The notes under the pieces are model-generated. The model did no database searches. It was not told where the DNA came from and saw nothing but the letters and a program-made list of their open reading frames with translations. From Patescibacteria group bacterium (GTDB taxonomy: Bacteria; Patescibacteriota; Microgenomatia; UBA8517): a stretch of DNA of 64,000 nucleotides. This document shows positions 1-64,000 of this stretch, in pieces; positions within the stretch are counted from its first letter, which is position 1, and the number at the start of each line of letters is the position of its first letter. The DNA lies in the NCBI GenBank assembly GCA_035692185.1, contig DASSIE010000010.1, forward strand, positions 2,879 to 66,878, given 5' to 3'. Both the position numbers and the translations under genes were made by a program.

Positions 1-1011
1 GTACTTCTTTTTGGCTTGTTTATTTTGGGTATTAAAAAATTGTATTTTGATAAGGACCGAAAGATATTAATAATATTCATATTCTCGCTACTGATCTCTC
101 TCTCAATTTTCATACCCCAAAGTAGGTCCGCATCGCAACTTCTTGAAGTTAACCCAATGTGGTTAGTAAATACCATGATTGATGCAGGGGACAGAGTTGG
201 GATACCTGATTTTACTGCGAAAAGATTTGCTTATCTCGGAGGCCGTGAATGGTTTAAGTTTTCAATCATAGAAATAATTGGTTTAATAATATTTTTTGTT
301 GGCAATCTAGGGACAAGAATTATCGTAATTTTTGCAATAAAGAAAAGCCAGTTAAAAAGTGACCTGTTTATTTTAATATTTTCAATGATGACGATTTCTT
401 TTATACCAATTATAATTTTTACCCAAAAAGGCAACCCTTGGAATATAATTCAATTCTTTTATTATTTTATTTATTTTGCTGGACTAATGGCAGCTTACAG
501 TTTAAGAAGAATGCCTCTAGTACTTGCTATCTTAATTATCGCCGTTACCCCAATTAGCTCTATCTCTACATTTAGAAGCTGGTTATATCCAAATCCACCT
601 GCATATTTATCAATCAAAGAATCTGAGGCTTTAAATTACCTGTCAAAGAAACCAGAGGGAATAGTGCTTAAACATCCATTTGATAATATATTAAGAGATA
701 GGTTTAAAGACCCATTTCCAATTGCTGTGTATGCGGATAGCATATACGTATCAGCGTTTTCCGGCAAAAGTGTTTTTATTGAAGATGTAGAACAGCAAAT
801 AGTGTTAAATACCGATTATAAAAACAGGCTTGCTGACGCAAACAGGTTTTTTATTGAAAAAGATTTAAAATGGTCAAATAAATTCTTAATCGATAACAAT
901 ATTAGATATATTTATCTGCCAAAAATTTACAAGCTACCTATGGCAGAAGCGGAATACTCAATGGTCAAGATTTTTGAGAATGAAGATGCTAATATTTACA
1001 AAGTAATATGA
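1..1011 (+). CDS. Polytopic membrane protein, 5'-partial (C-terminal part; paralog of 2739..4631)
   Basis: Frame is open to position 1 (ORF track starts at a TTG), so the gene begins upstream of the window. Multiple hydrophobic helices. The C-terminal soluble region (ESEALNYLSKKPEGIVLKHP...IYLPKIYKLP...VKIFENEDANIYKVI) parallels the C-terminus of the 2739..4631 minus-strand protein (SKNELEALRFVKEN...VYFPKIQKPN...LIFENSDVEVWKAN). Confidence 0.4.
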   Translation, partial: VLLFGLFILGIKKLYFDKDRKILIIFIFSLLISLSIFIPQSRSASQLLEVNPMWLVNTMIDAGDRVGIPDFTAKRFAYLGGREWFKFSIIEIIGLIIFFVGNLGTRIIVIFAIKKSQLKSDLFILIFSMMTISFIPIIIFTQKGNPWNIIQFFYYFIYFAGLMAAYSLRRMPLVLAILIIAVTPISSISTFRSWLYPNPPAYLSIKESEALNYLSKKPEGIVLKHPFDNILRDRFKDPFPIAVYADSIYVSAFSGKSVFIEDVEQQIVLNTDYKNRLADANRFFIEKDLKWSNKFLIDNNIRYIYLPKIYKLPMAEAEYSMVKIFENEDANIYKVI

Positions 1012-2189
1012 CAACACAAATAAAGAAACTATTAGTGCTGGCAATATTTTTACGCCTATTAGTAGCAGGGTTTTTATTTCACCCTGATATAAAAACGATA
1101 AACTTTCAGACTTCATTTTTAAAACATGGAGTTTTTAATATCTATTCCTATTTAGTCGAAAACAAAAAGACTCTACCGCTTAAAGATAATTTTGTTTACT
1201 TTCCACTTACATATTTTACAGTTGGAGGATACCAGTGGTTAGCATCTCCAATTTTAGGAAAAGGTTTTGATTTATGGCTTTCTGATGCTGGTTCAAATTC
1301 AGTAGTCACAAATTCCAATATTTTTAAATACTTAATTTTGTTAAAATTGCCACTTCTGGCAATGGATATTGCGATTGCGTTTCTTCTAATGAGGTTCTTT
1401 GAAACACGTGAGGATAAAGAGAAGGCGTTTATTTTCTGGCTTTTTAATCCATTTACAATAATTATCATTTATGCGTTCTCAAATATAGATATATTTTCGG
1501 TAAGTTTAACTCTTCTTTCATTTTTAATGATCAAAAAGGAAAAACTAATTTTGGCATCTTTTTTATTGGGAATCGCTGCAGGATTTAAATTATACCCACT
1601 ACTTTTTGTTCCCTTTCTCTTTTTATCAGGTCGTAATTTAAAAGAAAAAATGCTTTTAAGCGTTATTCCCCTAGTTACATTTGGACTAGTAATATTTCCG
1701 TTTGTTTCTCCTGCGTTTTTTCAGTCGGCCTTAGTTTCAGGTCTTACAACTGGGATTTTTATGTCGGATTTTGCGGTATTGGCCTTGTCGCTTCTATTTT
1801 TCTATGCCGTGTTAATTGACAAGAAAATTAATACATTTAATTATTGGATCATACTGTTTCTAATAATTTTTTCGTTTGCATTATTTCATATTCAATGGCT
1901 ACTTTGGATCGCCCCGTTTTTAACTATATTGGCAGTTAAAAATTTAAAGCTTTCCTGGGTTATTATTATTTTAAGTATTTTGGCATTTTTAGTCCCCATG
2001 CTTTATGAAGACAGATATATGACGATTTCTCTATTTAGAGTTTATAGCACTTGGTATGATTTGCTTCCCACTCCGTTTGTTTTTATTCAGAAGGTCTACG
2101 ATCCAAGTAATTTACAAAATGTGATTCATTCTGCTTTTGCCGGAGGAAGTCTGGTTATGATTTACAAACTTTTTAAAGAATCTGTATGA
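1008..2189 (+). CDS. Polytopic integral membrane protein, putative GT-C-like glycosyltransferase (DUF2029/GT87-like)
   Basis: 393 aa, about 10 hydrophobic segments. A conserved-looking loop (KDNFVYFPLTYFTVGGYQW) and FKLYPLLFVPFLFL resemble lipid-linked-sugar-dependent mannosyltransferase families. The start overlaps the upstream stop (ATGA coupling). Confidence 0.3.
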   Translation: MTTQIKKLLVLAIFLRLLVAGFLFHPDIKTINFQTSFLKHGVFNIYSYLVENKKTLPLKDNFVYFPLTYFTVGGYQWLASPILGKGFDLWLSDAGSNSVVTNSNIFKYLILLKLPLLAMDIAIAFLLMRFFETREDKEKAFIFWLFNPFTIIIIYAFSNIDIFSVSLTLLSFLMIKKEKLILASFLLGIAAGFKLYPLLFVPFLFLSGRNLKEKMLLSVIPLVTFGLVIFPFVSPAFFQSALVSGLTTGIFMSDFAVLALSLLFFYAVLIDKKINTFNYWIILFLIIFSFALFHIQWLLWIAPFLTILAVKNLKLSWVIIILSILAFLVPMLYEDRYMTISLFRVYSTWYDLLPTPFVFIQKVYDPSNLQNVIHSAFAGGSLVMIYKLFKESV

Positions 2190-2782
2190 AAAAATTAATT
2201 TGGTTTACAGCAATTTTTGTTCTATTTTTAGTTTTTATTGTTCCAGGAATCCTAGCACTTGGAATTAAGTTAATACCAAACGGAGATCAGCCTGGGTATG
2301 ATTCAAACAGACGATTAAGTATTTATGGGGTTAGAGCAGTAAGCCAAAAATTCGTATCAGATAAAAATAACTTGTCTGCAGTTGGGACCTCGCTAAGAAA
2401 TCCAAATTTAAAAAACAAGAAGAATATAATTTTCAATTTATATGATCTAAATAATAATTTAATTCGAACATCAATTTTAAATGGTCAAAATGTTCAAGAT
2501 GGTGACTTTACGAAGTTTGTATTTGATCCAATTAAAGACTCCAAAGACAAAGTTTATATTTTTAACATTTCCTCCCCCGAAACAGGTCCTGAAGAAACAA
2601 CAGAAGTTTTTTACGGGCAAGACATGCCCGCCTGGATAGTTGAATATATATATGATGAGAAAATTCACACAGGAGGAATACCTATCGTCTTATATACAAA
2701 ACCCAACAGTAAATTTGAAGTAATAAAAGAAATTTATTCTAATTGGCTTTCCAGACTTCTACATCTGAATTCTCAAAGATAA
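2186..2782 (+). CDS. Membrane-anchored protein of unknown function (N-terminal TM, extracytoplasmic domain)
   Basis: 198 aa with a single N-terminal hydrophobic helix (LIWFTAIFVLFLVFIVPGILALGI) followed by a polar N/K/D-rich domain. I recognise no catalytic motif. The start overlaps the upstream stop. Confidence 0.3.
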   Translation: MKKLIWFTAIFVLFLVFIVPGILALGIKLIPNGDQPGYDSNRRLSIYGVRAVSQKFVSDKNNLSAVGTSLRNPNLKNKKNIIFNLYDLNNNLIRTSILNGQNVQDGDFTKFVFDPIKDSKDKVYIFNISSPETGPEETTEVFYGQDMPAWIVEYIYDEKIHTGGIPIVLYTKPNSKFEVIKEIYSNWLSRLLHLNSQR

Positions 2783-4631
2783 GTGATAAACCAATTTCCC
2801 TTGGACTTATATTTGGCTTTTGAATCTTCGGAAAATAAACTATATTTGCGTTTGTTTTAGAAAAAGCCTTATCAACATCGCTCGCCCCTTTGCTTTCGAA
2901 AAATAACCTTTTTATTTCAAGTCTACTTTTGTAATCATATCCCATTATGTCGTTTTGTTCGTAATCGTCCATATAAACTCTTCTTGAACTAAAGGTTGGT
3001 ATATATGAAGTGTCAAACCAATCCCAGATATTTGGGGTAGAATCTTTTAGGTTAAGGTCTGAGTTATATGGCGGGGTTAAGATAACATCGTTTTCATTTG
3101 TATTTTCTTTAACAAACCTTAAAGCTTCTAATTCGTTTTTTGATATTTTTGCAAATGCAGGACGTGAATATAGTTCATGATACAAACCAGCTTGAGTAGG
3201 AACCATCAGAACAACCAATAATGTGGAAAACAAAATCTGATAAACAGGGTACTTGAGTAGTTTTAAAGAATAATTTGTCGAAATTCCAGCTAATATTCCA
3301 AATAGTAATACAAAATACTGTAAGAATTGACTAGTGTTGCCCGCAACTCCCCTTTGTAGAAAAAGTAGTGGGAGAACTATAGATAAAATTATTACGAGCA
3401 TAAAAATTAAAGAAAAGTAATTTTTGAAAGATAATTTTGCTTGTTTTATAAAATCAAATAGCCCTATAAACCTCATACCCAAATTCCCAAAGAAGAAAAT
3501 TGTAAGTCCCAACCCTTCCAAAAAAATTACTCTTTTTAAGTTATGTTCATAAACATATGTCTGACGTTTTAATTCCCAATCTAAAAAGTTCAAGCGAGAC
3601 GGTTCAACAATCATTGTTCTTATGTACCACCATGGCTGAAATATTAAAAATGATGCTCCACCAGAAGAGTTTGGAAAATATAAGATAGCAGCCAGTATTC
3701 CACTCAAAAAAGTAAGTAGAAGTAACTGTGGAGTTTTACGATCACCAGATTGCAAGCTTTGCTTATTTTTAATAAGTTGCCAAATTCCAGTCATCCCGAT
3801 CGCCAAAAGTAGAACAAAGCCGGCATATATCTTAAAAGCAGACAGGGTTCCAAGGAGAAGAACACAAATTGCAAAGTTGAGCTTCCCCTTTTCCCTTAGT
3901 AGTTTTAGAAGAAAATATAGCCCAGTTAAAACCAAAAAGTTAGATATTATTTGTGGTGGGTTTCCGCTTGAACTTTGGGGTTGGGTGGCCCAGAAAATAC
4001 TTTCTCCAGCAATAGTTTTATTTTTAAGGTAGGTAACTATAAAACCAAAACTTCCAGCAAAATACGTAAATACAACAGCCCAAATACTTGCACCGAAACT
4101 ACCTGTCATTCTTTTCGTCAAATAGAATGCAGAAGCACCTAAAAACAGAGAGTAAATTAGCGGAAACACTCTAAAATATAAATCTAAATTAGATATTGGG
4201 GTATATTTGCTAACCATTGCCGGTAAAACATCAGAAAAGAAATGATAATTTACAAGTTTTTGTCCTGCAAAACTTGGATTTTGAAGCGGATATCCCTTTT
4301 TAATTTCTTCCATTAAGGCAATATGCCAAGTAGCGTCATGTCCATGTGCACTCCAAAAAACAAGGTCACCATTTTGATAGGTTCCACTTGGCGAAATCAC
4401 TGCAAGCTGTATGGCAATTCCAACCACAAAAACTAAAATCGTTATAATGGTTTGGAAATCAAACTTTAATCTAATATTTCTAACCTCAGCGATAAAAGGT
4501 TTATATATCCAGATTGTAAGAATTATCGATATAGGAATAATTAGAAAAGGAATGTGTAAAACTATAAAGATGTATGAAAGTAGAGTAAGAGCTACAAAAC
4601 CGACTATTCCACCCATTAGTAATTTCTCCAT
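2739..4631 (-). CDS. Polytopic membrane protein, putative GT-C-like glycosyltransferase (paralog of 1..1011)
   Basis: 630 aa, many TM helices, then a C-terminal soluble domain sharing motifs with ORF 1..1011. Its 3' end overlaps that of the convergent 2186..2782 gene. Confidence 0.4.
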   Translation of the reverse strand: MEKLLMGGIVGFVALTLLSYIFIVLHIPFLIIPISIILTIWIYKPFIAEVRNIRLKFDFQTIITILVFVVGIAIQLAVISPSGTYQNGDLVFWSAHGHDATWHIALMEEIKKGYPLQNPSFAGQKLVNYHFFSDVLPAMVSKYTPISNLDLYFRVFPLIYSLFLGASAFYLTKRMTGSFGASIWAVVFTYFAGSFGFIVTYLKNKTIAGESIFWATQPQSSSGNPPQIISNFLVLTGLYFLLKLLREKGKLNFAICVLLLGTLSAFKIYAGFVLLLAIGMTGIWQLIKNKQSLQSGDRKTPQLLLLTFLSGILAAILYFPNSSGGASFLIFQPWWYIRTMIVEPSRLNFLDWELKRQTYVYEHNLKRVIFLEGLGLTIFFFGNLGMRFIGLFDFIKQAKLSFKNYFSLIFMLVIILSIVLPLLFLQRGVAGNTSQFLQYFVLLFGILAGISTNYSLKLLKYPVYQILFSTLLVVLMVPTQAGLYHELYSRPAFAKISKNELEALRFVKENTNENDVILTPPYNSDLNLKDSTPNIWDWFDTSYIPTFSSRRVYMDDYEQNDIMGYDYKSRLEIKRLFFESKGASDVDKAFSKTNANIVYFPKIQKPNISPREIGLSLIFENSDVEVWKAN

Positions 4632-4658
4632 GGGTAAATTATACTATATATAACTTAT

Positions 4659-6104
4659 ATGATACGCAAAACGACATTAATACTTATTGGGATTGTTTTT
4701 TTTGGCTTTTTGCTGCGAGCTTATAGAATTACATCACTTCCAATGTATGGCGACGAGCTTACGATGGTATATGACACTTATTCTATCCTTAAAACCGGAA
4801 TGGACGCGACAGGTGAGCGTATGCCACTTACATTTAGAATGGGAGCGGGGCGACCTGGAGGATATATTTATGCCTCAATTCCATTTGTGAGCATTTTTGG
4901 CCCAACCGAACTTGGCATAAGATCATTATCTGTTTTGTCTGGTTTAGGAATAATAGTTTTAATGTTCTTTTTGGCTAAAAAGCTGTTTGATAATGAGAAA
5001 ATAGGACTTATTGCTAGCTTTTTGACATCAATTTCGATGTGGGATATCTATCTCTCAAGAGGTGGTTTTGAAGCGCACTTCGCCCTCTTATTAGCCTTAC
5101 TTGGAGTTACAGCCTTTATATATAGTAAATATTTAATTTGGGCGATCGCTTGGGGACTAACAATATTTACATATCCAACATTTAAATTAACCCTCCCAAT
5201 AATTTTTCCATTATTAATTTGGTTTTGGGAACATAAATTTGGAGAACATAAATTTGGAGTACATAAAACAATAGTTAAAAATAAATTATTTGTTGCATCT
5301 TTGATAGTTCTGACGCTTTTTGGAGTGTTGGTAATTCGTGAATCTTTAAAGGGAAGAAGCGAAGAGCGTTTTTTGAGTTCGAATATTTTCTCTGACTCAG
5401 GAATGAAGGAGCAACTAATTCAAAAGATAAATGACGAGCGAAACCTATCTAGTCTTCCAAAATTTATTAAACCAGTCTTTTACAATAGACCTTACGAATA
5501 TTTTAGAATCGTATCAGAAAATTATATTGATAATTTGTCACCCGGATTCCTTTTTCTTAGGGGTGATGGTAATCCAAGACACAATTCGGGAGAGTGGGGA
5601 ATGTTATATTTTATAGAATTCCCGATTTTACTGGTTGGAATATATAAACTTTGGATTGAAAAAAAGAAAGACATAATTTTTCTTGGAGGGTGGATTCTCA
5701 TTACACCCCTGGCGACAATGCTAATGGGTGAACCGCACGCCTTAAGAAGCGATTTTATGCTACCGCCAATACTATTGATAACTTCATATACTTTATCGAA
5801 ATTCACCAGAAAACAATTTTATTTTATTTTCGGACTGATGTTTTTACAACTCATTCTTATACTAAACGCGATTTATTTTTTGTCTCCGAACAAATTTGCA
5901 AGTTTTTGGTCGGCAGATGCAAAAACCGAGTCATTGAAGGCAATTAATAGTTCAAAAAAAGATAAAAAAGTTACACTTTCTACAAAAATAGATAATATCG
6001 AATATGCGTATGAAGTTTATGCAAAAATAGATCCGAACTTGGTTATATCTCAATATGGAAAATTCCCAAAAGTTTTTGGGAGTGTTTTGATAGTGGATAA
6101 GTAA
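4659..6104 (+). CDS. GT39/GT83-like (PMT/ArnT-type) polyprenol-phosphate-sugar dependent membrane glycosyltransferase
   Basis: N-terminus LRAYRITSLPMYGDELTMVYDTYSILKTGMDATGERMPLTFRMG carries the DE motif in the first extracytoplasmic loop, as in PMT/ArnT-type GT-C enzymes. About 10 TM helices. Contains an in-frame 15-bp tandem duplication (EHKFGEHKFG). Confidence 0.55.
   Translation: MIRKTTLILIGIVFFGFLLRAYRITSLPMYGDELTMVYDTYSILKTGMDATGERMPLTFRMGAGRPGGYIYASIPFVSIFGPTELGIRSLSVLSGLGIIVLMFFLAKKLFDNEKIGLIASFLTSISMWDIYLSRGGFEAHFALLLALLGVTAFIYSKYLIWAIAWGLTIFTYPTFKLTLPIIFPLLIWFWEHKFGEHKFGVHKTIVKNKLFVASLIVLTLFGVLVIRESLKGRSEERFLSSNIFSDSGMKEQLIQKINDERNLSSLPKFIKPVFYNRPYEYFRIVSENYIDNLSPGFLFLRGDGNPRHNSGEWGMLYFIEFPILLVGIYKLWIEKKKDIIFLGGWILITPLATMLMGEPHALRSDFMLPPILLITSYTLSKFTRKQFYFIFGLMFLQLILILNAIYFLSPNKFASFWSADAKTESLKAINSSKKDKKVTLSTKIDNIEYAYEVYAKIDPNLVISQYGKFPKVFGSVLIVDK
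5229..5267 (+). repeat. 15-bp perfect tandem duplication (gaacataaatttgga x2 plus partial third copy) inside CDS
   Basis: Read directly: 5229-5243 and 5244-5258 are identical, followed by gtacataaa. Encodes EHKFG-EHKFG-VHK in frame. Confidence 0.9.
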
Positions 6105-6111
6105 ACATGAT

Positions 6112-7788
6112 TTACTGCGGAGAAACAATAAAATAAGCTGCGTTACCGTTTGTTAAATAAATCTTTTTAAGAAGCTCACCTTTCTTGAGATCTTTTTCAG
6201 GCAAGTTCCACGGACTACCAACGAACAAAACCCCCTTTTTGAATTTATCATCTCCCCATTCAATATGTCTAAATGTGTATTTATCAAATTTAAAATACGG
6301 ACTCTCAATATCTGTTCCCAGGGTTTTAGTCTCATCTTGATACCTCTTAGGGTCATATTTTAAATAAAAACGAACATATAGAAATGGATTAGCAACCATG
6401 TTTGGTGCATCAACACCATGTCGTTGGTCAAAAACAATCTCTTTATAATCATCTTGATGCTTTCCGATATAGAGAACTGCTTGTTTTAAACCTTCGTCGT
6501 AATATTCTCCCCTATCTCTTGGAAAATGTACTGAAAAAACCAGAAAAGCATGTATTAGATTTATGATGATAAATAAACCGTATAAAGAACTAATTAAAAA
6601 TTTTAAATATTTGTAGTTAACTGTTTTTATCCATTTAATAAATTCAATAAGTCCCAAAGTTGTTATTAATAATAGAATTGGGCCTATATGAAGAAGCCTA
6701 CCTCCATGCTGCTGATTATTGGTTAATGAGTCAGGAATAATTCCAACCAATAACCAAATAATAAAGATATTCTTATGTGGAATCTGTTTTTTAATAAAGG
6801 AAAATATACCCAGAATAAGCCAGGGTATTTCAAAAATATACAAAAGCCCCAAGCCAAAAATGTCGTATGTTGTCATGTGTAGACCGTTAAAGAAAAGAAA
6901 ATCAAAATCGATATAATTTAGATATCTTTTAAGCCAAAATATAAACAGAAGCGGTAAATCATTTATAGAATCAAAATATTTTACCAAGACATAACGGCTG
7001 AAATCGATATCATTACTTATTAGGACCATTGACAGTCTGGTTCCAGCTCCTTGGAAAAATGTCGAATAAATAAGTGGACTAACCAGTAAGAGACAAGTAA
7101 ATAAAAATAGTGCTAACCATTTGTAATTACCTTTTAATTTTTTGATATTAAAGGCAACTACTATACCTATAAATAACGGTACAAAAAACCTTTGCGCAAA
7201 AGAAGTGTACATTGTTAGTACTAAGAAAAAAGCAGACAGTAAAGAAAACCACCTTTTCCCGTCAAGAAACATCATGTAAAACCAGATGCCGAGGAATGCG
7301 AAAAGACTACCAATCAAAGGTTCATACGCAAACCTTGAGTAAAATATAAACCATGCGGAAACTGCCATTAAAAAAGATCCAACAAATGCAAGTTTTTTGT
7401 CTTTTAATATATATAGTAAAAAAAGATAAAAGATTGGAATAAATATAGTTCCAAAAAAAGCATTTGGAAATCTTACAGCAAAATCGGTTAAGCCAAGTGC
7501 CTTTATGGGTAGTAACATTAAATAAGCTGGTACTGGGTTTTTGTAGTCACCAACAGACTTAAAAACTAAAGGCAAAAATTTTCCAAATTCATCCCTGCCG
7601 GTTTTAAGTATTGAATACGCTGAATAACCAAAAGATATTTCGTCCCCGTTAAGGCTTGGAGGGTTTGCCGCAATTTTGTAGAACCTTAAAAATCCACCCA
7701 AAAAAGTAATTCCAAATAATATTAGTAAAGTTGTTAATATATTTTTCTTCATATTTTTACGGTTCTGTAATTTGGTATTTATCACCAA
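6112..7788 (-). CDS. GT39/GT83-like (PMT/ArnT-type) membrane glycosyltransferase
   Basis: N-terminus FLRFYKIAANPPSLNGDEISFGYSAYSILKTGRDEFGKFLPLVFKSVGDYKNP is the same signature as the + strand paralogs. Polytopic. The C-terminal domain motif (YLKYDPKRY...) is conserved with the paralogs. Confidence 0.55.
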   Translation of the reverse strand: MVINTKLQNRKNMKKNILTTLLILFGITFLGGFLRFYKIAANPPSLNGDEISFGYSAYSILKTGRDEFGKFLPLVFKSVGDYKNPVPAYLMLLPIKALGLTDFAVRFPNAFFGTIFIPIFYLFLLYILKDKKLAFVGSFLMAVSAWFIFYSRFAYEPLIGSLFAFLGIWFYMMFLDGKRWFSLLSAFFLVLTMYTSFAQRFFVPLFIGIVVAFNIKKLKGNYKWLALFLFTCLLLVSPLIYSTFFQGAGTRLSMVLISNDIDFSRYVLVKYFDSINDLPLLFIFWLKRYLNYIDFDFLFFNGLHMTTYDIFGLGLLYIFEIPWLILGIFSFIKKQIPHKNIFIIWLLVGIIPDSLTNNQQHGGRLLHIGPILLLITTLGLIEFIKWIKTVNYKYLKFLISSLYGLFIIINLIHAFLVFSVHFPRDRGEYYDEGLKQAVLYIGKHQDDYKEIVFDQRHGVDAPNMVANPFLYVRFYLKYDPKRYQDETKTLGTDIESPYFKFDKYTFRHIEWGDDKFKKGVLFVGSPWNLPEKDLKKGELLKKIYLTNGNAAYFIVSPQ

Positions 7789-8842
7789 AATATCTTTCGG
7801 CCCTAATTTTTTCTCGATGTTGCAAATCGTTTAATACAGTGAGCGATTGGAATATTATTAAAATAATTGTAAGAGAGAGTAAATACTTTGTTGATCTGTT
7901 TTTAGCTTCAAATAAAATATTAATGCCATGAGAAATGATAAACAGCACTATTGGAAAAAATAAAATTAAACGATTTAACGGAGCAAATTCGTTTGCAAGA
8001 ATAGCAGGAACAACTAAAACAGTTGAGATAAATAATAATTTTACAGTCTCTTTTTTTTGGAGTAACTTATATAAACCAAAGCCAAACGGTATTATAAAAC
8101 CAAATAAAATTGGCGGACTAAATGAGAAACCTAAAAGTTTATATTCGGGTGTAAAAAAGGCGATTGGACTTAAGAGCGTCGTATAGCGCAATACCAGCGA
8201 TTCTGCAAAGAATATATACTTATTTTCAGAAATTCTAGCTAAGTTTTTGAAACCATCTTGGCTTGCATTGCCTTGATAACGATTAGCCGTATTAACGAGT
8301 GAAGGATCTTCAAATATTTTTACTTCGGCACTGAAGCTACTTACATTTATATTTATAAAAATAGGAAATGTTAGTATTGCCAAAAAAATCACAGAGGTTT
8401 TGATTTGATTGAAACTAACCAACTTCGAGATTAATAGTAATAATAAAATTAGAGGAATAAATATCAAGAAGATAGAAGATATGTACATTGCAATTCCTCC
8501 AGCTACAATAATCAAAATGTTTCCCAACTTTACCTTGTCATTATTAGTCAGAATCACTCCGTAAATAACGGCGAAGGTCAAAAAGAGTAAGAACAGGTAT
8601 AATGAATGTGCGTATGCCAGGTACCACCCCCATGGTGAAACAAGGTAGATTAAGGGAGCGATTAATGAAAAAGGTTTTTTAAACAATGTTTTACTAATTG
8701 CCCAAATAAGTAGTGGAATTAAAATTGGGTAAATAATATAAAAAATATCGTTAACATTGACAATCTTATGTATTAGTTCTGCAAAAAGAAAATTTTGGGC
8801 AGTATAATAAGGAATCATATATGACAAGATTATCATACCCAA
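7757..8842 (-). CDS. Polytopic integral membrane protein (unknown; possibly GT-C-like or polymerase-like)
   Basis: 361 aa, almost entirely hydrophobic helices. No recognisable soluble catalytic motif. Overlaps neighbours at both ends. Confidence 0.3.
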   Translation of the reverse strand: MGMIILSYMIPYYTAQNFLFAELIHKIVNVNDIFYIIYPILIPLLIWAISKTLFKKPFSLIAPLIYLVSPWGWYLAYAHSLYLFLLFLTFAVIYGVILTNNDKVKLGNILIIVAGGIAMYISSIFLIFIPLILLLLLISKLVSFNQIKTSVIFLAILTFPIFININVSSFSAEVKIFEDPSLVNTANRYQGNASQDGFKNLARISENKYIFFAESLVLRYTTLLSPIAFFTPEYKLLGFSFSPPILFGFIIPFGFGLYKLLQKKETVKLLFISTVLVVPAILANEFAPLNRLILFFPIVLFIISHGINILFEAKNRSTKYLLSLTIILIIFQSLTVLNDLQHREKIRAERYFGDKYQITEP

Positions 8843-10299
8843 AAGTAATTGTCTTTCTTTTTGTTCTTGTCACAACCTTCATTCTTAGGGCTCATAATTA
8901 CGAAAAAGTCCCAACACCAAACCATCTTGATGAGATGTTGTATGCCTGGTCAGGCCTTAGCCTGATTGAAACTGGAACCCCAGTATCGTGGTCAACTTTG
9001 GATTATCCTAAAAGAGCTGAAGTATTCAAAGGAGTCATAAATTACAAAGGGGGGAAACCCGATGCCTCAGTTACTCTTTATAAACCTTGGTTGGACGAGC
9101 CACCTCTTTTTTCGCTCTTGGTTGGTGAATTTGCTCACTTATACCATGCAGATAGGAATCAGTTTGTTCCATCATCTTACATACGTATGCCAATGGTGAT
9201 TATTAGCACATTAACCTCAGTTTTAGTTTTTTTAATTGCATTTGAGGTTTCAGGGTTTGTAAGCGGAATTCTTGCAATGACCATATACGGGTTTACCCCA
9301 ATTTTTGTATTTGCGTCCCGTAACGCAATGCCTGAAACTTTAATTGCATTCCTTTTTGCAGTGGCGATATTTTTGATAATAAAATTTTGGAAAAATCCAA
9401 GTATTTATTATATTTTACCAATTCCAATTTTAGCTGGAATTGCTGGCCTTTCTAAACCTACCGGTTTTTTCATTATCCCAATCGCGATTTTTATGGTTTT
9501 TTGGCGAAAATATCAAGATAACCAGATTGTGTTAGGGTTAAAATATTGTACATATTTGCTTTTGGCAACTTTGCCGTTCATTGGGTTTTTCTATTGGTAC
9601 GGTTTTCATTTTGACGCTGAGATTTTTAAGATAATTACCACCATTCAGTCCAATAGGCCAGTAGGATTTGCCAGTCTTGCATGGTTTTTTATTAGTCCAG
9701 CATTTGAAACTAAGATACTGATTGATGGTTGGTATATATTTTGTTTAGTTTCAGCAATATTTTTAATGTTCTCTGCCTCTCAGTTTAGTGAGAAAGACAA
9801 ACTACGCAAAATTGTTGTTTTTGCATTTGTCTATTGGGTCAGTGTCGTAATGGTTTCGGGAGGGGAGCGAGATTTACTTCCCTGGTATAGATTTCCAATA
9901 TTCCCATTTATGGCAATTTTAGGCGCTTGGGGAATTGAATATATACTCAAGAATGTTAATTTATTTACTAGTTTTATTGCAGTTGGGCTTCTTCTAGGTA
10001 ATCGGGTGCTTCTTGTTAACGCATTTCACCCTAATATTTCTGCTACGAATTATAGAATTATTTTCGCATTATTAATGGCCCCGTCAATAATAAATACAAT
10101 ATTTCAAAAGAAATGGCTTGCAAAGCTGTCAAAATTTGTTGTTGGGTTGGCAATTATTACCGGCCTTATTATAAACTTGATATATATCTATATGGCCTTT
10201 GAAATTGAATGCCAGAGTAAGACTTGCACTTTTGTTCCAACGACACCGTTATCAGTTGTGCATTTTCCAATAATATCTAAATTTATGCCAAAATATTAA
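8821..10299 (+). CDS. GT-C fold membrane glycosyltransferase, divergent GT39-like
   Basis: N-terminal TM then a loop with HLDEMLYAWSGLSLIETGTPVSW (DE motif), then many TM helices (492 aa). First gene of a co-directional, translationally coupled run to 19895. Confidence 0.4.
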   Translation: MTRLSYPKVIVFLFVLVTTFILRAHNYEKVPTPNHLDEMLYAWSGLSLIETGTPVSWSTLDYPKRAEVFKGVINYKGGKPDASVTLYKPWLDEPPLFSLLVGEFAHLYHADRNQFVPSSYIRMPMVIISTLTSVLVFLIAFEVSGFVSGILAMTIYGFTPIFVFASRNAMPETLIAFLFAVAIFLIIKFWKNPSIYYILPIPILAGIAGLSKPTGFFIIPIAIFMVFWRKYQDNQIVLGLKYCTYLLLATLPFIGFFYWYGFHFDAEIFKIITTIQSNRPVGFASLAWFFISPAFETKILIDGWYIFCLVSAIFLMFSASQFSEKDKLRKIVVFAFVYWVSVVMVSGGERDLLPWYRFPIFPFMAILGAWGIEYILKNVNLFTSFIAVGLLLGNRVLLVNAFHPNISATNYRIIFALLMAPSIINTIFQKKWLAKLSKFVVGLAIITGLIINLIYIYMAFEIECQSKTCTFVPTTPLSVVHFPIISKFMPKY

Positions 10300-10304
10300 C
10301 TTAT

Positions 10305-11927
10305 ATGAGAAAAATGCTTTTAATTTTAATAGTTGGAGTTGCCTTTTTTTTACGTGTTAACAAAATTACTCAAGTTCCACCTTCTTTAAACTGGGATGAA
10401 GTATCAATTGGCTATAATGCTTATTCAATACTAAAAACCGGCAGGGATGAATGGGGTAAATTTTTACCGGTTCACTTTAAGTCGTACGGGGAATATAAAT
10501 TACCCGCTCAGATATACGCTTCAATTCCGGCAATTGCAATATTTGGGCTTAATGAATTTGGCGTACGGATAACGCCGGTTATTTATGGCACTTTGACGAT
10601 ACTATTTATATATTTTTTGGTGCAGGAAATGTTTGGGAATAAGTATGTGTCATTAACTTCAGCATTTCTCCTGGCAATTTCTCCGTGGCATTTACAGCTA
10701 ACCAGGGCATCATTTGAGTCTTCATTTTCAGTTTTCTGGGTAGTTATCGGAGCATGGCTTTTTGTTAAAGGGTTCAGCGACAAAAAGTATTGGCTATGGT
10801 CGATATTGCCGTTCATTATATCAATATATACCTACAACGCCGCAAGAGTTTTTACACCGATCTTTTTATTTACAGTTTTTATTGTTTACAGAAGGGATAT
10901 CTTAAAAAATATAAAAATTGTCATTTTTGGCCTTTTAATTTTTGCGATATCGATGATTCCTCTAGCTAATTTTTTTGTAAGTGGGGAAGCTACGGCAAGA
11001 TTTAAGTTGGTTAGCATCACAAATGACCCAGGTTTTGTTTTAAGAACAAATGAGGCTAGGGGAAATACCAAGCTAGTGGCTCCGATGCCTAAATTAATCC
11101 ATAACAAAGTAACACACTATGTCTATGTATTTGTTGGAAATTATTTAAGTCATTTTTCTCCAGACTTTCTCTTCATTAGCGGCGCTGGGCATAAACAACA
11201 ACATGTGCAAGGAATTGGAGAGCTTTACTGGATTCAAGCACCATTTATACTAATTGGACTTTATTATCTTTTTAAAAATAAAAACAAATGGAGGTGGCTA
11301 ATTGTTTCATGGTTATTGATAGCATTTATTCCAGTTGCAGTTACTGTAGACAGTATTCCAAATGCATTAAGGACGATATTGGCGGTGATTCCTTACGCAA
11401 TACTCACGGCACTTGGCGTTTGGCAGATTTCTAACCATAGAATTATTATATTAGTATCACTATCAATTTTAATTATCAGCTTTTCAGGATATTTAAATAA
11501 TTACTACAACGTTTATCCAAAGAGCTATTCTCGTGACTGGCAATATGGTTACAAACAGGTAGCTTCATATATAAAAGCTAATTATAATAATTACGATTTA
11601 ATAGTTTTTAGTCGTACTTATGGGGAACCCCATATGTTTACTTTATTTTTCCTAAACTGGGATCCAGCAAGTTTCCAGAACAATCCAAATTTAGATAGAT
11701 ATGAGGCATACAGATGGATTTGGGTTTCTAAGTTCGACAAATTTTATTTCCCAGATTTAGGAGACAGTGGCACTAAATTTGAAGATGTTAAGAAGCAAAA
11801 CAAGGGTAAGAAAATACTGTTTATTGGTAAAGATGGCGATTTTCCCGACTCAGTCAAAAAATTATTGACAGTAAATTTTTTGAACGGCAATCCAGCATTT
11901 GAAATTGTTGAAATAAATGAAAAATAA
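10305..11927 (+). CDS. GT39/GT83-like (PMT/ArnT-type) membrane glycosyltransferase
   Basis: FLRVNKITQVPPSLNWDEVSIGYNAYSILKTGRDEWGKFLPVHFKSYGEYKLP. Polytopic. Conserved C-terminal domain (DWQYGYKQV...YGEPHMFTLFFL). Confidence 0.55.
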   Translation: MRKMLLILIVGVAFFLRVNKITQVPPSLNWDEVSIGYNAYSILKTGRDEWGKFLPVHFKSYGEYKLPAQIYASIPAIAIFGLNEFGVRITPVIYGTLTILFIYFLVQEMFGNKYVSLTSAFLLAISPWHLQLTRASFESSFSVFWVVIGAWLFVKGFSDKKYWLWSILPFIISIYTYNAARVFTPIFLFTVFIVYRRDILKNIKIVIFGLLIFAISMIPLANFFVSGEATARFKLVSITNDPGFVLRTNEARGNTKLVAPMPKLIHNKVTHYVYVFVGNYLSHFSPDFLFISGAGHKQQHVQGIGELYWIQAPFILIGLYYLFKNKNKWRWLIVSWLLIAFIPVAVTVDSIPNALRTILAVIPYAILTALGVWQISNHRIIILVSLSILIISFSGYLNNYYNVYPKSYSRDWQYGYKQVASYIKANYNNYDLIVFSRTYGEPHMFTLFFLNWDPASFQNNPNLDRYEAYRWIWVSKFDKFYFPDLGDSGTKFEDVKKQNKGKKILFIGKDGDFPDSVKKLLTVNFLNGNPAFEIVEINEK

Positions 11928-13263
11928 TTTTATTTTCGCCTTTGTTTTATTTTTATTTCTTGTCTCAAGAATTTATGGAATTGCAGAAATTCCAAAGTCT
12001 GTATATTGGGATGAGGCATCAATTGGATATAATGCATTTTCAATTGCAACTGACTTAAAAGATGAATGGGGAGAAAAGTTGCCATTACATTTTCGAGCAT
12101 TTGGAGAATTTAAACTCCCAGTTTATATTTATACGGTAGCGATTTTTGTAAAAGCAATTGGATTAAATGAATATGCAATAAGACTTCCGGCAGTTTTTTA
12201 TTCATTGGGCTCATTGATACTTGTCTATTTATTAACAAAAAAAATTACAGACAATGAACACACTGCAATTTTTGCAAGTTTTATTCTTATTTTTTCCCCT
12301 TGGTTTTTTATATTTTCAAGAACCGGGTATGAGACAACGGCAGGCCTTTTTTTCTTCTTGTTAGGAACCTACCTTTTTCTTGAGCATACCAAAAAGGGTA
12401 TTTATATTCTCTTTGGAATAATGTCTTTCATTTTGTCATTTTATAGCTATAACTCTTTTAGAGTTATTATCCCGATATGGTTAAGTTTAATGCTGATTTA
12501 CACATACAGTAAAAAGAACATCCCTATAATTATTATTTCGATATCAATTTTTTTGGTTAGTTTAATTCCTGTTTATAGACTTTATAAATTTGATTCGGGG
12601 GGTGCTCGCTTCGCCCAAGTTGAAATTACTAGCAAATTTGATTTTATTAAAAATTATGTTGCCCATTTTTCTCCAAACTTTCTTTTTCTAAAAGGGGACA
12701 CAAATCCTCGCAGCCAAATTCCGGGTCATGGTCAACTTTATTTGTTTGAATTACCACTTTTGCTCCTTGGTTTAGTTGCAATCATTAAGAGCAAAAAAGC
12801 ATTATATTACATACCTTTAATAATTCTTATTTTGGCTCCAATTCCGGCCTCTCTCACTCGTGAGTCGCCACATGCATTAAGATCCCTTCTCGCGGCTCCT
12901 GCTTTTGCAATGATGTCCGCATTAGGAATATATTTTCTGGCGGCCCATTTTAAAAAATACTCAAGCCTAATTGTCTTATTTGTAATAATTTGTTATTACC
13001 TATCCTTTGAGTCATACATGACATCTTTTATAACAAAATACCCATCTCTTTCTGCTTCTGATTGGCAATATCAGTATAAAGAGATATTTGCGACGCAAAA
13101 AAGTGGTAATGTTTCAGATAAATATGCTCAGCCATATATTTTTGCCCTTTATTATTTAAAGTACCCTCCTCAAAAGTTTAGAGATGAAGTTAAATTAAAC
13201 CCAATTAACGATTGGGGGTTTTCTAAAGTCTCATCATTTAACGGATTCAAATTTATAAAATGA
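11917..13263 (+). CDS. GT39/GT83-like (PMT/ArnT-type) membrane glycosyltransferase
   Basis: IAEIPKSVYWDEASIGYNAFSIATDLKDEWGEKLPLHFRAFGEFKLP. C-terminus DWQYQYKEI...PYIFALYYLKYPP. Overlaps the upstream gene. Confidence 0.55.
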   Translation: MKNNFIFAFVLFLFLVSRIYGIAEIPKSVYWDEASIGYNAFSIATDLKDEWGEKLPLHFRAFGEFKLPVYIYTVAIFVKAIGLNEYAIRLPAVFYSLGSLILVYLLTKKITDNEHTAIFASFILIFSPWFFIFSRTGYETTAGLFFFLLGTYLFLEHTKKGIYILFGIMSFILSFYSYNSFRVIIPIWLSLMLIYTYSKKNIPIIIISISIFLVSLIPVYRLYKFDSGGARFAQVEITSKFDFIKNYVAHFSPNFLFLKGDTNPRSQIPGHGQLYLFELPLLLLGLVAIIKSKKALYYIPLIILILAPIPASLTRESPHALRSLLAAPAFAMMSALGIYFLAAHFKKYSSLIVLFVIICYYLSFESYMTSFITKYPSLSASDWQYQYKEIFATQKSGNVSDKYAQPYIFALYYLKYPPQKFRDEVKLNPINDWGFSKVSSFNGFKFIK

Positions 13264-14825
13264 ATAAACTGAAACTAGTTGCCTTATTTTTTATTTTTAT
13301 TTTGGCTGCTGTTTTAAGGTTTTATAAAATTGACAAAGTTCCAGCCTCGCTTAATTGGGATGAGGTAGCGGCTGGTTATAATGCTTACACAATTGCCAAT
13401 TGGGGAGCGGATGAGTATGGTAAAAAGTTCCCAATAGTTTTTAAAAATTTTGGAGACGACAAACACCCTGTTCATATCTATATTACCGCGGCAGTTGTGA
13501 AAATATTTGGATTTTCAGATTATTCAACTCGTGCAGGTAGTGCACTTGTCGGCATGCTTATGGTTGTTGCAATTTATTTTCTTGCAAAAGAAATATTTAA
13601 AAGTGAACTCGCGGGAATTTTATCAAGTTTATTTTTTGCGGTTTCTCCATATGCAATACATTTTTCTAGAGGTTTATGGGAAGCAAATTTTGCGCTTTTT
13701 TTTATGGTTGCCGGAGTTACCGCTTTTTACTTAGGACTTAGGAAACAAAATTTTCTTATTCCGTTATCGTTTTTATTTTGGGGATTATCTTTTTTTTCGT
13801 ATCATTCCGCAAAAATTGTTGTTCCTCCATTAGTTTTATTTCTACTAGTAACTCATTTTAAAGAATTTATTATAAATAAAAAAAATTTGCTTTGGGCGAT
13901 ACTAATAACAATATTTTTTGCAGGCCTCATTATAAAGGAGCCTAGAATATTAGGATTTGCCAGAATTAATCAAACAAGATTTCCTGAAGAAGTAACTCAA
14001 AAATATGGTGGTGAGTTTGGAACAATTGCCCACAATTATAAAGACTATTTTACATATTCATATTTATTTGAAAAGGGAGATCAAACCCCAAGAGGTTCGG
14101 TAAAAGTGATTGGCGAATTTTACAGAATAGATTTTATTCTTTCTCTTGTTGGACTTTCTGTTCTTTTTGTCAAAAAGAAATGGGAAGTTTTGACTATTTT
14201 GTTTTCCTGGCTGTTACTCGCCCCAATTCCAGGTGCTGTATCTTCGGTTGACCCAGGTGCAACAAGGGGGATATTTATGCTAGCCCCGATTTTACTCCTT
14301 TCTGCATATGGAGCAACATCAATTGTACAAATGTTAAAACAAAATTGGGCAAAGTATTTATCAATTGTAGTTATATTAATATTTTTGGGATGGGAAGCTT
14401 TAAACTTTATAAATTACTATTTCAATACTTATCCCGTAAAAGATGCCATTGAATGGCAATATGGGATGAAAGACTCAGTTGCCTATGCTCAGAAGCACTC
14501 CGATTATAGCCTTGTATATATGGACAAAATAAGACAACAGCCATATATTTTCTTCCTTTATTACTTAAAAGTCCCACTTCCCGAGCTCTTGCGTTCGGTT
14601 AAATATGACCAAACAATATCTAGTAGTTACAATACAGTCTCTTCTTTTGGAAAGTACAATTTTGGAAATTGGGATCCAATAGAAAGTTATCCTTCTGCTG
14701 ATATTTTATACATTATTACACCCAGTTTTTATTCAGGGCTAAGATATATATCAAGCTTTGTCGTCCGCAAACTGGTAAAATATCCAGACGGCACTGATGC
14801 CTTCTATTTAGTATCTGGAAAATGA
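13260..14825 (+). CDS. GT39/GT83-like (PMT/ArnT-type) membrane glycosyltransferase
   Basis: FYKIDKVPASLNWDEVAAGYNAYTIANWGADEYGKKFPIVFKNFGDDKHP. C-terminus EWQYGMKDS...PYIFFLYYLKVP. ATGA overlap with the upstream gene. Confidence 0.55.
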   Translation: MNKLKLVALFFIFILAAVLRFYKIDKVPASLNWDEVAAGYNAYTIANWGADEYGKKFPIVFKNFGDDKHPVHIYITAAVVKIFGFSDYSTRAGSALVGMLMVVAIYFLAKEIFKSELAGILSSLFFAVSPYAIHFSRGLWEANFALFFMVAGVTAFYLGLRKQNFLIPLSFLFWGLSFFSYHSAKIVVPPLVLFLLVTHFKEFIINKKNLLWAILITIFFAGLIIKEPRILGFARINQTRFPEEVTQKYGGEFGTIAHNYKDYFTYSYLFEKGDQTPRGSVKVIGEFYRIDFILSLVGLSVLFVKKKWEVLTILFSWLLLAPIPGAVSSVDPGATRGIFMLAPILLLSAYGATSIVQMLKQNWAKYLSIVVILIFLGWEALNFINYYFNTYPVKDAIEWQYGMKDSVAYAQKHSDYSLVYMDKIRQQPYIFFLYYLKVPLPELLRSVKYDQTISSSYNTVSSFGKYNFGNWDPIESYPSADILYIITPSFYSGLRYISSFVVRKLVKYPDGTDAFYLVSGK

Positions 14826-15682
14826 AGAAACTCTCAATAGTACTGGCTACAAGAAATGAGCAAGAAAACTTAGCAAGATGTCTGGAGTCTGTTAAGGGGT
14901 TTGCAGATGAAATTATTGTTGTAGATGAATACTCTACAGACAAAACAGTTGAAATTGCCAAAAAATACGGGGCAAAAGTTTTTCTTGAACCACATCATGC
15001 TGTTTTTCATATAACAAAGCAAAAAGCATTAGATAAGGCTACGGGGGAGTGGGTACTCCAACTTGATGCAGACGAAGTGATATCTGATGAGCTTGCAAAA
15101 GAGATTAAATTAGCCATTAGCCATCAGTCATTAGCCATTAGCCCCAAAAAACAAAGACTGTTTAATCGACACCAAAGATTAATAGAAAATAGAGACGGTC
15201 TGATAGGTAAAAAAACTGGGGAGATAGTGGGCTATTTTATTGCACGGCGCAACATGTTTTTAGGTAAACCATTAATTCATGGTGGTGTATACCCCGATGG
15301 TGTTATAAGGCTTGTGAAAAATGGCAAGGCACATTTTCCTCAAAAGTCAGTTCATGAACAGATAGAGCTTGATGGAGAAGTCTATTGGCTTTCAAACGAC
15401 ATGTTGCATTACGACTCTCCAACTTTTGAAAGGTACCTCACCCGTTTAAACAGATATACAGATTTGCAGGCAGTCGAGTTAGAAGAAAATAAAGTCTCAA
15501 AAGGATTTTTCGGTCTTTTTCAATATACAATATACAAACCCCTGTATACCTTTTTAAATTTATACATTCGTCACCTTGGTTTCCTTGACGGTATGCGCGG
15601 TTTTGTGTGGGCATTATTTTCATCACTGCGTTATCCAATAGCATATTTTAAATATTGGGTAGAGAAAGGTAAAGACAAATGA
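14822..15682 (+). CDS. GT2 family glycosyltransferase (paralog of 56513..57238)
   Basis: LSIVLATRNEQENLARCLESVKGFADEIIVVDEYSTDKT...QLDADE, with C-terminal FLDGMRGF motif. Carries an extra in-frame LAISHQSLAIS repeat relative to its paralog. Confidence 0.6.
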   Translation: MKKLSIVLATRNEQENLARCLESVKGFADEIIVVDEYSTDKTVEIAKKYGAKVFLEPHHAVFHITKQKALDKATGEWVLQLDADEVISDELAKEIKLAISHQSLAISPKKQRLFNRHQRLIENRDGLIGKKTGEIVGYFIARRNMFLGKPLIHGGVYPDGVIRLVKNGKAHFPQKSVHEQIELDGEVYWLSNDMLHYDSPTFERYLTRLNRYTDLQAVELEENKVSKGFFGLFQYTIYKPLYTFLNLYIRHLGFLDGMRGFVWALFSSLRYPIAYFKYWVEKGKDK

Positions 15683-16686
15683 AAATAGCAATCGATAGCA
15701 GTCCGCTTACAAGTGGACATAAGATTAGAGGAGTAGGTTTTTATACTAGAAATTTAATAGCAGCGCTTGGAGACAATGTTGAGGCTGTTGATTTTAGTAA
15801 AGCAAATTTGAGTAAATACGATGTTATTCATCTACCATATTTTAATCCATTTTTTATCGACATACCTTTTGTTACTAAGCCAAAGTTAGTAGTAACAATT
15901 CATGACACAATTCCGTTGATCTATCCGGATATTTACAAACCTGGAATAAAGGGAAGAATTAGATTTTTTATTAATAAGTTAATCCTCAAAAGGGTAAGCG
16001 CGGTAATAACTCTTACAGAAACCTCCAAAAAAGATATCGTTAGGTTATTGGGAATTCCCGCTAAAAAAGTTTTTCCAATTTTCTTAGCTCCGGCGGTAAG
16101 GCCGAAAATTGTAAATAACGAGAAAGATAGGATTAGGAGGAAATATAATCTTCCTGAAAAATATGCTTTCTATGTAGGTGATATAAACTATGTAAAAAAC
16201 ATTCCAAGGATGGTGGAAGCTTGTAAAAAGGCGAAAATAGTACTTGTCATGTCTGGTAAACAAGTAAAAGACATAGAAAATCAAGATTTAAATCACCCAG
16301 AATTAGCGCATCTAAAAGGTATCAATTGGTCAGGGGTTATTAGGTTGGGGTATGCCCCAGATGAGGATGTGCCTGTGATATTTAGCATGGCAAGCGTCTT
16401 TGTACACCCCGCTTTGTATGAAGGCTTTGGTATAACAATAATAGAGGCAATGTCGTATGGAGTTCCGGTGGTTGCTGGTAAGGCACAGGCCTTAGTAGAA
16501 ATAGGTCAAGGCGGTTGTCTGTTCGCCAATCCAAAAAGTACCAACGACATCTCTGAAAAAATATCTGAAGTTCTTACAAACAAAACTCTTAGAAACCAAT
16601 TAATTGAAAGTGGAAAAGTGCTTGCTAAAAGTTACTCTTGGGAGAAAACTGCAAAAGAAACTTTAGAAGTTTACCGCCATGTATAA
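15679..16686 (+). CDS. GT4 family glycosyltransferase (GT-B, retaining)
   Basis: C-terminal EGFGITIIEAMSYGVPVV signature of Glycos_transf_1/GT4. Confidence 0.65.
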   Translation: MKIAIDSSPLTSGHKIRGVGFYTRNLIAALGDNVEAVDFSKANLSKYDVIHLPYFNPFFIDIPFVTKPKLVVTIHDTIPLIYPDIYKPGIKGRIRFFINKLILKRVSAVITLTETSKKDIVRLLGIPAKKVFPIFLAPAVRPKIVNNEKDRIRRKYNLPEKYAFYVGDINYVKNIPRMVEACKKAKIVLVMSGKQVKDIENQDLNHPELAHLKGINWSGVIRLGYAPDEDVPVIFSMASVFVHPALYEGFGITIIEAMSYGVPVVAGKAQALVEIGQGGCLFANPKSTNDISEKISEVLTNKTLRNQLIESGKVLAKSYSWEKTAKETLEVYRHV

Positions 16687-17824
16687 AAAAATCACTCTTT
16701 CGTTTTTGATTTGGCGTGTTGCACTTTTTTTAATTGCTTTTTTGGCTATTTATATTATCCCTGTCTATGGTGCTAGATTTCCGTATGTAGATAGGGTATT
16801 GGAAATTACACACCTTCCAAACTGGATTTGGGGATTTGGTGGTTTTGATGGTGTTCATTATCTTCGTATTGCCCAAGATGGTTATTTTGCTCAATTTTCA
16901 CAGGCATTTTTCCCATTATTTCCAATTTTGATTAAGGTTTTTTCATCTATTTTCCCGAGAGTTCCCAATCTTGATACCAATATTTTTACAGACCCTGCAT
17001 ATTTTTATTCAGGATTGATTCTCGCTAATTCATTTTTTCTCGGTTCCCTTTATATTTTATACAAGTTAATACTTATTGATTTCAAGAAGGATGTAGCATT
17101 TTTGACAATTATCCTACTTTTAGTATTTCCAACTTCTTTTTATTTCGGCGCGGTTTACACTGAGTCACTATTTTTGCTTCTCGCAGTGTTATCTGTTTAC
17201 CTTGTTAGGAAGAATAACTTCTTTTGGGCGGCTGTTCTAATTTCACTTGCAACTGCAACAAGAGTTTTTGGTGTGTTACTAATTCCTTTGTATATCATTG
17301 AAGTTGTTAAAAATAAAAATAAACTGAATTATCTTTGGACATTAATCACCCCTCTAGGCATATTGAGCTATATGTATTTTTTAAAAACTGAATTTAATAA
17401 TCCAATTTCTTTTTTAACAAGTCAGCCACTTTTTGGCGCTGGTCGTTCTGGAGGAGAAATAATTCTATTGCCCCAAGTCATATACAGATACTTAAAGATA
17501 TTTGTATCGATTGATCTATCTACATTAGGTTTTTTAAATGCATTTTTAGAATTTACATTTGCGCTCGTTCCATTGACATTTCTGATAGTATTTTTTAAGA
17601 AAATGAGGTTAAGTTACTGGATTTTTTCAGTTGGTACACTTTTGTTGCCAACATTCACTGGAACGTTTTCATCCATGCCAAGATATGTCCTAATCCCTAT
17701 GGTTTTACTTTTCCCAACTCTAATTATCCGATTTAGAAAGTATATTAAACCTGCTATTCTTATTTCTTGTATCCTAGGAGTTATCCTGACAATTTTATTT
17801 ATCAGAGGCTATTGGGTTGCATGA
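16679..17824 (+). CDS. Polytopic mannosyltransferase-like membrane protein (PIG-V/Gpi18-like, GT-C)
   Basis: The first loop motif FGGFDGVHYLRIAQDGYFAQFSQAFFPLFPIL resembles the D..HY..IA..GY...AFFPL signature of the PIG-V family. 381 aa with about 9 TM helices. Confidence 0.4.
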   Translation: MYKKITLSFLIWRVALFLIAFLAIYIIPVYGARFPYVDRVLEITHLPNWIWGFGGFDGVHYLRIAQDGYFAQFSQAFFPLFPILIKVFSSIFPRVPNLDTNIFTDPAYFYSGLILANSFFLGSLYILYKLILIDFKKDVAFLTIILLLVFPTSFYFGAVYTESLFLLLAVLSVYLVRKNNFFWAAVLISLATATRVFGVLLIPLYIIEVVKNKNKLNYLWTLITPLGILSYMYFLKTEFNNPISFLTSQPLFGAGRSGGEIILLPQVIYRYLKIFVSIDLSTLGFLNAFLEFTFALVPLTFLIVFFKKMRLSYWIFSVGTLLLPTFTGTFSSMPRYVLIPMVLLFPTLIIRFRKYIKPAILISCILGVILTILFIRGYWVA

Positions 17825-17828
17825 TTAT

Positions 17829-17862
17829 GAGTGTTTACAAATGATGAGTGTTTACAAATGAT
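17829..17862 (+). repeat. 17-bp perfect tandem duplication (gagtgtttacaaatgat x2) at the 5' end/leader of the flippase gene
   Basis: Read directly: 17829-17845 equals 17846-17862. It lies between the upstream stop (17822-17824) and the probable ATG ATG start at 17858/17861. Confidence 0.9.
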
Positions 17863-19138
17863 GATAAAACGAATTAAATCTATAATCGCTCACCCATTTT
17901 TTACTAGCAGTGCAATTATGGTTTTAGGAAGTAATTTTGCAAATGCACTGGCATTTATCTACCACCTTGTTATTGGAAGACTTTTGGGTCCTGTTCACTA
18001 CGGGGAACTTGCTGCCGTAATTTCACTGGCCACAATGTTTTCTGCCATTTTTACTTTTCTAAGCACTGTCGTAATTAAATTTACATCAAGCGCTAAGAAT
18101 AGAGATGAAGAGAACTATATATTTTCATGGTTTTCTCAAAAAAGTTTTTTTATTGCCTTAACACTTTTTATTTTGACACTAATATTTTCCCCAATATTTT
18201 CAAATTTTCTCCATATTGAATTAAAGGTTGTGTTGTTAGTTCCATTTTTCTTGTTTTTCTCATTGTTATCGATGGTGTTTAAGTCTTTTTTGCAAGGCCT
18301 CCTCAAGTTTTATGAAACAGTAATATCGTTAAATACAGAATTTATTCTAAGATTGTTATTGGGCATACTTTTTGTTTACCTTGGCTTCTCAGTTTATAGC
18401 GCAATATTAGGTATAGCAATCTCTGGAGCAATTGGTTTTTTTATAACCTTTTATTTTCTAAGGGATTACAAAGTATTGTTCAAAGGTAAAAAAATTAATT
18501 TTAATAAATAAATTTTAGCTTATTCATTGCCTGCATTTCTTTTTTCATTGACCTCCACTTCTTTTTTGACAACGGACACACTTTTAGCAAAACACTTTAT
18601 TGGCGCACACGATGCGGGTATTTACGCTTCACTTTCTAATTTAGGAAAAATAATTTTATACGGAACTATCCCCATCGGAGCTGTAATGTTTCCAATGGTT
18701 TCTAAAAGATTCTCAAAGGGACAAGGTTATATGAGAGTATTTTTGCTTAGTCTAATGCTAACATTTTTGGCTTCAGTTGTAGTTTTAGCAGTGTATAAAT
18801 TTTTGCCAGATGTTGCGATTAATATTTTATATGGAACTAGCTTTTTGGAAGGTGATAAATATTTAATCTGGTTTGGCCTTTTTGCATCAATTTATAGTCT
18901 TACAAGTTTAATTTGCTCATTTTATATGTCTATTGGAAAGGTACGAATTGTTATCTTGCCAATAATTTTTGCGATACTCCAGATAATTGGAATTATATTT
19001 GTTCATGATTCCATAATCGATATTATTAAAGTTTCAGTGGTTTCGGCTACACTTCTTCTGGTTTCTTTGTTAATATACCTTGTATATGAAACCAGAGCCA
19101 AAAACAAACTTAATATCGGTAGTGATCCCGGCCTATAA
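17831..19138 (+). pseudogene. wzx: Wzx-type oligosaccharide flippase (MOP superfamily) interrupted by a single in-frame TAA
   Basis: ORFs 17831..18511 and 18527..19138 are in the same frame, separated only by TAA at 18509-18511 (...KINFNK*ILAYSLPAFLF...). Together about 434 aa with Wzx-like N-half (GSNFANALAFIYHLVIGRLLGPVHYGELAAV) and C-half (LAKHFIGAHDAGIYASLSNLGKII). Could be a true pseudogene, a sequencing error or readthrough. Confidence 0.55.
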
Positions 19139-19895
19139 AGCTGAAACCTTTATTGTCAAAACCCTCACGGGTGTTAAAAATACACTCGATCAAATTCGTT
19201 ACCCATACGAAATTATATGTGTCGTTGATGGCAAAATCGACAAAACTTTTGAGAAAGCTACGAAATTTGCCGGTTTATATCCAAGAAAAATAAAGGTTAT
19301 TGGTTACAAAAAGAACATGGGCAAAGGTAACGCTGTTAAATTTGGCATGGCCAGGGCAAAAGGAAATATAATAGGGTTTATTGACGCTGGGGTTGAACTT
19401 AATCCAAACGGCATATCTATGTTACTTGAACATTTTGAATGGTATAGTGCAGACATTGTAGTGGGGTCAAAGAGGCACGCCGCATCAAAAATATATTACC
19501 CTTGGTACAGAAAAGTAATGTCCTTTGGCTATCAGGTCATCGTTGGGATATTGTTTGGTCTTAAGGTGAAAGATACACAAGTTGGCATGAAATTTTTTAA
19601 GAAAGAAGTTGTAAAAAAAGTATTGCCAAGACTTTTGGTTAAAGCATTTGCTTTTGACATAGAAATGCTATCAGTTGCAAATTATTTAGGTTATAAACGG
19701 ATTTATGAAGCCCCGGTTGAGCTCAAAATGAAGTTTTCAAATGCCTCGACAATTATGTCTAAAGGTTTTTTAAAGACTGTTTTATCGGTTTTTATAGATA
19801 CGTTGGCAGTATTCTATCGCTTGCACATCCTTCATTATTACGATTACAAAAACAGAAAGAATTGGATTATCCCAAAATATTTAATTCTGAAATAG
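19080..19895 (+). CDS. Dpm1/Alg5-like GT2 polyprenol-phosphate glycosyltransferase
   Basis: LISVVIPAYKAE...MGKGNAVKFGMARAKGNIIGFIDAG...KDTQVGMKFFKKEV (TQ.G.K motif of Dpm1/Alg5/GtrB type). Overlaps the flippase 3' end. Confidence 0.65.
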   Translation: MYMKPEPKTNLISVVIPAYKAETFIVKTLTGVKNTLDQIRYPYEIICVVDGKIDKTFEKATKFAGLYPRKIKVIGYKKNMGKGNAVKFGMARAKGNIIGFIDAGVELNPNGISMLLEHFEWYSADIVVGSKRHAASKIYYPWYRKVMSFGYQVIVGILFGLKVKDTQVGMKFFKKEVVKKVLPRLLVKAFAFDIEMLSVANYLGYKRIYEAPVELKMKFSNASTIMSKGFLKTVLSVFIDTLAVFYRLHILHYYDYKNRKNWIIPKYLILK

Positions 19896-20621
19896 TCCGA
19901 CTATTAAGTTTCCAAAAGGTAATTTAAGCATCATTTCCAATCTACACAAAATTGCTGAAAGTTTTTTGTTAAAAAATAGGAAAGAGAAAAGATTAAATGA
20001 ACTAAATAAAATTGGCTCAAACCTTTGAATCATAAATATATTTTGTAAATTTTCCTTACAAAATTTGGCAAGATGTTGTTCTCCGTCAAAATGAGGGAAA
20101 ATTGTAAACTTATCTAAGATATTCTCAATTAATAACCAGGGGCTTTTATAATTTGGCGTAATTATACAAACAAAGCCATTTGGCTTAAGAAATTTGTGTA
20201 GTCCGGCAACTAGCTTTTTAGCATCCGTTATTTTTAAATGCTCTATTACATCAATTGAAATAATTAGATCAAATTTTTCTTTAATTTTAATTTTTGAAAT
20301 TTCTCTAAGATCGGCATTTATAAGTTTGACATTTTTAATTCTTTTTTGTTTTAACTTTGTTTTAAGGAACCTTAATGCTTGATCGTTATAATCTAGCCCT
20401 GTAATAGCCTTTAGTTTTTTAGCATAATTCAGTTCAAAATTTCCTGACCCAGTTCCCAAATCTAAGATATTGTTGGGTTTTGTTAATTTTAATATTTCAT
20501 CAATAATAATTAACTTATTGTTGTGCCAATTAGCTTGGAGAAAGTTCTTACTTCTAATCGCCTTATACTGGTAATCTGGTGAAATTCCCAATTTTTTTTC
20601 TACAATAATCTCTTTTTTCAT
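19881..20621 (-). CDS. Class I SAM-dependent methyltransferase
   Basis: Motif I ILDLGTGSGNF, acidic residue after the beta-2 strand (GLDYNDQAL), motif post-II IISIDVIEHL. Confidence 0.6.
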   Translation of the reverse strand: MKKEIIVEKKLGISPDYQYKAIRSKNFLQANWHNNKLIIIDEILKLTKPNNILDLGTGSGNFELNYAKKLKAITGLDYNDQALRFLKTKLKQKRIKNVKLINADLREISKIKIKEKFDLIISIDVIEHLKITDAKKLVAGLHKFLKPNGFVCIITPNYKSPWLLIENILDKFTIFPHFDGEQHLAKFCKENLQNIFMIQRFEPILFSSFNLFSFLFFNKKLSAILCRLEMMLKLPFGNLIVGLFQN

Positions 20622-20650
20622 TTTGATTAAACAATAGTAACATATACAAT

Positions 20651-22069
20651 ATGAGGATGCGCAAATATTTTATTTGGGGACTTTTTGTTATCCTGTTAAT
20701 CTTTACAAGATTTTATAATTTAGACAGAACCGCAAGATTTACGGAAGATGAGTCAAAAGATTTGGTTGGGATACATCAAGTCTTTGTAGATAAAAAGCTT
20801 ACTCTTGTAGGCCCAACAAATGAACAAGGTACAAAAGTTTTTAGCTCCCTAACGTTTTACATGTTGCTTCCATTTACGATAATAGGTAAGTTTGACCCGA
20901 TTAGCCCCCATTATGGAGCTGCCTTTTGGGGTGTAATTGTATCCATACTTCTAATATATTTTGTTAATAAAATAAACTCAAAGTTTACGGTTCCAATAGC
21001 ACTACTCACTCTAGTTTGGTTTCCATTTTTGGAAACTAGTAGGTGGGCTTGGAATCCAAATTTAATTCCACTGTGGGTAATTTCGGGAATTATATTAATT
21101 CAAATTCCCAAAAAGTATGCCCGGCTTTTGGCCGGAATTATATTTGGGTTTGCAGTTCACAGTCATTATTATTCAATTTTTGCTGTCGGAATATTTATGG
21201 CAATGTGGTCTGCATATTTCTTATATAAAAAACAATATTCATCATTTGTATTTTTGGGATTAGGTTTTACAATCTCAATTCTGCCTTTTGTAATTTTTGA
21301 TCTTCGCCATAGTCCTGGAATATTTTTACCAAATTTGTTTTCTCAATCGAAGTCTGTGGGAGGTGGATTGGACATGGGTCTAATTCTCCAAAAATTTACT
21401 TCAAATATATGGAGTTTGATGATTGAATACACCCAAGCAACTTATCTCGCAGTTCCACTAATGATTCTCTCTTTGATGCTTCTGATCCAAGATATTAAGA
21501 GAAAGTCCTTTTCCTTAATTTATTTTACCCCTTGGATATTTCAATCCATTATTATTGCCTGTTTACCTCAGTTCTTTCCACACTATCTGATACCTGGTCT
21601 AATATTTTTTCTAGTTTGGGTGATATATAAAAGAGGATTTTCAGGAAAACTTTTGTCTTATTCAATTTTAATAATTCTGATATTGAGAGGATTTATTTCA
21701 ATTTATTCCCAACTTACAACCCCAACTTCGATTCCAGATATTTCAATAACAAGACAGGTTGAAAAAAATATAAAAAACGAAATTGTGTCACGAAATTTGA
21801 AGAACATAAACATCGCGGTTCTAGCAAGTCCGGACACCACTACGTCGGGTAAAAAATACCGAGATCTGCTACTTGTTGACGGTAATATTCATATTTTGAC
21901 AAAGAATGAGTATCAAATAACTGATCATTTGTTTATAATTTCGACGTCCAGTGAGCAGGTTGTACGGAACGACCCCGCAACCGAAATACAAAGATTTAAA
22001 AAAGGAAAGTTGGCAAGCGTAATGCAGATTGATAATTCTGGCTGGTTTATTTACCATTTTTTAAGATGA
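20651..22069 (+). CDS. Polytopic GT-C-like membrane glycosyltransferase (distant GT39-like)
   Basis: N-terminal TM then FYNLDRTARFTEDESKDLVG (DE-type loop), then about 11 TM helices (472 aa). Confidence 0.35.
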   Translation: MRMRKYFIWGLFVILLIFTRFYNLDRTARFTEDESKDLVGIHQVFVDKKLTLVGPTNEQGTKVFSSLTFYMLLPFTIIGKFDPISPHYGAAFWGVIVSILLIYFVNKINSKFTVPIALLTLVWFPFLETSRWAWNPNLIPLWVISGIILIQIPKKYARLLAGIIFGFAVHSHYYSIFAVGIFMAMWSAYFLYKKQYSSFVFLGLGFTISILPFVIFDLRHSPGIFLPNLFSQSKSVGGGLDMGLILQKFTSNIWSLMIEYTQATYLAVPLMILSLMLLIQDIKRKSFSLIYFTPWIFQSIIIACLPQFFPHYLIPGLIFFLVWVIYKRGFSGKLLSYSILIILILRGFISIYSQLTTPTSIPDISITRQVEKNIKNEIVSRNLKNINIAVLASPDTTTSGKKYRDLLLVDGNIHILTKNEYQITDHLFIISTSSEQVVRNDPATEIQRFKKGKLASVMQIDNSGWFIYHFLR

Positions 22070-23163
22070 ATATATTAATACTTAGCTGGAGAGGTCCAGG
22101 CCATCCACTAGCGGGTGGGGCAGAGCAGGTTACCCGTGAGCATGCAAAAGGGTGGATTATAGCCGGAAATAAGATCACTATGTTTACATCACGTTTCGAG
22201 GGTGGAAAACCAAGTGAAACGGTAGATGGAATACAAATTATTAGGAGGGGAGATCAGTTTTTTGGCGTGAAATTGGCGGCATGTAAATGGTATTGGTTTG
22301 AAAATAAAGAGAAATTTGATTTAATAATTGACGAATTCCATGGCCTACCATTTTTTACACCACTTTGGGCTCCAAATGTAAAAAAAATAGGTTTTATCCA
22401 TGAAGTTGCCCAAAAGGTTTGGTCGCTAAACCCTTGGCCCTGGCCGTTTAATAAAATTGCTGCCATTTTAGGTAAATCTGGTGAGCCTTGGATATTTAAA
22501 CTTTTATACACTAAAGTTTCGTTTATGACGGTTTCAAACTCAACTGCCCACGACTTAAAAGCTTGGGGTATAAAAAAAGTAACAGTGATACCAAATGGTG
22601 TTTTGTTGCCAAAAAAATTACCAAAAGTTAAAAAGGATAAAGATTTTACTTTAATATACTTATCAGCTCTTGCTAAAGACAAAGGGGTAGAGGATGCAAT
22701 TGCAACCTTTAATATCGTCAAAGAGAAAATTCCAAATGCTAAATTTTGGATAGTTGGTAAAAGTTATCCAAAATACACAAACTATTTAAAGAGTATGTGC
22801 CCGGAAGCTAAGTTTTGGGGATATGTAACGGATGAAAATAAATTTGATTTGTTGTCGCGGGCTCATTTATTAATATTTCCATCAGTACATGAAGGTTGGG
22901 GACTTGTAATAATAGAGGCAGCTAGTGTTGGTACGCCGACTATTGCCTACAACGTCTCAGGGGTTAGAGACGCCGTAGTGGAAGGTAAAACAGGTTTAAT
23001 GGCAAATAAAGAGACTCCGGAGGAGTTATACAAACTGATTTTGGAATTATATAAAAGTAAAAATCTTTATTTAAAGTTAAGTAAAAATGCAAAAGAATGG
23101 AGCAAAAACTTTTCTTGGGAGCAAAGTATAAAAGAAAGTACTTCATTAATTAATAAAATATAG
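22066..23163 (+). CDS. GT4 family glycosyltransferase
   Basis: EGWGLVIIEAASVGTPTIAYNVSG; GT-B two-domain length (365 aa). ATGA overlap with the upstream gene. Confidence 0.65.
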   Translation: MNILILSWRGPGHPLAGGAEQVTREHAKGWIIAGNKITMFTSRFEGGKPSETVDGIQIIRRGDQFFGVKLAACKWYWFENKEKFDLIIDEFHGLPFFTPLWAPNVKKIGFIHEVAQKVWSLNPWPWPFNKIAAILGKSGEPWIFKLLYTKVSFMTVSNSTAHDLKAWGIKKVTVIPNGVLLPKKLPKVKKDKDFTLIYLSALAKDKGVEDAIATFNIVKEKIPNAKFWIVGKSYPKYTNYLKSMCPEAKFWGYVTDENKFDLLSRAHLLIFPSVHEGWGLVIIEAASVGTPTIAYNVSGVRDAVVEGKTGLMANKETPEELYKLILELYKSKNLYLKLSKNAKEWSKNFSWEQSIKESTSLINKI

Positions 23164-23178
23164 TAGAATGTACCGACT

Positions 23179-24099
23179 ATGAATAAAAAATTATCAGGTG
23201 TTACCGCAATGATCCCCAGCTTTAACTGTAAAAAAAATCTATTTAGAACTTTAGACTTTTTACTTAAGTCAAATTATCCAAATTTGGAAATAATAGTTAT
23301 AGATAATGGTTCCACTGATGGCACGTGGCAAGAAGGCAAAAAGAAATACAAGAAGGTTAAGTGGATAGACGCGGGAGCAATAAATATTGGCCAAACAGGT
23401 TGTTACAATTTGGGTTTTGCACACGCCAATCCTAAAAATCACGTGATGATGGTTGACTCAGATGTTGTTGTGGATAAAGACATGGTAACAAATTTAGTTA
23501 GTAGACTTGAAAGTAAACCAAAAATTGGAGTTGTCACCCCAATGGTTTTATATTTGAATGATGAAAATTGGGTAAATCAAGCTGGATCAACTGTAAACTT
23601 GTGGACTGGAAAAGTAACAATTGGGTGGGGAGACAGGAAAAATTTTTTAAAGGCAAAAGAAGTTCAAGGTTCAGGAACTGTAATGATATTTAAAAGAAAG
23701 TTAATAGAGACAATTGGTGGATTTGAGGATTGGTTCCTTTGTTATTTTGACCCAGAGTATTCTGTAAGAGGTAAGAAAGCTGGTTTTTCGACTTGGTATG
23801 AGCCAGAGGCAATTTGTTATCACGATCAGGACAAAGATGAGGATTATTGGCGACCAAGGGTAATGTCCCGCGCGTTTTTACTTGGTAAAAACAGAACATT
23901 GTTTATGCGCAAACACGGCAAGAATATTCTGGTTTACATATTATTCACACCTTTGTTATTTGCATATTACCTAAGGGAAGCCATAAGATACAACCTAATG
24001 AATAAATGGTACGAGCTAATTCAAGGCACAATCGCTGGGTTTTTCTATCCGCTTGACCAGCGTGTTAAATTACCTCTTCCGGTAATTGATCCGAGATAA
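23179..24099 (+). CDS. GT2 family glycosyltransferase
   Basis: MIPSFNCKKNL...LEIIVIDNGSTDGT...MMVDSDVVV (DXD). Confidence 0.6.
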   Translation: MNKKLSGVTAMIPSFNCKKNLFRTLDFLLKSNYPNLEIIVIDNGSTDGTWQEGKKKYKKVKWIDAGAINIGQTGCYNLGFAHANPKNHVMMVDSDVVVDKDMVTNLVSRLESKPKIGVVTPMVLYLNDENWVNQAGSTVNLWTGKVTIGWGDRKNFLKAKEVQGSGTVMIFKRKLIETIGGFEDWFLCYFDPEYSVRGKKAGFSTWYEPEAICYHDQDKDEDYWRPRVMSRAFLLGKNRTLFMRKHGKNILVYILFTPLLFAYYLREAIRYNLMNKWYELIQGTIAGFFYPLDQRVKLPLPVIDPR

Positions 24100-24556
24100 T
24101 TTCTATATTACAAAAATGCAAAGACTTAATGACGAGGAATATAAATACGTTTATAGTCGATCTCCCAGATTGTGTGTTGATTTAGCAATTGTTACACCAG
24201 AAGGCCTCCTTCTTTCAAAACGATTAATTGAACCATTCAAAAAGAGTTGGCACTTTCCTGGTGGAAGGGTGATATATAAGGAATCAATTAATGACGCAAT
24301 TTCAAGAATTGCCAAAAAAGAAGTTGGCGTTAAAATTAAAACCGAAGAACTTTTAGGATTTTTGGAAATAATTAATGACGGTGAATATGTTCATAGTGTT
24401 AGTTTAGTATTTATTGTGAAAATTAATTCAGGTGAAGTCAAAGGAGGCGATCAAGCAAAACAATTTAAAGCATTTAAAAAAATCCCAGACAACATGCACT
24501 CTTCGCACAAAAAATTTATTAAAAAATATTGGGCGAAAATATTGCGACTTGCTTAA
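24086..24556 (+). CDS. gmm: Nudix hydrolase, GDP-mannose mannosyl hydrolase (Gmm/NudD/WcaH)-like
   Basis: PRLCVDLAIVTPEGLLLSKRLIEPFKKSWHFPGGRVIYKESINDAISRIAKKEVGV aligns by eye with E. coli Gmm ([49 protein letters not shown]). 156 aa. Confidence 0.6.
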   Translation: MIRDNFYITKMQRLNDEEYKYVYSRSPRLCVDLAIVTPEGLLLSKRLIEPFKKSWHFPGGRVIYKESINDAISRIAKKEVGVKIKTEELLGFLEIINDGEYVHSVSLVFIVKINSGEVKGGDQAKQFKAFKKIPDNMHSSHKKFIKKYWAKILRLA

Positions 24557-24586
24557 TCATTACTTCATATGTTATTTTAATATCCA

Positions 24587-25566
24587 TGACTGAAAAAACT
24601 GCATTAGTCTGTGGAGGTGGAGGTTTTATTGGAAGCCACTTAATGAAATTCCTAAAAGATCGCGGATATTGGGTTAGGGGAGTAGATATAAGGTACCCCG
24701 AATATGGTCCAATCGTCGCTGACGATTTTATTAAAGGCGACTTACGAGATATCAATATTGTTAAGCAAGCTTTAGATATTCCATTCGATGAAGTTTATCA
24801 GTTAGCCGCTGATATGGGAGGCGCTGGCTATATTTTTACAGGTGAACACGACGCCGATGTGATGCATAATTCTGCAACAATTAACCTCAACGTTATGGAG
24901 CAAGCTAAGCAAGTTGGTGCCAAAAAAATATTCTTTTCTTCATCAGCCTGTATTTATCCCGCCCACAATCAAGTAGACCCAGACAATCCGAATTGTGCCG
25001 AAGACTCTGCCTATCCCGCTGCGCCAGATAGTGAATATGGATGGGAAAAATTATTTAGTGAAAGAATGTATTTGGCATATCATAAAAATCACGGTCTGGA
25101 TGTTCGTATTGCACGGTTTCATAATATTTTTGGCCCAGAAAGTGCTTGGAACAATGGTAAAGAAAAAGCTCCATGCGCGATTTGCAGAAAAGTTGCCGAA
25201 ACTCCAGACGGTGGGGAAATGGAGATGTGGGGAGACGGAGAGCAAACCAGATCATTCTTATATATTGATGAGTGTTTGCAAGGCATAAGACGACTTATGG
25301 ACTCAAACTTTATGGGACCAGTTAACATCGGATCAGAAGAAATGGTAACAATCAATGAACTTGCTAAAATGGCTATGAAAATTGCAGGCAAAAAAATTAC
25401 AATTAAACACATCGATGGCCCTCAAGGGGTGAGGGGCCGGAGGTCTGACAACAAATTAATTATGCAAAAACTTAATTGGGCCCCAAACTACCCGTTAGTT
25501 AAAGGTATCGAGAAAACTTACAATTGGATAAAAGGCATGATCGAGAAAGAATCAACCTCACTTTAA
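24587..25566 (+). CDS. GDP-mannose 3,5-epimerase-like extended SDR (start chosen at MTEKTALV)
   Basis: GGGGFIGSHL Rossmann motif. LAADMGG.GYI, FSSSACIYP, YGWEK (YxxxK), RFHNIFGP, EKAPCAICRK, MWGDGEQTRSF.YIDEC and PVNIGSEEMV.INE match the plant/bacterial GDP-mannose 3,5-epimerase (GME) pattern block for block. Confidence 0.65.
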
Positions 25567-26556
25567 AACTTCTTTAATATGATTTTTAAGTTTTTTTGTT
25601 TGTCTGCCATTGAGCAGGAATATCATGTCGTTTGATTTACAATAAATTACATTATCTGTAATAATCCCAGCACGCCATATCAAGTTATAGATTTTTAGAC
25701 TCGTAACAAGCTCAAACATAGGAATAAATAATCTGCCAGTTTTGCAAATACTCCAAAACAATTTGGGAAGGTTTATAGATTTATAATCTACACCTATCTC
25801 TTTATGCATAAATTTACTCATCTGGGCCAAGGTTAGGTGCTCACCATGTAACAGATAAATTTTATTACTATATACTGATGGGGGATTACTTATTGTAGAA
25901 ATTATTGATTGAGCTACGTTGTCTACATGTATCAAACTTGATAATCCTGGCCAATTTAGTCTTGCAAAAATAGATTTCTTTTGAATAAGTCCACTTAGAA
26001 AATCAAACAAACTATCTGGCCTCATGCCAGATCCATAAATAGTGTTTGGTTTTAAAATACTCAATTTAAATCCATCAATTTTTTGTCGTTCAACTAAAAT
26101 ATTTTCGCCTCTTACTTTACTTCTCGTATATTCATTCGTTGGCGACATAGGTGAATATTTACTAAACGGTTTTGAACAATTTATTCTTCCGCTCCATGCA
26201 ACCATGGTTCCAAAATGTACAAAGTGCGTATTGGGTCCTAACTTGCCAAATGTATTTAACAAGTTTTCTACACCAACATCATTACACCTATGGTCTGTAA
26301 CAGCAGTATCGGTAATCGCTGCAAGATTGATTATGACTTCTGGGGATTTGGGTAGATTTTTAAGTCCCTTCTTGGTAACTAAGTTTATGTACTTAGTTTT
26401 AACTTCCATTTCTTTTAACAATTTTCTCCCCTCGATTTCTAACGGGCCGTTGGCATCTTTTATTAAGCATAAAATATTTTTTACACCATATTTTTTAACA
26501 GCCAATTTAATAAATCGCTTTCCAACAAAACCTGTTGCCCCGGTTATTATTATCAT
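25558..26556 (-). CDS. NAD-dependent epimerase/dehydratase family (extended SDR) sugar-nucleotide enzyme
   Basis: MIIITGATGFVGKRF (GxxGxxG), catalytic YTRSK. 332 aa. 3' end overlaps the GME gene. Confidence 0.55.
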   Translation of the reverse strand: MIIITGATGFVGKRFIKLAVKKYGVKNILCLIKDANGPLEIEGRKLLKEMEVKTKYINLVTKKGLKNLPKSPEVIINLAAITDTAVTDHRCNDVGVENLLNTFGKLGPNTHFVHFGTMVAWSGRINCSKPFSKYSPMSPTNEYTRSKVRGENILVERQKIDGFKLSILKPNTIYGSGMRPDSLFDFLSGLIQKKSIFARLNWPGLSSLIHVDNVAQSIISTISNPPSVYSNKIYLLHGEHLTLAQMSKFMHKEIGVDYKSINLPKLFWSICKTGRLFIPMFELVTSLKIYNLIWRAGIITDNVIYCKSNDMIFLLNGRQTKKLKNHIKEVLK

Positions 26557-26578
26557 CCTACGACATCATAATACACAA

Positions 26579-26613
26579 TTGACATATTGCCAATCTGACA
26601 ATATCATTGGCAA
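26579..26613 (+). promoter_or_regulatory. Putative sigma70-like promoter (TTGACA-N17-TATCAT) with overlapping 8-bp inverted repeat (TTGCCAAT-N11-ATTGGCAA)
   Basis: Read directly in the 69-bp divergent intergenic region: TTGACA 26579-26584, TATCAT 26602-26607, ATG at 26626. Inverted repeat arms at 26587-26594 and 26606-26613. Confidence 0.3.
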
Positions 26614-26625
26614 GCAATAACAGAT

Positions 26626-29082
26626 ATGCCTAAAAATAAAAAAAATGTATTAGTAACAGGGTCGGGTGGTTTAATTGGATCTGAGTCAGTGCATTTTTTT
26701 TGCGAAAAAGGATTTAATGTTATAGGAATCGACAATAATATGAGGGAGTATTATTTCGGACAAGAGGCAAGTACGAAAGGTAATGTTAAACAAATAGTTG
26801 ATACATACAAAAATTATAAACATTTTAATTGTGATATAAGGGACTCTGAAAATATTGAAGAAATATTTAAAACTTATAATTTTGATTTAATTATTCATAC
26901 AGCTGCGCAACCATCACATGATTGGGCCGCGAGGGAACCCCAGACTGACTTCAGTGTTAACGCAAACGGGACACTTAACCTGCTCGAGAATTTTAGAAAA
27001 TATTCTCCAAAAGCAGTTTTTATTTATACTTCAACTAATAAAGTTTATGGTGACACACCAAACAAATTGCCACTAATTGAACTAAAAACTAGATATGAGA
27101 TTGAATCAAGTCATAAATATAAAAATGGAATTGATGAATCAATGTCGATCGACAATAGCACTCATTCGTTGTTTGGTGTGTCAAAAGCTTCAGCTGATTT
27201 AATGGTTCAGGAGTACGGGAAATATTTTGGTTTATTTACTGGAGTTTTTAGGGGTGGGTGTCTTACAGGTTCTCGACATGCTGGAACGCAACTCCATGGA
27301 TTTTTGTCGTACTTAATTAAAAGTATTGTTACAGGCAAAAAATATACAATATTTGGTTACAAAGGAAAACAAGTTCGGGATAACATTCATTCACACGACT
27401 TGGTAAACGCTTTTTATCATTTTTATTTAAAACCCAGGATTGGTGAAGTCTATAATATTGGAGGATCAAGATACTCTAACGTCTCGATGTTGGAGGCAAT
27501 TGATAAAATAGAAAAAGTTACAGGCAAAAAAGCCAATGTAGAATATGTTGATGAAAACAGAATAGGAGACCATATTTGGTATGTTTCTTCAGTAAAAAAA
27601 TTTCAATCGCACTATCCAGAATGGAAGTATGAATACGATATAGATGCAACCATTTGGGATATTTGTAAAAATAGTGAATTTGCCAAAGATTTAATTTCAT
27701 TTTCAATTGCAAGGGATTTAGATTATTGGAGAGATAAAAATTGGTATTTTCATAATGCCTTAAAGGATATTTTTAAAACTTTTATTCCAGAGGATTCTAA
27801 AGTGCTTCAAGTTGGGTATGGTTTGGGTGACATATTAGCATCACTTTTTCCAAAAAATGCTTTAAGTGTTGATGACGATCCAAATATAATTATCAGTTCA
27901 ACTAAAAGATATCCCCATATTAGATTTCAGAATTTAGATATCGCCAAAACAAACATAAAAGAAAAATTTGATTATGTGATATTTCCAAACTCAATTGAGC
28001 ACATGTTTGATGTACAAACTGTTTTAGAGAAAGTAAAGAGTAGCCTTCATAAAGATTCAAGAATAATTATCACGTCTGTAAATCCTCGCTGGCAACAGCT
28101 TTTTTCCATATTAGAGAAATTCAAACTTAAAAGACCTGAGGCTCCAAAAAATTGGTTAAGACTTGAAGATCTGGTTAATATTGTTGAAATTTCTGGCTAT
28201 GAAATAGTTAATACAGGCTTTAAAGTTCTTTTACCTACGCATATACCACTTATTAGCAATTGGGTTAATAAGTTTAACTCACGTTTTTGTGTTGAGCAGT
28301 ATTTGGTTGCAAAGTCGAAGATCAAAAGTAAGGCAAAACCACTTACTTGTTCGGTAATAATACCTTGCTTTAACGAGGAGGAAAATATTAAGAAATGTAT
28401 TAATTCCGTGCCGAAGATGGGCAAGAGAACCGAAATAATTGTAGTTGACGACGGGTCAACAGATAAGACTTCAAGTGTTGTTAAAAATTTGATGAAGAAA
28501 AATAAAAATTTAAGATTAATATCATATAAACCAAATAAAGGGAAAGGTTATGCAGTAAAGCAGGGTTTTGATGGTGCCAAAGGGGATGTGGTAATGATTT
28601 TGGATGCTGATATGGCAGTACCTGTATCGGAGTTGCCGAGGTTTTTCAATTTATTAGAGTCTAAAGAAGCTGGTTTTGTAAATGGCACACGTTTAATTTA
28701 TCCAATGGAAGATCAGGCAATGCGGCAATTAAACTTAATTGGAAATCTTGTTTTTGGATGGATATTCTCATGGGTATTAAATCAAAGAATAACAGACACT
28801 TTATGTGGGACCAAAGCATTGCTTAAAAAGGATTATTTAAAAATTAAAATGGGTGGAGAATCATGGGGTGACTTCGACCTATTATTCGGCGCTGCAGAAA
28901 ACAAACTTAAAATCGTAGACATGCCTGTTCACTATATGAGGAGAGTGGCAGGTAAGTCAAAAATGAAAGCATTTCAGCATGGCTTGGTACTAGCTAAAAT
29001 GTGTTTCGTAGGTTGGTGGCGTTTAAAAGCGTCTCCATTATTTCGTAACACGAAAAGAGATGTGAGAAAACGGGTAAAATAA
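26626..29082 (+). CDS. Tri-domain fusion: N-terminal NDP-sugar epimerase-like SDR domain, central class-I-MTase-like domain, C-terminal Dpm1-like GT2 polyprenol-phosphate glycosyltransferase
   Basis: Residues 1-~340: [12 protein letters not shown]...STNKVYGD, resembling CDP-paratose 2-epimerase-type SDRs, but the YxxxK Tyr is replaced ([10 protein letters not shown]). Residues ~380-540: [12 protein letters not shown]...[14 protein letters not shown] (MTase-like fold). Residues ~560-818: [14 protein letters not shown]...[12 protein letters not shown]...[29 protein letters not shown]...[10 protein letters not shown] (Dpm1/ArnC-like). Confidence 0.6.
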
Positions 29083-29592
29083 AGGAGTCTCTACAGGTTC
29101 AACTTCATATTTAAGTTTGTTCTTAACAAATATTTTTTTCCATTGATCAGGACGTCTAAAAGTAAACGGAATGCGCATAAACGGGTTATGAATTTTATTT
29201 AAGATGTAATCAGATATTGTTCCAATTAATGTTGGTTGGACCTCAAAGATTAGAACCTGCTTTGATACTCTTAAGGCGTCAAGGATTAATTTTTCCTGGA
29301 TAGTGTATGGAATATGATGAAGAACATCATTAAACATTGCACTTTTAAACTCATTTCTTTTGAAAGGTAAGGAATCCTCCTTTTTAATTAGTTTAAACGC
29401 GATTTTGTTTGTGAGATATTTTAAGGTATCGCATCCATATATCTTTAAATCGAAATCCTCCGCTATCTGCTTACTCACAACTCCATTTCCGCAACCAACA
29501 TCTACGACCTTTTCGTTTGATTTTAGCCACCTTTGATAAGCCTTAATGATTAACTTACCTCGTATTTTTGATGTGTAATCAGCGAGTGCCAT
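29038..29592 (-). CDS. Class I SAM-dependent methyltransferase
   Basis: [14 protein letters not shown] motif I, FNDVLHHI post-II. 184 aa. 3' end overlaps the convergent tri-domain gene by 45 nt. Confidence 0.55.
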
Positions 29593-31351
29593 ATAGTATT
29601 TCTGATTTTATATCTGTTAGTGAGTTGTCGGGCTCGAGTCTAAAAGCAAAAGTGTTTCTTACATCAATTTTTTTTGCGACACCCCAGTTAAACCCCTTAA
29701 GCTTTTCACCGTCTTTAATGGCTGATTTGAATTGTTCCCTGTTTTCAATTACATATAAACTTCCCGGTCTATCGGGCGACTTTTCATATACGATCATTCT
29801 AGGTATAAAACCAAATGTAATCACATCGCGCACAATACTATCGTTACCGTTTTTGGGCTCAAAATAAAATAAATAATCTTTTTTTGGATCCAGATTGGGT
29901 ATTTTAGTAAGTATGTTTTTCCAAACGGTTTGAGATATATCTTCCGAATGTGTCACGATCAAATTTTTTAAATATGATTGTGTCGAGGAATATTGAATAA
30001 GATAAAGTGGTATAACGAGTAGCGCTAACATAAAATTTTGTAAATTAGATTTTTTAATTGCAAACAATACACCGATTAATATTGCAATTGATATTCCGGG
30101 CGCAATTAAATAACGCATAGCCGATGGGATGTAAGTTAATGGAGTAAAGACAAATGGAACTGCGGCAAATCCGACAAGCCAGAAAAGTCCAATAAATAGA
30201 CTCTTTCTGATATTGTCTTGTTTAGCAAAAAAAATGAGAAGTGTACTCGTTACTATTAATGCGCCACCTACCATTGTCAAAAATACAGTGTTTGGTGACA
30301 TAGTGTTTGTACTTATACGGACAAAGAAATTTATTGTGAATATAAGAATAAGCATTAATAGACATATTGCAATAATAAACTTTTTCCTATTCTTTTTTTC
30401 AATAAGTAAAACACCAAGTGCGGTAAGAACTATCGAAAATAATACCCAAAAAGGTAAAAGGAACGCCCTCAACCAAGACATATTTTGAGCTTTATAGACA
30501 GTACGCGGAATTTGAACATGGTTCATATATTGGTCGGTAAAGATCATATTACCAATTGTCGTTAGTGGGTATAGATATTGTTCATAATGGCCATTTTCCA
30601 TAGCTTCTGAGTTTTCCTTAAGCCCTTTACGGACATATGTATCAAAATTAGAGGATCCCGATCCAAGTACTCCCCAGCTTGAAAGTATAAAGAAGGAAAT
30701 AACCCAAATACTATTTATCAGTATAAATTTTTTAATTGAAACAATACCTTTCCAATTTTTGAAAAGGAAATATGTTTCGATTAAAAACAAAACAATAAAA
30801 GCACCATGCATTCTTACTGGAACAGAAATCACTGAAAGGAGAAATAACGGAACACTTGTTAATAAAAGTATTTTCTTCGATGTTTCGTGATACTTTAAAA
30901 CTAGTGCTACAACTATTAAAAATATCGCTAGTCCTAAATATGAATTCATATTAAAAACCCAATTTGTAGATTCGATACCGATTTCACTAACTGCCCAAAA
31001 TAGACTAGCAACAAAAGCAGATAGTCTATTTTTTGTTATTTGAAAAACTAATATATATAGTGATATCGAAACTAGACTTCGAAAAAATAAAGATGCCGCA
31101 AAATATGGAATAGGGTTTAATCCAAAAAACTTATCGATAATACCCATTATTAAGTATGTTGGGCCATACGGGGAAAGATAGCTTACTAAGTCAAATGGAA
31201 TAGACCCAAAATTACCGTGTTGAACTTGATATTTAAAAATGTAAAGAACTAGCCAGTCATCTCCAAACAAACTGAGGCCAAAACTGAGTCTAAAGGCAAT
31301 TGCTCCGATTATTATTACTAACAAAATTGGCAATATATGTTTTCGAATCAT
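29579..31351 (-). CDS. Polytopic integral membrane protein, putative GT-C-like glycosyltransferase
   Basis: 590 aa with more than 12 hydrophobic helices and short loops. No soluble catalytic motifs recognised. Confidence 0.3.
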   Translation of the reverse strand: MIRKHILPILLVIIIGAIAFRLSFGLSLFGDDWLVLYIFKYQVQHGNFGSIPFDLVSYLSPYGPTYLIMGIIDKFFGLNPIPYFAASLFFRSLVSISLYILVFQITKNRLSAFVASLFWAVSEIGIESTNWVFNMNSYLGLAIFLIVVALVLKYHETSKKILLLTSVPLFLLSVISVPVRMHGAFIVLFLIETYFLFKNWKGIVSIKKFILINSIWVISFFILSSWGVLGSGSSNFDTYVRKGLKENSEAMENGHYEQYLYPLTTIGNMIFTDQYMNHVQIPRTVYKAQNMSWLRAFLLPFWVLFSIVLTALGVLLIEKKNRKKFIIAICLLMLILIFTINFFVRISTNTMSPNTVFLTMVGGALIVTSTLLIFFAKQDNIRKSLFIGLFWLVGFAAVPFVFTPLTYIPSAMRYLIAPGISIAILIGVLFAIKKSNLQNFMLALLVIPLYLIQYSSTQSYLKNLIVTHSEDISQTVWKNILTKIPNLDPKKDYLFYFEPKNGNDSIVRDVITFGFIPRMIVYEKSPDRPGSLYVIENREQFKSAIKDGEKLKGFNWGVAKKIDVRNTFAFRLEPDNSLTDIKSEILYGTR

Positions 31352-31416
31352 TCTTCGGAGATTATACTTTAACCTCTATATTAATTCTAGCAAGAATATC
31401 ATAAAATAGGTTTCAA

Positions 31417-32196
31417 ATGAGCAAAATAATCTTAGTTACTGGCGCATCATCTGGATTGGGTAAGGCAATCGTAACTAATCTATCAAGTCGAGGGTTTACA
31501 GTTTATGCAGGAGCCCGAGACTTAAGTAAATTAGTAAAAGGCAAAAATATAATCCCAGTTATGCTGGATATTACAATTGATGATAGTTGTAAAAAAGTTG
31601 TAGAAAAGATAATAAAAAAAGACGGCAAAATTGACATTCTTATTAATGTGGCAGGGTATTCTCTCTCTGGGCCAACACTTGACTTTAGTTCAAAAGATTT
31701 CTCATTGATTCTTAACACAAATGTTATTGGAGCATTTCGCTTGATTAAGGAAGTAGTTCCCAATATGCAAAAAAGAAAATCGGGAAAAATAATTAACATA
31801 ACCTCTATGAGTGGTCTCATTGCTTTTCCAAATTTTGGGCTTTATTCAGCATCCAAGTTTGCACTAGAGGCTTTAGGAAAATCGTTGGGATACGAACTTG
31901 CTAAAGATCATATTTCAGTTACAAATGTCGCGCCGGGGGCAATAAAAAGTGAAACTGAAGTTAAACCTTTGTTTAAACACAAAACTGCAAGAGAAAAGTT
32001 TAAATTTTTGAATTTCTTAATGCCGATGGTTACTAAAGAACAAATCTCAAATAAAGTTCTAGACATAATCAAAGATCCAAACCCTCCACCATCTGTAATA
32101 TTGGGAGCTGATACCAAAATAATATACTTCATACAAAAAATACTACCAACAGCTTTATGGAATAAACTCCAATATTTTGTATGGAATAGAAAATGA
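31417..32196 (+). CDS. Classical SDR family oxidoreductase (sugar or carrier reductase)
   Basis: ILVTGASSGLGKAIV (TGxxxGxG), NVAGY (NNAG-like), catalytic YSASK. Confidence 0.6.
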   Translation: MSKIILVTGASSGLGKAIVTNLSSRGFTVYAGARDLSKLVKGKNIIPVMLDITIDDSCKKVVEKIIKKDGKIDILINVAGYSLSGPTLDFSSKDFSLILNTNVIGAFRLIKEVVPNMQKRKSGKIINITSMSGLIAFPNFGLYSASKFALEALGKSLGYELAKDHISVTNVAPGAIKSETEVKPLFKHKTAREKFKFLNFLMPMVTKEQISNKVLDIIKDPNPPPSVILGADTKIIYFIQKILPTALWNKLQYFVWNRK

Positions 32197-33212
32197 ATAA
32201 ACAATTTCCCACTATCTCCATTGTTACAGCTACGTTTAACTCAGGCAAAACACTCGAAAAATGTCTTAAAGCAGTTAGAAGTCAGGATTATCCACAAAAA
32301 AATATTGAAATAATTTTGGGTGATGGTGGATCAACCGATGGTACTCTCGATATTGCCAAAAAATATAAAGCCCGAATAATTAACATCCCGCCTAGTATTC
32401 AAAACGCAGAATACAACAGAGGAGTGGCCTACAATTCGGCAAAAAATGAGTTAGCTCTTATTTTGGATCACGATAACTTTATGCCAACAAAGGATTGGTT
32501 AAAACAAATGACAAAGCCGTTTATAGAAAATCCAAAAATAGTTGCAACAAATACTTGTTATTATCATTACGACAAAAAATTTGATTTGATGGACAGGTAC
32601 TTTGCACTCTTTGGTACAAGTGAGCCATTACCTTACTTTTTACACAAGGCCGACCGAATGCCACAAACTTCAACCAAATGGACTTTGGCTGGTCGGGCAA
32701 TAGATAAAGGAGACTATTATCTGGTTACACTTCCAAAAGATCCGAGAAAATTTCTGTCAATTGGTACAAATGGGTGTTTGATGAGAAGAACTATTGTAAA
32801 TAAATATGCAAATACTAAAGCTACGGAGCATTATCCGATTGATATTATGTTTGAGGTTACAAAATCTGGGCATGATCAGTTCGGGTTTGTAAAAAACTCC
32901 TTGATTCACCTTACTCATTCTGGGGGGTTTATAAAATTTGTAAAAAGAAGGAAGAAATTTGTCGAAGAGTATTATTTTAAAGATAATAAAAAAAGAAGAT
33001 GGAGTGTTGTAATGCCAGGGGACACAAAATATGTATTTTTGTTTGTGCTGTATAGTTTGACTTTAGTTGGACCTATTTTTGAGGCAATTAAAGGTTTTAT
33101 CAAAATTCAAGATATTGCATGGTTCGTCTATCCTTTAATGTGTATTGGAACAACTTTTATTTACGGATATGTCACACTCAAATATAAAATGTTAGAACTA
33201 ATCAAAAAATGA
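32193..33212 (+). CDS. GT2 family glycosyltransferase with C-terminal membrane helices
   Basis: ISIVTATFNSGKTLEKCLKAVRSQDYPQKNIEIILGDGGSTDGT, DHDN (DXD-like). Two C-terminal hydrophobic segments, as in GtrB-type enzymes. Confidence 0.55.
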   Translation: MNKQFPTISIVTATFNSGKTLEKCLKAVRSQDYPQKNIEIILGDGGSTDGTLDIAKKYKARIINIPPSIQNAEYNRGVAYNSAKNELALILDHDNFMPTKDWLKQMTKPFIENPKIVATNTCYYHYDKKFDLMDRYFALFGTSEPLPYFLHKADRMPQTSTKWTLAGRAIDKGDYYLVTLPKDPRKFLSIGTNGCLMRRTIVNKYANTKATEHYPIDIMFEVTKSGHDQFGFVKNSLIHLTHSGGFIKFVKRRKKFVEEYYFKDNKKRRWSVVMPGDTKYVFLFVLYSLTLVGPIFEAIKGFIKIQDIAWFVYPLMCIGTTFIYGYVTLKYKMLELIKK

Positions 33213-34339
33213 AAGAAATTCTTGTTGTTTCAATTGGTTTTTCTCCAAACTTGGGGGGTATTGAAACCCACTTTGACGATTTGGTAAAGGCCCTTGACGA
33301 TAGAGGTTGGAAAACATGGGTTTTAACTTATATGCCGATTACAACAAAAGTAAAAGCCAAATTATATGAAAAGCGCGGAAACAATATCAAAATATTAAGA
33401 GTACCTTGGTTTGGAAATTTATTTTACAAATTAGTGGGGAACCCGATATTGGAGTTTATCTATTTAGTTCCAGGTCTTTTTTTTGCACTGCCATTTTTTT
33501 TGTTAGTTAAAGGCAAGAACATAAAAGTAATTGATTCACATGGTTTAATCGCCGGCTTTATTTCAGTTTTCTGGGGAAAAATATTTAGTAAAAGAATAAT
33601 AACAACAACCCATTCCATTTATAATTTTCCGAAAAGAGGTTTTTATAGAAATTTCTCTTTTTGGATTTTTAATAATTCAAATAAAGTTCTTACACTTTCA
33701 AAACAATCAAGAAAAGAAATTCTGGAATTGGGAATACCAGAAAATAAAATAAATGTTTTTAAATATTGGATCGATCTTAATAAATTTCAAGAAATTAAAA
33801 ATGCAAAGAAAATTTTAAGTTGGGATGATAATTTTACAGTTTTGTTTGTTGGTCGTCTGGTTCCAGAAAAGGGGATAATAGAGTTGTTATCTGCAGCTTC
33901 TATGTGGAATAAAAAAATAGAATTAAGGCTTGCTGGTGGCGGGCCACTCGAAAACGAAATTAGAAAAATGGCAAAAAAATATAGAAATATATTTTACCTT
34001 GGGGCCATTAGTCAGCATGAATTACCAAAATATTATTCTGCTGCCGATCTTTTAATCGTTCCATCTGTTTCAGAAGAAGGTTTCGGTAGGGTAATATTGG
34101 AATCCCTTGCTTGTGAAACCCCGGTTTTGGGTTCCAACCGAGGAGCTATCCCTGAAGCAATGGATTCTACAGTTGGGAAGTTAATAGATATTTCACCTGA
34201 CACAATTAAAGAAAGTGTTGAATATTTTTACAGTAACCCTCGAGAATTAAATAAACTTTCCAAAAACGCGAGAAAATATGCACTCAAGAATTTTTCTGAA
34301 AATAATATAAGGCAAATTATGGACTCTTTTGATAAATGA
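33209..34339 (+). CDS. GT4 family glycosyltransferase
   Basis: EEGFGRVILESLACETPVLGSNRGAIPE. 376 aa. ATGA overlap with the upstream gene. Confidence 0.65.
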   Translation: MKEILVVSIGFSPNLGGIETHFDDLVKALDDRGWKTWVLTYMPITTKVKAKLYEKRGNNIKILRVPWFGNLFYKLVGNPILEFIYLVPGLFFALPFFLLVKGKNIKVIDSHGLIAGFISVFWGKIFSKRIITTTHSIYNFPKRGFYRNFSFWIFNNSNKVLTLSKQSRKEILELGIPENKINVFKYWIDLNKFQEIKNAKKILSWDDNFTVLFVGRLVPEKGIIELLSAASMWNKKIELRLAGGGPLENEIRKMAKKYRNIFYLGAISQHELPKYYSAADLLIVPSVSEEGFGRVILESLACETPVLGSNRGAIPEAMDSTVGKLIDISPDTIKESVEYFYSNPRELNKLSKNARKYALKNFSENNIRQIMDSFDK

Positions 34340-34890
34340 TTGAAATATTAACTTTAATTGCTTCAGACTGGAAAAGGTACACCGGTCTTCATAAAAAAAT
34401 GAATCCGTTATTGTTTTTAGTGGTGTTGTTCAGGAATCCCGGAATGCACTTCTCAGTTCTTTATCGACTTGAATTCTACCTTTTTAATAGTAAGAATCTA
34501 ATTTTAAAGATAATCTCAGCAATTTTTTATCCTTTCTATTTTATTATTACTTATTATATTTTTGATATCGATATCTCCCCAAGAGTAAAAATTGGAAGCG
34601 GCTTATATATTCACAACAAGGGAATTATATTTACTGACCTTGTTGTTGCTGGAAAAAACTTAACTTTAATTGCCCCATTAACTTTAGGTGTAAAAGGGTG
34701 GGGATATGATTTAAGTTATGCTCCGACATTGGGAAACAATGTAGTTGTATATACTGGAGCCAGGATTATTGGAAAAGTTAAAATAGGTAACAACGTTTCA
34801 ATTGGTGCAAATGCCGTTGTTATAAAAAATATACCCAATAACTGTATAGTTGGTGGAATACCGGCTAAAATTTTAAGAAGACTTAAATAA
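34336..34890 (+). CDS. Hexapeptide-repeat O-acetyltransferase (CysE/WcaB-like)
   Basis: N-terminal CysE/WcaB-like helical region, then left-handed beta-helix repeats (IGNNVSIGANAVVIKNIPNNCIVGGIPAKIL). Confidence 0.55.
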   Translation: MIEILTLIASDWKRYTGLHKKMNPLLFLVVLFRNPGMHFSVLYRLEFYLFNSKNLILKIISAIFYPFYFIITYYIFDIDISPRVKIGSGLYIHNKGIIFTDLVVAGKNLTLIAPLTLGVKGWGYDLSYAPTLGNNVVVYTGARIIGKVKIGNNVSIGANAVVIKNIPNNCIVGGIPAKILRRLK

Positions 34891-35715
34891 AAGAGAATAA
34901 GCGATACCCAAAGCTCCTCCTGTGTATTCAACAACCCTAGCAATTATTAGAAAAAACGTGTCTTTTGGTCTTTGGACAAATAACTTCCAATTCCTTACGT
35001 AACCTGGTCTAATGGGGAAATAGCTTTGGAAAGCTTTTTTAGGTCTTTTTTTAATATATTTTAGCGCGTCTTGACCGTACATGAATGATTTTTTGAAAAG
35101 TTTGCTTATTTTTATCTCACCCTCCATATGTTGTACAACAGTTTTTGTTCTGCCAACTTTATAATTTTTATCCAACAATTTTTGATATAAATCCCAATCG
35201 TCGCCTCCACCACCCAGGCTTTCGTCAAGTCCACCTACAGCAACCCAGGCGCTTTTTCTAAAAAATCTTGGTGACTCTACAGTATCGTCGCCAAAATAAG
35301 CCCTTCGTTCTAATTGTTTTGCCATTGTCCAAACGCCAGTTCCGATCGTATCAAATGGGTATATCACCGCGTCAAATCCTTTCTCGCAAAGGGCCACCGC
35401 GTTCTCAATAAACTTTTTTGCGGGTTTAAAATCAGCATCTGCATACCAAACGTATTTGCCACTCGATTTCTTAACACCATAGTTTCGTCTATAAGGAGCA
35501 TCCATTTTTCCAATAGCTATTTTTGGATCGTATTGAAAAACTTTGGCATGATATTTTTTGGCAACTGGAAGAGTGTTGTCTGTTGAGTTTCCGTCAACTA
35601 TTATCATTTCGATATTCTTGTAAGTTTGATCTCTCATACTTTTTAAACATGCATCCAAAAATGCACCGGTATTTTTTGTAGGTATGACAATTGAAACAAG
35701 TGGTTTAGATTTCAT
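34873..35715 (-). CDS. GT2 family glycosyltransferase
   Basis: VSIVIPTKNTGAFLDACLKSMRDQTYKNIEMIIVDGNSTDNT...YADADF. Confidence 0.6.
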   Translation of the reverse strand: MKSKPLVSIVIPTKNTGAFLDACLKSMRDQTYKNIEMIIVDGNSTDNTLPVAKKYHAKVFQYDPKIAIGKMDAPYRRNYGVKKSSGKYVWYADADFKPAKKFIENAVALCEKGFDAVIYPFDTIGTGVWTMAKQLERRAYFGDDTVESPRFFRKSAWVAVGGLDESLGGGGDDWDLYQKLLDKNYKVGRTKTVVQHMEGEIKISKLFKKSFMYGQDALKYIKKRPKKAFQSYFPIRPGYVRNWKLFVQRPKDTFFLIIARVVEYTGGALGIAYSLLFKSS

Positions 35716-35735
35716 GAGATTGATTTTACTACTTA

Positions 35736-36494
35736 TTGTATAATAATCGAAATCATATGCTATCTAAGTTATTTACAAAAATGTTTAATGAAGCCACGGA
35801 GAGAAATATTCATAATATTTTGTCGCTTCTTGAAGAAAACAAAGATGCAAAAGTTATTGATATTGGTTGCGGAGATGGCCAGTCAACCATCCGATATAAA
35901 AGTAAAATAAAATGTAAACAAATTGTAGGCACAGATGGCGTGCAAAGAAGACTTAAAATTGCAAAAAAAAGTGGAATTAAAACAGTTTTTGTTAACTTGG
36001 AAGATAAATGGCCAATCAAGAGTAATAATTTTGATATTGTTATCTCAAATCAAGTAATTGAACATATTTTAAATATAGACAACTTTATTCAAGAAATTTA
36101 TAGAATATTAAAACCGGGAGGATATTGTGTCGTCTCTACAGAAAATTTAGCAAGTTGGCACAACATTTTTGCACTTTTTCTTGGATTGCAAGATTTTTCG
36201 CATACACTTCTCAAAAGAAAGCATCTTGGTAACCCGTTATCAATTTATTATGGTCAAAAAACAAGTACCTGGATATTGGATGGACACGGTGATGGTGATG
36301 ACTCTGCTTATCCCCATATTAAAATACTAACTTATAAAAGTTTGAAAGATGTATTTTTAGAATTTGGATTTCAGTTTGTTAAAGGTAAAGGGAGTGGCTA
36401 TTATCCACTCTTTGGTTTTTTAAGCCGTATTGCAAACAAAATTGATCCTTATCATTCTCATTTTATTACTATTAAAATTAGGAAGCCGATTTAA
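35736..36494 (+). CDS. Class I SAM-dependent methyltransferase
   Basis: VIDIGCGDGQS motif I, FDIVISNQVIEHI post-II, LKPGGYCVVS. Confidence 0.55.
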   Translation: MYNNRNHMLSKLFTKMFNEATERNIHNILSLLEENKDAKVIDIGCGDGQSTIRYKSKIKCKQIVGTDGVQRRLKIAKKSGIKTVFVNLEDKWPIKSNNFDIVISNQVIEHILNIDNFIQEIYRILKPGGYCVVSTENLASWHNIFALFLGLQDFSHTLLKRKHLGNPLSIYYGQKTSTWILDGHGDGDDSAYPHIKILTYKSLKDVFLEFGFQFVKGKGSGYYPLFGFLSRIANKIDPYHSHFITIKIRKPI

Positions 36495-37588
36495 TATCTA
36501 TTTATTAGATAGTCAACAACAATTTTTGATGGTTTTCTATTGGTTTTAATTCTAATCTTTTTATACTTTTTATAACTCCCTAGAAACTTTTCCATAGTCT
36601 TATTGTTTCCTTTACTAATTACGACATTCTTATTTAATCCCTCAACTCTTTCAGTCAAATTTCTTAGTCCTAAGTACGGAACACCTAAATAGTAGGCTTC
36701 TTCCTGGCTTGTGCAGCTGTCCGTAGCAATAAATTCGGAATTGTGTATTAAATTTACAAAATCAACATAAGGTAGTTTGGGTAAAATTATCAAATTTTTA
36801 TTTGTTTGACTTAATTCATCCAATTTTGTTGGAGACAATATTTTGGAAGTTAATGCATGCATGACTAGTACACAGTTAAGTTTTTTTGGAGCATTATTCA
36901 TTATTGTTTGAATCATATTCCAAGTTTGATCTTTATTAAAATAAATATGCTCTTGTCTGTGTATAAACAATATATAGTAGTTCTTTAGACTTTTTATATA
37001 ATCTGAATTGTTATTTTTACCAATTGCCCAAGAACAACTTTCTATTAGTGTATTTTCGCCTGTGCTGATTTTTTCGCCTTTATATTTTTTGAGATTATTA
37101 AGTGCCCAAGCATTTGGGGCAAAGAAGATACTCCCAATGCGAGATATTACAAGGCGGCACATTTCCTCTGGAATTGGCTCGAAAATATTAAAGGACCTTA
37201 ATCCTGATTCAATTTGCACAATTTTGACTCTTACCATTTTTCCGACTAGCGCACCAATTAAGGATGAAATCGTATCACCGTGGATAATCAAGTAAAAATC
37301 TTCCCGCTTCGTTTTTTTCAACTCCTTAATAAATAATCTAAGACTTAGGAAAAACGTCTTCATAGTCCAAATAAAGAACCCAAAGAGTGATGATTTACTA
37401 ATTTTCTTTGGTAACTCAATATTGGGGACTAATTTCCCAGTGAAGCTCTTAAACTCGTCAAAATTTATGGCGTTCTGTCCTGAGGTAATAATTTTGAATT
37501 TTGTGTTCCTCCTTTTGAACTCTTTTATAACTGGAGCTAATTTTATAAATTCTGCGGACGTGCCGATAAAGAAGTAAAACCCTTTCAT
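36491..37588 (-). CDS. UDP-N-acetylglucosamine 2-epimerase (WecB/Epimerase_2)-like
   Basis: GTSAEFIKLAPV (cf. GTRPEAIKMAPL), IHGDTISSLIGAL, QIESGLRS...PIPEEMCR (cf. HVEAGLRT...PWPEEANR of WecB). The conserved His is Gln here. Confidence 0.55.
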   Translation of the reverse strand: MKGFYFFIGTSAEFIKLAPVIKEFKRRNTKFKIITSGQNAINFDEFKSFTGKLVPNIELPKKISKSSLFGFFIWTMKTFFLSLRLFIKELKKTKREDFYLIIHGDTISSLIGALVGKMVRVKIVQIESGLRSFNIFEPIPEEMCRLVISRIGSIFFAPNAWALNNLKKYKGEKISTGENTLIESCSWAIGKNNNSDYIKSLKNYYILFIHRQEHIYFNKDQTWNMIQTIMNNAPKKLNCVLVMHALTSKILSPTKLDELSQTNKNLIILPKLPYVDFVNLIHNSEFIATDSCTSQEEAYYLGVPYLGLRNLTERVEGLNKNVVISKGNNKTMEKFLGSYKKYKKIRIKTNRKPSKIVVDYLINRY

Positions 37589-37601
37589 ATTTATAATCGG
37601 T

Positions 37602-39818
37602 TTGATTGTAACATTAAAGCCAGTGTATTTGTATTTTGGATATAATATACTTGCACAAGTGAAAAAATTAATATTTCGTTTTAAAGACCAACTTTTCCTA
37701 ATTTGTTTATCATCCTCCCTAGTTTTTATATGGTTTTATAAAGGATTGATATTCGCTGGTGGAGAAGAGGGAATACCATTTTATAACCTTAACAATGCGT
37801 TTTACCTTTTTGCATATTCTTGGAGAGATTTTTCAGGTGGAATTCCAATGTCAACTGATTTAGCTAGAATTCCATTTTTTTGGATTCTTAAACTTCTAAG
37901 TAACTATTCAATACCTTCTTACTTTCTCCAAGCCGCCACCTTTTTAACGTTAATTATCGTTGGAGTTGTATCAGTATACTATTTGTTAAAAATAACTTTG
38001 GGCAACAGATTAAAATCAGGTTCACTTTTAGAACAAAGGTTATACAGTAAAGTCTCGCTTATTGGAGCTATTTTTTACCTATTAAATCCCTATTCAATGG
38101 TTCAGGTCTGGGGAAGAGGTTTGTATAACCAGTTTTTCCCCTTTGCGTTACTTCCTTTGTTTCTGGTTTTATTTATTCAGGGTGTTAAAAAGAAAAGATT
38201 TATATATGGTTTGTTGGCAGTTATTTCTTCCCTACTACTATCAGTATCGTTTGGTCAGCCTAGTTATGTTATTTCAATTTGGTTAACAATTTTTATCTAT
38301 ATAGTTTTTGAAGTATTTAAAACAAAAGATTTTGCACAGCGAAAATTTATAATTTTATACTCCTTAACAGTTTTTACGTCATGGATATTGGTGCATTCAT
38401 GGTGGATTTGGCCACTGTTTAAAACAATTAATGAAACGGTTGATAAGTTGGGTGATTTGCAATCTAATATTGGAAGTTTAAAGGGGATTAGTAAGGACTC
38501 TCCAATCTGGGTCATTATGACACTCACCCACAAATTCTTATTTGCAGGAGCTTACGGAAATATATATTCAGGACTTCCCTTTAAATTGATAAGTTTATTG
38601 GTACCAATATCTTTTTTTGTTTCATTACCACTTTTTAAAAGATTTAGTTACTTCAAATTTTATTTATGTTTATTTTTGGTATCAATTTTTATTGTTTCGG
38701 GTACAAATTTTCCATTTGGTTGGCTATTTCTTTGGTTTTTCAAGAATATTTCAATTTTTCAAGTCTTTAGGAATCCCTATGAAAAAATGGGAATTGTGTT
38801 AATGCTTGCTTGTATTCCCTTCATTTCCATTGGTCTTGTAAAAACAAGTATTTTAATACACAAATTTTATAAAAAAATTTCTGCAAAAGTATTTTTATTG
38901 ATTCTTATGTTTTTAATGTGCGGAATTTATGTTTGGCCGATGTGGACAGGTCAATTTGCAGGAGGGGTTGTTATGAGTCCATGGGCTAGTGTGCCAGTTG
39001 ATTACAAACTAGCCAATGATTGGATTAAAAGCCAGGACACAAATTCTCGAATAATTCAATTCCCATTAAACCCCGGGGACGGTGTTTTCTATACATGGCA
39101 AAATGCATATAGGGGAATTGAACCTAGCGAATTTATTTTTGATAATTCATCGATCGGAAGGAATGTGGCTATAAATAAAGTTTACTACAATGTTTTACTG
39201 GAAAGGTTTGGCGTCTTACAGAAAAACGCTTTTGGCCCAGACCCCGATATTTCTTCCTCTGAATTTCGTTCAGAAAATTTATATCAGGAATTAAACAAAC
39301 TTGATGTTAGATATATTGTTTTACATAACGATATTAATGAGAAATTAAGTGGCTTACAAAACTCAAAAGAGGTCTCCCAATATTTATCAAAGCAAAAAAA
39401 TATACAAAAGGTTAATACATTTGGTTTATTAGATATCTACGAAGTTAAAGTTCGCGATGGGGTAGATCGTATATATTCGCCAAATGTAAAGACAAATTAT
39501 CAAAAAGTTAATCCAACTTTTTACAGATTCAATGTTGAAAATTCAACTTCTAAAGCCCAGCTTAATTTTTTGGAAACATATAGCCCAAATTGGGAGTTAT
39601 TTATTGATGGTAAAGAAATCGAAACACATTCAATAGTTTTTTCTTATGCCAATTCATGGACTATCAACAGAACTGGTACCTATTCAGGGTACATTAAATA
39701 CAAAACTCAAGATTATGTTACTGAGGGTGGAAAAATTAGCATTGTAACTTTAATCGTGTTAATAATAATGATTGTGGTTTTAGTTTTGAAAAAGAGAATA
39801 AAAAAAGAACAATGGTAA
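37602..39818 (+). CDS. Large GT-C-like membrane protein with extracytoplasmic C-terminal domain and C-terminal TM anchor (YfhO/AftD-like architecture), paralog 1 of 3
   Basis: 738 aa. N-terminal motif GGEEGIPFYNL and FRNPYEKMGIVL are shared with 44170..47715. C-terminal NWELFIDGKEI...YSGYIKYK beta-rich domain, then the final TM LIVLIIMIVVLVL. Confidence 0.4.
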   Translation: MIVTLKPVYLYFGYNILAQVKKLIFRFKDQLFLICLSSSLVFIWFYKGLIFAGGEEGIPFYNLNNAFYLFAYSWRDFSGGIPMSTDLARIPFFWILKLLSNYSIPSYFLQAATFLTLIIVGVVSVYYLLKITLGNRLKSGSLLEQRLYSKVSLIGAIFYLLNPYSMVQVWGRGLYNQFFPFALLPLFLVLFIQGVKKKRFIYGLLAVISSLLLSVSFGQPSYVISIWLTIFIYIVFEVFKTKDFAQRKFIILYSLTVFTSWILVHSWWIWPLFKTINETVDKLGDLQSNIGSLKGISKDSPIWVIMTLTHKFLFAGAYGNIYSGLPFKLISLLVPISFFVSLPLFKRFSYFKFYLCLFLVSIFIVSGTNFPFGWLFLWFFKNISIFQVFRNPYEKMGIVLMLACIPFISIGLVKTSILIHKFYKKISAKVFLLILMFLMCGIYVWPMWTGQFAGGVVMSPWASVPVDYKLANDWIKSQDTNSRIIQFPLNPGDGVFYTWQNAYRGIEPSEFIFDNSSIGRNVAINKVYYNVLLERFGVLQKNAFGPDPDISSSEFRSENLYQELNKLDVRYIVLHNDINEKLSGLQNSKEVSQYLSKQKNIQKVNTFGLLDIYEVKVRDGVDRIYSPNVKTNYQKVNPTFYRFNVENSTSKAQLNFLETYSPNWELFIDGKEIETHSIVFSYANSWTINRTGTYSGYIKYKTQDYVTEGGKISIVTLIVLIIMIVVLVLKKRIKKEQW

Positions 39819-41002
39819 ATATAAAAATTTTCGCATTAGCGGCATTGGGAAAAGGACTATCAGGAAGTGACAGAATCTTTATAGAATTTGCTAGACGTTG
39901 GCAAAAGAATGGGAACATAATTATTTACGTTAATGAAGAAGGCAGGGAGATGTGTAGAAGACAAAATCTTCAAGAAAGTCAGGGTTTAAAATATGTTATA
40001 TGGAAAACACCAAAGAAGGCAAAATCACAGTTTTTAATTACCTATTTTTATAGAGTTTTTCGCTCGATCTTTGAGTCATTTAAAACTAAATTAGTAAATA
40101 GTCCAGAGACTATTCTCTATTCAGCTTCTGAGTTTTGGATGGATAGCTTGCCAGCTTTTATTTTGAAAATTCGTTACCCTAAAGTTATTTGGGCAGCTTC
40201 ATGGTATCAAACTGCTCCGAATCCATTAGTTGGGTTTGCTGAAGGTAAGAGGGAGAAAGCATATAATTTTAGTGCCTTTTTGTATTTTTTTGCTCAACTT
40301 CCAGTAAAGCCATTAGTAGCTAATTTTTCTGATTGTGTTCTAGTCAATAACGAAGAAGAAAGAAAAAAACAATTCCCAAGGTTAAATAAACTTGGAAGGG
40401 CAATAGTTGTTATCGGTGCAATCGATTTAGAGGGCATAAGAAAGTGGATAAAGTCTCATGGTAAAAGTAAAAAAACTTATGACGCGGTTTTTCAAGGAAG
40501 GTTTCATCCTCAAAAAGGAGTTGTTGAATTAATTGAAATATGGAAAAAAGTAGTCACAATAAAACCAAATTCTAAATTAGCCATGATTGGAGATGGGCCA
40601 TTAATGGGTGATGTCAAAGAGAAAATTCGAAATCTAAAATTAAGCAAAAATATAAAACTATTCGGATATGTTTTTGATGGAGATGAAAAGTACAATATTT
40701 TTTCAAAAAGTAAAATTGTAGTCCACCCTGCCTTTTATGATAGTGGTGGAATGGCTTCGGCTGAAGCCATGGCTTTTGAACTGCCATGTATAGGTTTTGA
40801 TTTAGAATCGTATCGCTCCTACTACCCAAAAGGAATGATAAAAGTTAAAATTGGTGACTTAAAAAAATTTGCGGAGACAATTTTAGACACTTTAGATAAT
40901 AGTCAAAAAAGGAATCGTGTTGGAAAAGAAGCCCTCACAATGATTAGGAAAAATTGGTCTTGGGACAAAAGAGCGAGCGAGGTTTTAGAATTAATAAAAT
41001 AG
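39812..41002 (+). CDS. GT4 family glycosyltransferase
   Basis: HPAFYDSGGMASAEAMAFELPCIGFD. 396 aa GT-B length. Confidence 0.6.
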   Translation: MVNIKIFALAALGKGLSGSDRIFIEFARRWQKNGNIIIYVNEEGREMCRRQNLQESQGLKYVIWKTPKKAKSQFLITYFYRVFRSIFESFKTKLVNSPETILYSASEFWMDSLPAFILKIRYPKVIWAASWYQTAPNPLVGFAEGKREKAYNFSAFLYFFAQLPVKPLVANFSDCVLVNNEEERKKQFPRLNKLGRAIVVIGAIDLEGIRKWIKSHGKSKKTYDAVFQGRFHPQKGVVELIEIWKKVVTIKPNSKLAMIGDGPLMGDVKEKIRNLKLSKNIKLFGYVFDGDEKYNIFSKSKIVVHPAFYDSGGMASAEAMAFELPCIGFDLESYRSYYPKGMIKVKIGDLKKFAETILDTLDNSQKRNRVGKEALTMIRKNWSWDKRASEVLELIK

Positions 41003-41005
41003 ATT

Positions 41006-41884
41006 ATGAATAAATCAAAATTTTTAAGATCGGCAATAGTTAGCAAAAAGCCATTGTTGGCTCAAATTTTATTAAACCCTGTTGTTTCTTTCGTCTACTT
41101 CGTCATTTCTAGGTCTGCAAGATTGTTGAGTGTGCCAGTTTACAAAAAAGCAAAAACTTTTTGGGGCCAAAGTATGGAAGGAATTATAACCGACCCCAAC
41201 TTCTCCTTTATTTATCTTTTTGGTTTTTCGGATGAAGGCTTAACCCAGATGATTATGAAGTACCTCAAAACTGGTATGACATTTGTGGATATTGGAGCAC
41301 ATATTGGTTATGAAACTTTGTTGTCGTCTAAAATAGTTGGCAGTGAAGGTAAAGTTTTTTCTTTTGAACCAACTCCAAATACGTATAATTTGCTTTACAA
41401 GAATACTAGAGAGTTAAAAAACGTTGTAATTAATAATATGGCCGTTTGGTCAAAAAATAGCATTTTAAAACTTTTTGATTTTGGGCTTTCATATTCGGGA
41501 CTAAATAGTTTTTTTAAACCTCGTGTTTCAAAAAAAATATCACAGAGTTTAAAACCGGAAAGTATTAGTGTTCCGGCAATTTCTATTGATGATTACGCCA
41601 AACTTTACAGTGTAAAACCAGACTTTATAAAGATTGATGCTGAGTCTGCAGAATATGATATTATTGTCGGTATGACAAAAACTATCACTGATTTAAAACC
41701 AATTATCGTCCTTGAAATAGGAGATGTTTCAGAAGAGTTTGGTAAAACAAAAAAATGTGTTAAATATTTAAAGAATTTTGGTTATAAAGTTCTTGAATAT
41801 AATGCCGGAATAATTCAGGAGCACATAATTCGTGATAGCTATCTTGGTGTTTATGACAATCTTCTATTTTTACCACTAAAATGA
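41006..41884 (+). CDS. FkbM-family SAM-dependent methyltransferase
   Basis: MTFVDIGAHIGYETL, FSFEPTPNTY, ISIDDY, PDFIKIDAESAEYDII are typical of the FkbM (Methyltransf_21) fold. Confidence 0.6.
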   Translation: MNKSKFLRSAIVSKKPLLAQILLNPVVSFVYFVISRSARLLSVPVYKKAKTFWGQSMEGIITDPNFSFIYLFGFSDEGLTQMIMKYLKTGMTFVDIGAHIGYETLLSSKIVGSEGKVFSFEPTPNTYNLLYKNTRELKNVVINNMAVWSKNSILKLFDFGLSYSGLNSFFKPRVSKKISQSLKPESISVPAISIDDYAKLYSVKPDFIKIDAESAEYDIIVGMTKTITDLKPIIVLEIGDVSEEFGKTKKCVKYLKNFGYKVLEYNAGIIQEHIIRDSYLGVYDNLLFLPLK

Positions 41885-43479
41885 AAAAGGAAAAACTTGT
41901 TTCTGTAATTATTGTTACTAGAGATAGAAAAAAAGATTTGTTAGAGTGCCTTAATTCCTACGTTAAATCTTCATACAAAAATATTGAAATAATTGTAATT
42001 GACAATGCAAGTCGGCCACCGGTTCTTACTTGGTTACCAAAGAAATTTAAAAATGTAAATTTGATTACCAGGGATACAAATGTTGGAGCCGCCGAAGGAA
42101 GAAATATTGGAATTGAAAATGCCAAAGGTGAATATCTAATTTTTACAGATGATGACGCATATGCAGGCCGTGATATGGTTAAAAATTTGATTGATGTGTT
42201 TGCTAAGCAAAAAAAAGCAGGAATTGTTCAGCCTTTAATATACGACAAAAACAAAAAGAATTTTCTTCAGGGTGCAGGTCACGATGTAAATTTATTGACT
42301 GGAAGAATTAGAGCTTGGGGAGTTCAGGAGAAAGATATGGGCCAATATGATGGAATTCGCGAGGTCCCGCTTTGCGGATGCGTTTGGATGGTTAAAAGAA
42401 ATGTAATTGAAAAAATCGGCAACTATGATGAAGATTATTTTATACCATATGAAGATTCAGATTTTTCGATGAGGGCAAGAGAAGCCGGGTTTAAATTGTA
42501 TTGTTATTCAAAAGCTAAAAGTTGGCATCAAGGAATTAAAAAAACATTTGTTCACCCTAGAATTGAGTGGTTGGGTATTACTTCAAAAGAAAGAGCATTC
42601 AGAGTAGCAAAAAATAAAATGATCTTTATGCGAAAACATTCCCCTTTTCCTCAAAATATATTTTTCTTTTTAATCATGTTACCTGCATATATCCTAGTTC
42701 ACTCCGCCATAATAATATCCTCAGGAAGATTTGATGTTTTGTGGCAGTACTTTTTAGGGATATTGTCTGGAATCTTATATATATTATTTTACCCATTTTT
42801 TGGACTCCGGAAGGTTTATAAAGACATTGACAAAAAACTAACATCATCAAAATTGTTTCTGATGGCTTGGACCGAACCAATAGGATGGCTTATCAATAAA
42901 AATGCAAAAACAATACTTGATGTTGGTTGTGGAGAAGGACTTCCAATGCGTTTTATTAAAATTAGAATGAAACCAAAGCACACAGTTGGGGTAGATTTAT
43001 TCGAGCCATATATAGAAGAGTCTCGAAAGAAGAAAATCCACAATGAATACGTCCTTTCGGATATAAGAAAGCTTCCATTTAAAAATAAGTCTTTTGATGT
43101 CGTGATATCTTTACAAGTTTTAGAACACCTTACCAAGAAAGAAGCCTGGTCAGTGCTCGAAAAAATGGAAAAAATTGCAAAGAAACAAGTGATTGTTGCG
43201 ACTCCGGTCGGTGAGATGTATCATCCTGCAGTGGACAGTAATCCACTCCAGATGCATCAATCGGATTTCCAGGCAAAGGATTTTGAGGATCGAGGTTACA
43301 AGACTTTGCAATTCGGCAGAAAAAGTCTTTTTGGTGAAGAAGGCATTGTTCATAAAGTGAAGAATGACTTTTTGAGAAAATTAATATATTTTGTTAATAT
43401 TCTTTTGACACCATTTTTTTATGCAATACCATCTATAAATGATTACCATATTTACGCTGTAAAAGATTTAACTAAATAA
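41881..43479 (+). CDS. Bifunctional fusion: N-terminal GT2 glycosyltransferase, C-terminal class I SAM methyltransferase
   Basis: VSVIIVTRDRKKDLLECLNS...IEIIVIDNAS...FTDDDA (GT2), then membrane helices, then ILDVGCGEGLP...FDVVISLQVLEHL (MTase motifs I and post-II). 532 aa. Confidence 0.6.
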   Translation: MKKEKLVSVIIVTRDRKKDLLECLNSYVKSSYKNIEIIVIDNASRPPVLTWLPKKFKNVNLITRDTNVGAAEGRNIGIENAKGEYLIFTDDDAYAGRDMVKNLIDVFAKQKKAGIVQPLIYDKNKKNFLQGAGHDVNLLTGRIRAWGVQEKDMGQYDGIREVPLCGCVWMVKRNVIEKIGNYDEDYFIPYEDSDFSMRAREAGFKLYCYSKAKSWHQGIKKTFVHPRIEWLGITSKERAFRVAKNKMIFMRKHSPFPQNIFFFLIMLPAYILVHSAIIISSGRFDVLWQYFLGILSGILYILFYPFFGLRKVYKDIDKKLTSSKLFLMAWTEPIGWLINKNAKTILDVGCGEGLPMRFIKIRMKPKHTVGVDLFEPYIEESRKKKIHNEYVLSDIRKLPFKNKSFDVVISLQVLEHLTKKEAWSVLEKMEKIAKKQVIVATPVGEMYHPAVDSNPLQMHQSDFQAKDFEDRGYKTLQFGRKSLFGEEGIVHKVKNDFLRKLIYFVNILLTPFFYAIPSINDYHIYAVKDLTK

Positions 43480-43480
43480 T

Positions 43481-44194
43481 ATGTTTAAAAAATTTGTTAG
43501 GAACGTTGTCAAGGTTGTTTATCATGCAATGCAAAAGACATCGATTGGAAGAGTAATCGAGGAAGAATTTGAAATGTTTGCCTATTCTGGTACAGGGTCC
43601 AGGCATTTTGAATACCCGTTTGCCATATCTGAGGTTCTTAAAAAGAAAAGCAAAATAAAAACAATTCTTGATGCTGGAAGTTATGGTTCACTTTTACCAC
43701 TTATCCTTGCCAGTATGGGATTTAAAGTTACAGGTGCTGATATCAATTTTTGGGAAGTTAAATTTCCGAACTTTTCTGCAGCAAAGGTTGACTTAAAAAA
43801 GATCCAATATAAAACTAGATCCTTTGATTGTGTAACCGCAGTATCCACTATTGAGCATGTAGGACTACCACGTTTTCGTGAAGAGATTGATGAGAATGGA
43901 GACATTGATGCAATGACAGAGCTTGTCCGAGTTTTAAAAAAGGGTGGGCCTCTTGTTTTAACTGTGCCATATGCACCAAAATACAGGGTGTGGTCTAATA
44001 AAGGACGTTTTTATGATTCAAAAAGATTGGCACTTCTAACTGAAGGGATAAAGATTACAAAGAAGGAATTTTTTGGACCATTGGGTTCAGGTGGGCACAA
44101 TTTTGGATCTTGGACCGAAAAACAAGCAAATACAAAGAAATTTAAGCGAGAAGGTGATCACTGTGTAGTTTGTTTAGTCGGTGTAAAGATATGA
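43481..44194 (+). CDS. Class I methyltransferase-like protein
   Basis: ILDAGSYGSLLPLILASMGFKVTGADI (motif I-like), FDCVTAVSTIEHV, LKKGGPLVLTVP. Confidence 0.45.
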   Translation: MFKKFVRNVVKVVYHAMQKTSIGRVIEEEFEMFAYSGTGSRHFEYPFAISEVLKKKSKIKTILDAGSYGSLLPLILASMGFKVTGADINFWEVKFPNFSAAKVDLKKIQYKTRSFDCVTAVSTIEHVGLPRFREEIDENGDIDAMTELVRVLKKGGPLVLTVPYAPKYRVWSNKGRFYDSKRLALLTEGIKITKKEFFGPLGSGGHNFGSWTEKQANTKKFKREGDHCVVCLVGVKI

Positions 44195-47100
44195 TTAATG
44201 AAAAGAGAAACTTTTTTTTTAATCCCTTCATAATTTTTGTTGTAATATCTACAATTTTGACGCTAATTTGGTTTAAAGATGGGTCTATCCTTGGTGGTGG
44301 TGAGGTAGGGGCCCCTTTTTATAATTTGACCAGAATGTATGAAATGAGCAATATGGCGTGGTCTGATAGGGGTTTAGGCAAGTCCACTGGTTTTAGTGTT
44401 GGCGGGGCAGCATATTATGCCTTTTTTAATTTCTTCCAAAATATTGGAGTTCAAGGCTATATTCTTCAGGCATCCTTCTTTTTTATCTGTTTGCTTTTAA
44501 CACTTATCTCTTCTTATTTATTAATGAGGGAAGTTTTGCCCAAATTAGGAAAAGCAAGTTACTTGTATGCTTCTTTGTTTTATCTTGTTAATCCATATTC
44601 GCTCGTTAACATCTGGAACAGATTTCTTCCGAATCAAATAATATTTTATGCATTTTTACCACTCGGTATTTGGCTTTTTATTTATGGATTAAGGACAAAA
44701 AAATATTATTTCGCGATTTTAAATATGATTTTAACCGCAGTGTTTTCAGTTGCTTTTATAGGTCCTGCGCAGACTCTAATTTTTTGGGGATTAATGTTTT
44801 TAGTTGGTCTCTATTATTTTATATTTGAAAAGAAGGATAAATTTGTGTTTCTTTATTTTATATTAAACGTATTATTGTGGCTTATTTTTAATTCATTTTG
44901 GGTTATACAACAAATTTCTTTCAGATTTTCTCAAACTTATACAACAGTAAGTAATTTGTTTTTTACATCAGTTGGAAATTTTGAAACTTTTAACTCATTA
45001 AGTAGGCAATTGGGAAAATTATCAAATCTTTTTTTACTGCAACACGGACCATTTTTTGAAGATACTTTTGGGTTTCAATATAATTGGCCAGCTGTTTACA
45101 ACCATCCAATATTCCTTATTTGCCAATGGGCATTCATAATATATGTATTATCCATTGCGATCAAAAATATTAAGTCGTATTGGATTAACTTTTTCTTCTT
45201 AGTATTCCTAATAGGTATTTTTATTTCGAAAGGAAATTCTCAACCTCTCGGGGAAGTTGTTGATTTTTTATTCAAAAGAATATCATTCTTAGAGTTTTTT
45301 AGAAATCCATTCGAAAAAGCTGGAGTTCTGATTGCATTTGGATTAACACCTCTGGTTGGTCTTGGATATTCTAAAATATCTCAGTATGCAAACAGTTTAA
45401 GACGATCAGCAAAGTTATTTATTTTGTATATTCCTTGGGTTTATATAACCATTTTAGGTTTTCCGTTTTGGACTGGATTTGTCTTTACTAACGGCTATTC
45501 TCCAAGTAACAATATAAATATTGGATACCAAGTTGTCCCGCCGGATTATTATTTATCAGCAGACAACTATCTTTCTGAGCAACCTGGGTTATTTAGATTT
45601 ATGTCATTGCCTATTGGTGGGGAAGGAATTTACAATAATTGGCTTAAAGGTTATGTTGGCGTCGAGCAGTCTGGGGTTTTGTTTTCAACTCCCAGTTTGT
45701 CATACGACACCACAATACCATTGTATAGTGGAGTAGTTTCCAAAATTGAAGAATTGTTTATACGCTACCCAGATTTTTACAGGTTAGCAGGAATGCTAAA
45801 CCTTAAATATCTTGTTTTTAGATCAGATTTTGATTATGTTCGTTCGGGTATGCGGGATCCGAATGTTATAGAACAACTTTTGGCAAAAAGAATTTTGGAT
45901 CCCAATTCGAAAATATCATTTGATTCAAATTTTTTACCACTTAAAATTTTTAAATTTGCCCAAGATATAACACTGCCTAAAATATATGCTGCAAACAAGA
46001 ATATAAATAGCGATCTTGCGGGATCATTAGAAGATGCACTAATTGTTCAAAATGAACCAAGAGATGTAATCAGCAATTACAATAATCCAAATTTGGATGA
46101 TAGAACTTATGCAAACATTTCCCATAGTCAGACCTTTTTTAATTTGGGAGAAAAATATCCGACGTACTCCGAGGATTATTATATTTTTCCATACGTAAGC
46201 GTTCTACCTAGTTCATATAAATATAAGTTAGTTTTGATAAAAGAAAAACTTCAAAGAATATTGATGCTAAATAATACAGACAGAGTTTCATTCGATATTC
46301 TTTTATTGGGCAAAAGACTTAAAGAGGCTGAATTGTCGTTAAGCACAAATGATTTTAAGTCCGCCCATATCTCTTTGGACGGTTACAATTCAACCATGCC
46401 GCAGGTTGTAAAAGAAATAAGTCAGATGTCCGGACTTAAACAACCAGATGAGAGAACTTGGAAAGAAGGTGAGATGTTTACTATATTTAGTAGCCACATA
46501 TTTTTACTTAATAAATTTGAAACCAACGAAATTAACAAAGATGGATATGTTAGTAAAATTAAATCAAACTTGGTTGAAGAGACTTCACTGGCGAAGATTT
46601 TGCCAAGATTTAGTCCTATCGGGGATAACAATTTTTCAACTTCAAACAGATTAGTTTATCAATGGAAAACAGATAAAGAAGGAATTTATGAGATGTTAAT
46701 TCCTAAAACTACTTTATTTCCAAGTAAGTTTAACATCCCAAAGATGTTGGAAATTCAGTTAGATGACCATATAAAGAGTGTTTACGTCCAAGACACAAAG
46801 GAAGGTATATCACTTGGTGTTCAAATATTAACTAAGGGATTACATGAAATTCAGATTGTCTCTCCAGCGTCGAGCAATATGCTCAGTGACAACTTTGGTT
46901 ATTCACTAGATGTTTCATCTGGATCAACTGAGCAAAAACTGTTGTTTCCTAAGTTTGACCCATACTCGCAATATGTCATTAACTTTGATTATAAAATATT
47001 TTATGGGGCTGGTTTAAATTTCGCGATAAAGGCAAATACAGATCAAGTCGATCGAAAAACAAACGAACAGCGGTATTCATTCAGTAAAGGTTTATCGTCA

Positions 47101-47715
47101 GATGGATACTGGTACGACAATAAACATTTCTCCGGCATTTTTAAACCTTCGTCAAAGTCTGATTCCGCAGAAGTTATATTTTCAACCTCAGTCTGGAATA
47201 ATTGTAACGAGGTTTATTTAAATATTTCAAAAAAATGTTTAGACCCAGAAACAAGAAAAAAGTTTGATAGGCCTACCAAAATCGAAATCAAAGATATAAA
47301 TATTTCTCCACTTATTCCACAACAATTATTTCTGATATCTAAAAATGATACAAATAAAAAAGTAGAGATACCCGAAATTGAATTTAATAGACTTAACTTT
47401 ACGAAGTATCGTGTAACGGTTAAAGGAGCAAAATCCCCCTACTTATTAGTTTTATCTGATCTTTATGACTCCGGATGGGCGGTGTATTCTGATAACATAG
47501 AGTTAGATACTAAAAATCATTTTTTGGTTAATGGTTATGCAAATGCCTGGTGGATAGATAAAAATGGTGACTACAATTTAGATATTGTTTATAAGCCTCA
47601 ACAAGTGCTTAGCATTGGATATAAAATATCGTTTATTGCCATTTCACTATCGTCAGTATTTTTGATCCTTGTTACTATTAAAAATTATCTAAAGCGATTC
47701 AAAAACAAGATATGA
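44170..47715 (+). CDS. Giant GT-C-like membrane protein (YfhO/AftD-like architecture), paralog 2 of 3
   Basis: 1181 aa: about 430-aa polytopic N-domain (GGGEVGAPFYNL; FRNPFEKAGVL), about 700-aa soluble domain, C-terminal SGWAVYSDN...NGYANAWWIDKNGDY, then the final TM ISFIAISLSSVFLILV. A T9 homopolymer sits at codons ~14-17. Confidence 0.4.
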   Translation: MFSRCKDMINEKRNFFFNPFIIFVVISTILTLIWFKDGSILGGGEVGAPFYNLTRMYEMSNMAWSDRGLGKSTGFSVGGAAYYAFFNFFQNIGVQGYILQASFFFICLLLTLISSYLLMREVLPKLGKASYLYASLFYLVNPYSLVNIWNRFLPNQIIFYAFLPLGIWLFIYGLRTKKYYFAILNMILTAVFSVAFIGPAQTLIFWGLMFLVGLYYFIFEKKDKFVFLYFILNVLLWLIFNSFWVIQQISFRFSQTYTTVSNLFFTSVGNFETFNSLSRQLGKLSNLFLLQHGPFFEDTFGFQYNWPAVYNHPIFLICQWAFIIYVLSIAIKNIKSYWINFFFLVFLIGIFISKGNSQPLGEVVDFLFKRISFLEFFRNPFEKAGVLIAFGLTPLVGLGYSKISQYANSLRRSAKLFILYIPWVYITILGFPFWTGFVFTNGYSPSNNINIGYQVVPPDYYLSADNYLSEQPGLFRFMSLPIGGEGIYNNWLKGYVGVEQSGVLFSTPSLSYDTTIPLYSGVVSKIEELFIRYPDFYRLAGMLNLKYLVFRSDFDYVRSGMRDPNVIEQLLAKRILDPNSKISFDSNFLPLKIFKFAQDITLPKIYAANKNINSDLAGSLEDALIVQNEPRDVISNYNNPNLDDRTYANISHSQTFFNLGEKYPTYSEDYYIFPYVSVLPSSYKYKLVLIKEKLQRILMLNNTDRVSFDILLLGKRLKEAELSLSTNDFKSAHISLDGYNSTMPQVVKEISQMSGLKQPDERTWKEGEMFTIFSSHIFLLNKFETNEINKDGYVSKIKSNLVEETSLAKILPRFSPIGDNNFSTSNRLVYQWKTDKEGIYEMLIPKTTLFPSKFNIPKMLEIQLDDHIKSVYVQDTKEGISLGVQILTKGLHEIQIVSPASSNMLSDNFGYSLDVSSGSTEQKLLFPKFDPYSQYVINFDYKIFYGAGLNFAIKANTDQVDRKTNEQRYSFSKGLSSDGYWYDNKHFSGIFKPSSKSDSAEVIFSTSVWNNCNEVYLNISKKCLDPETRKKFDRPTKIEIKDINISPLIPQQLFLISKNDTNKKVEIPEIEFNRLNFTKYRVTVKGAKSPYLLVLSDLYDSGWAVYSDNIELDTKNHFLVNGYANAWWIDKNGDYNLDIVYKPQQVLSIGYKISFIAISLSSVFLILVTIKNYLKRFKNKI

Positions 47716-47933
47716 TTTATTGGATTTTATTAATAATTATTATTATTTTTACAAAATATAAAGTTGCTAGTGGGACTCTCTTTCAAGCAGGTTTAATAAT
47801 GATGCTAGTTGGAGCTTTTTTTGATATTTTTAAACTAACTGATATTTCAGAAATGTTGTTAAGTGCGGCATTAATTCTTTGGGTTGTTGGAATTGTCGGA
47901 ACCTGTATAGATCTATATAAACATAAATTATGA
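47712..47933 (+). CDS. Small hydrophobic membrane protein (73 aa), unknown
   Basis: Two to three predicted TM helices. Translationally coupled (ATGA) between two giant paralogs. Confidence 0.3.
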   Translation: MIYWILLIIIIIFTKYKVASGTLFQAGLIMMLVGAFFDIFKLTDISEMLLSAALILWVVGIVGTCIDLYKHKL

Positions 47934-50683
47934 TTAAGCGTGATACTGTTTTTCTGATGTTGATTTTGATCTTTGTCTTTTTTAATTTATTTTTGCCATT
48001 TCCACATATTGCATCCGATCTTCACCTTAGTTTTAAAGATCAACTTTTATCCCAATTTTCCATTCCTTCAGCTTGGACATCTAGTGGTTCTTCTGGTCTT
48101 GGACAATCTGCTTCTCTTTTACTTTGGAATTGGCCAATAACATTTTTGTTTGGGGCTTTTGGAAAATTAGGAATGTCCCACCAATTTCTGCTTAAAATTT
48201 TTGGTTTCCTTCCGATTATTTTACTTGGTATTTTTTCACTTAATAAATTTTTTGAAAAAATAAAAATTTCTGAAAATTCAAAACTTGTCGCGAAAGTGTT
48301 TTATATGACAACTACATATTTTCTACTTTTAGTTGATGGTGGACAATTATCAATCGCCCTTTGTTATGCATGGTTTCCTTTTTGCTACATTAAGTTTATT
48401 GAATGTGTTGATGGTAATATATCTGACAAAATCGTCGCTGCTTTGTCTATAACCATTTTAGGATTTTTGGATATTAGATTTATATATGTACTATTAATAC
48501 TAATATTCCTTCATTTTATATTTAACTTAGTTTTTTTGTCATTCAAGGAATGGAGTTCACATATTGGTAAATGGTTCAATGCCATTTTTGCAATTGGAAT
48601 AATCGGTATCACCATTAATTTTTATTGGATTTTGCCGATTATTTTATCAAGGTCAACAGACGCTTCGTTGTTAAATATTCGTGAGTCTCAAACCCATTTT
48701 TTAAATTTTACTCAGTTTAAAAATGCAATCTCCCTCCTTCAGCCACATTGGTATAGAAATATTTTTGGAGTGATATCTGCATTTAAAAAAGAGTTTTTAT
48801 TTATACCACTTCTGGCCTTTATGTCACTATTTATGTATAGGAAAAACAAAAGAGTGTGGTTTTGGACCCTGATAGCAATAATTTCAGTTTTTTTAACAAA
48901 AGGAGATAACCCTCCATTTTCAGGAATTTATCCGTGGTTATTTACACATATACCTGGATTTTTCCTATTCCGCGATTCAACAAAGTTTTTCTTTTTAGTT
49001 TCCCTTTCGTATGCAGTTTTAATTTCGTATACAGTTGATAGTTTAATAAAAAGATTACCAAAAATTAAAATTATTTTTCCTGTTTTATTAATTTTATTTT
49101 TCCTTTTTTTAACGAGACCTATTTTCCTTGGTCAGATGACAGGAATATTTTCAAAGCCTTCATATACGGATGAGTATTTATCTCTTGGAAATAAACTTGA
49201 GAAGGACACATCATTTGGAAGAGTATTGTGGCTACCTCTCAAAGCCCCAATGGGTTTTGCATCGTTAACGCATTCAGGAATTGAAGCTAATAGATTGGAA
49301 TCAATTCGCCCATTTGCTATTGGTACGGTTGGGGCATATGAAACGCAAAACTTTATTAGGGAAGCAGACTACATGGGTGAGCTTTTTAGTATTGCTGGGA
49401 TAAAATATATTACATATCCATATCTAGATCCAAAGCGTGACGATATGTTAAAAGAAAAAGTAGATTATTATGGTACATTCTCAAATCAAATTAAAAGTTT
49501 ACTTTGGGTTGGCGACACAGTTTCCGATTTTCCAATATCAGTTTTTAAAACAAAAGAAAATGAGGGAAAAATTTTCCTTTCCAAAAATACGTACTATGTG
49601 GTCGGTTCTGATAGATTGTATTCAGATATTGTAAAATTAGGCGCGAAATTTAAAGATAACGCTTTAGTATTTGTTGAAGAAGGCAAAAATTTAATAAATA
49701 AAATTGTAGAAACACCAGGTGCAAATATAATTGTTTATGATAAAAATCTTACAGATTTAGCACTATCCTTCACCCAAACCAGCAACTTTATTTCACCAAG
49801 TTCAATTCTAGGATTTTCGCCAGGCAAAACTGGCTGGTGGAAAAGGGAAGCAATCGACTTGGTATGGACTCGCGATTTTTTGCAACAAAAATATGGCATT
49901 GATAATTTAGATTTTGATTACGGGGAAGGGTGGGCGATTGCTGAAGGAGATAGGGAATTAACAATTACCAATAACCAATTTACAAAAGGGAAAATACTTT
50001 ACGCAAGAGTTATGGAAAGCAGTAGAGGCGGGAACATTGAATTTTGGCAGGGGAACAATAAACTTGGGGAAGTAAATACAAAAATTGAAACTCCCGAGAA
50101 AGTTGTAATAAAACTAACAGGAAACGTTACCTTGCCAGATAAATTTTATAGATATGATAAAGCAAACTTTCATTGGGTGAAAATTGGAGAATTGTTGAAT
50201 AATTCTAATTTAACAATAAACACAAAAGGTGACATAAACATACTTAACACTTTAGCTGTAATTTCAAAAGAACAGGAAAACAATATTTTCCAAAGTGTTG
50301 ATAAATTAGTAAACGACAAAAAAATAGTAGAATGGGATAGTCTAACAATTAGCGATAAGAAAAAATTGCTGTTTGGCGCAGACACACCAATCGTTTCATA
50401 CACAACACTTTCACAAACGCATTACAAAATTAAGGTCGAAGGATTAAAAAATCCGACCACTTTATTTTTTTCAGAGACCTTTGATAGTAATTGGGAGTTG
50501 AATAATCAAAAAGGATACAAACTGTACAGTTTTATAAATGGTTTTTGGATTGACCATAATGGGGAATACGATCTTTATTTTTCCCCGCAAAAATATGTGC
50601 TTCCAGGGCTCATTGTAAGCATGATAACTCTAGCTTCTTGTATAATGTTTCTTATATGGAAAAGATCAAAGAAATCTTCCTAA
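47930..50683 (+). CDS. Giant GT-C-like membrane protein (YfhO/AftD-like architecture), paralog 3 of 3
   Basis: 917 aa. Polytopic N-domain, large soluble domain, C-terminal SNWELNNQKGYKLYSFINGFWIDHNGEYDLYF, then the final TM LIVSMITLASCIMFLIW. Same C-terminal module as the other two. Confidence 0.4.
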   Translation: MIKRDTVFLMLILIFVFFNLFLPFPHIASDLHLSFKDQLLSQFSIPSAWTSSGSSGLGQSASLLLWNWPITFLFGAFGKLGMSHQFLLKIFGFLPIILLGIFSLNKFFEKIKISENSKLVAKVFYMTTTYFLLLVDGGQLSIALCYAWFPFCYIKFIECVDGNISDKIVAALSITILGFLDIRFIYVLLILIFLHFIFNLVFLSFKEWSSHIGKWFNAIFAIGIIGITINFYWILPIILSRSTDASLLNIRESQTHFLNFTQFKNAISLLQPHWYRNIFGVISAFKKEFLFIPLLAFMSLFMYRKNKRVWFWTLIAIISVFLTKGDNPPFSGIYPWLFTHIPGFFLFRDSTKFFFLVSLSYAVLISYTVDSLIKRLPKIKIIFPVLLILFFLFLTRPIFLGQMTGIFSKPSYTDEYLSLGNKLEKDTSFGRVLWLPLKAPMGFASLTHSGIEANRLESIRPFAIGTVGAYETQNFIREADYMGELFSIAGIKYITYPYLDPKRDDMLKEKVDYYGTFSNQIKSLLWVGDTVSDFPISVFKTKENEGKIFLSKNTYYVVGSDRLYSDIVKLGAKFKDNALVFVEEGKNLINKIVETPGANIIVYDKNLTDLALSFTQTSNFISPSSILGFSPGKTGWWKREAIDLVWTRDFLQQKYGIDNLDFDYGEGWAIAEGDRELTITNNQFTKGKILYARVMESSRGGNIEFWQGNNKLGEVNTKIETPEKVVIKLTGNVTLPDKFYRYDKANFHWVKIGELLNNSNLTINTKGDINILNTLAVISKEQENNIFQSVDKLVNDKKIVEWDSLTISDKKKLLFGADTPIVSYTTLSQTHYKIKVEGLKNPTTLFFSETFDSNWELNNQKGYKLYSFINGFWIDHNGEYDLYFSPQKYVLPGLIVSMITLASCIMFLIWKRSKKSS

Positions 50684-51921
50684 CAGCTACTTTTAGACAG
50701 TCAAGCCTAACGACTTTTGGAACAATTGCCAATGGCTTCCTAGGTGCAATTTTTTACATTCTTGTTGCAAGAATGTTGGGGCCAGCACAATTTGGACTTT
50801 TTAGTATAGCTACACTTGTTTTAAACATGGTGGCAGATATTGGGGATTTGGGAACAAATACTGGACTTGTTAGGTTTGTAGGTGGAAATAGAGTTAACAA
50901 CCCGGAAAAAGCAAATAGATTTTTAAAACTTGGGTTAGAGGTAAAAATATTGGCATCTATAGTTATTGGAGTAGTTGGGGTCTTGGCGTCTTCCTGGATT
51001 GCAGTTTTCTTATTTAAAAAACCCGAACTTACTAATCTTTTACAGTTTGCATTTATCGGTGTTTCTGGTTCGTTACTTTTTTCTTTTATTTTGACAACAC
51101 TGCAAGCATATGAACGTTTTTGGTCGTGGAGTTTAATTCAAGTAATATCCAATAGCGGAAGAGTGATATTAATAATATTTTTTTATAATTTTTTAACGGT
51201 TTCACCAATTACTTCAATGGGGATTTATATAGTTATACCACTATTAAGTTTTATAGCGGGTCTTTTCGTGACTTCAACACGATTTTTTAAGGTAAGAGGG
51301 GAGACTTCAGAAATTAAAGAATTTTTTCATTACAACAAATGGGTGGCCCTATTTACCTTGATTGCAGCTTTCTCTGCACGTCTAGATAGTTTTCTAACTG
51401 CAAGATACTTAACTTTTTTTGAGATTGGAATTTATGCGGCTGCCACACGTGTTACACAAATAGTTCCTCAGATTGTTGGAGCAATTTCAACAGTTGTGGC
51501 ACCAAAAATGGCAGGAATTGGTACAAAAAGTGAATTCATAGAATATATGAAAAAGACTCAACTTTTTGTTTTTTCAATCGCACTTCTTGGGATACTGTCA
51601 ATTCCAGTAATCTCCTATTTAATTCCAATCATTTTTGGCAGTGCTTATTCGGCTTCAATACCGATATTTATAGTATTACTTTTTGCAATGTTATTTTTAT
51701 TAATCTCAATACCAGTACACACTGCAGTTTTTTATTATTTTTCCTATCCTAAACTTTTTGTCTGGATAAGCACCGCCCATTTAATTATAGTGGCTCTAAG
51801 TGGGTATTTCTTTATCCCCACATATGGGGTTATGGCGATAGCATACAGCGTATTGTTTGCTGGTATAGTTGATTTTGTGGTTCCTGGTATTTGGGTACTT
51901 AACAAATTACGAAAGGCATAG
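50638..51921 (+). CDS. wzx: Wzx-type oligosaccharide/polysaccharide flippase (MOP superfamily), intact
   Basis: FGTIANGFLGAIFYILVARMLGPAQFGLFSIATLVLNMVADIGDLGTNTGLVRF. About 12 TM helices. The true start is possibly MEKIKEIF at 50656. Confidence 0.6.
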   Translation: MYNVSYMEKIKEIFLTATFRQSSLTTFGTIANGFLGAIFYILVARMLGPAQFGLFSIATLVLNMVADIGDLGTNTGLVRFVGGNRVNNPEKANRFLKLGLEVKILASIVIGVVGVLASSWIAVFLFKKPELTNLLQFAFIGVSGSLLFSFILTTLQAYERFWSWSLIQVISNSGRVILIIFFYNFLTVSPITSMGIYIVIPLLSFIAGLFVTSTRFFKVRGETSEIKEFFHYNKWVALFTLIAAFSARLDSFLTARYLTFFEIGIYAAATRVTQIVPQIVGAISTVVAPKMAGIGTKSEFIEYMKKTQLFVFSIALLGILSIPVISYLIPIIFGSAYSASIPIFIVLLFAMLFLLISIPVHTAVFYYFSYPKLFVWISTAHLIIVALSGYFFIPTYGVMAIAYSVLFAGIVDFVVPGIWVLNKLRKA

Positions 51922-51931
51922 ATTTCAAAAA

Positions 51932-52639
51932 ATGAGTATATATGCACATTGTCTGGTTAAAAACGAGGAAAACTTCATATGGTATTCTGTTGCCTCAGTA
52001 GTTGAATATGTCGATAAAGTTATGATTTGGGACAACGGGAGCTCAGACAACACAATCAAAGTAATTGAGGCATTAAAAAACAGATGGCCATCAAAGATTG
52101 ATTTTAAAAAGTTTTCAGGAGAGGTATCTGAAGCAAGGCAGCAAATGATTGGTGTTACAGATGCAGATTGGTTTATCATTTTGGACGGCGATGAAGTATG
52201 GTGGAATGAATCGATTAAAAAACTTGTTGCGGTTATAAACGAGGATGGTAAAAATCTTGATTCGATTGTTGTTCCATTCAAGAATTTGACACGAGACATG
52301 TTTCATTTTCAAGATGAAGGTAAAGGCAAATACAAAATCGATGAAAAAGAAGGTTTTTTGACAATAAAAGCAATAAATATGAAGATTGAAAATCTTCATA
52401 TAGGCAACGAATATCCATTTGAGGGTTATTTTGGTAAAAACAATATCCCTATACAGAACTTAATTTCAAAAAGAAGGGTTTTTTTAGAAACTCCTTATCT
52501 ACATCTAACGCATTTAAGGAGGTCAAGCAAAAAGTCTGAAAAAATCAAAAAACGAAATGGTCTTAGTTTTCCGCTAGATTTTTATTATCCGGAAGTTTTT
52601 TTTAGGCCCCGCCCAGATTTTATATTAACTCCATGGTAG
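51932..52639 (+). CDS. GT-A fold (GT2-like) glycosyltransferase
   Basis: MSIYAHCLVKNEENFIW...VMIWDNGSSDNT...ILDGDE (DXD). Start moved to the ATG after the flippase stop. Confidence 0.45.
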   Translation: MSIYAHCLVKNEENFIWYSVASVVEYVDKVMIWDNGSSDNTIKVIEALKNRWPSKIDFKKFSGEVSEARQQMIGVTDADWFIILDGDEVWWNESIKKLVAVINEDGKNLDSIVVPFKNLTRDMFHFQDEGKGKYKIDEKEGFLTIKAINMKIENLHIGNEYPFEGYFGKNNIPIQNLISKRRVFLETPYLHLTHLRRSSKKSEKIKKRNGLSFPLDFYYPEVFFRPRPDFILTPW

Positions 52640-53403
52640 AAAAACAGAAAGTTTGGGAGACTAATAATTATTATGATAAGGCTCATATTAGTAGTTTGGA
52701 TCTAAACAATCCCGGGATAAGACTTCTTTTAAATTTATCAAAAAAAAGTCGTAAAATTCTTGATTTAGGCTGTGGTGACGGATCAAGGTTGTCATTGCTT
52801 TCAAATGTGGGAACGGGCGTTGATGTGAGTGTGAAAGCCATTAGTATTGCAAAGAAAAGATACCCTAAATGTAAATTCATAATTGGAAATTTAGAAAACC
52901 TTACTTTTCCAAACGATTCATTTGATTTACTGTATTCTGCGTATGTTTTTGAACATATAGACAATGTTGAAAAGGTTATAAATGAAATAAAACGAGTATT
53001 AACACCATCTGGAAATTTAGTAATAATATGTCCGAATTATGGTGCTCCCAATAGAGCGTCCCCACCTTTTACAGGATCTAGAATTAATAAATTTATTTCA
53101 GGATTTTTGAATGATTTACTTAATGTTTTTAGACACGTCAAGACTTTGAACTGGGTAAAAGTAACTCCAATAAAAGGTGAATACAAATCAGATTTTGATG
53201 TAACAATTGAGCCGTATTCATTGAGTCTGTCTAAATATTTAGAAAGTAATGGATTTTTGGTGGAAAAGAATTTTCAAACCTGGGAGTATGAATTAGAAGC
53301 TGCCAACATTCTTCAAAAAATATTTAGATTTTTGGGACTAGTTGGCATTTATCCATTCTATTACTGGTCTCCACATATCGTTATTCAAGCTAAAAAGATA
53401 TAA
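52633..53403 (+). CDS. Class I SAM-dependent methyltransferase
   Basis: ILDLGCGDGSRLS motif I, FDLLYSAYVFEHI post-II, LTPSGNLVIICP. Confidence 0.55.
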   Translation: MVEKQKVWETNNYYDKAHISSLDLNNPGIRLLLNLSKKSRKILDLGCGDGSRLSLLSNVGTGVDVSVKAISIAKKRYPKCKFIIGNLENLTFPNDSFDLLYSAYVFEHIDNVEKVINEIKRVLTPSGNLVIICPNYGAPNRASPPFTGSRINKFISGFLNDLLNVFRHVKTLNWVKVTPIKGEYKSDFDVTIEPYSLSLSKYLESNGFLVEKNFQTWEYELEAANILQKIFRFLGLVGIYPFYYWSPHIVIQAKKI

Positions 53404-53429
53404 TAACCTAGAAACTGTTTATTTTTAAA

Positions 53430-54086
53430 ATGCACATAGGAGAAACTACACTTGAAATTATGAGTAAGGCTAGTTGGTATAACAACTGGTTAATGCGTCA
53501 GATATCCGGATATCTAAATGGGGACATTTTGGAAGTCGGAGCTGGTATGGGCAACTTCACTTCAAAGCTATCAATTTATGGAAAAGTTACTGCTATTGAC
53601 TATGACGCAACTTACAAAAACGCAAATTATGGAGATATTGAAAACGGAAAGTATTATTTTGGCAAAAACAAATTGTTTGACACTATTGTTTGTATGAACG
53701 TTTTGGAACATATTAACAATGATAAAAAAGCATTAGAAAACATGTTTTCACTTCTAAATAAAGATGGCAAATTAATTTTGTTAGTTCCCGCACATCAGTG
53801 GGCATATGGCGAAATGGATAAAGGCCTTGGGCACTTCCGCAGGTATTCTAGAGGCGAAGTAGTTAGCAAACTTCAAGATTCCAAATTCGAGATTCTGAAT
53901 TCTCGTTATCTCAATTGGCTTGGTTTAATTGGATGGTTCTTTAATGCAAAAATTTTAAGAAGCGAGATTATTCCAGAAGGACAGCTTGGATTGTTTGATA
54001 AATTGGCTAGACCATTTTTATTATTGGAAGAATTTATTAACCCCCCATTTGGATTATCAGTTTTGGCAATCGGAGTAAAGAAATAA
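53430..54086 (+). CDS. Class I SAM-dependent methyltransferase
   Basis: ILEVGAGMGNFTSKL motif I, FDTIVCMNVLEHI, LNKDGKLILLVP. Confidence 0.55.
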   Translation: MHIGETTLEIMSKASWYNNWLMRQISGYLNGDILEVGAGMGNFTSKLSIYGKVTAIDYDATYKNANYGDIENGKYYFGKNKLFDTIVCMNVLEHINNDKKALENMFSLLNKDGKLILLVPAHQWAYGEMDKGLGHFRRYSRGEVVSKLQDSKFEILNSRYLNWLGLIGWFFNAKILRSEIIPEGQLGLFDKLARPFLLLEEFINPPFGLSVLAIGVKK

Positions 54087-54087
54087 T

Positions 54088-54792
54088 ATGTTACTTTCAA
54101 TAATTATCCCCGTTTTTAATGAAGAAGATACTGTAAGTGAAATACTAGAAAAAGTTATGAAGGTAAAACTTCCAAAGAAATTGCAAAGGGAAGTGATAGT
54201 AGTTAATGACCGCTCAACTGATAATAGTTTAAAGAAATTAAATGGAATTAGAGGCATAAAGGTTTTAAATCATAAAACTAATCAAGGTAAAGGTGCGGCG
54301 ATTAGAACAGGTATCCAAAATTCAACCGGTGACATTTTATTAATTCAGGATGCAGATCTTGAATATGACCCAAACGACTATCCAAGGCTTTTGAAGCCAA
54401 TTTTAGATGGTAAAACTAAAGTAGTATACGGGACCAGACTTAAAAATTATCCGATAAAGATTTTTGGCAGAAAACATACGCCTTTCTTAACTCATTTTTT
54501 AGGAAATAAATTTCTCTCTCTTATCACAAGAATACTTTATAGAAGTAAGGTTACCGATATGGAAACATGCTATAAGGTTTTTAATAAAGAATTAGTTAAA
54601 AATATTGTAATTAAATCCAATAGATTTGAGTTTGAGCCGGAAATAACTGCAAAAATTTTAAAAGCTGGTCATAAAATTCACGAAGTATCGATTAATGTAA
54701 TTCCAAGAGGTTATGATGATGGAAAGAAAATTACCTGGAGAGATGGATTTATAGCAATTTGGACTTTGGTTAAGTATAGATTCACAGATTAG
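54088..54792 (+). CDS. Dpm1/ArnC-like GT2 polyprenol-phosphate glycosyltransferase
   Basis: LSIIIPVFNEEDTVSEILEKV...VIVVNDRSTDNS...NQGKGAAIRTGIQNSTGDILLIQDADLEYDP...TDMETCYKVF. Confidence 0.65.
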   Translation: MLLSIIIPVFNEEDTVSEILEKVMKVKLPKKLQREVIVVNDRSTDNSLKKLNGIRGIKVLNHKTNQGKGAAIRTGIQNSTGDILLIQDADLEYDPNDYPRLLKPILDGKTKVVYGTRLKNYPIKIFGRKHTPFLTHFLGNKFLSLITRILYRSKVTDMETCYKVFNKELVKNIVIKSNRFEFEPEITAKILKAGHKIHEVSINVIPRGYDDGKKITWRDGFIAIWTLVKYRFTD

Positions 54793-54795
54793 AAA

Positions 54796-55740
54796 ATGAA
54801 AAAAATTGCAATTCTTAGTTTTTATAATAATCTTCTTGATCGCGGAGTTGAAAGCTGGTCAAAATTGGTTAAAGAGAAACTGAGGGAGTCGTTTGATGTA
54901 GAAATATTTAGTGGCAAAAGCTTTGGAAATAAAATTGATTGGGAAAATAAAAATTATCTATATTGGAGATTTTTACTATTAAAACACTCACTCCAGACTC
55001 TTTCAAAATGGAACAAATACGATATTATCATTCCAGCTAATGGTACAGTCCAAACCTTAATTTGTAGATTGATTACTTGGTTTAAGAGAAAACCAATGAT
55101 TGTTTTTGGGCACTCTGGTCCTGGAGCTGACGACAAATGGAACTTACTTTGTTCCCCTAATGTTTTTGTCGCATTTTCGTCTCATCAAAAAGAGTGGGCA
55201 GAAAAATTTAAACTTCCGTGGACAAAAATAGTTCTTATTCCACATGCAATTGACTTGAAAAGATTTACTCCAGCCAAGGTAAAACCAAATCAGAAAATTG
55301 TACTTTGTGTGGCGGCAAATGAACCAAGTAAAAGAGTGGATCTAGTCAAAGAAGCAGTAGATTTAATACCTGGAGCAAAATTTATGGCGGTCGGAAAAGG
55401 AAACGAAATTGAAACCTCATTTGGCAAAATGCCTGAGGTTTACAAAAAAGCTGATGTTTTTTGTTTTGTACCCCAACCCTGGGAAGCATTTGGCTTGGTT
55501 TTTTTGGAGGCAATGGCAACCAACCTTCCAATTGTGACAATTAATGATCCCGTGCGTAGAGAAATAGTGGGAGATGCAGGAATTTTTGTTGATCATCCTG
55601 AGGATCAACAGGAACTTTCTAGTGCAATTGAAAAAGCGCTAAATTCAGATTGGCGCAATATCCCCAGAAAACAAGCTGAAATGTTTTCTTGGGACACTGT
55701 AAAATCAAAGTACGAGAATCTCTTTAATAATGTAAAGTAG
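54796..55740 (+). CDS. GT4 family glycosyltransferase (short)
   Basis: FCFVPQPWEAFGLVFLEAMATNLPIVTINDP. 314 aa. Confidence 0.55.
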   Translation: MKKIAILSFYNNLLDRGVESWSKLVKEKLRESFDVEIFSGKSFGNKIDWENKNYLYWRFLLLKHSLQTLSKWNKYDIIIPANGTVQTLICRLITWFKRKPMIVFGHSGPGADDKWNLLCSPNVFVAFSSHQKEWAEKFKLPWTKIVLIPHAIDLKRFTPAKVKPNQKIVLCVAANEPSKRVDLVKEAVDLIPGAKFMAVGKGNEIETSFGKMPEVYKKADVFCFVPQPWEAFGLVFLEAMATNLPIVTINDPVRREIVGDAGIFVDHPEDQQELSSAIEKALNSDWRNIPRKQAEMFSWDTVKSKYENLFNNVK

Positions 55741-55750
55741 TAAATAAATT

Positions 55751-56509
55751 ATGAATTTATCAAAGTTTTATAACGACAAAATTAGATTGGGATATCATCC
55801 AATCGCCTCAGTAAATTTAAAAAGAGGTTTTTTAAAATCTCTAGTTTCTTATGATGATAGATTTGTAACAGTTATAAAATATCTTGAGAAGTTAATTGCT
55901 GGTCTTTATAAAAAAGAAAAAATAAAAGTTTTAGATATTGGAATCGGTGACGGGGTTTACGAAAGACTGTTGTCTGCTGAATCTTTGCATAAAGTTGATC
56001 TTTATGGGATTGATATCAGTAAAAATCAGATTAAGAGAGCAGAAAAATTTATTAAAGAAGGTAAAGTGGTAGATCTTGATAACCAAAATATTCCATATAA
56101 ATCGAATACTTTCGATTTGATAATAATATCCGAGATTTTGGAGCATGTATTTTATCCTGAAAATATATTGAATGAAGCTTACAGAGTTTTAAGAAGTGGT
56201 GGAAAAATGCTAATCACTTTCCCAAATTCAGGAGCATTGCAGTTAAGACTTTCTTTATTTTTAACCGGCAGGTCGCCACTTCTAAATTATACAAAAAATA
56301 AGGAACATATTAGGTTTTTTGATAAAGGAGATGTTTTGACAGCTTTTATAACAAAACCAAAAGTCTTATATCATCAAGGATTAAGTTCATTTGTTTTTGA
56401 TAAGTGGGATTTTCCAGTTAAAATTATAACGCCAAGAATTGCAGAAATTATCGGTAACATTTGGATGCCAAGATTGGCACTTGGAAACCTTTTAATACTT
56501 AAAAAATAG
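55751..56509 (+). CDS. Class I SAM-dependent methyltransferase
   Basis: VLDIGIGDGVYE motif I, FDLIIISEILEHV, LRSGGKMLITFP. Confidence 0.55.
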   Translation: MNLSKFYNDKIRLGYHPIASVNLKRGFLKSLVSYDDRFVTVIKYLEKLIAGLYKKEKIKVLDIGIGDGVYERLLSAESLHKVDLYGIDISKNQIKRAEKFIKEGKVVDLDNQNIPYKSNTFDLIIISEILEHVFYPENILNEAYRVLRSGGKMLITFPNSGALQLRLSLFLTGRSPLLNYTKNKEHIRFFDKGDVLTAFITKPKVLYHQGLSSFVFDKWDFPVKIITPRIAEIIGNIWMPRLALGNLLILKK

Positions 56510-56512
56510 AAT

Positions 56513-57238
56513 ATGAAATTATCTGTAACAATAATTACTTTAAATGAAGAGAAAGATTTATCAAGATGTTTAGAATCAGTAAAAAATTTTGCTGACGAAA
56601 TTATATTGGTTGATTCCGGAAGTAGTGACAAAACTCTCGAAATTGCAAAGAAGTTTGGTTGCAAAGTTTATACTCGTAAATTTGATAATTTTGCGAGTCA
56701 AAAAAACTTTGCAGCAGAAAAGGCAACTGGAGAATGGATTTTATCAATTGATGCCGATGAGCAGATAACGCCAGGACTTTTAGAAGAAATTAAGATTGCT
56801 ATCATTGATGAGAATTATAGTGGCTATTCCATTCCCAGAAAAAATATAATTTTAGGAAAATTTATAAAACACACACGTTGGCAACCAGAACTCGATCGCC
56901 ATATCTGGCTTTGGCAAAAGGGAAAAGGCAAATGGGCTGGAAATGTGCATGAGGAACTTTTAGTTGATGGAAAAATTGGAAAACTTAAAAATCCTAAAAT
57001 TCATTATCAATACGAGTCTGTTACAGAATTTTTGCAAATGATGAATAAATACTCGAGGTTAGAAGTTCGAAAGAGGTTTTCATTTGCAAGACTTATATGG
57101 GATCCATTCTATAATTTCGTAGTCAGGTATTTTTACAGACTTGGATTTTTAGATGGGCGAGAGGGGTTTGTTTTGTCTTACCTTATGGCAATATATCATT
57201 TGGAAGTTTGGGTTAAAGCTTGGGAGAAAAATAGATGA
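56513..57238 (+). CDS. GT2 family glycosyltransferase (paralog of 14822..15682)
   Basis: LSVTIITLNEEKDLSRCLESVKNFADEIILVDSGSSDKT...IDADE. C-terminal FLDGREGF. Confidence 0.6.
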   Translation: MKLSVTIITLNEEKDLSRCLESVKNFADEIILVDSGSSDKTLEIAKKFGCKVYTRKFDNFASQKNFAAEKATGEWILSIDADEQITPGLLEEIKIAIIDENYSGYSIPRKNIILGKFIKHTRWQPELDRHIWLWQKGKGKWAGNVHEELLVDGKIGKLKNPKIHYQYESVTEFLQMMNKYSRLEVRKRFSFARLIWDPFYNFVVRYFYRLGFLDGREGFVLSYLMAIYHLEVWVKAWEKNR

Positions 57239-58563
57239 TCACAATTTTAATAATAATAATTCTAATTAACGTTTTTGTATTGTCAAAGCTTGTATTTTTT
57301 CCGTATCCTGAACTTTTTATTTATCCATATCTAACTAACCATGGTCTTATTCCTTACACCGACATACTCGACCAACATTTTCCAGGTCTTATTTTTTTTC
57401 CTGTTAACCTTGGAACATTGGGAATGCATTCCCCAGAAATTGCTCGCTATTGGCAGTATGGGGCGGTCGTAATTATCCACCTAATTTTGTATTTAGTTGC
57501 AAAAAAGATACTAGGGCCAAAAAAAGCATTACTCGCAAATTTAATATTTTTAATTTGGCAGCCATATTTTGAAGGATGGGTTCTTTGGATTGATTCGTTT
57601 TTGCCAATTCTAATTCTATCTTCGCTTTATTTTCTAATATCTAAGAAAAACTTTTGGTCAGGATTTTTTCTTGGCGTAGCACTTCTTTTTAAACAAGTAA
57701 TAGCGCCACTTATTGCACTCGTTGGACTTTACATACTTTTTAAAGAAAGAAAATTCAAACCAGCCTTCATATTTAGTCTGGGTGTACTAATACCAACCTT
57801 ATTTTTAATTAAATATGTAAACGATTTAGGCATTTGGAAGGATTTTATTTTTTGGACTGTCACTTTTAATACCGGTGTTTTTGCCGAAATGGGTAGGAAA
57901 TATGGAACAATAAGTGAGATTGCAAGGGTGGTGGGTGTATACGGGTTTGCAGCTTTTTCTTTTTTTGACGAAAAATTTAGAGAGAATACACTTCTGATTG
58001 GAATATTTTTAATAGGATCGCTGGCGAGTGTTTATGCCAGGTTTGATTTTGTACACCTCCAACCGAGTTTGCCATTTGTAGCACTACTAAGCGCGATATC
58101 GATTAATTGGCTTTTAAAAAAGAAATATTTAAAGGTTTTGATTGCAATATACATATTGGTGGCTATTTATTTACTCTCACAATTTTATAAGGGTCTTGTT
58201 GGATCAAAAATTTTTTTCCAGGGAGAAACAGAAAGACGTGTAACACAAGTGGTCCAAAGATTATCAAAAAAGGAAGACAAAATATTTTCTCTTGGAACAA
58301 TGCCGATAGTTTACGAAATGGCAGATAGGCTCCCCCCAGGGAACGTTTTTGTTTTTCAATTCCCTTGGTTTATGACTGTAGCAGAAAACCGTATTTTATC
58401 GGGTATAATTAGTGATCCACCAAAGGTTGTGGTGAGAGACGTCAACGCGGTTGTTGAGGGTAAAAAGCTGATTTTATATATGCCCAAAATTAACGACTAT
58501 ATAAATGAGCATTATAAAGTTATCGATAAAATTGATGAAATTGAAATAATGGTTAGAAAATAA
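57235..58563 (+). CDS. Polytopic integral membrane protein, putative GT-C-like glycosyltransferase (DUF2029/GT87-like)
   Basis: 442 aa. First loop LIPYTDILDQHFPGLIFFPV, about 10 TM helices. GVALLFKQVIAPLIALVGLYIL resembles a motif in 1008..2189. Confidence 0.35.
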   Translation: MITILIIIILINVFVLSKLVFFPYPELFIYPYLTNHGLIPYTDILDQHFPGLIFFPVNLGTLGMHSPEIARYWQYGAVVIIHLILYLVAKKILGPKKALLANLIFLIWQPYFEGWVLWIDSFLPILILSSLYFLISKKNFWSGFFLGVALLFKQVIAPLIALVGLYILFKERKFKPAFIFSLGVLIPTLFLIKYVNDLGIWKDFIFWTVTFNTGVFAEMGRKYGTISEIARVVGVYGFAAFSFFDEKFRENTLLIGIFLIGSLASVYARFDFVHLQPSLPFVALLSAISINWLLKKKYLKVLIAIYILVAIYLLSQFYKGLVGSKIFFQGETERRVTQVVQRLSKKEDKIFSLGTMPIVYEMADRLPPGNVFVFQFPWFMTVAENRILSGIISDPPKVVVRDVNAVVEGKKLILYMPKINDYINEHYKVIDKIDEIEIMVRK

Positions 58564-58566
58564 TAT

Positions 58567-59622
58567 ATGAAAATAGGAATAGATATAAGCCAAATTGTTT
58601 ACGGAACAGGAGTGTCGCTTTACACCAAACAACTGGTGGAAAATTTGCTAAAAATTGATACCCAAAACCAATATGTTTTGTTTGGAGGATCGCTGCGTAG
58701 AAAGCAGGATATTTTAAATTTGTTTCCACAATCAAAGGTATTTCCAATCCCTCCCACACTGGCAGACCTTGTTTGGAATAGATTACATGTAATGCCAGTT
58801 GAGAAGTTGATTGGGGAGATAGATGTTTTGCATACTTCCGACTGGACAGAACCGCCATCTAAAGCTTTTAAAGTAGCTACAGTACACGATCTTTACTCTT
58901 TAAAGTTTCCTAGAATGATAGATCCGTTAATCCGTGAAGTTCACAAAAGAAAGCTAGCATGGGTTTTTAAAGAATCCAGCAGAGTAATAGTTCCTTCAAA
59001 AGCAACAAAAGATGACCTAATAGGTTTTGGGATGGATGAAAATAAAATTAGAGTTATTCAAGAGGCTCCGAATTTAGAAAAAGCCACGAGTGCGGAAGTC
59101 GAGAAAACAAAACAAAAATATGGAATAACAGGGGATTACGTTATTGCTATTGGTATTACAAAACTTAAAAACACAGAAAACATAATTAAAGCCTTTGACT
59201 TAGCCAGACATGGCCAGGATATTAAGTTGTTATTGGTAGGTAGACCAGTAGGAGTAAAGCTCGAAGTGGTACGAAACGTGCGTAATTTGGGGTATATTGA
59301 GTCAGATGAGTTGTCACCCTTATTGACAGGATCAAGAGGGCTTATTTTCCCATCTATATACGAAGGGTTTGGAGTACCAATACTTGAAGCATTTAATTGT
59401 GGAGTTCCTGTTGTTACGTCGAATATCGGTAGCATGCTTGAGGTGGCCGGGGACGCGGCTGTACTTGTTGACCCATATAATGTTAATTCTATCGCTGAAG
59501 GAATAATTAAAGCCCTTAAGGGGCCTAAGGGACTAATTGAGAAGGGTACCTCTCGTGTTAAGCAATTTTCTTGGGAGGACACAGCTAGAAAAACATTGGA
59601 AGTATATATGGAAGCAAAATAA
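58567..59622 (+). CDS. GT4 family glycosyltransferase
   Basis: PSIYEGFGVPILEAFNCGVPVVTSNIGS. Confidence 0.65.
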   Translation: MKIGIDISQIVYGTGVSLYTKQLVENLLKIDTQNQYVLFGGSLRRKQDILNLFPQSKVFPIPPTLADLVWNRLHVMPVEKLIGEIDVLHTSDWTEPPSKAFKVATVHDLYSLKFPRMIDPLIREVHKRKLAWVFKESSRVIVPSKATKDDLIGFGMDENKIRVIQEAPNLEKATSAEVEKTKQKYGITGDYVIAIGITKLKNTENIIKAFDLARHGQDIKLLLVGRPVGVKLEVVRNVRNLGYIESDELSPLLTGSRGLIFPSIYEGFGVPILEAFNCGVPVVTSNIGSMLEVAGDAAVLVDPYNVNSIAEGIIKALKGPKGLIEKGTSRVKQFSWEDTARKTLEVYMEAK

Positions 59623-59627
59623 AAAAT

Positions 59628-60758
59628 ATGATTATTGGTATTGATGGCAACGAAGCTAATGTTAAGAATAGAGTAGGGGTAAACATGTATGCCTTCAAGC
59701 TCATTTGGAATTTGTGGAAACTACAGGGGGAATGGGAATCTCGTCATAGACTTATAGTTTACTTAAAAAATGAACCACTCCCCGACCTTCCGAAAGAAAC
59801 GCAAAACTTCAAGTATAAAATTGTTTCTGGGGGCGGACTTTGGATAGTTACTAAATTAATTCCAAATCTATTTTTTAGTCGGCCCATGCCTGATATTTTT
59901 TTCTCTCCGAGCCATTACGTTCCGTTTTTATCTCCGACACCGACGATTTGTTCAATTATGGACCTGGGTTACCTCGAATATACGGGACAATTTACTAAAA
60001 AAGACTTTTGGCAGTTAAAACTGTGGACTGCTATTTCAATTTTTGTATCAAAGTCTATCATTGCTATATCAAATAGTACGAAAAATGAGATTGTACGACA
60101 CTACCCATTTTCGAATAATAAAATTTATATTACGCACCTCGCATCTGACATAAGCGAACGAGATATGAATATCTCACCAGCCGATGTGCGACGCATCAAA
60201 AATAGGTACTCCATAGTTGATGACTATGTGCTGTACATCGGAACCTTAAAACCAAGCAAGAACATTGAGGGTTTGATCGAAGCGTTCTCTAAAATTAATA
60301 TTCCAAGTTCAAAAATACAGCTAGTTATTGCCGGCAAGAAAGGTTGGCTCTACGAAACGATTATTGAAAAGGTAAAAAGTTTGAAATTGGAAGATAAGGT
60401 TATTTTTACAGATTATATTAGTGAAGAAGACAAATCGATACTCAGAAAGGGTGCAAAAGTGTTTGTACAACCATCATTTTGGGAGGGTTTTGGAATAGAC
60501 ACCCTATCAGCCATGGCCGTTGGGGTACCGGTTGTTGCATCAAACGCTGGGAGTTTGCCGGAAGTAGTAGGGAACGCGGGAATTTTAGTTGACCCCTATA
60601 ACACGGATAGTATCGCAGGTGGCATTAAAGAGGTGCTTTTAGCTAGTACTTCGAAGTATAATAGTATGGTCAAGGCAGGTGAAGCCCAGGCTAACAAGTT
60701 TTCTTGGGAAAAGTGTGCCCGGGAAACATTAAAAATACTCGAGGCCAGCCAGAGATAA
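59628..60758 (+). CDS. GT4 family glycosyltransferase
   Basis: PSFWEGFGIDTLSAMAVGVPVVASNAGS. Confidence 0.65.
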   Translation: MIIGIDGNEANVKNRVGVNMYAFKLIWNLWKLQGEWESRHRLIVYLKNEPLPDLPKETQNFKYKIVSGGGLWIVTKLIPNLFFSRPMPDIFFSPSHYVPFLSPTPTICSIMDLGYLEYTGQFTKKDFWQLKLWTAISIFVSKSIIAISNSTKNEIVRHYPFSNNKIYITHLASDISERDMNISPADVRRIKNRYSIVDDYVLYIGTLKPSKNIEGLIEAFSKINIPSSKIQLVIAGKKGWLYETIIEKVKSLKLEDKVIFTDYISEEDKSILRKGAKVFVQPSFWEGFGIDTLSAMAVGVPVVASNAGSLPEVVGNAGILVDPYNTDSIAGGIKEVLLASTSKYNSMVKAGEAQANKFSWEKCARETLKILEASQR

Positions 60759-60765
60759 TTAAATT

Positions 60766-61362
60766 ATGTTAAAAGACAAAAACGGGAAATCATTATCAAA
60801 TTCTCAAGTTTTACAAAAGGCGGGTAGCCGTATTTATAACTACATACTTGATGTTGAACTTATGGTCTTAAGGTGGGTTGGGTATATACCATCTCATTTT
60901 ATTCGAAAATTTTTCTATCGCCTGGCGGGAATCAAAATTGGAAAAGGTTCAGCAGTCCACATGTGGGCAAATTTCTTTGAACCAAATAATATAAACATCG
61001 GCAACGATACAATTATCGGTGACCGTGTTTTTCTTGATGGTAGGTCAATGCTAACAATTGGAAATCATGTAGATATAGCTTCACAGGTTTTGATCTACAA
61101 TTCAGAACACGATTTAGAAAAAGAGGATTTTTCTGCGCGTACCGAGCCCGTGCAAATCGGTGACTATGTATTTATTGGTCCAAGAGCAATAATTTTGCCG
61201 GGAGTAAAAATTGGGAAAGGTGCAATTATTGCTGCAGGGGCGGTTGTAACAAAAGATGTACAAGATTTTGCAATTGTTGGTGGTGTACCAGCAAAGGAAA
61301 TTGGCGAGCGCACTAATAAAAATCCAAATTACAAACTCGGTCGTCCCCGTCTTTTTCAATAG
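60766..61362 (+). CDS. Hexapeptide-repeat sugar O-acetyltransferase (WcaF/WbbJ/maltose O-acetyltransferase-like)
   Basis: NINIGNDTIIGDRVFLDG...IGNHVDIASQVLIY...VQIGDYVFIGPRAIILPGVKIGKGAIIAAGAVV, typical left-handed beta-helix. Confidence 0.6.
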   Translation: MLKDKNGKSLSNSQVLQKAGSRIYNYILDVELMVLRWVGYIPSHFIRKFFYRLAGIKIGKGSAVHMWANFFEPNNINIGNDTIIGDRVFLDGRSMLTIGNHVDIASQVLIYNSEHDLEKEDFSARTEPVQIGDYVFIGPRAIILPGVKIGKGAIIAAGAVVTKDVQDFAIVGGVPAKEIGERTNKNPNYKLGRPRLFQ

Positions 61363-61367
61363 TCCTT

Positions 61368-61889
61368 ATGAAAAAAGTTGCAAAAATTTTATTTGTTTTG
61401 TTTGGAATTGGGCTATTTGTATATTTAGCTTGGCCTGCACCACTTTTCCCAAAAACATTGTGGGATTTTGAGTCTTCAACCGAACCTGCGGATAAGGAAT
61501 CTCCATTAAGACGTGGATATTACACAAATTTAACTCGAGAGCAATTAATGGACCATTATTCAAAAGAATTTAATTGGGGTCTAAGGCTTAATTACCCACC
61601 TGAGGAAGCAAAAACTATAATAAGAGATCAAACCAAGGCTACATTCCTGGAAGAAATAGTTCACCCAATGCGGGAATCATTGTTTATTGCTGGTAATGAG
61701 CAAAAACCCGGTAAGGGGCTATTCGAGATTAATGGTAATAAGTTTAAGCAAAAAGTAATTGTAAAATATGTTGACTCGAATATTTTTGTTAGAATCGCGA
61801 TTGGAGCTTCTATTATGATCCTGATATGGATACTAGTAATGGAATGGGCAACAACTATAGAAAAAAACAAAAAATGGATCTCTCGATAA
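61368..61889 (+). CDS. Membrane protein of unknown function (N- and C-terminal TM helices flanking a soluble domain)
   Basis: 173 aa. N-terminal ILFVLFGIGLFVYLAW, C-terminal IAIGASIMILIWILVM. No motif recognised. Confidence 0.3.
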   Translation: MKKVAKILFVLFGIGLFVYLAWPAPLFPKTLWDFESSTEPADKESPLRRGYYTNLTREQLMDHYSKEFNWGLRLNYPPEEAKTIIRDQTKATFLEEIVHPMRESLFIAGNEQKPGKGLFEINGNKFKQKVIVKYVDSNIFVRIAIGASIMILIWILVMEWATTIEKNKKWISR

Positions 61890-62779
61890 TAATCACTAGT
61901 TTTAATACAAAAGACCTTTTAACAACTTGTATTAAATCTATTTTCAAATTTACAAAAAATATTAATTTTGAAGTTATAGTCGTAGACAACAATTCTACCG
62001 ATGGGTCAGCCGAAGCAGCCAAGGCTTTAGGTTCAGTCATAATCAAAAATAAAGAAAACCTTGGGTTTGCAACTGCAAACAATCAAGGATTTAAAATTTC
62101 TCGGGGTAAATACATCCTTTTCTTAAACTCTGACACTGAAATTAATGATAATGTTCTTGGGGAAATGATTTCTTGGATGAAAGATAACACAACAGTTGGA
62201 GTTTCTTCGAGTGCACTAAGGAATAAAGACGGAAGTATGCAGGCAACAGGTGGCTATTTTCCAACACTTCCTAGAGTTTTTTCTTGGATGACAATTCAAG
62301 ATCTGCCTTTTGTTGACAATATAATCAAGCCTTTTCACCCATACCACGCCAAATCATTTTTTTCCAAGGGCGACAGTTTTTATAGATCTAAAAAAGAACT
62401 TGATTGGGTAACAGGTGCATTTTTGCTTTGTAGACGGGAGGCTTTAGAAAAAATAAAGGGTTGGGATGAAACATTCTTTATGTATGTCGAGGAAGTTGAT
62501 TTGTGTTTTAGAGTAAAGCAAATGGGGTATTCAATTTGGTACTTACCAAAATGGAATATAACCCACCTTGGAGGGGCAAGTAGTAAAACTAGTGAGTTCT
62601 CTTTAATATCTGAATATAAAGGTGTAATAAAGTTTTACGCAAAACATTACCCCTCGTGGCAACTTCCAATATTAAGGCTAATTCTAAAAATTGGCGCTCT
62701 GGGCAGAATAATACTATTTGGTATACTGGAAGGACCAAGTTCAGCAAAAATATATGCAAAAGCTTTCAGCACTGTTTAA
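61826..62779 (+). CDS. GT2 family glycosyltransferase
   Basis: LSIIITSFNTKDLL...FEVIVVDNNSTDGS...FLNSDTE. Confidence 0.6.
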   Translation: MDTSNGMGNNYRKKQKMDLSIIITSFNTKDLLTTCIKSIFKFTKNINFEVIVVDNNSTDGSAEAAKALGSVIIKNKENLGFATANNQGFKISRGKYILFLNSDTEINDNVLGEMISWMKDNTTVGVSSSALRNKDGSMQATGGYFPTLPRVFSWMTIQDLPFVDNIIKPFHPYHAKSFFSKGDSFYRSKKELDWVTGAFLLCRREALEKIKGWDETFFMYVEEVDLCFRVKQMGYSIWYLPKWNITHLGGASSKTSEFSLISEYKGVIKFYAKHYPSWQLPILRLILKIGALGRIILFGILEGPSSAKIYAKAFSTV

Positions 62780-64000
62780 CAAAACATTCAAATATTTAAT
62801 TGCTGCACTATTAATTATCGTTCCACTTTATCCTAAATTTCCATTTATCCAGATTCCAGGTACTTACGTGGCTATACGAGCAGAAGATTTTTTGCTTGCC
62901 ACAATGGCGATATTTATTTTAGTTAAATTTACTCCAACTATTAAAAAATTTTTGACAGACGATATTGTACGAGCAATGATATTATTCTTAAGTGTTGGGC
63001 TTGTGTCTTTTATTTCTGGAGTATTGTTAACAAAAACGGTAGTTTTTAACATCGGTATTCTCCACTTTTTTCGTCGTATTGAATATTTTATACCTTTTTT
63101 TGCGGCCTTCGCTGTTCTTTATGATAAAAAAGAAAAGAACCTAGAATTTTACTTAAAGGTTTTAATGATTGTTATTTTTGGTGCGTTTATCTATGGATTT
63201 GGCCAGCGTTATTTTAACTTTCCAGTAATAATTACTCAGGACTCTGAATCCTCAAAGGGACTGGCTTTAAGGTGGACTGCTGGGAGCCAAATAACCTCAA
63301 CTTTTGCCGGTCACTATGATCTTGCTGCATTTATGGTTTTGGTTTTACCAATTATTATAAGTTTATATTTTGTTCTTGAGAATAAACTAACAAAATCATT
63401 ACTGTTAATTGTCGCGCTCTCCGGTTTTTGGCTTTTGGTGAGCACTGCTTCAAGGATTTCATTAGCTTCTTATTTGATATCAGCCTGTTTTTCTCTATTT
63501 TTACTTAAAAAATATAAAGGAATTGTTTTTGTGGTTCTAATAAGCATCGTGTTAAGTGGATTTTCATCAAATCTATTCGCAAGGTATAAAAGTTTAATTG
63601 ATGTTTATTCACAAAAAATCATGAATTTAAAGATTGTTGACAATAATCCATTTAGATTTGTTGTTTCAGCCCAGGAGACTACTTTGAATAAGCGTGAAGC
63701 TACTCCAATTCCAGCCCCATCAATACCTGTAGTTGAAGATAGGTCAACTTCAATTAGATTAAATGTTGAGTGGCCACGGGCAATCCGTTCGTTTACAAAG
63801 AATCCCCTGATCGGAACCGGTTATTCATCAATCGGTTTAGCAACAGATAACGACTATTTAAGACTACTGGCAGAAGTTGGTCTATTGGGATTTTTAGCAT
63901 TCATGCTTATAATGGTTAGAATAATGTTTGTTTTTATTTCAGCTTTACCATTAACCCAAAAATTTTCGGGTATTGAACTTGGTTTTATAGCAGGGACAAT
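62754..64000 (+). CDS. O-antigen ligase/polymerase (Wzy_C domain)-like polytopic membrane protein, 3'-partial (runs off window)
   Basis: I translated this frame by hand from ATG 62754. It stays open to the window end, so it is absent from the ORF track. About 10 hydrophobic helices plus a periplasmic loop ...RLNVEWPRAIRSFTKNPLIGTGYSSIGLATDNDYLRLLAEVGLLGF, which resembles the Wzy_C/WaaL loop motif. Confidence 0.5.
   Translation, partial: MQKLSALFNKTFKYLIAALLIIVPLYPKFPFIQIPGTYVAIRAEDFLLATMAIFILVKFTPTIKKFLTDDIVRAMILFLSVGLVSFISGVLLTKTVVFNIGILHFFRRIEYFIPFFAAFAVLYDKKEKNLEFYLKVLMIVIFGAFIYGFGQRYFNFPVIITQDSESSKGLALRWTAGSQITSTFAGHYDLAAFMVLVLPIIISLYFVLENKLTKSLLLIVALSGFWLLVSTASRISLASYLISACFSLFLLKKYKGIVFVVLISIVLSGFSSNLFARYKSLIDVYSQKIMNLKIVDNNPFRFVVSAQETTLNKREATPIPAPSIPVVEDRSTSIRLNVEWPRAIRSFTKNPLIGTGYSSIGLATDNDYLRLLAEVGLLGFLAFMLIMVRIMFVFISALPLTQKFSGIELGFIAGT

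What the first reader, a model, noticed from the sequence alone, without database searches (positions are those of the whole stretch)
19881..56509. Exceptional methyltransferase density: about 10 SAM-MTase domains plus an FkbM-type MTase within one glycan locus
Stand-alone class I MTases sit at 19881(-), 29038(-), 35736, 43481, 52633, 53430 and 55751. An FkbM-family MTase sits at 41006. MTase domains are fused to GT2 (41881..43479) and inside the tri-domain protein (26626..29082). FkbM-type and GT-fused MTases are typical of O-methylated sugars (as in methylated polysaccharides and glycopeptidolipids). This number suggests multiply O-methylated, and given the two acetyltransferases O-acetylated, sugars, hence a hydrophobic glycan surface.
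Basis: partly seen in the sequence, partly recalled or inferred. Interest (0 to 1): 0.55.

Follow-up and report, generated by a model that had tools for sequence, protein, structure and literature searches.

The report
Methyltransferase-rich surface-glycan locus in a Patescibacterium
An uncultured, small-genome bacterium (Patescibacteria/CPR) carries a sugar-polymer gene cluster of more than 70 kb in which ten genes bear methyl-transfer domains; the cluster is shared with its relatives and probably makes methylated cell-surface sugars, which is a rich but recognisable example of a known kind of locus.

Summary
All ten ORFs or domains at the stated coordinates are SAM-methyltransferase domains: 7 stand-alone class I, 1 FkbM, 1 GT2-MTase fusion and 1 epimerase-MTase-GT2 tri-domain. 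That is 10 of 31 genes in 36.6 kb. The total is ten including FkbM, not ten plus FkbM.

The window comes from a Microgenomates-type Patescibacteria MAG. It is packed end to end with glycan genes: 11 Leloir glycosyltransferase domains in the region, about 17 GT-C-like membrane proteins, two Wzx flippases (one broken), a Wzy and two O-acetyltransferase-like proteins.

MTase density is about 4-fold above the average for 80 related CPR loci, but it equals that of the closest relative. The MTases are old, divergent paralogs. Most have 46-78% orthologs in the same gene order in other Patescibacteria.

No sequence or fold search assigns a substrate. The case for glycan methylation rests on three things: fusions to glycosyltransferases, overlapping or nearly abutting reading frames, and conserved synteny. 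O-methylation specifically and a "hydrophobic surface" remain inference. The methyl groups may be spread over more than one glycan.

Verdict: a real and conserved locus, a rich new member of a known kind. Interest is moderate to low.

The parts
19881..20621 (-). M1, stand-alone class I SAM methyltransferase (246 aa)
   Evidence: Pfam Methyltransf_31/25/12/23/11, 55-71 bits. Motif I is ILDLGTGSG. No TM segment. Together with the membrane protein at 20651-22069 it is an insertion relative to L002-L005. The family has 29 cluster representatives at E<=1e-30. Of 10 longer homologs scanned, 5 are GT2-MT, 1 GT4-MT and 1 YfhO-MT fusions.
26626..29082 (+). M10, tri-domain protein: CDP-tyvelose-2-epimerase-like SDR (8-350), class I MTase (about 385-530) and a GT2 resembling polyprenyl-phosphate glycosyltransferases (576-791)
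   Evidence: Pfam. PDB sequence hits: 9rl0/1orr CDP-tyvelose 2-epimerase at E 2e-38, and DPM synthase 5mlz and ArnC for the C-terminus. AglJ and dolichyl-P-hexose transferase are the best NCBIfam GT hits, below cutoff. The full three-domain architecture occurs in only 4 of 80 species loci, L002-L005, at 58-70% identity. Motif I ([10 protein letters not shown]) is invariant in all five copies, and the MT domain is 53-58% identical.
29038..29592 (-). M2, short class I MTase (184 aa), convergent with the tri-domain gene and overlapping it by 45 nt
   Evidence: Pfam scores are just above gathering, about 29 bits. Motif I is VVDVGCGNG. A 55% ortholog lies at the same position in L002. In L099 an MT of 185 aa lies next to the 64% ortholog of 29579-31351.
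35736..36494 (+). M3, stand-alone class I MTase (252 aa)
   Evidence: Pfam Methyltransf_23/11, 67-71 bits. Motif I is VIDIGCGDG. The best relative is 41% identical, in the WWE3 locus L038 beside two other MTases and the epimerase. It overlaps the convergent UDP-GlcNAc 2-epimerase gene by 4 nt.
41006..41884 (+). M8, FkbM-family MTase (292 aa) with an N-terminal hydrophobic helix
   Evidence: PF05050 74 bits. TIGR01444 90 bits against a cutoff of 37.7. RfbT PF05575 is below cutoff, 22.9 against 27.9. About 15 full-length orthologs are at least 46% identical, and at least 7 appear to share contigs with fusion orthologs (matching contig lengths). A 53% ortholog lies directly upstream of the fusion in L099. 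It overlaps the fusion gene by 4 nt.
41881..43479 (+). M9, GT2 - membrane helices - class I MTase - C-terminal helix fusion (532 aa)
   Evidence: Pfam GT2 at 8-180 plus Methyltransf_11 at 346-437. More than 120 full-length orthologs at 51-70% identity, with Patescibacteria/Daviesbacteria names where a source gives one. The AF2 model has pLDDT 91: GT-A 7-230, long helices 236-337, Rossmann MT 344-480, helix 496-515. Hydrophobic segments lie at about 255, 286 and 501. The GT-A domain is nearest to ppGalNAc-T and mycobacterial GlfT2 by Foldseek.
43481..44194 (+). M4, DUF268-type class I MTase (237 aa)
   Evidence: PF03269 55.7 bits plus Methyltransf_23/11. Orthologs immediately downstream of the fusion: 66% in L085 and 47% in L083.
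52633..53403 (+). M5, stand-alone class I MTase (256 aa)
   Evidence: Methyltransf_11 78 bits. A 48% full-length ortholog follows the GT2 ortholog in L097. It overlaps the upstream GT2 gene by 7 nt.
53430..54086 (+). M6, stand-alone class I MTase, NodS-like (218 aa)
   Evidence: Methyltransf_23 49 bits, NodS 32 bits. A 48% full-length ortholog sits at the same position in Daviesbacteria L098.
55751..56509 (+). M7, stand-alone class I MTase (252 aa)
34336..34890 (+). Hexapeptide-repeat acyltransferase, EpsC/CysE/WcaB-like
   Evidence: Pfam Hexapep. NCBIfam EpsC 99.6 bits (cutoff 150), plus cysE and WcaB.
60766..61362 (+). Hexapeptide-repeat acyltransferase, WcaF/WbbJ-like
   Evidence: Pfam Hexapep 58 bits. 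NCBIfam WcaF family 102 bits (cutoff 192). Orthologs are 58-68% identical in L097 and L098.
36491..37588 (-). UDP-GlcNAc 2-epimerase-like (WecB family)
   Evidence: PF02350 140 bits. TIGR00236 158 bits (cutoff 210). Conserved at the head of the fusion module in L083 and L099.
37602..39818 (+). Polytopic membrane protein, GT-C AftD-like (738 aa)
   Evidence: PF11847 28.6 bits (cutoff 26), E 4.5e-7. About 10 TM segments. Orthologs are 36-61% identical in L083, L084 and L099.
39812..41002 (+). GT4 glycosyltransferase of the fusion module
   Evidence: PF00534 91 bits. Orthologs are 54-59% identical next to the fusion in L082-L084 and L099.
44170..47715 (+). Large polytopic membrane protein (1181 aa), paralog of 37602; its counterparts in relatives score as GT-C_AftD
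   Evidence: No direct Pfam hit. About 10 TM segments. It is 28.5% identical to the 37602 product. Counterparts of 958-1165 aa downstream of the fusion in L083, L097 and L099 carry PF11847 hits. Homologs are 55% identical in L085 and 35% in L084.
47930..50683 (+). Large polytopic membrane protein (917 aa), unknown family, conserved in the module
   Evidence: No Pfam hit. About 8 TM segments. Orthologs are 36-42% identical in L082, L084, L097, L098 and L099.
50638..51921 (+). Wzx-type flippase (intact)
   Evidence: PF13440/PF01943 69 bits. Orthologs are 33-46% identical in L084 and L097-L099.
17831..19138 (+). Second Wzx-type flippase, interrupted by an in-frame TAA at 18509-18511
   Evidence: PF01943 on the N-terminal half. 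The translation shows a single in-frame stop. Relatives have single ORFs of 417-432 aa.
54088..54792 (+). Short GT2 resembling polyprenyl-phosphate sugar synthases (AglJ/PpgS/ArnC-like)
   Evidence: PF00535 112 bits. NCBIfam AglJ 102 bits, PpgS 66 bits, ArnC 54 bits, all below cutoffs. A 54% ortholog is present in L098.
51869..52639 (+). GT2 directly upstream of M5
   Evidence: PF00535. Orthologs are 42-48% identical in L097-L099.
54796..55740 (+). GT4 between M6/GT2 and M7
   Evidence: PF00534 71 bits. Orthologs are 35-37% identical in L097 and L098.
56513..57238 (+). GT2 directly downstream of M7
   Evidence: PF00535 90 bits. Orthologs are 56-61% identical in L097 and L098.
57235..58563 (+). 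GT-C (PMT_2/ArnT-like) membrane glycosyltransferase
   Evidence: PF13231 29 bits. 7 TM segments. A 44% ortholog is present in L098.
8821..14825 (+). Four tandem PMT_2/PMT-type GT-C membrane glycosyltransferases
   Evidence: PF13231 30-63 bits. Orthologs are 48-56% identical in L005.
62754..64000 (+). Wzy_C (O-antigen polymerase/ligase-like) gene that runs off the window end
   Evidence: The open frame reaches the window end. The same gene on Logan contig L096 is 464 aa with a PF04932 hit and is followed by another PMT_2 protein.

Best explanation
The ten MTase domains are tailoring enzymes of a very large cell-envelope glycan locus (more than 70 kb) that is conserved in the lineage. The host is a Microgenomates-type Patescibacterium.

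Proposed mechanism; only the gene content and the conservation are shown, every biochemical step is inferred:
1. Nucleotide-sugar enzymes supply donors. These are the SDR epimerases/dehydratases, a NUDIX protein and a WecB-like 2-epimerase.
2. Eleven Leloir GT2/GT4 domains build lipid-linked oligosaccharides on the cytoplasmic face of the membrane.
3. The soluble or membrane-tethered SAM-dependent MTases, together with two LbH acetyltransferases, modify specific sugars there. This must happen before export, because SAM is cytoplasmic.
4. In two cases the MTase is fused to the GT that presumably adds the sugar it methylates.
5. Wzx flippases export the product and a Wzy-like protein polymerises or ligates it.
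6. Many GT-C enzymes (PMT_2/ArnT-like, PIG-V-like, AftD-like) add further residues outside the membrane, from polyprenyl-phosphate sugars made by DPM1/AglJ/ArnC-like GT2s. One of these GT2s is the C-terminal domain of the tri-domain protein.

The high MTase count reflects several conserved sub-modules, and possibly more than one glycan. It is not the result of recent gene duplication.
For: - All ten domains pass Pfam thresholds and keep motif I.
- The stand-alone MTases have no TM segment or signal-like segment, apart from an N-terminal anchor in FkbM.
- Two are covalent GT2-MT fusions. The fusion family has more than 120 full-length orthologs and a confident two-domain model.
- M1-family homologs are fused to GT2 (5 cases), GT4 (1) and YfhO (1) among 10 scanned.
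- The genes overlap or abut: 4-nt overlaps between FkbM and the fusion and between GT2 56513 and the PMT_2 gene, and gaps of 1-26 nt elsewhere.
- Synteny with identities:
  - L099 reproduces window 29-52 kb: M2-like, 29579 (64%), GT4 (60%), WecB (48%), GT-C (61%), GT4 (54%), FkbM (53%), fusion (63%), GT-C, Wzx, GT2.
  - L098 and L097 reproduce 47.9-62 kb, including M5 (48%), M6 (48%) and M7 (48-55%).
  - L085 and L083 keep DUF268 M4 (66% and 47%) right after the fusion.
  - L002 keeps the tri-domain (70%) plus M2 (55%), followed by four consecutive MTases.
- The MTases share only core-level similarity with each other.
- No NCBIfam equivalog for RNA, protein, quinone, biotin or tellurite MTases is approached.
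- Every one of the 56 genes in the window is a glycan-pathway family or a polytopic membrane protein.
- Experimental precedent: generic class I MTases embedded in a glycan cluster 4-O-methylate sugars in T. forsythia (PMC6120980).
Against: - No MTase shows specific similarity to a characterised sugar O-methyltransferase.
- MftM is only a sub-threshold hit, 36 bits against a cutoff of 200.
- The window contains no initiating phosphoglycosyltransferase, so the acceptor and the product are unknown.
- One of the two Wzx genes carries an in-frame stop.
- M1 and M3 lack demonstrated positional orthologs.
- No expression or chemical data exist for this organism.
Confidence: 0.7

Rival explanations
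1. Some of the MTases, especially those fused to or adjacent to GTs, are chain-terminating cappers. They would methylate the non-reducing terminal sugar to stop polymerisation and set chain length, as WbdD, Klebsiella O7 ORF6 or Geobacillus WsaE do.
Against: Known terminators work with ABC-transporter (Wzm/Wzt) export. The window has no ABC transporter and no kinase domain, and it has Wzx and Wzy genes instead. Ten MTases are far more than capping needs. The fusion has membrane helices between its domains, not a coiled-coil ruler.
Confidence: 0.12
2. A substantial share of the MTases act on non-hydroxyl targets within the glycan pathway. Candidates are N-methylation of amino sugars or phosphoethanolamine substituents, methyl-esterification of uronic acids (as archaeal AglP does, recalled from memory), or methylation of the polyprenyl-linked donor. 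If so, 'O-methyl sugars' would be the wrong chemistry.
For: The best solved-structure relatives of M3, M5 and M7 include phosphoethanolamine and phospholipid N-methyltransferases. NCBIfam gives sub-threshold PmtA hits for M3 and M5. A WecB-like epimerase implies ManNAc-type sugars. The tri-domain MTase sits between an NDP-sugar epimerase and a polyprenyl-P transferase, which is compatible with methylating a donor.
Against: The window has no aminotransferase, no UDP-sugar dehydrogenase and no phosphoethanolamine transferase. The similarities to N-MTases are confined to the SAM-binding core and score no better than those to O-MTases such as RebM and UbiG.
Confidence: 0.15
3. The MTases are unrelated housekeeping or small-molecule enzymes (rRNA, tRNA, protein, quinone, biotin) that merely lie inside the locus.
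For: Automatic names given by sources include 'UbiE', 'MetW' and 'UbiG'. Pfam lists weak co-hits to PrmA, RrnaAD, GidB and TehB.
Against: All such NCBIfam hits are far below curated cutoffs, for example ksgA at 25 bits against 171, UbiG at 57 against 103 and BioC at 61 against 185. The MTases are fused to GTs, their reading frames overlap or nearly abut those of GTs, and they stay syntenic with GTs across genomes.
Confidence: 0.03
4. The locus makes an intracellular polymethylated polysaccharide, like the mycobacterial 6-O-methylglucose lipopolysaccharide or the 3-O-methylmannose polysaccharide, and not a surface glycan.
For: The ratio of MTases to GTs is high, 10 to 11 Leloir domains. PMPS clusters pair GTs with dedicated O-MTases (title and abstract of PMC9883506 as listed; details recalled from memory).
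Against: Flippases, a Wzy_C protein and about 17 polytopic GT-C-like membrane proteins dominate the locus, which points to export and extracytoplasmic assembly. No PMPS-type hydrolase or acyltransferase was seen.
Confidence: 0.04

Closest known systems
Tannerella forsythia general protein O-glycosylation gene cluster (27 kb; MtfJ, MtfO, MtfY) - PMC6120980
   Same: A polycistronic glycan cluster in which generic class I MTases are interleaved with GT genes and methylate specific sugars (4-O-Me) of an S-layer-linked glycan. The MTases are mutually dissimilar.
   Different: It has three MTases in 27 kb, against ten in 36.6 kb here. It comes from a different phylum. It has no GT-MT fusions and no array of GT-C enzymes. 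The product there is chemically defined; here it is unknown. That paper also shows that the number of MTases exceeds the number of methyl groups (3 for 2).
GT-methyltransferase chain terminators of ABC-transporter-dependent O-antigens and S-layer glycans: E. coli/Klebsiella WbdD, K. pneumoniae O7 ORF6 (PMC11231755), G. stearothermophilus WsaE (from memory)
   Same: An MTase domain is covalently linked to GT2 modules in one polypeptide, and the methylated target is the glycan being built.
   Different: Those proteins use a coiled-coil ruler, often a kinase domain, and Wzm/Wzt export. Here the linker is a set of hydrophobic membrane helices, there is no kinase and no ABC transporter, and Wzx and Wzy are present.
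Mycobacterial arabinogalactan/LAM logic (GlfT2 polymerising GT2, then AftD-type GT-C using polyprenyl-P-sugar) and three-component extracytoplasmic glycosylation systems (PMC11127046)
   Same: The fusion's GT-A domain is structurally close to GlfT2. It is followed by large GT-C proteins whose counterparts in relatives score as AftD family. DPM1/ArnC/AglJ-like GT2s together with many GT-C enzymes fit the pattern of lipid-phosphate-sugar donor, flippase and GT-C.
   Different: No GlfT2- or AftD-level sequence identity. No UDP-galactopyranose mutase or DPA pathway genes were seen. No MATE- or GtrA-type flippase was identified. An MTase fused to the GT2 has no counterpart in the mycobacterial pathway as far as I know (from memory).
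Mycobacterial sugar O-methyltransferases: GPL Rmt/Mtf enzymes, and the MGLP and MMP MTases (from memory; PMC9883506 was seen only as a title and abstract)
   Same: Several dedicated SAM MTases are clustered with GTs to produce multiply O-methylated glycans.
   Different: No specific homology could be tested with the available tools. Those clusters carry 1-4 MTases. MGLP and MMP are cytoplasmic, whereas this locus is built for export.
Mycofactocin glycosylation pair MftF (GT2) and MftM (oligosaccharide 2-O-MTase) - NCBIfam TIGR03965 / NF041255
   Same: The two halves of the fusion give sub-threshold hits to MftF (66 bits) and MftM (36 bits) respectively. That pair is a GT2 that extends a glycan plus an MTase that methylates it.
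   Different: The scores are far below the equivalog cutoffs (280 and 200). The window contains no mycofactocin genes. In mycobacteria the two activities are separate proteins.

Membership tests
Class I (Rossmann-fold) SAM-dependent methyltransferases | Profile match above the curated threshold to class I MTase families | tested here: met
   Nine domains pass Pfam gathering scores for Methyltransf_11/12/23/25/31. The lowest is 29038-29592 at about 29 bits against cutoffs of 21-27.
Class I (Rossmann-fold) SAM-dependent methyltransferases | Glycine-rich SAM-binding motif I (E/D-x-G-x-G-x-G or a variant) | tested here: met
   The canonical motif is present in M1, M2, M3, M5, M6, M7 and M9. M4 has the variant ILDAGSYGS and M10 has VLQVGYGLG, with Q in place of D/E; the M10 variant is invariant in all 5 tri-domain copies.
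Class I (Rossmann-fold) SAM-dependent methyltransferases | Seven-stranded alpha/beta fold | tested here: met
FkbM family methyltransferases (PF05050 / TIGR01444) | Profile match above the curated cutoff | tested here: met
   41006-41884 scores 74.1 bits on PF05050 (cutoff 22.7) and 90.4 bits on TIGR01444 (cutoff 37.7).
Vibrio cholerae RfbT-type O-antigen methyltransferase (PF05575) | Profile match above the gathering score | tested here: not met
   22.9 bits against a cutoff of 27.9 for 41006-41884. Some orthologs carry precomputed PF05575 hits.
WbdD-type chain terminators | MTase combined with a kinase and/or a coiled-coil ruler | tested here: not met
   No kinase domain appears in any ORF. 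The linker of the fusion consists of hydrophobic helices.
WbdD-type chain terminators | Operates with a Wzm/Wzt ABC transporter | tested here: not met
   No ABC-transporter family is present in the window. Wzx and Wzy_C are present instead.
Characterised sugar O-methyltransferases (mycobacterial Rmt/Mtf, MeT1/MeT3, Rv3030; MftM; TylF/MycF type) | Specific sequence homology to a characterised member | tested here: inconclusive
Nucleic-acid / ribosomal-protein methyltransferases (RsmA/KsgA, RlmA, RlmD, Erm, PrmA, PrmC) | Equivalog-level profile match | tested here: not met
   The best scores are 20-44 bits against cutoffs of 171-458.
Quinone / biotin / tellurite small-molecule MTases (UbiE, UbiG, BioC, TehB, MetW) | Equivalog-level profile match | tested here: not met
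   UbiG reaches at most 57.5 bits (cutoff 103), BioC at most 61 (185), MetW 65 (189.5) and TehB 45 (303).
Polyprenyl-phosphate glycosyltransferases (DPM1 / ArnC / GtrB / AglJ / PpgS) | Equivalog-level match for the GT2 domains of 26626-29082 and 54088-54792 | tested here: inconclusive
   These families are the best-scoring ones: AglJ at 94 and 102 bits, and PDB DPMS 5mlz and ArnC at E 1e-12 to 1e-13. All are below the NCBIfam cutoffs of 325-529. This is a family-level resemblance only.
GT-C AftD family (PF11847) | Profile match above the gathering score | tested here: inconclusive
   37602-39818 scores 28.6 bits (cutoff 26), but no single stretch passes on its own. 44170-47715 and 47930-50683 have no hit. 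Counterpart proteins at the same position in L083, L097 and L099 do carry PF11847 hits.
Wzx/Wzy-dependent glycan assembly | Wzx flippase and Wzy-type polymerase/ligase present | tested here: met
   PF01943/PF13440 on 50638-51921 and on the split 17831-19138 gene. Wzy_C is on the gene that runs off the window end.
Wzx/Wzy-dependent glycan assembly | Initiating phosphoglycosyltransferase (WecA/MraY-type PF00953 or WbaP-type PF02397) in the locus | tested here: not met
   Neither family is found in any of the window ORFs. It may be encoded elsewhere in the genome.

The most novel reading that the evidence does not exclude
This locus may encode a so-far undescribed, heavily methylated envelope polymer of CPR bacteria: a lipoglycan, secondary cell-wall glycan or S-layer glycan. 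The locus is more than 70 kb, roughly 6-7% of a genome of about 1 Mb, and it is conserved across Microgenomates. Its assembly logic would resemble that of arabinogalactan: a GlfT2-like polymerising GT2 that methylates its own product through a fused MTase, then export, then extensive extracytoplasmic decoration by ten or more GT-C enzymes fed by polyprenyl-phosphate sugars. One of those donors would be made, and perhaps methylated, by the epimerase-MTase-GT2 tri-domain enzyme. Such a glycan could be central to how these epibionts attach to hosts or evade phages.
Probability: 0.25. Interest if true: 0.6.

Novelty: new member of a known kind. Interest (0 to 1): 0.35.

Why it matters
The envelope chemistry of Patescibacteria/CPR is essentially unknown, because most of them are uncultured. 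A conserved locus that takes up several percent of a reduced genome, with ten MTase domains and about 17 GT-C-like proteins, indicates that a complex and probably methylated surface glycan matters to these organisms.

The locus also supplies concrete targets for biochemistry: the GT2-MTase fusion family, with more than 120 orthologs, and the rarer epimerase-MTase-GT2 protein.

Methylated glycans are also recognised by innate-immune lectins and can block glycosidases or phage receptors. That makes the locus relevant to epibiont-host and phage interactions. As a genomic observation, though, it is an MTase-rich example of an ordinary class of locus, not a new kind of system.

Tried and rejected

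2. Recent tandem duplication as the source of the count. Rejected: the ten domains share only core-level similarity.

3. A tri-domain protein widespread across CPR, including Saccharimonadales. This is what the 'residues matched 6-798' rows suggest. Rejected: a per-ORF check finds the three-domain architecture in only L002-L005. Only the stand-alone epimerase of about 350 aa is widespread.

4. The fusion's GT2 as a GtrB/DPMS-type polyprenyl-phosphate sugar synthase. This was suggested by the membrane hairpin after the GT-A domain. Not supported: the nearest folds are ppGalNAc-T and GlfT2.

5. Three independent islands that occur separately in other genomes. Only partly true. L082-L084 show the fusion module on its own, but L099 shows window 29-52 kb as one block, and L097 and L098 show 44-62 kb as one block.

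6. The metagenome-contig scan with the fusion gave just 10 loci, mostly short or distant.

7. The look-up of the 61826-62779 product failed, because the gene is called with a different start.

8. Literature searches for methylated glycans or glycan loci in CPR, Patescibacteria, Microgenomates or Saccharibacteria found nothing relevant.

9. An Rfam scan of the window found no RNA elements.

Full report
**What is there**

The window is AT-rich, about 33% GC, and is filled end to end with genes. The largest intergenic gap is 214 nt. All ten ORFs or domains named in the finding exist at the stated coordinates. All pass Pfam gathering thresholds for class I SAM-dependent methyltransferase families or for FkbM:
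- Seven stand-alone class I enzymes. I label them M1 19881-20621(-), M2 29038-29592(-), M3 35736-36494, M4 43481-44194 (DUF268-type), M5 52633-53403, M6 53430-54086 and M7 55751-56509.
- One FkbM enzyme, M8 41006-41884. It also passes TIGR01444.
- One GT2-MTase fusion, M9 41881-43479.
- One epimerase-MTase-GT2 protein, M10 26626-29082.

All ten keep a glycine-rich SAM-binding motif. Pfam scans of every other ORF in the window found no further MTase. The correct count is therefore ten MTase domains including FkbM, in 10 of 31 genes over 36.6 kb. M2 is the weakest, at about 29 bits, but it is conserved.

**Where it comes from**

The tri-domain protein, the fusion, M7 and FkbM all have 100%-identical entries named 'MAG TPA... 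[Patescibacteria group bacterium]' on a 74.5-kb contig. They are also on Logan contigs from SRR25158199. The closest relatives of the tri-domain protein are a Patescibacteria MAG (70%), a Woesebacteria MAG (68%) and a Daviesbacteria MAG (61%). The organism is therefore a Microgenomates-type CPR bacterium. Rfam finds no RNA genes in the window.

**Context**

Every gene in the window is a glycan-pathway family or a polytopic membrane protein. Within the flagged region there are:
- four GT4 and seven GT2 domains;
- five large membrane proteins;
- one Wzx flippase;
- five nucleotide-sugar enzymes: two SDR epimerase/dehydratase-like proteins, a NUDIX protein resembling GDP-mannose mannosyl hydrolase, a classical SDR, and a WecB-like UDP-GlcNAc 2-epimerase;
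- one hexapeptide acyltransferase.

Upstream lie four tandem PMT_2 GT-C genes, several weaker PMT-like membrane proteins, a GT87/MptA-like protein, a PIG-V-like GT-C and a second Wzx. Downstream lie more GT2 and GT4 genes, a PMT_2 GT-C, a WcaF-like acetyltransferase and a Wzy_C gene that runs off the window. The locus continues on both sides: two more membrane proteins of about 525 aa upstream, and Wzy_C plus another PMT_2 downstream. It therefore exceeds 70 kb. No initiating phosphoglycosyltransferase, ABC transporter, aminotransferase or kinase is present.

**Is the density more than chance?**

I used the ten window MTase domains as phmmer probes against ORFs of related loci.
- The 80 species-representative CPR loci anchored on the epimerase or tri-domain gene carry 0.67 MTase ORFs per 10 kb. 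That predicts 2.4 in 36.6 kb, with Poisson P(>=10) = 2e-4.
- The 15 loci anchored on orthologs of the fusion or of M7 carry 1.47 per 10 kb (expected 5.4, P = 0.05).
- The closest relative, L002, has 6 in 23 kb, which is the same density as the window.
- L085 has four MTase domains in four consecutive genes.

The enrichment is real, but it characterises this lineage's locus, not this one genome.

**Origin of the count**

The ten domains resemble each other only in the SAM-binding core. They are old paralogs, not recent duplicates.

**Conservation (the finding's own refutation test)**

- The fusion has more than 120 full-length orthologs at 51-70% identity.
- M7 has about 85 at 42-68%.
- FkbM has about 15 at 46% or more, and at least seven of them appear to lie on the same contigs as fusion orthologs, judged by matching contig lengths.
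- M1 has 29 cluster representatives at E<=1e-30.

Gene order is conserved too.
- L099 reproduces window 29-52 kb: an M2-like MT, the 29579 membrane protein (64%), GT4 (60%), WecB (48%), GT-C (61%), GT4 (54%), FkbM (53%), fusion (63%), a large GT-C, a large (851-aa) membrane protein, Wzx and GT2.
- The Daviesbacteria locus L098 and the locus L097 reproduce 47.9-62 kb, including M5 (48%), M6 (48%) and M7 (48-55%) between the same GT2, GT4 and PMT_2 genes.
- DUF268 M4 follows the fusion in L085 (66%) and L083 (47%).
- L002-L005 share the upstream core: PMT_2 genes, GT2, GT4, PIG-V-like GT-C, Wzx, GT2, GT4, epimerases and the tri-domain. L002 adds M2 (55%) and four consecutive stand-alone MTases.
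- M1 plus the membrane protein at 20651 is an insertion relative to L002-L005.
- The best match to M3 is 41%, in a WWE3 locus.

The 'not conserved in relatives' outcome is therefore refuted for at least eight of the ten.

**What the MTases act on**

The argument for glycan substrates is contextual but multi-pronged:
- Two domains are covalently fused to GT2.
- Of ten longer homologs of M1, five are GT2-MT, one is GT4-MT and one is YfhO-MT.
- The reading frames overlap flanking GT genes or lie within 1-26 nt of them.
- Synteny with specific GTs is conserved.
- The stand-alone MTases have no TM segment or export signal, which fits methylation on the cytoplasmic face where SAM is available.

In Tannerella forsythia, similarly generic MTases inside a 27-kb glycosylation cluster were shown by knockout to 4-O-methylate two sugars. 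There, three MTases served two methyl groups (PMC6120980).

**The two fusions**

M9 models confidently (pLDDT 91, pTM 0.75). It has a GT-A domain (7-230), four long helices (236-337) of which two are hydrophobic enough to be membrane segments, a Rossmann MTase (344-480) and a C-terminal hydrophobic helix. Its GT-A domain is closest to ppGalNAc-transferases and to the polymerising galactofuranosyltransferase GlfT2. It is not close to DPMS or GtrB. That suggests it elongates a glycan rather than making a lipid-phosphate sugar. It lies in a conserved module: WecB, GT-C, GT4, then GT2 or FkbM, the fusion, then DUF268 or FkbM, a large GT-C, a membrane protein of about 900 aa, and Wzx.

M10 combines three domains. 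The first is a CDP-tyvelose-2-epimerase-like SDR (PDB 9rl0 and 1orr, E about 1e-38). The second is an MTase whose motif I has Q in place of D/E, invariant in all five copies. The third is a DPM1/ArnC/AglJ-like GT2. A per-ORF check shows that this architecture is rare: 4 of 80 species loci. The stand-alone epimerase, by contrast, is widespread.

**Mechanism proposed**

The inferred steps are marked as such in the Best explanation section. In outline:
1. Oligosaccharides are assembled on a lipid carrier in the cytoplasm by GT2 and GT4 enzymes.
2. They are methylated and acetylated there.
3. They are exported by Wzx and polymerised or ligated by the Wzy-like protein.
4. They are further glycosylated outside the membrane by GT-C enzymes, using polyprenyl-phosphate sugars.

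The presence of two Wzx genes, several polyprenyl-P-sugar-synthase-like GT2s and about 17 GT-C-like proteins leaves open whether one glycan or several are made.

**Comparison with known systems**

The locus works like the methylating glycan clusters of T. forsythia, and like O-antigen and S-layer glycan systems that use GT-MT fusion enzymes (PMC11231755). Its GT-C-rich part resembles three-component extracytoplasmic glycosylation and mycobacterial arabinan logic (PMC11127046). It fails the membership tests for WbdD-type terminators: there is no kinase, no coiled coil and no ABC transporter. It cannot be filed with any characterised sugar O-MT family. Five literature searches found no description of CPR glycan loci or of methylated CPR glycans.

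**Verdict**

This is a rich, conserved member of a known kind of locus in a poorly known phylum, of moderate to low interest.

Noticed in passing
window 17831-19138 (+), stop codon at 18509-18511: The Wzx-type flippase of the upstream core is split into 226-aa and 203-aa ORFs by a single in-frame TAA. Orthologs in L002-L005 are uninterrupted ORFs of 417-432 aa. It is either a genuine nonsense mutation (pseudogene) or an assembly or sequencing error.
   Followed up: partly
window 1-19000, plus 20651-22069, 29579-31351(-), 37602-39818, 44170-50683, 57235-58563 and 62754-64000: There are very many polytopic membrane proteins: about 17 that are GT-C-like or of unknown family. They include four tandem PMT_2 genes (8821-14825), a GT87/MptA-like protein, a PIG-V-like protein and an AftD-like protein. 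This is arguably more unusual for a genome of about 1 Mb than the MTase count. Several have no Pfam hit at all (2739-4631, 20651-22069, 29579-31351, 44170-47715, 47930-50683).
   Followed up: partly
window 26626-29082; loci L002-L005: The epimerase-MTase-GT2 tri-domain architecture occurs in only 4 of the 80 best species-representative loci. The 'residues matched 6-798' rows for Saccharimonadales in the locus table are composites of neighbouring genes. The MTase motif I has Q in place of the usual D/E ([10 protein letters not shown]), invariant in all five copies.
   Followed up: yes
window 23179-24099 compared with L082 5797-6735, L083 9076-9999 and L084 7250-8158: This GT2 has 60-62% orthologs that sit inside the fusion module in relatives: directly next to the GT2-MTase fusion in L082 and L083, and two genes upstream of it in L084. 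In the window it lies about 17 kb upstream and FkbM occupies the corresponding slot, so a rearrangement within the locus has occurred.
   Followed up: partly
window 19881-22069: MTase M1 and the adjacent divergent 472-aa membrane protein (7 TM segments, no Pfam hit) are absent from the otherwise syntenic core of L002-L005. There the GT2 (19080-like) is followed directly by the GT4 (22066-like) or by the tri-domain gene. The pair is a two-gene insertion.
   Followed up: partly
loci L005, L006, L010, L011, L013 and others (genome contigs records): Many records titled 'uncultured Gammaproteobacteria bacterium' carry Patescibacteria-type syntenic glycan loci. L005, for example, has the full core and the tri-domain at 58%. 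These MAGs are probably mislabelled taxonomically.
   Followed up: no
window 24086-25566: A NUDIX protein resembling GDP-mannose mannosyl hydrolase and an SDR whose best NCBIfam hit is GDP-L-fucose synthase (both below cutoff) sit together upstream of the tri-domain gene. This hints at a GDP-mannose-derived 6-deoxyhexose donor.
   Followed up: no
L082 14970-15302, L097 5038-5418, L098 409-744, L099 15870-16202, compared with window 47716-47929: Relatives encode a small ORF of 102-126 aa with no Pfam hit just after the large GT-C. The window has only a 214-nt non-coding gap at that position, which is the largest gap in the window.
   Followed up: no

Follow-up and report, generated by a model that had tools for sequence, protein, structure and literature searches.

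Analysis of the window (the whole 64-kb stretch of DNA that was studied) showed that it is part of a glycan-assembly locus in a metagenome-assembled genome of the Patescibacteria (CPR), and that the gene at 24586..25566 (+ strand), as judged from its sequence, encodes a true GDP-mannose 3,5-epimerase (GM35E/GME) family enzyme. The reading that we consider probable is that this epimerase makes an L-hexose donor, that the Nudix hydrolase encoded beside it is an accessory hydrolysing GDP-hexoses, and that the convergent extended SDR (SDR3) belongs with the block around a neighbouring fusion gene. Current understanding is not overturned by the findings on the epimerase, the Nudix hydrolase or SDR3.

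Genomic context

The whole window codes for GT2, GT4 and GT-C glycosyltransferases, methyltransferases and flippases. The stretch 20651..24099 (+ strand) contained the genes for a polytopic membrane protein (472 aa, 7 hydrophobic segments, no Pfam match), a GT4 glycosyltransferase (22066..23163; Pfam Glycos_transf_1, 110 bits) and a GT2 glycosyltransferase (23179..24099; Pfam Glycos_transf_2, 77 bits). These genes are co-directional with the Nudix and GME genes, with stops and starts that overlap or stand close, and they therefore probably form one transcription unit with them. The genes manC, manB and manA (GDP-mannose supply) and gmd were all absent from the 64-kb window, so the availability of GDP-mannose to the epimerase is assumed.

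An earlier note on this DNA, made from the sequence alone, had described three ORFs for the epimerase, the Nudix hydrolase and SDR3. All three were present, but the starts of the epimerase and the Nudix hydrolase needed correction. For the epimerase, given there as 24587..25566, the ORF exists but the frame from 24587 has 19 stops, and the ATG lies at 24586, which gives a protein of 326 aa.

Family assignment of the epimerase

A phmmer search against the PDB showed that the epimerase matched the plant enzyme AtGME (2c59) over its full length with 310 bits (E=1.6e-91), a similarity far beyond chance. A second plant GME (8sg0) was also matched, with plant GMEs scoring 295-310 bits, while the next SDR family, UXS, reached 120 bits and GalE and GDP-fucose synthase at most 97 bits. 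The best matches were thus characterised GMEs and not GalE or UDP-GlcA epimerases, which the earlier note had named as the hits to be expected if its GME assignment were wrong. Identity to AtGME was 46.7% across 319 columns, and the Pfam Epimerase match was full length with 142 bits. All of the motifs on which the assignment had been based were found, namely LAADMGG (aa 73), SSACIYP (aa 119), RFHNIFGP (aa 177), EKAPCAICRK (aa 193), MWGDGEQTRSF (aa 214), YIDEC (aa 226) and PVNIGSEEMV (aa 245).

The key residues of the epimerase were G10xxG13xxG16, S120, C122, Y151, K155, N180, K194, R222 and R285. The NAD+ motif G10-G-G-G13-F-I-G16 was invariant in the alignment of close homologues, and S120, Y151 and K155 aligned to the AtGME catalytic triad (Ser143, Tyr174 and Lys178). 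The Cys/Lys pair, proposed earlier as a check on the assignment, was present together with every other signature residue; Cys145 and Lys217 of AtGME correspond to C122 (in SSACIYP) and K194 (in EKAP), and Arg306, Arg243 and Asn203 correspond to R285, R222 and N180, which are invariant in close homologues. Diagnostic GM35E residues were listed by Beerens et al. (PMC8787198), and all of these signature residues (8/8) were present in the epimerase and invariant among its close homologues. According to the same paper, Lys instead of His in the acid-base pair separates GM35E from GDP-fucose synthase, Arg306 acidifies the Cys in GM35E (Lys in GMER), and Arg243 contacts the diphosphate (PMC8787198). 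The NCBI label "NAD-dependent epimerase/dehydratase" can with confidence be replaced by GM35E.

The window epimerase has in common with AtGME (Q93VR3, PDB 2C59/2C54) the GxxGxxG NAD site, the S/Y/K triad, the Cys/Lys pair, the Cys-acidifying and diphosphate-binding Arg residues and the orange-wall Asn. It differs from the plant enzyme in lacking the N-terminal (~25 aa) and C-terminal (~30 aa) extensions (326 vs 377 aa), and in occurring in a CPR bacterium outside the context of an ascorbate pathway. Its glycan-cluster context is like that proposed for MfGM35E of Methylacidiphilum fumariolicum (I0K0X9).

Distribution of GME-family genes

Homologues of the epimerase formed more than 8000 protein clusters, several of them named GDP-D-mannose 3',5'-epimerase by JGI. 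The window epimerase belongs to the highly conserved main GME clade, whose genes, at 61-74% identity, were found in representatives of at least 592 bacterial species from many phyla. Other GME subclades exist at 43-50% identity, and in the copy on contig L001 the catalytic Cys is replaced by Leu. The earlier note had called L-galactose/L-gulose unusual in bacterial glycans, which overstates the rarity: chemical reports of L-Gal and L-Gul are few, but the gene is common, as its spread over so many species and phyla shows. The epimerase is therefore an ordinary member of a widespread family, a sound annotation with no surprise in it. Only one bacterial GM35E has been characterised; it shares 50.5% identity with AtGME, and its products are GDP-L-Gal and GDP-L-Gul (PMC6678494). 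GM35E genes are far commoner in bacteria than this one enzyme suggests.

Predicted activity of the epimerase

Family membership, residues and synteny were shown here; the actual substrates and products, the role of the Nudix hydrolase and the acceptor glycan are predictions. By analogy with the Arabidopsis and Methylacidiphilum enzymes, the epimerase would bind NAD+ tightly and oxidise C4 of GDP-D-mannose by means of Y151, K155 and S120. C122 and K194 would act as acid and base, inverting C5 first and C3 next, and once C4 was reduced again, GDP-D-Man, GDP-L-gulose and GDP-L-galactose would stand in equilibrium. Among the many glycosyltransferases that the locus encodes, one would then use the L-hexose donor.

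A non-canonical outcome was also considered, in which the GME-family enzyme makes GDP-L-gulose only (5-epimerisation) or acts on another GDP-hexose, such as GDP-glucose linked to the tyvelose-2-epimerase-like domain of the neighbouring fusion. L-gulose pathways do include GME-family members (BlmG, cited in PMC6678494), enzymes like the CDP-tyvelose-2-epimerase-like domain of the fusion can turn GDP-glucose and GDP-mannose into each other in vitro (PMC12188384), and the divergence of the GME subclades, with the Leu of the L001 copy, would suit such a departure. However, the window epimerase lies in the main clade and keeps all signature residues, including both acid/base residues for double epimerisation, and both characterised clades (plant and Methylacidiphilum) yield L-Gul and L-Gal; we regard this outcome as quite improbable. 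With the double epimerisation that we favour, L-hexoses are predicted in the surface glycans of Patescibacteria, which are almost unstudied.

Relation of the Nudix hydrolase to Gmm

The Nudix gene had been read as a 156-aa ORF, but its TTG start (24086) overlaps the upstream GT2 gene and is probably unused. Homologues and the NCBI gene model all start at a Met 10 codons downstream, which gives 24116..24556 (+ strand; 146 aa; Pfam NUDIX, 38.9 bits), and ATG 24116 is the most likely start.

The description of the protein as a Gmm-type Nudix was partly borne out. E. coli Gmm (WcaH/NudD; P32056, PDB 1RYA) was its closest solved and curated relative, with a degenerate box and GDP/Mg ligands common to both. 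The best PDB match of the Nudix family profile was Gmm (1rya), with 57 bits for 6 sequences and 77 bits for 69, the best generic MutT scoring 15 bits less (E=1.3e-20 for the family profile against Gmm). The NCBIfam Gmm model NF011963 was matched by 68 of the 69 family members, more than any other family, with a top score among them of only E=6.6e-19, and the window protein scored 42 bits against a cutoff of 146 bits. The AF2 model (pLDDT 96.7) showed a Nudix fold with 1rya as the top Foldseek match, Gmm being marginally best (1.6e-9 vs 2.0e-9 for generic Nudix), and identity to Gmm in the structural alignment was 20-23%.

Both proteins are of similar size (146 vs 160 aa) and carry the N-terminal L-x2-E-x-F/Y...P...D helix-strand motif. 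Gmm reportedly holds GDP and Mg2+ through Asp22, Arg37, Arg52, Arg65 and Glu70, which aligned to D22, R36, R51, R64 and E69 of the window Nudix. The equivalents of Gmm D22, R37, R65 and E70 were conserved at 87-100% in the family, and R51 (Gmm R52) was kept in only 33 of 69 sequences. The catalytic residues of Gmm include Tyr103 and the general base His124. In the C-terminal stretch, where the posterior confidence of the alignment with Gmm was only moderate, the His124 position is A114 (Ala 37, Ser 17, Gly 7 and no His in 69 family sequences) and the Tyr103 position is S94 (family Ser 44, Thr 9), so that the window Nudix differs from Gmm in having Ala for the general base and Ser for Tyr103. 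With these replacements and a score below the NF011963 cutoff, the protein is by its sequence Gmm-like and not Gmm, and is placed in a sister family.

The window Nudix contains WHFPGGRV...E.......RI...E.G, whose resemblance to the Gmm box was real, but its spacing had been given slightly wrongly. The box is degenerate (G50-x5-E56-x7-R64-I65-x3-E69-x-G71), without the RE and first EE glutamates, and its R-I-x3-E-x-G is like RLTMAELG of Gmm, with two canonical metal-binding glutamates lost, as in Gmm. GDP-sugar glycosyl hydrolases are known for lacking residues of the Nudix box (PMC5389931).

Linkage of the Nudix and GME-family genes

On L001/L002 and L004, as in the window, the Nudix gene stood immediately upstream of a GME-family gene or overlapped it. 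In the metagenome scan, a GME-family gene was within 1.5 kb in 8 of the 48 Nudix-family loci with usable flank (~1 in 6). This is far above chance, since GME makes up at most one gene per several hundred to thousands. The linked GME genes, at 43-71% identity, represent different subclades, and almost all of them keep the signature residues intact. The majority of Nudix family members were not beside GME, and this Nudix was within 6 kb of GME in only 1 of 80 species-genome GME loci. The Nudix hydrolase is an optional accessory. It is encoded within a glycan cluster beside an SDR predicted to modify GDP-hexose, an arrangement that parallels fcl-gmm in the E. coli colanic acid (wca) cluster. It would hydrolyse a GDP-hexose, either the substrate or the product of the epimerase, and may trim or proof-read the GDP-sugar pool, as is thought for Gmm in the colanic-acid cluster.

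The Nudix protein could instead be a general house-cleaning hydrolase (MutT-like or acting on other NDP-X), functionally untied to the epimerase and placed here by accidental insertion into a large and plastic glycan locus. This would agree with the low share of GME neighbours (8/48), with the closest related contig (L085), which lacks the Nudix gene so that GT2 abuts GME directly, with L003, where a family member stands among integrase/resolvase genes and other Nudix genes, and with the nearly tied Foldseek scores of Gmm and generic Nudix. We consider it unlikely, as the REUxEE glutamates that ordinary pyrophosphatase chemistry needs have given way to R-I-x3-E, just as in Gmm, Gmm is consistently the top profile match, the same 8/48 exceeds chance by far and involves different GME subclades with ORFs often overlapping or abutting, and several other family members adjoin other sugar-nucleotide SDRs. 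The window protein represents a Gmm-related Nudix family of considerable size that lacks the Gmm catalytic His and is recurrently linked to GME-family genes; the family is a cheap target for biochemical characterisation.

The convergent SDR3

The SDR3 gene (25558..26556, - strand; 332 aa) encodes an orphan extended SDR (Pfam Epimerase, 61 bits; NAD_binding_4, 47 bits). It is convergent with the GME gene, the 3' ends overlapping by 9 nt, and divergent from the fusion gene. Homologues (n=84) were mostly from Patescibacteria, and G6, G9 and G12 (GxxGxxG) and Y143-x3-K147 were invariant in their alignment. The AF2 model (pLDDT 95.3) showed a two-domain extended SDR fold, for which Foldseek returned generic extended SDRs (TM ~0.7, 12-18% identity). 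The best PDB profile match was a UDP-GlcA 4-epimerase (6zl6) with only 65 bits, and the NCBIfam models that it matched (HpnA, thioester reductase, RmlD and GalE) belong to different families, each match scoring far under its cutoff.

The earlier note had joined Nudix, GME and SDR3 into one GDP-sugar module, with SDR3 converting GDP-L-galactose or GDP-L-gulose further, for example by 4-epimerisation or reduction. SDR3 has intact GxxGxxG and YxxxK motifs and a fold typical of NDP-sugar enzymes, and four contigs (window, L085, L086 and L087) have GME and SDR3 side by side in convergent orientation, despite divergence of the GME genes to 49-74% identity. In more distant genomes (L168, L169 and L170), however, GME was absent, its slot being occupied by a GT4 (L168), a standalone TyvE-like SDR (L169) and a GT-C (L170), while SDR3 was kept beside the methyltransferase-GT2, the small methyltransferase and the large membrane protein. 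The 80 species-genome GME loci held no convincing SDR3 homologue, with a single match of 29 bits, and SDR3 resembles no GDP-sugar enzyme more than UDP-/dTDP-sugar enzymes or thioester reductases. A role for SDR3 in processing the GDP-sugar is therefore doubtful. Its deepest conserved partner is the fusion with the 10-TM membrane protein and not GME; functionally it belongs with the SDR-methyltransferase-GT2 fusion and the membrane protein, and not demonstrably with the GDP-sugar step.

The fusion gene block

The fusion gene (26626..29082, + strand; 818 aa; Pfam and NCBIfam matches) encodes a protein with a CDP-tyvelose-2-epimerase-like SDR domain at aa ~1-350, followed by a class I methyltransferase domain at aa ~380-530 and, at aa ~575-790, a GT2 domain of the polyprenyl-phosphate sugar synthase type. 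The N-terminal domain is like TyvE/CPa2E, with CDP-tyvelose 2-epimerases (9RL0 and 1ORR; 138 and 133 bits) as best PDB matches. The C-terminal domain resembles GT2 enzymes of the DPM1/ArnC/AglJ/PpgS type, matching dolichyl- and undecaprenyl-phosphate sugar transferases, and the NCBIfam matches (AglJ, dolichyl-P hexose transferase, ArnC and PpgS-like) were all well below equivalog cutoffs. To our knowledge, a three-domain fusion with a central methyltransferase has not been described in the TyvE or polyprenyl-phosphate sugar synthase families.

The fusion protein was conserved beside SDR3 in L085-L087 (70-81% identity). The conserved partners of the SDR3/fusion block were a methyltransferase (29038..29592, - strand; 184 aa) and a membrane protein (29579..31351, - strand; 590 aa, ~10 hydrophobic segments), with homologues at 74% and 64% identity in L085 and at 48% and 26% in L168/L169. 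It is probable that the fusion, SDR3 and the membrane protein form a polyprenyl-phosphate-sugar branch.

Two linked and wider readings are, taken together, rather improbable. In the first, the His-less Gmm-like Nudix is a dedicated GDP-L-galactose/GDP-L-gulose (or GDP-hexose) hydrolase working with GME-family epimerases; it would then either draw the epimerase reaction onward against its unfavourable equilibrium or release L-hexose in free or phosphorylated form, as a bacterial counterpart of the post-GME step in the plant pathway. In the second, GME feeds the adjacent block of fusion, SDR3, methyltransferase and membrane protein, whose product would be an L-hexose donor, linked to polyprenyl phosphate and perhaps methylated, which the many GT-C enzymes found in CPR bacteria would use for extracytoplasmic glycosylation.

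SDR3 and the fusion gene diverge from an intergenic region of 69 bp (26557..26625). The total of sigma70-like sites in the region was no higher than in shuffles, and this interval held the best matches on both strands, by consensus only: TTGACA-17-TATCAT (26579..26607, + strand; 11/12) and TTGGCA-17-TATGAT (26593..26565, - strand; 10/12).

Gene arrangement

The AT-rich window (GC about 33%) contained, around the epimerase, a co-directional run of genes coding for a 472-aa membrane protein, a GT4, a GT2, a Nudix protein and an SDR (the epimerase), followed by a convergent SDR. All three ORFs of the earlier note (Nudix, epimerase and convergent SDR) were recovered, with only small corrections of coordinates. 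The epimerase had been placed at 24587..25566, one base out of frame; its ATG is at 24586, and the 326-aa product (24586..25566, plus strand) contained every motif that had been quoted for it. The 156-aa Nudix ORF had a TTG start at 24086, so that its 5' part overlapped the GT2 gene, which stops at 24099. Since every Nudix homologue, like the NCBI gene model, has as its first residue the Met 10 codons past the TTG, the Nudix gene is most likely 24116..24556 (plus strand, 146 aa). The convergent 332-aa SDR, named SDR3 (25558..26556, minus strand), shares 9 nt with the 3' end of the epimerase gene. Promoter and terminator scans of the region gave counts no higher than the shuffle expectation and have descriptive value only.

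Identity of the epimerase

Compared by phmmer with every sequence in the PDB, the epimerase matched Arabidopsis GDP-mannose 3,5-epimerase (AtGME, 2c59) best (E=1.6e-91, 310 bits over residues 8-323 of 326) and a second plant GME next, at 295 bits. UDP-glucuronate decarboxylase, the family that came after these, scored no more than 120 bits, and neither GalE nor GDP-fucose synthase exceeded 97 bits. As plant GMEs ranked first, ahead of any UDP-glucose or UDP-glucuronate 4-epimerase, the earlier proposal of a GME was upheld. Pairwise identity to AtGME was 46.7% over 319 columns. The only characterised bacterial enzyme, GM35E of Methylacidiphilum fumariolicum, is 50.5% identical to AtGME (PMC6678494) and yields both GDP-L-Gal and GDP-L-Gul (PMC6678494; PMC8787198).

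The residues that set GM35E apart from GalE and GDP-fucose synthase are S143/Y174/K178, the C145/K217 acid-base pair, R306, R243 and N203 (PMC8787198). All eight were present in the window protein, as S120, Y151, K155, C122, K194, R285, R222 and N180, so that the catalytic Cys/Lys pair was found together with the rest of the signature, which was also kept in 16 close homologues. The NCBI name of the identical protein is generic (NAD-dependent epimerase/dehydratase family protein [Patescibacteria group bacterium]) because NCBIfam holds no GM35E model, while several close homologues carry the JGI annotation GDP-D-mannose 3',5'-epimerase. Membership of the GME family is well supported by these alignments, and as such an enzyme it is predicted to provide an L-galactose or L-gulose donor. 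Literature searches for GME in Patescibacteria gave nothing relevant.

Distribution of the GME family

A word-indexed protein search showed at least 8000 GME homologues, all at E≤1e-20, the best 120 of which were 71-94% identical to the window protein. With one genome per GTDB species, at least 592 relatives were confirmed among the at least 600 pattern matches listed. The best 80 of these (loci L005-L084; 61-74% identity) came from Patescibacteria, Acidobacteriota, Bacteroidota, Planctomycetota, Omnitrophota, Myxococcota, Alpha- and Gammaproteobacteria and one archaeal MAG, and their cultured hosts included Bradyrhizobium, Methylobacterium and Emticicia. Because of this spread across many phyla, the GME gene is a routine part of bacterial glycan loci, though chemical reports of L-galactose and L-gulose are rare. 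The argument from rarity, by which these sugars had been called unusual in bacterial glycans, is weakened at the level of the gene.

The main clade in L005-L084 was unusually conserved among distant phyla, from Patescibacteria to Alphaproteobacteria and the archaeal MAG, which suggests strong constraint, frequent horizontal transfer or both. CPR loci also held a second, divergent GME class (43-52% identity).

Family of the Nudix protein

As a single sequence, the Nudix protein matched Pfam NUDIX at 38.9 bits and the NCBIfam Gmm model at a sub-threshold 42 bits (cutoff 146), and in the PDB generic MutT proteins were slightly ahead of E. coli Gmm (1rya). A word-based search gave no more than five relatives; a profile built from them, run exhaustively with HMMER, reached 1248 cluster representatives at E≤1e-10, of which 95 scored E≤1e-30, and the family is therefore real and sizeable. 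With family profiles, Gmm ranked first in the PDB at 57 bits (6 sequences) and 77 bits (69 sequences), 15 bits above the best generic Nudix. The NCBIfam Gmm model was matched by 68 of the 69 members, exceeding every other family, with the best member at only E=6.6e-19.

Family alignments showed the N-terminal segment typical of Gmm (L-x2-E-x-F/Y ... P ... D) and a degenerate Nudix box, R64-I65-x3-E69-x-G71 (R-L-T-M-A-E-L-G in Gmm); both lack the canonical Glu of 'RE' and the first of the two in 'EE'. GDP-sugar glycosyl hydrolases are known to have lost residues of the Nudix box (PMC5389931). Equivalents of Gmm D22, R37, R65 and E70 were 87-100% conserved in the family, and that of R52 was present in the window protein but in only 33 of 69 members. 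The positions aligned with the catalytic residues of Gmm differed: that of Tyr103 was Ser/Thr in 53 of 69 members, and that of His124, which in Gmm acts as general base in the attack on mannose C1, was Ala/Ser/Gly in 61 of 69, with His in none. The AlphaFold model was very confident (pLDDT 96.7), and its top Foldseek match, 1rya (1.6e-9), was practically tied with a generic Aquifex Nudix (2.0e-9), a comparison that does not discriminate below the superfamily level.

The Nudix protein is thus not a Gmm orthologue and belongs to a Gmm-related sister family that very probably binds a GDP-linked ligand. Its earlier description as Gmm-type holds for the relationship, as seen in the family profiles and the shared box, and fails for the catalytic His and Tyr of Gmm, which are missing. 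Literature searches for a Nudix enzyme acting on GDP-L-galactose gave nothing relevant. Some members of the family (P0212, P0213, P0215, P0259, P0301 and P0321) were about 310 aa long, with two tandem copies of the domain.

Association of the Nudix gene with the epimerase

In the related loci L001/L002 and L004, a Nudix homologue immediately preceded a GME-family gene, and the two either overlapped or abutted. In metagenomes scanned with the 6-sequence alignment, 48 unique loci extended 1.1 kb or more beyond the Nudix gene on at least one side, and 8 of them had a GME-family gene within 1.5 kb of it. These GME neighbours belonged to different subclades (43-71% identical to the window GME) and kept all eight signature residues, except in the organism of L001, L002 and L090. 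Several further Nudix family members adjoined other sugar-nucleotide SDRs. The exception, at L001:6423-7388, had Leu at the position of the catalytic Cys145 (SSALVYP) with the other seven residues intact, and may be an inactive or mechanistically altered paralogue.

An obligate two-gene module was rejected because just one of the best 80 GME loci in the species genomes had a gene of this Nudix family within 6 kb. In L085, the closest relative of the window locus (GME 74%, the adjoining 818-aa fusion protein 81% and GT2 79% identical), the GT2 gene was followed directly by GME without Nudix, and the Nudix homologue of L003 was placed amid integrase/resolvase and other Nudix genes. Taken with the recurrent adjacency, these exceptions describe a Nudix-GME link that recurs much more often than by chance and yet is facultative. 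Most economically, the Nudix protein would be an accessory GDP-hexose hydrolase controlling or cleaning the GDP-sugar pool. A role of this kind has been proposed for Gmm, found beside fcl in the colanic-acid operon.

SDR3 and the conserved block

SDR3 had an intact GxxGxxG and an invariant Y143-x3-K147, and its predicted model was a confident extended SDR (pLDDT 95.3). It fitted no characterised subfamily: the best PDB profile match was UDP-GlcA 4-epimerase (65 bits), NCBIfam matches were scattered over HpnA, thioester reductases, RmlD and GalE, and Foldseek gave generic matches (12-18% identity), resolving no finer than the superfamily. There were 84 detectable homologues, mostly in Patescibacteria.

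Next to SDR3, the 818-aa fusion protein (26626..29082, plus strand) consisted of a CDP-tyvelose-2-epimerase (TyvE)-like SDR (138 bits to 9rl0), a class I methyltransferase and a GT2; in NCBIfam, this GT2 came closest to polyprenyl-phosphate sugar synthases (AglJ, dolichyl-P hexose transferase, ArnC, PpgS). It was followed by a small methyltransferase (29038..29592, minus strand) and a membrane protein of about 590 aa with about 10 hydrophobic segments (29579..31351, minus strand); neither this nor the 472-aa membrane protein had a Pfam match, relaxed searches included.

The order GME, convergent SDR3, divergent 818-828-aa fusion and small methyltransferase was shared by L085, L086 and L087 (GME 74%, 49% and 50% identical to the window GME). 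In more distant genomes (L168-L170), SDR3 still adjoined a 458-500-aa methyltransferase-GT2 protein, with a membrane protein of about 595 aa also beside it in L168 and L169 and the small methyltransferase retained in L168, while the GME slot held a GT4 (L168), a standalone TyvE-like SDR (L169) or a GT-C (L170). SDR3 as a general companion of GME was rejected; its companion is the methyltransferase-GT2 gene, and the suggestion that SDR3 further processes the GDP-sugar is not supported. Since the methyltransferase-GT2 and membrane proteins persist with SDR3 where GME is absent, SDR3 is primarily part of a probable lipid-linked-sugar branch, to whose block GME has been added in some lineages. The idea that GME feeds this branch is kept open by L007, a Magasanikbacteria genome in which a methyltransferase-GT2 homologue is directly upstream of GME.

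Most of the five-part block of orphan SDR (SDR3), TyvE-like SDR, methyltransferase-GT2, small methyltransferase and membrane protein recurred in L085-L087, L168 and L169, while L170 had only the orphan SDR and methyltransferase-GT2, with a PMT_2 GT-C; the TyvE-like domain was fused in some loci and standalone in others. The block looks like an uncharacterised Patescibacteria unit for lipid-linked sugar modification and transfer. The novelty is modest and lies in the uncharacterised Nudix family and in this conserved block of SDR3, TyvE-methyltransferase-GT2 and membrane protein beside GME.

GDP-mannose supply and other genes of the window

Pfam annotation of window ORFs of at least 110 aa showed no manC, manB, manA or gmd. 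TyvE-type enzymes interconvert GDP-glucose and GDP-mannose in vitro (PMC12188384), and by analogy a TyvE-like activity could, speculatively, be the GDP-mannose source for a locus without manC, manB and gmd.

Four consecutive co-directional GT-C paralogues (PMT_2/ArnT-like membrane glycosyltransferases, 448-540 aa) were found at 8821..14825, another PMT_2 protein at 57235..58563 and an AftD-like GT-C match at 37602..39818; all would need polyprenyl-phosphate-linked sugar donors. Two giant ORFs in the middle of the glycosylation locus, 44170..47715 (1181 aa) and 47930..50683 (917 aa), stayed without a Pfam match at a threshold as loose as E≤0.5; they may code for novel enzymes or for surface proteins that are themselves glycosylated. 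Polysacc_synt (Wzx-type flippase) matched only a 226-aa ORF (17831..18511), and the ORF after it, 18527..19138 (203 aa), had no match; a flippase gene may have been split or frameshifted here. At 50638..51921 there is an intact flippase of 427 aa.

Follow-up and report, generated by a model that had tools for sequence, protein, structure and literature searches.

Locus and gene content

We analysed a 64,000-nucleotide stretch of Patescibacteria DNA (the window), in which a long open reading frame with three domains is flanked by SDR genes on one side and by methyltransferase and membrane-protein genes on the other. This frame and the features discussed with it are as follows.

8821–14825, plus strand: four tandem PMT_2-type GT-C glycosyltransferases, a family that uses polyprenyl-phosphate sugars
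24086–25566, plus strand: Nudix hydrolase and GDP-mannose-3,5-epimerase-like SDR (SSACIYP, YGWEK)
25558–26556, minus strand: canonical SDR (YTRSK), 332 aa, divergent
26626–29082, plus strand: three-domain fusion (SDR, methyltransferase, GT2), 818 aa, ATG start, TAA stop; Pfam domains and orthologues
29038–29592, minus strand: stand-alone class-I methyltransferase, 184 aa, convergent, overlapping the end of the fusion frame by 45 nt
29579–31351, minus strand: polytopic membrane protein, 590 aa, about 10 hydrophobic segments

The divergent YTRSK gene adjoins the fusion in other Candidate Phyla Radiation (CPR) genomes too, its product being 44–56% identical to L085_329, L087_335 and L088_333b, and the Nudix hydrolase gene and its companion SDR gene, whose product bears what we take to be a GDP-mannose-3,5-epimerase signature, are conserved in the same CPR clusters. 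The 184-aa methyltransferase is 56% identical to a neighbour at locus L087. As for proteins that might use a lipid-linked sugar, the 590-aa membrane protein is a candidate GT-C consumer, other consumers in the window are a PIG-V-like and an AftD-like GT-C, and PMT/PMT_2 or GT87 GT-Cs adjoin orthologues of the fusion elsewhere. Pfam gave no match for the 590-aa protein or for a second membrane protein of 610 aa.

A single frame encoding three domains

The order SDR, methyltransferase, GT2 proposed in the initial annotation of this DNA is borne out by Pfam, which places Epimerase at residues 8–279 (1e-39), Methyltransf_31 at 392–494 (1.5e-9) and Glycos_transf_2 at 576–738 (7e-33). The motifs quoted there are all present (GSGGLIGS at 12–19, STNKVYGD at 136–143, FGVSK at 183–187, LQVGYGLGD at 394–402, DAD at 660–662 and a GT2 motif at 723–732), and the structure prediction that it suggested yields three confidently folded domains (AlphaFold2, mean pLDDT 83), with linkers of low confidence between them at about residues 357–361 and 540–555. 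On the DNA the domains are arranged as follows.

26626–27693, plus strand: extended SDR domain (residues 1–356), TyvE-like fold (Pfam; PDB 9rl0 5e-39, 1orr 1e-37; Foldseek)
about 27694–27768, plus strand: first domain junction
27769–28209, plus strand: predicted class-I SAM methyltransferase domain (residues about 382–528; Pfam; PDB 3cc8 6e-7)
about 28210–28350, plus strand: second domain junction
28351–28995, plus strand: GT2 (GT-A) domain of DPMS/ArnC/GtrB type (residues about 576–790), key residues D608, D660-A-D662, D724, K730 and K779
28969–29076, plus strand: long C-terminal helix (residues 782–817), hydrophobic then basic (DSSP on the model; hydropathy)

The frame is single and uninterrupted, with a defined start, an in-frame stop at 26596 lying 10 codons before the ATG. 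The search for the same domain order in other genomes returned 52 other full-length, co-linear orthologues, 56–85% identical and drawn from many samples and pipelines (NCBI MAGs, JGI, ENA and Logan), together with a 42% identical, co-linear homologue from a non-CPR bacterium; a Logan contig, which may be of the same sample as the window, encodes an identical 818-aa protein, and linker residues are conserved among the orthologues. The 818-aa frame is a genuine protein, and its origin as an artefact (an assembly chimera, a frameshift or a gene-calling merger of three genes) is exceedingly improbable, being ruled out by the orthologues, the Logan copy and the non-CPR homologue.

An extended SDR domain with phenylalanine at the tyrosine position

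The N-terminal domain belongs to a group of Tyr-less SDRs that we call the F-clade. Its principal motifs are listed below.

26659–26682, plus strand: NAD-binding GSGGLIGS (G12, G15, G18), invariant or nearly so in the F-clade
26902–26925, plus strand: AAQPSHDW (residues 93–100), invariant in alignment A1, with P96-S97-H98 in place of the VAM sugar-contact segment of TyvE
27031–27054, plus strand: STNKVYGD, with catalytic-position Thr137 and the TNK segment kept (alignment)
27163–27186, plus strand: HSLFGVSK (residues 180–187), with Phe183 (nt 27172–27174) at the catalytic-Tyr position and Lys187 kept
27247–27315, plus strand: loop of residues 208–230, homologous to Ser192–Trp207 of TaTyvE, with near-invariant C212, H218 and H224 (the Q205 position); the cytosine-binding W/W/F is not kept

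The best match in both sequence and fold is TyvE/RfbE (1orr, 9rl0; E ~1e-38), at an identity of just 29–35%. Foldseek superposes the domain on 1orr with a TM score of 0.91 and an rmsd of 2.0 Å over ~346 columns, recovering the two-lobed fold of an extended SDR with its C-terminal NDP-sugar-binding lobe; the tight-NAD-type Rossmann motif G12-S-G-G15-L-I-G18 is conserved in the F-clade and accompanied by the strand-helix pattern in the model. Against the TyvE triad Thr124/Tyr164/Lys168, the fusion retains Thr137 and Lys187 and has Phe183 instead of the tyrosine, within an otherwise preserved surrounding: where the two solved CDP-tyvelose 2-epimerases (9rl0, 1orr) read HSPYGCSKGAAD, with HSPYGCSK at the site, the fusion reads HSLF183GVSK187 between identical flanks. 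The loss of the catalytic tyrosine claimed in the initial annotation is thus confirmed, and the other three SDRs in the window do keep it (YGWEK, YTRSK and YSASK). A tyrosine at a shifted position was considered and ruled out, the H-S-x-[Y/F]-G-x-S-K-x-x-A-D flanks aligning gap-free with both TyvE structures. By its sequence the domain is an atypical member of the extended SDR superfamily.

The changes relative to TyvE are concentrated in one part of the active site. Invariant in the F-clade are G12/G15/G18, D36, T137, N138, K139, K187, R251 and R312, of which T137-N138-K139 corresponds to Thr124-Asn125-Lys126 of TyvE, and K139, R251 and R312 align with the NAD and diphosphate binders K126, R237 and R299 of TaTyvE; from this conservation we predict that NAD and sugar-diphosphate ester binding is kept. 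The altered positions are the hexose contacts V83–M85, the S192–W207 loop and Q205: VAM becomes PSH, Gln205 becomes His224, the loop HSSMYGGRQ becomes GGCLTGSRH, and the cytosine-binding Trp207/Trp210/Phe211 align to F226, Y229 and L230. In TaTyvE itself V83–M85 contact the hexose, K126 binds the diphosphate and the N125A variant is inactive (PMC13098431). Together with the low identity and the replacement of Tyr164, these changes make it unlikely that the domain shares the substrate, nucleotide or chemistry of TyvE.

A conserved clade across phyla

The Tyr-less SDR had been presented as a peculiarity of the fusion. It is instead one of a large and highly conserved clade that spans many phyla and whose members, Azospirillum WP_035683210 among them, are for the most part stand-alone proteins of ~350 aa; the fusion SDR is 59–70% identical to proteins of Cyanobacteria, Bacteroidota, Planctomycetota, Verrucomicrobiota, Acidobacteriota and CPR. 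Phenylalanine occupies the tyrosine position in 112/120 of the closest homologues, and in all 70 genome loci with a readable motif (80 loci fetched); among 92 full-length representatives of 50% clusters, 73 have Phe, 11 Tyr and five Leu. The verified Phe type comprises these inspected subsets, and canonical TyvE-like proteins may be present in the wider sets (600 matched stretches, 597 of them confirmed relatives, and 749 representatives at E <= 1e-30). The clade has the consensus AAQPSHD / STNKVYGD / HSxFGxSK / FRGGCLTG / LHGF, in which the near-invariant pocket signature QPSHD, GGCLTG and LHGF replaces the sugar-contact residues of TyvE; H98 is found in 69/73 Phe-type representatives. Because the Tyr-type and Leu-type representatives share the H98/C212/H218/H224 signature with the Phe types, the canonical tyrosine appears dispensable in the F-clade.

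Among fusion orthologues the SDR is the best-conserved domain (mean identity 74%, 44% of columns invariant), ahead of the methyltransferase (58% and 21%) and the GT2 domain (49% and 6%), which rules out a decayed SDR domain. The suggestion that it might be a non-catalytic binding domain fares poorly here: since the SDR is the best-conserved domain, the pattern is clade-wide and the changes cluster at hexose contacts while NAD and diphosphate residues are kept, its function looks constrained, and the F-clade SDR is probably active via non-canonical chemistry. Active nucleotide-sugar SDRs without the tyrosine have a precedent in the UDP-GlcNAc 4,6-dehydratases WbpM and PglF, which are of Mx3K type and in which other residues abstract the proton (PMC8987622). 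Those enzymes differ from the F-clade in belonging to the Polysacc_synt_2 family, in having Met rather than Phe at the site and in using the Thr/Asp of a TDK segment as replacement base; the F-clade segment is TNK, without such an Asp, which excludes a PglF-type Thr/Asp relay. From homology mapping, His/Asp or Cys/His residues of the pocket signature are candidates that may take the place of the tyrosine.

NCBIfam returned no equivalog for any of the fusion's three domains, and our literature search found no characterisation of the F-clade or of the SDR–methyltransferase–GT2 architecture, as the initial annotation had surmised for the latter. Existing sources name the SDR only 'CDP-paratose 2-epimerase', a label under which F-clade members are currently misplaced in public databases, or 'NAD-dependent epimerase/dehydratase'.

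The methyltransferase-like and GT2 domains

The middle domain is a predicted class-I SAM-dependent methyltransferase, passing the Pfam gathering thresholds of Methyltransf_31 (38.2 against 27 bits), Methyltransf_23 (27.2 against 27) and Methyltransf_11 (23.8 against 21.2). Its motif I loop (Q395-V-G397-Y-G399-L-G401-D402) is invariant in 53/53 sequences, with Gln where an acidic residue is usual; D416, at the SAM-ribose-binding position at the end of beta-2 as assigned from the strand pattern of the model, is present in 52/53, and the domain also contains P454-N-S-x-E-H459. BLAST at 1e-4 detected no homology between this domain and the stand-alone methyltransferases that lie beside F-clade SDRs elsewhere, which resemble the window's 184-aa methyltransferase.

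The polyprenyl-phosphate glycosyltransferase character ascribed to the C-terminal domain holds up. Its best solved relatives are PfDPMS (5mlz), ArnC and GtrB, and alignment with DPMS, ArnC, GtrB, PpgS and AglJ extends across the whole catalytic domain, including the DXD, the D-x-x-x-G acceptor loop (D-P-V-S-G-F in PfDPMS) and the downstream G-x-S-K. D724 is conserved in 53/53 sequences, K730 in 52/53 and D660 in 51/53, D608 is nearly invariant and position 779 is K or R in 47/53, whereas D662 occurs in just 16/53. The best NCBIfam matches (AglJ, Dol-P-hexose transferase and PpgS) all fall below the curated cutoff, the highest score being 97.9 bits against 325 for AglJ, and the ArnC and PpgS cutoffs are likewise missed. 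Unlike these enzymes, the fusion GT2 evolves fast, is preceded in its chain by an SDR and a methyltransferase, and has neither a GtrA-like domain nor transmembrane helices, no transmembrane segment being predicted in it (maximum KD-19 score 1.13). Some DPMS-family members, such as human DPM1, also have no transmembrane helices, and in the model the C-terminal helix is a possible interfacial membrane anchor. With no transmembrane helix, no equivalog cutoff reached and D662 so sparsely kept, polyprenyl phosphate is a putative acceptor; the GT-C neighbours, and the GtrA fusion of an analogous partner GT2 described below, fit transfer to this lipid.

Genomic associations of F-clade SDRs

Stand-alone F-clade SDRs have a small Dpm1-like GT2 within five genes in 41/70 loci, and in cyanobacteria this partner is fused to a GtrA/DPMS transmembrane domain; at one locus (L064) a stand-alone F-clade SDR is followed by a methyltransferase–GT2 fusion. 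Fusions of the SDR were seen with methyltransferases, with GT2 in both orders, and with GT4, GT6, GT8, GT11 and GT26. The usual donors of three of these families are UDP-Gal/GalNAc (GT6), GDP-Fuc (GT11) and UDP-ManNAc(A) (GT26), and the fusion of one SDR type to families of differing textbook donors sits uneasily with a single-donor model.

A canonical, Tyr-containing paralogue is paired with the F-clade SDR in 26/70 loci and in the fusions P0059, P0093 and P0099, such fusions sometimes occurring in both orders; this pairing would fit a non-catalytic partner role as well. Many loci have an F-clade SDR without a second SDR nearby. The CPR fusions are accompanied by the YTRSK-family SDR and the GDP-mannose-3,5-epimerase-like SDR, not by a TyvE-like Tyr-paralogue, of which tblastn found none in the window (the sole match being the F-clade SDR itself, at 29%). 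No nucleotidyltransferase is consistently associated with F-clade SDR loci.

Proposed function and alternatives

With modest confidence, we favour the reading that the frame encodes a trifunctional enzyme of a glycan-assembly island in a Microgenomates-like member of the Patescibacteria (CPR), in which an SDR of the uncharacterised F-clade, a methyltransferase and a GT2 without transmembrane helices unite activities that other phyla encode in separate neighbouring genes, and whose product is a polyprenyl-phosphate sugar, modified and probably methylated, for use by GT-C transferases nearby. The SDR domain would turn a common NDP-sugar into a rarer one without needing the SDR tyrosine, either by transient NAD+-dependent oxidation with a proton relay of Thr137-His98-Asp99 type or by Cys/His acid-base chemistry beside a keto group. 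The methyltransferase domain would then methylate the sugar, the GT2 domain would attach it, at the membrane surface, to polyprenyl phosphate and, after flipping, the GT-C enzymes encoded nearby would pass it to a cell-surface acceptor.

This scheme resembles three-component glycosylation systems, in which GT-C enzymes are likewise encoded nearby, and particularly the pentofuranose systems (PPPRS / ORF13 epimerase / GT136), with their SDR-type sugar modification, loading onto undecaprenyl phosphate and extracytoplasmic GT-C transfer. The Arn pathway (ArnA-ArnB-ArnC-ArnT) follows the same modify-load-transfer logic, and the ArnA/ArnC analogy drawn in the initial annotation stands to that extent; it does not extend to the proteins, as ArnA, a formyltransferase-decarboxylase, retains the canonical Tyr and is fused to a formyltransferase and not to ArnC. 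In both the Arn and the pentofuranose systems the SDRs keep YxxxK and the activities reside on separate polypeptides, whereas here a Tyr-less SDR shares one chain with its partners.

An alternative that we consider unlikely is that the SDR is a pseudo-enzyme, a subunit that binds NAD(H) and/or an NDP-sugar without turnover and that regulates (by redox or donor sensing), chaperones or scaffolds the fused or adjacent glycosyltransferase, methyltransferase or Tyr-paralogue. Parallels are known from NmrA/HSCARG-type sensors and from heteromeric SDRs in which one partner is catalytically silent. The canonical base is lost, and the Y149F change in E. coli GalE reportedly lowers activity by ~10^4-fold; moreover, its range of fusion partners (methyltransferases, a canonical SDR and six or more GT families unrelated in mechanism) is what a general accessory module would be expected to show, and it frequently lies beside, or is sometimes fused with, a catalytically complete TyvE-like paralogue. 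However, the SDR is more conserved across phyla than the Y-paralogues that were compared (54–57% identity) or the fused GT2, and its hexose-contact positions hold near-invariant polar residues where relaxation would be expected. Tyr, Phe and Leu exchange while the His/Cys signature stays fixed, many loci have no second SDR to assist, and active Mx3K SDRs are known.

Two further alternatives, each of which we judge rather improbable, grant the SDR an activity of a different kind. In the first, it acts after the GT2, oxidising, epimerising or otherwise modifying a sugar already on the polyprenyl-phosphate carrier, as do DprE1/DprE2 on decaprenyl-P-ribose, ORF13 on undecaprenyl-P-ribofuranose and WreQ on an Und-PP-linked keto-sugar. 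The prevalence of the Dpm1-like GT2 partner, its GtrA fusion in cyanobacteria, the GT-C-like membrane proteins nearby, the lack of a consistently associated nucleotidyltransferase and the fusion itself, which puts all activities at the membrane, agree with such an order, and SDR epimerases acting on lipid-linked sugars beside polyprenyl-P synthases and GT-Cs are documented (PMC11127046). Yet the full C-terminal nucleotide-binding lobe and the conserved K139, R251 and R312 better suit an NDP or PP ester than a monophosphate lipid, the clade is mostly a soluble stand-alone protein without a membrane-binding element, and the fusions to GT4, GT6, GT8 and GT11, which make no polyprenyl-P sugars, do not fit.

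In the second, the F-clade SDR works as an NDP-hexose dehydratase that needs no tyrosine, with the canonical SDR next to it as ketoreductase; the two would supply a 6-deoxy (or other deoxy) sugar for methylation and transfer. Conservation as high as this across phyla is usual among 4,6-dehydratases, and pairs of SDRs most commonly consist of a dehydratase and a reductase; an SDR-SDR fusion (P0059) exists, one F-clade SDR is fused to a GT11-like domain of the fucosyltransferase family, and the canonical YTRSK gene is conserved beside CPR fusions. The only known active Tyr-less nucleotide-sugar SDRs are, besides, 4,6-dehydratases (PMC8987622). Against this, the defining acid/base pair ([ST]DE, [ST]DK or [ST]SE) is absent, the segment being TNK as in the epimerase TyvE, and the second SDR is missing at many loci. 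A canonical 4,6-dehydratase is likewise unsupported, as TDE, TDK and TSE segments are all lacking.

Returning to a trifunctional enzyme with an active SDR, a broader proposal, which we advance tentatively, is that the F-clade constitutes a mechanistically new class of NAD-dependent enzymes of nucleotide sugars, in which a His/Asp- or Cys/His-based proton relay replaces the tyrosine and whose product is a widespread, unrecognised or unassigned activated sugar, in CPR methylated and delivered on polyprenyl phosphate to GT-C enzymes by one three-domain protein. Textbooks give YxxxK as the signature of SDR catalysis and, to our knowledge, the Mx3K dehydratases WbpM and PglF are its only established exceptions among sugar-nucleotide enzymes; the F-clade suggests another exception, far larger and spread broadly over the phylogeny, with a distinct near-invariant replacement signature. 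Its web of fusions (to GT2, GT4, GT6, GT8, GT11, GT26, methyltransferases and the Tyr-paralogue) ties it firmly to glycan assembly, and its reaction, once worked out, could bring to light novel chemistry of sugar nucleotides as well as an envelope glycan step now missing, of relevance to CPR bacteria, whose cell surfaces are almost unknown. F-clade members also occur in cultivable, genetically feasible genera, among them Nostoc, Emticicia, Runella, Azospirillum and Deinococcus.

A three-domain fusion conserved across genomes

The open reading frame at window positions 26626-29082 on the forward strand is single and unbroken; it runs from ATG to TAA, is preceded by an in-frame stop ten codons 5' of its start, and encodes 818 aa. 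All motifs that the initial annotation quoted for it are found in place in the translation, and Pfam supports the order of short-chain dehydrogenase/reductase (SDR), methyltransferase (MTase) and GT2 domains proposed there:

aa 8-279, Epimerase (Pfam, 1e-39)
aa ~382-528, class-I methyltransferase models (Pfam; Methyltransf_31, 38.2 bits against a cutoff of 27)
aa 576-738, Glycos_transf_2 (Pfam, 7e-33)

Three confidently folded domains (mean pLDDT 83) are seen in an AlphaFold2 model based on 55 co-linear sequences, with low-confidence linkers at ~357-361 and ~540-555; given a pTM of 0.57, the mutual placing of the domains is not defined by the model. Its SDR part superposes on 1orr, a structure of CDP-tyvelose (paratose) 2-epimerase (TyvE), with TM 0.91 and rmsd 2.0 Å.

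The same domain order, which the initial annotation suggested seeking in other genomes, is present in 52 other full-length proteins of 56-85% identity, drawn from NCBI MAGs (Woesebacteria, Daviesbacteria, “Patescibacteria group”), JGI, ENA and Logan, and in the fully co-linear homologue P0057 (locus L089, 8001-10634), which is 42% identical overall (SDR 51%, MTase+GT2 35%) and whose gene adjoins genes for cbb3 oxidase in a bacterium that respires and lies outside the CPR. An identical 818-aa protein is also called on a Logan contig, possibly from the same sample as the window. These orthologues, the Logan copy and P0057 rule out an assembly-derived fusion of three genes, leaving a negligible chance that the reading frame is an artefact. 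The P0057 gene additionally adjoins a GT87 GT-C and an FkbM methyltransferase, and glycine-rich motif I is gone from its MTase-like domain (VLELRCETG), which may therefore be inactive.

The missing tyrosine defines a broad clade

The best PDB matches of the SDR domain in phmmer are two CDP-tyvelose 2-epimerases, 9rl0 (5e-39) and 1orr (1e-37). In both alignments, HSPYGCSKGAAD of the structures pairs gap-free with the query segment holding Phe183, so that the catalytic Tyr reported missing in the initial annotation is indeed replaced by Phe183, and a Tyr at a shifted position is ruled out. The Tyr-less SDR is no quirk of this fusion: the domain belongs to a large, conserved and mostly stand-alone clade of TyvE-like extended SDRs with Phe at this position (Fx3K; hereafter the F-clade, its members F-SDRs). 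Of the 120 nearest database proteins, 112 carry the signature HS[LIV]FG[AV]SK, irrespective of fusion partner, and an exhaustive phmmer search of 1.84 billion cluster representatives with the SDR domain only returned mostly stand-alone ~350-aa proteins with the same signature. Among 92 aligned full-length representatives, Phe fills position 183 in 73, Tyr in 11 and Leu in 5, and the last 3 have some other residue there.

A scan of one genome per species confirmed at least 597 relatives, some of which may be canonical TyvE. The best 80 of these loci are 59-70% identical to the query, and HSxFGxSK is present in all 70 of them with a readable motif; their hosts include Cyanobacteria (Nostoc), Bacteroidota (Emticicia, Runella, Flavobacterium), Planctomycetota, Verrucomicrobiota, Acidobacteriota, Proteobacteria (Azospirillum), Nitrospirota, CPR and one Woesearchaeote. 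Database names for the clade are only “CDP-paratose 2-epimerase” or “NAD-dependent epimerase/dehydratase”, and we found no NCBIfam equivalog covering it. One 740-aa homologue (P0143) carries a LAGLIDADG intein-like element exactly within the clade signature (HSLFGA / C...SGN / SKAAGD), so that the Phe and the Lys of Fx3K are separated; inteins are usually placed in functionally critical motifs.

Invariant residues and a probably distinct pocket

Residue conservation was scored in an alignment of 22 diverse F-clade members. The invariants include G18, D36 and N112 (G12 and G15 being near-invariant); H91, A93, Q95, P96, S97 and H98; S136, T137, N138, K139, V140-Y141-G142, S181, G184 and K187; R209, G211, C212, T214, G215, H218, H224, G225, F226 and Y229; and Q249-V-R251-D252, R312, G314, D315 and H316. 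We mapped these onto the published structure and mutagenesis of one TyvE, TaTyvE (PMC13098431). The NAD-binding features, the Thr and Lys at catalytic positions and the TNK segment are common to TyvE and the F-clade; in TaTyvE, Lys126 contacts both phosphates and N125A is inactive, while the Arg pair that touches the alpha-phosphate, R237 and R299 (PMC13098431), is kept in the query as R251 and R312. The replacements are as invariant as the kept residues: Phe takes the place of Tyr164 of TaTyvE, P-S-H that of the VAM segment, which touches hexose O3, O4 and O6 through its backbone (PMC13098431), and His224 that of Gln205, the mobile Ser192-Trp207 loop gives way to a different segment, and the cytosine-stacking Trp/Trp/Phe of TyvE is lost.

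We infer from this pattern that the domain has kept its ability to bind NAD and a sugar diphosphate ester, and that its hexose pocket, nucleotide specificity and proton-transfer chemistry differ from those of TyvE. By fold and descent it is an extended nucleotide-sugar SDR nearest TyvE. Three of the four TyvE sequence hallmarks compared are absent from it (catalytic Tyr, VAM/Gln205 contacts, cytosine binders) and TNK alone is kept, so annotation as a CDP-paratose/tyvelose 2-epimerase is unwarranted. The Tyr-bearing minority among the 92 representatives has the same His98/Cys212/His218/His224 signature, and the canonical Tyr thus seems dispensable within the “PSHD” super-clade that unites Phe-, Tyr- and Leu-types.

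Constraint on the three domains

Domain conservation over 53 co-linear sequences (mean identity to query; invariant columns)
SDR: 74%; 44%
MTase: 58%; 21%
GT2: 49%; 6%

Constraint is strongest on the SDR, a pattern opposite to that expected of a decaying or merely structural domain. In the MTase, Q-x-G-Y-G-L-G-D is found in 53/53 sequences and D416 in 52/53, and P-N/D-S-x-E/D-H is kept; the GT2 keeps D608, D660, D724 (53/53), K730 and K779. In the DXD motif of the GT2 (DAD, window 28603-28611), the second Asp occurs in only 16/53, and Leu is just as frequent there. Many orthologues lacking it carry an acidic residue in the middle of the motif, so the metal site may be built differently.

Among solved structures, the GT2 domain is closest to Pyrococcus DPMS (5mlz, with an alignment that spans the entire catalytic domain), to three of ArnC and to GtrB, in agreement with the Dpm1/ArnC-type character first assigned to it; in NCBIfam it is matched best by AglJ, haloarchaeal Dol-P-hexose transferase, ArnC and PpgS, none reaching cutoff. 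It is predicted to act like the DPMS/ArnC/GtrB enzymes, from which it differs in lacking their membrane anchor and in falling below every curated cutoff. No transmembrane segment is predicted in the 818-aa protein, which in the model ends in a long helix (aa 782-817), hydrophobic then basic, and so its mode of action would have to be peripheral or interfacial.

Recurrent association with glycosyltransferases

Among genes within five positions of a stand-alone F-SDR at 70 loci, a small Dpm1-like GT2 (~245-290 aa, without a transmembrane segment) occurs at 41 loci and a member of a broad SDR cluster at 33. At ~26 loci that member is a particular TyvE-like paralogue in which the Tyr is present (345-374 aa; Tyr-paralogue; 1e-41 against 1orr), lying within two genes of the F-SDR.

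Partners of the F-SDR in fusions and selected neighbourhoods
L011, L022 (cyanobacterial loci): GtrA/DPMS transmembrane domain + partner GT2
L064 (acidobacterial locus): MTase + GT2, immediately downstream of stand-alone F-SDR
P0132, P0176: F-SDR + MTase
P0059: F-SDR + Tyr-paralogue
P0093, P0099: Tyr-paralogue + F-SDR (reverse order)
P0058: GT2 + F-SDR (reverse order)
P0060: F-SDR + GT4
P0077: GT6 + F-SDR
P0086: F-SDR + GT8
P0124: F-SDR + GT11
P0088, P0136: F-SDR + GT26

These neighbourhoods and fusions make the 818-aa protein one case, found mainly in CPR, of a recurrent functional association of F-SDR, methyltransferase and glycosyltransferase. At six Cytophagales loci (L025, L029, L039, L044, L049, L076), a conserved ~78-89-aa ORF directly precedes the stand-alone F-SDR; its N-terminal hydrophobic segment followed by Cys is lipoprotein-like.

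A glycan-assembly island

The window is a very large glycan-assembly island, unusually rich in GT-Cs for a CPR bacterium with a small genome:

8821-14825, four tandem paralogous PMT_2-type GT-Cs (492, 540, 448 and 521 aa)
16679-17824, PIG-V-like GT-C
24086-25566, Nudix hydrolase overlapping a GDP-mannose-3,5-epimerase-like SDR (SSACIYP, YGWEK)
29579-31351 (-), 590-aa polytopic protein immediately downstream of the fusion
37602-39818, AftD-like GT-C
41881-43479, second GT2/methyltransferase fusion (532 aa), GT2 N-terminal and MTase C-terminal, the opposite of the MTase-GT2 order in the 818-aa protein
44170-47715 and 47930-50683, two very large downstream ORFs (1181 and 917 aa)

Several genes for GT2s and GT4s and several for methyltransferases are also present, as are one resembling UDP-GlcNAc-2-epimerase and one for a hexapeptide acyltransferase. 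In other genomes, orthologous fusions occupy comparable islands, where PMT/PMT_2 GT-Cs and a Wzx-like flippase are encoded, or adjoin a GT87 GT-C. CPR fusions are directly flanked by a canonical YTRSK-family SDR (44-56% identical between loci) and also by a YGWEK SDR, whose SSACIYP/YGWEK motifs in the window we take to be the signature of GDP-mannose-3,5-epimerase (GME). This GME-like gene is kept near the fusion in L085, L087 and L088, which hints that CPR bacteria may have a GDP-sugar pathway of the L-galactose or L-gulose type. Polytopic proteins of 540-640 aa (window 29579-31351; “memb605” at L069/L029) recur near F-SDR/GT2 modules, have no Pfam or NCBIfam match, and may be an undescribed GT-C family.

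Proposed function and alternatives

The architecture, kept ligand-binding residues, conservation pattern, fold and linkage to polyprenyl-P-type GT2s and to GT-Cs are observed, and the composite reading that we build on them is, in our judgement, somewhat likelier to be right than wrong. The SDR domain, with NAD tightly bound and no SDR Tyr, would make a rarer NDP-sugar from a common one; the methyltransferase would methylate the sugar before or after transfer; the GT2 would load it onto polyprenyl phosphate; and, after flipping, neighbouring GT-Cs would use the lipid-linked sugar. Candidates for the chemistry are a Thr137-His98-Asp99 relay or Cys212/His acid-base catalysis, at positions that contact the hexose in TaTyvE. 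WbpM and PglF (Mx3K) also catalyse without Tyr, their base being the Thr/Asp of a TDK segment (PMC8987622), a solution not usable by the F-clade with its TNK. The overall logic resembles that of the Arn pathway and three-component glycosylation systems, which differ from the single chain with a Tyr-less SDR seen here.

That the SDR is a pseudo-enzyme or regulatory module would fit its promiscuous fusions and its pairing with a catalytically complete paralogue, but is unlikely given the extreme conservation of polar pocket residues and the loci without a second SDR. Action on a lipid-linked sugar, after the GT2, has precedents in ORF13, DprE2 and WreQ (PMC11127046); the intact nucleotide lobe, the kept diphosphate binders and the fusions to GT4, GT6, GT8 and GT11 make it improbable. 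We give a similarly low chance to a Tyr-independent dehydratase with a partner SDR as reductase, which the SDR-SDR fusions suggest and the absence of the defining acid/base pair opposes.

The interest lies less in the fusion, itself a modest curiosity, than in the Fx3K clade, which is broadly distributed and mis-annotated and has an invariant pocket of its own; that the clade combines a new catalytic relay with a so far unrecognised sugar is a tentative idea, more doubtful than the composite reading. A genetically tractable system for the clade is available in Azospirillum brasilense Sp7 plasmid p5 (NZ_CP012919, 7863-11859; L084), where the Tyr-paralogue WP_059399848 adjoins the F-SDR WP_035683210, a radical-SAM protein comes next after the pair, and two ~800-aa glycosyltransferases flank.
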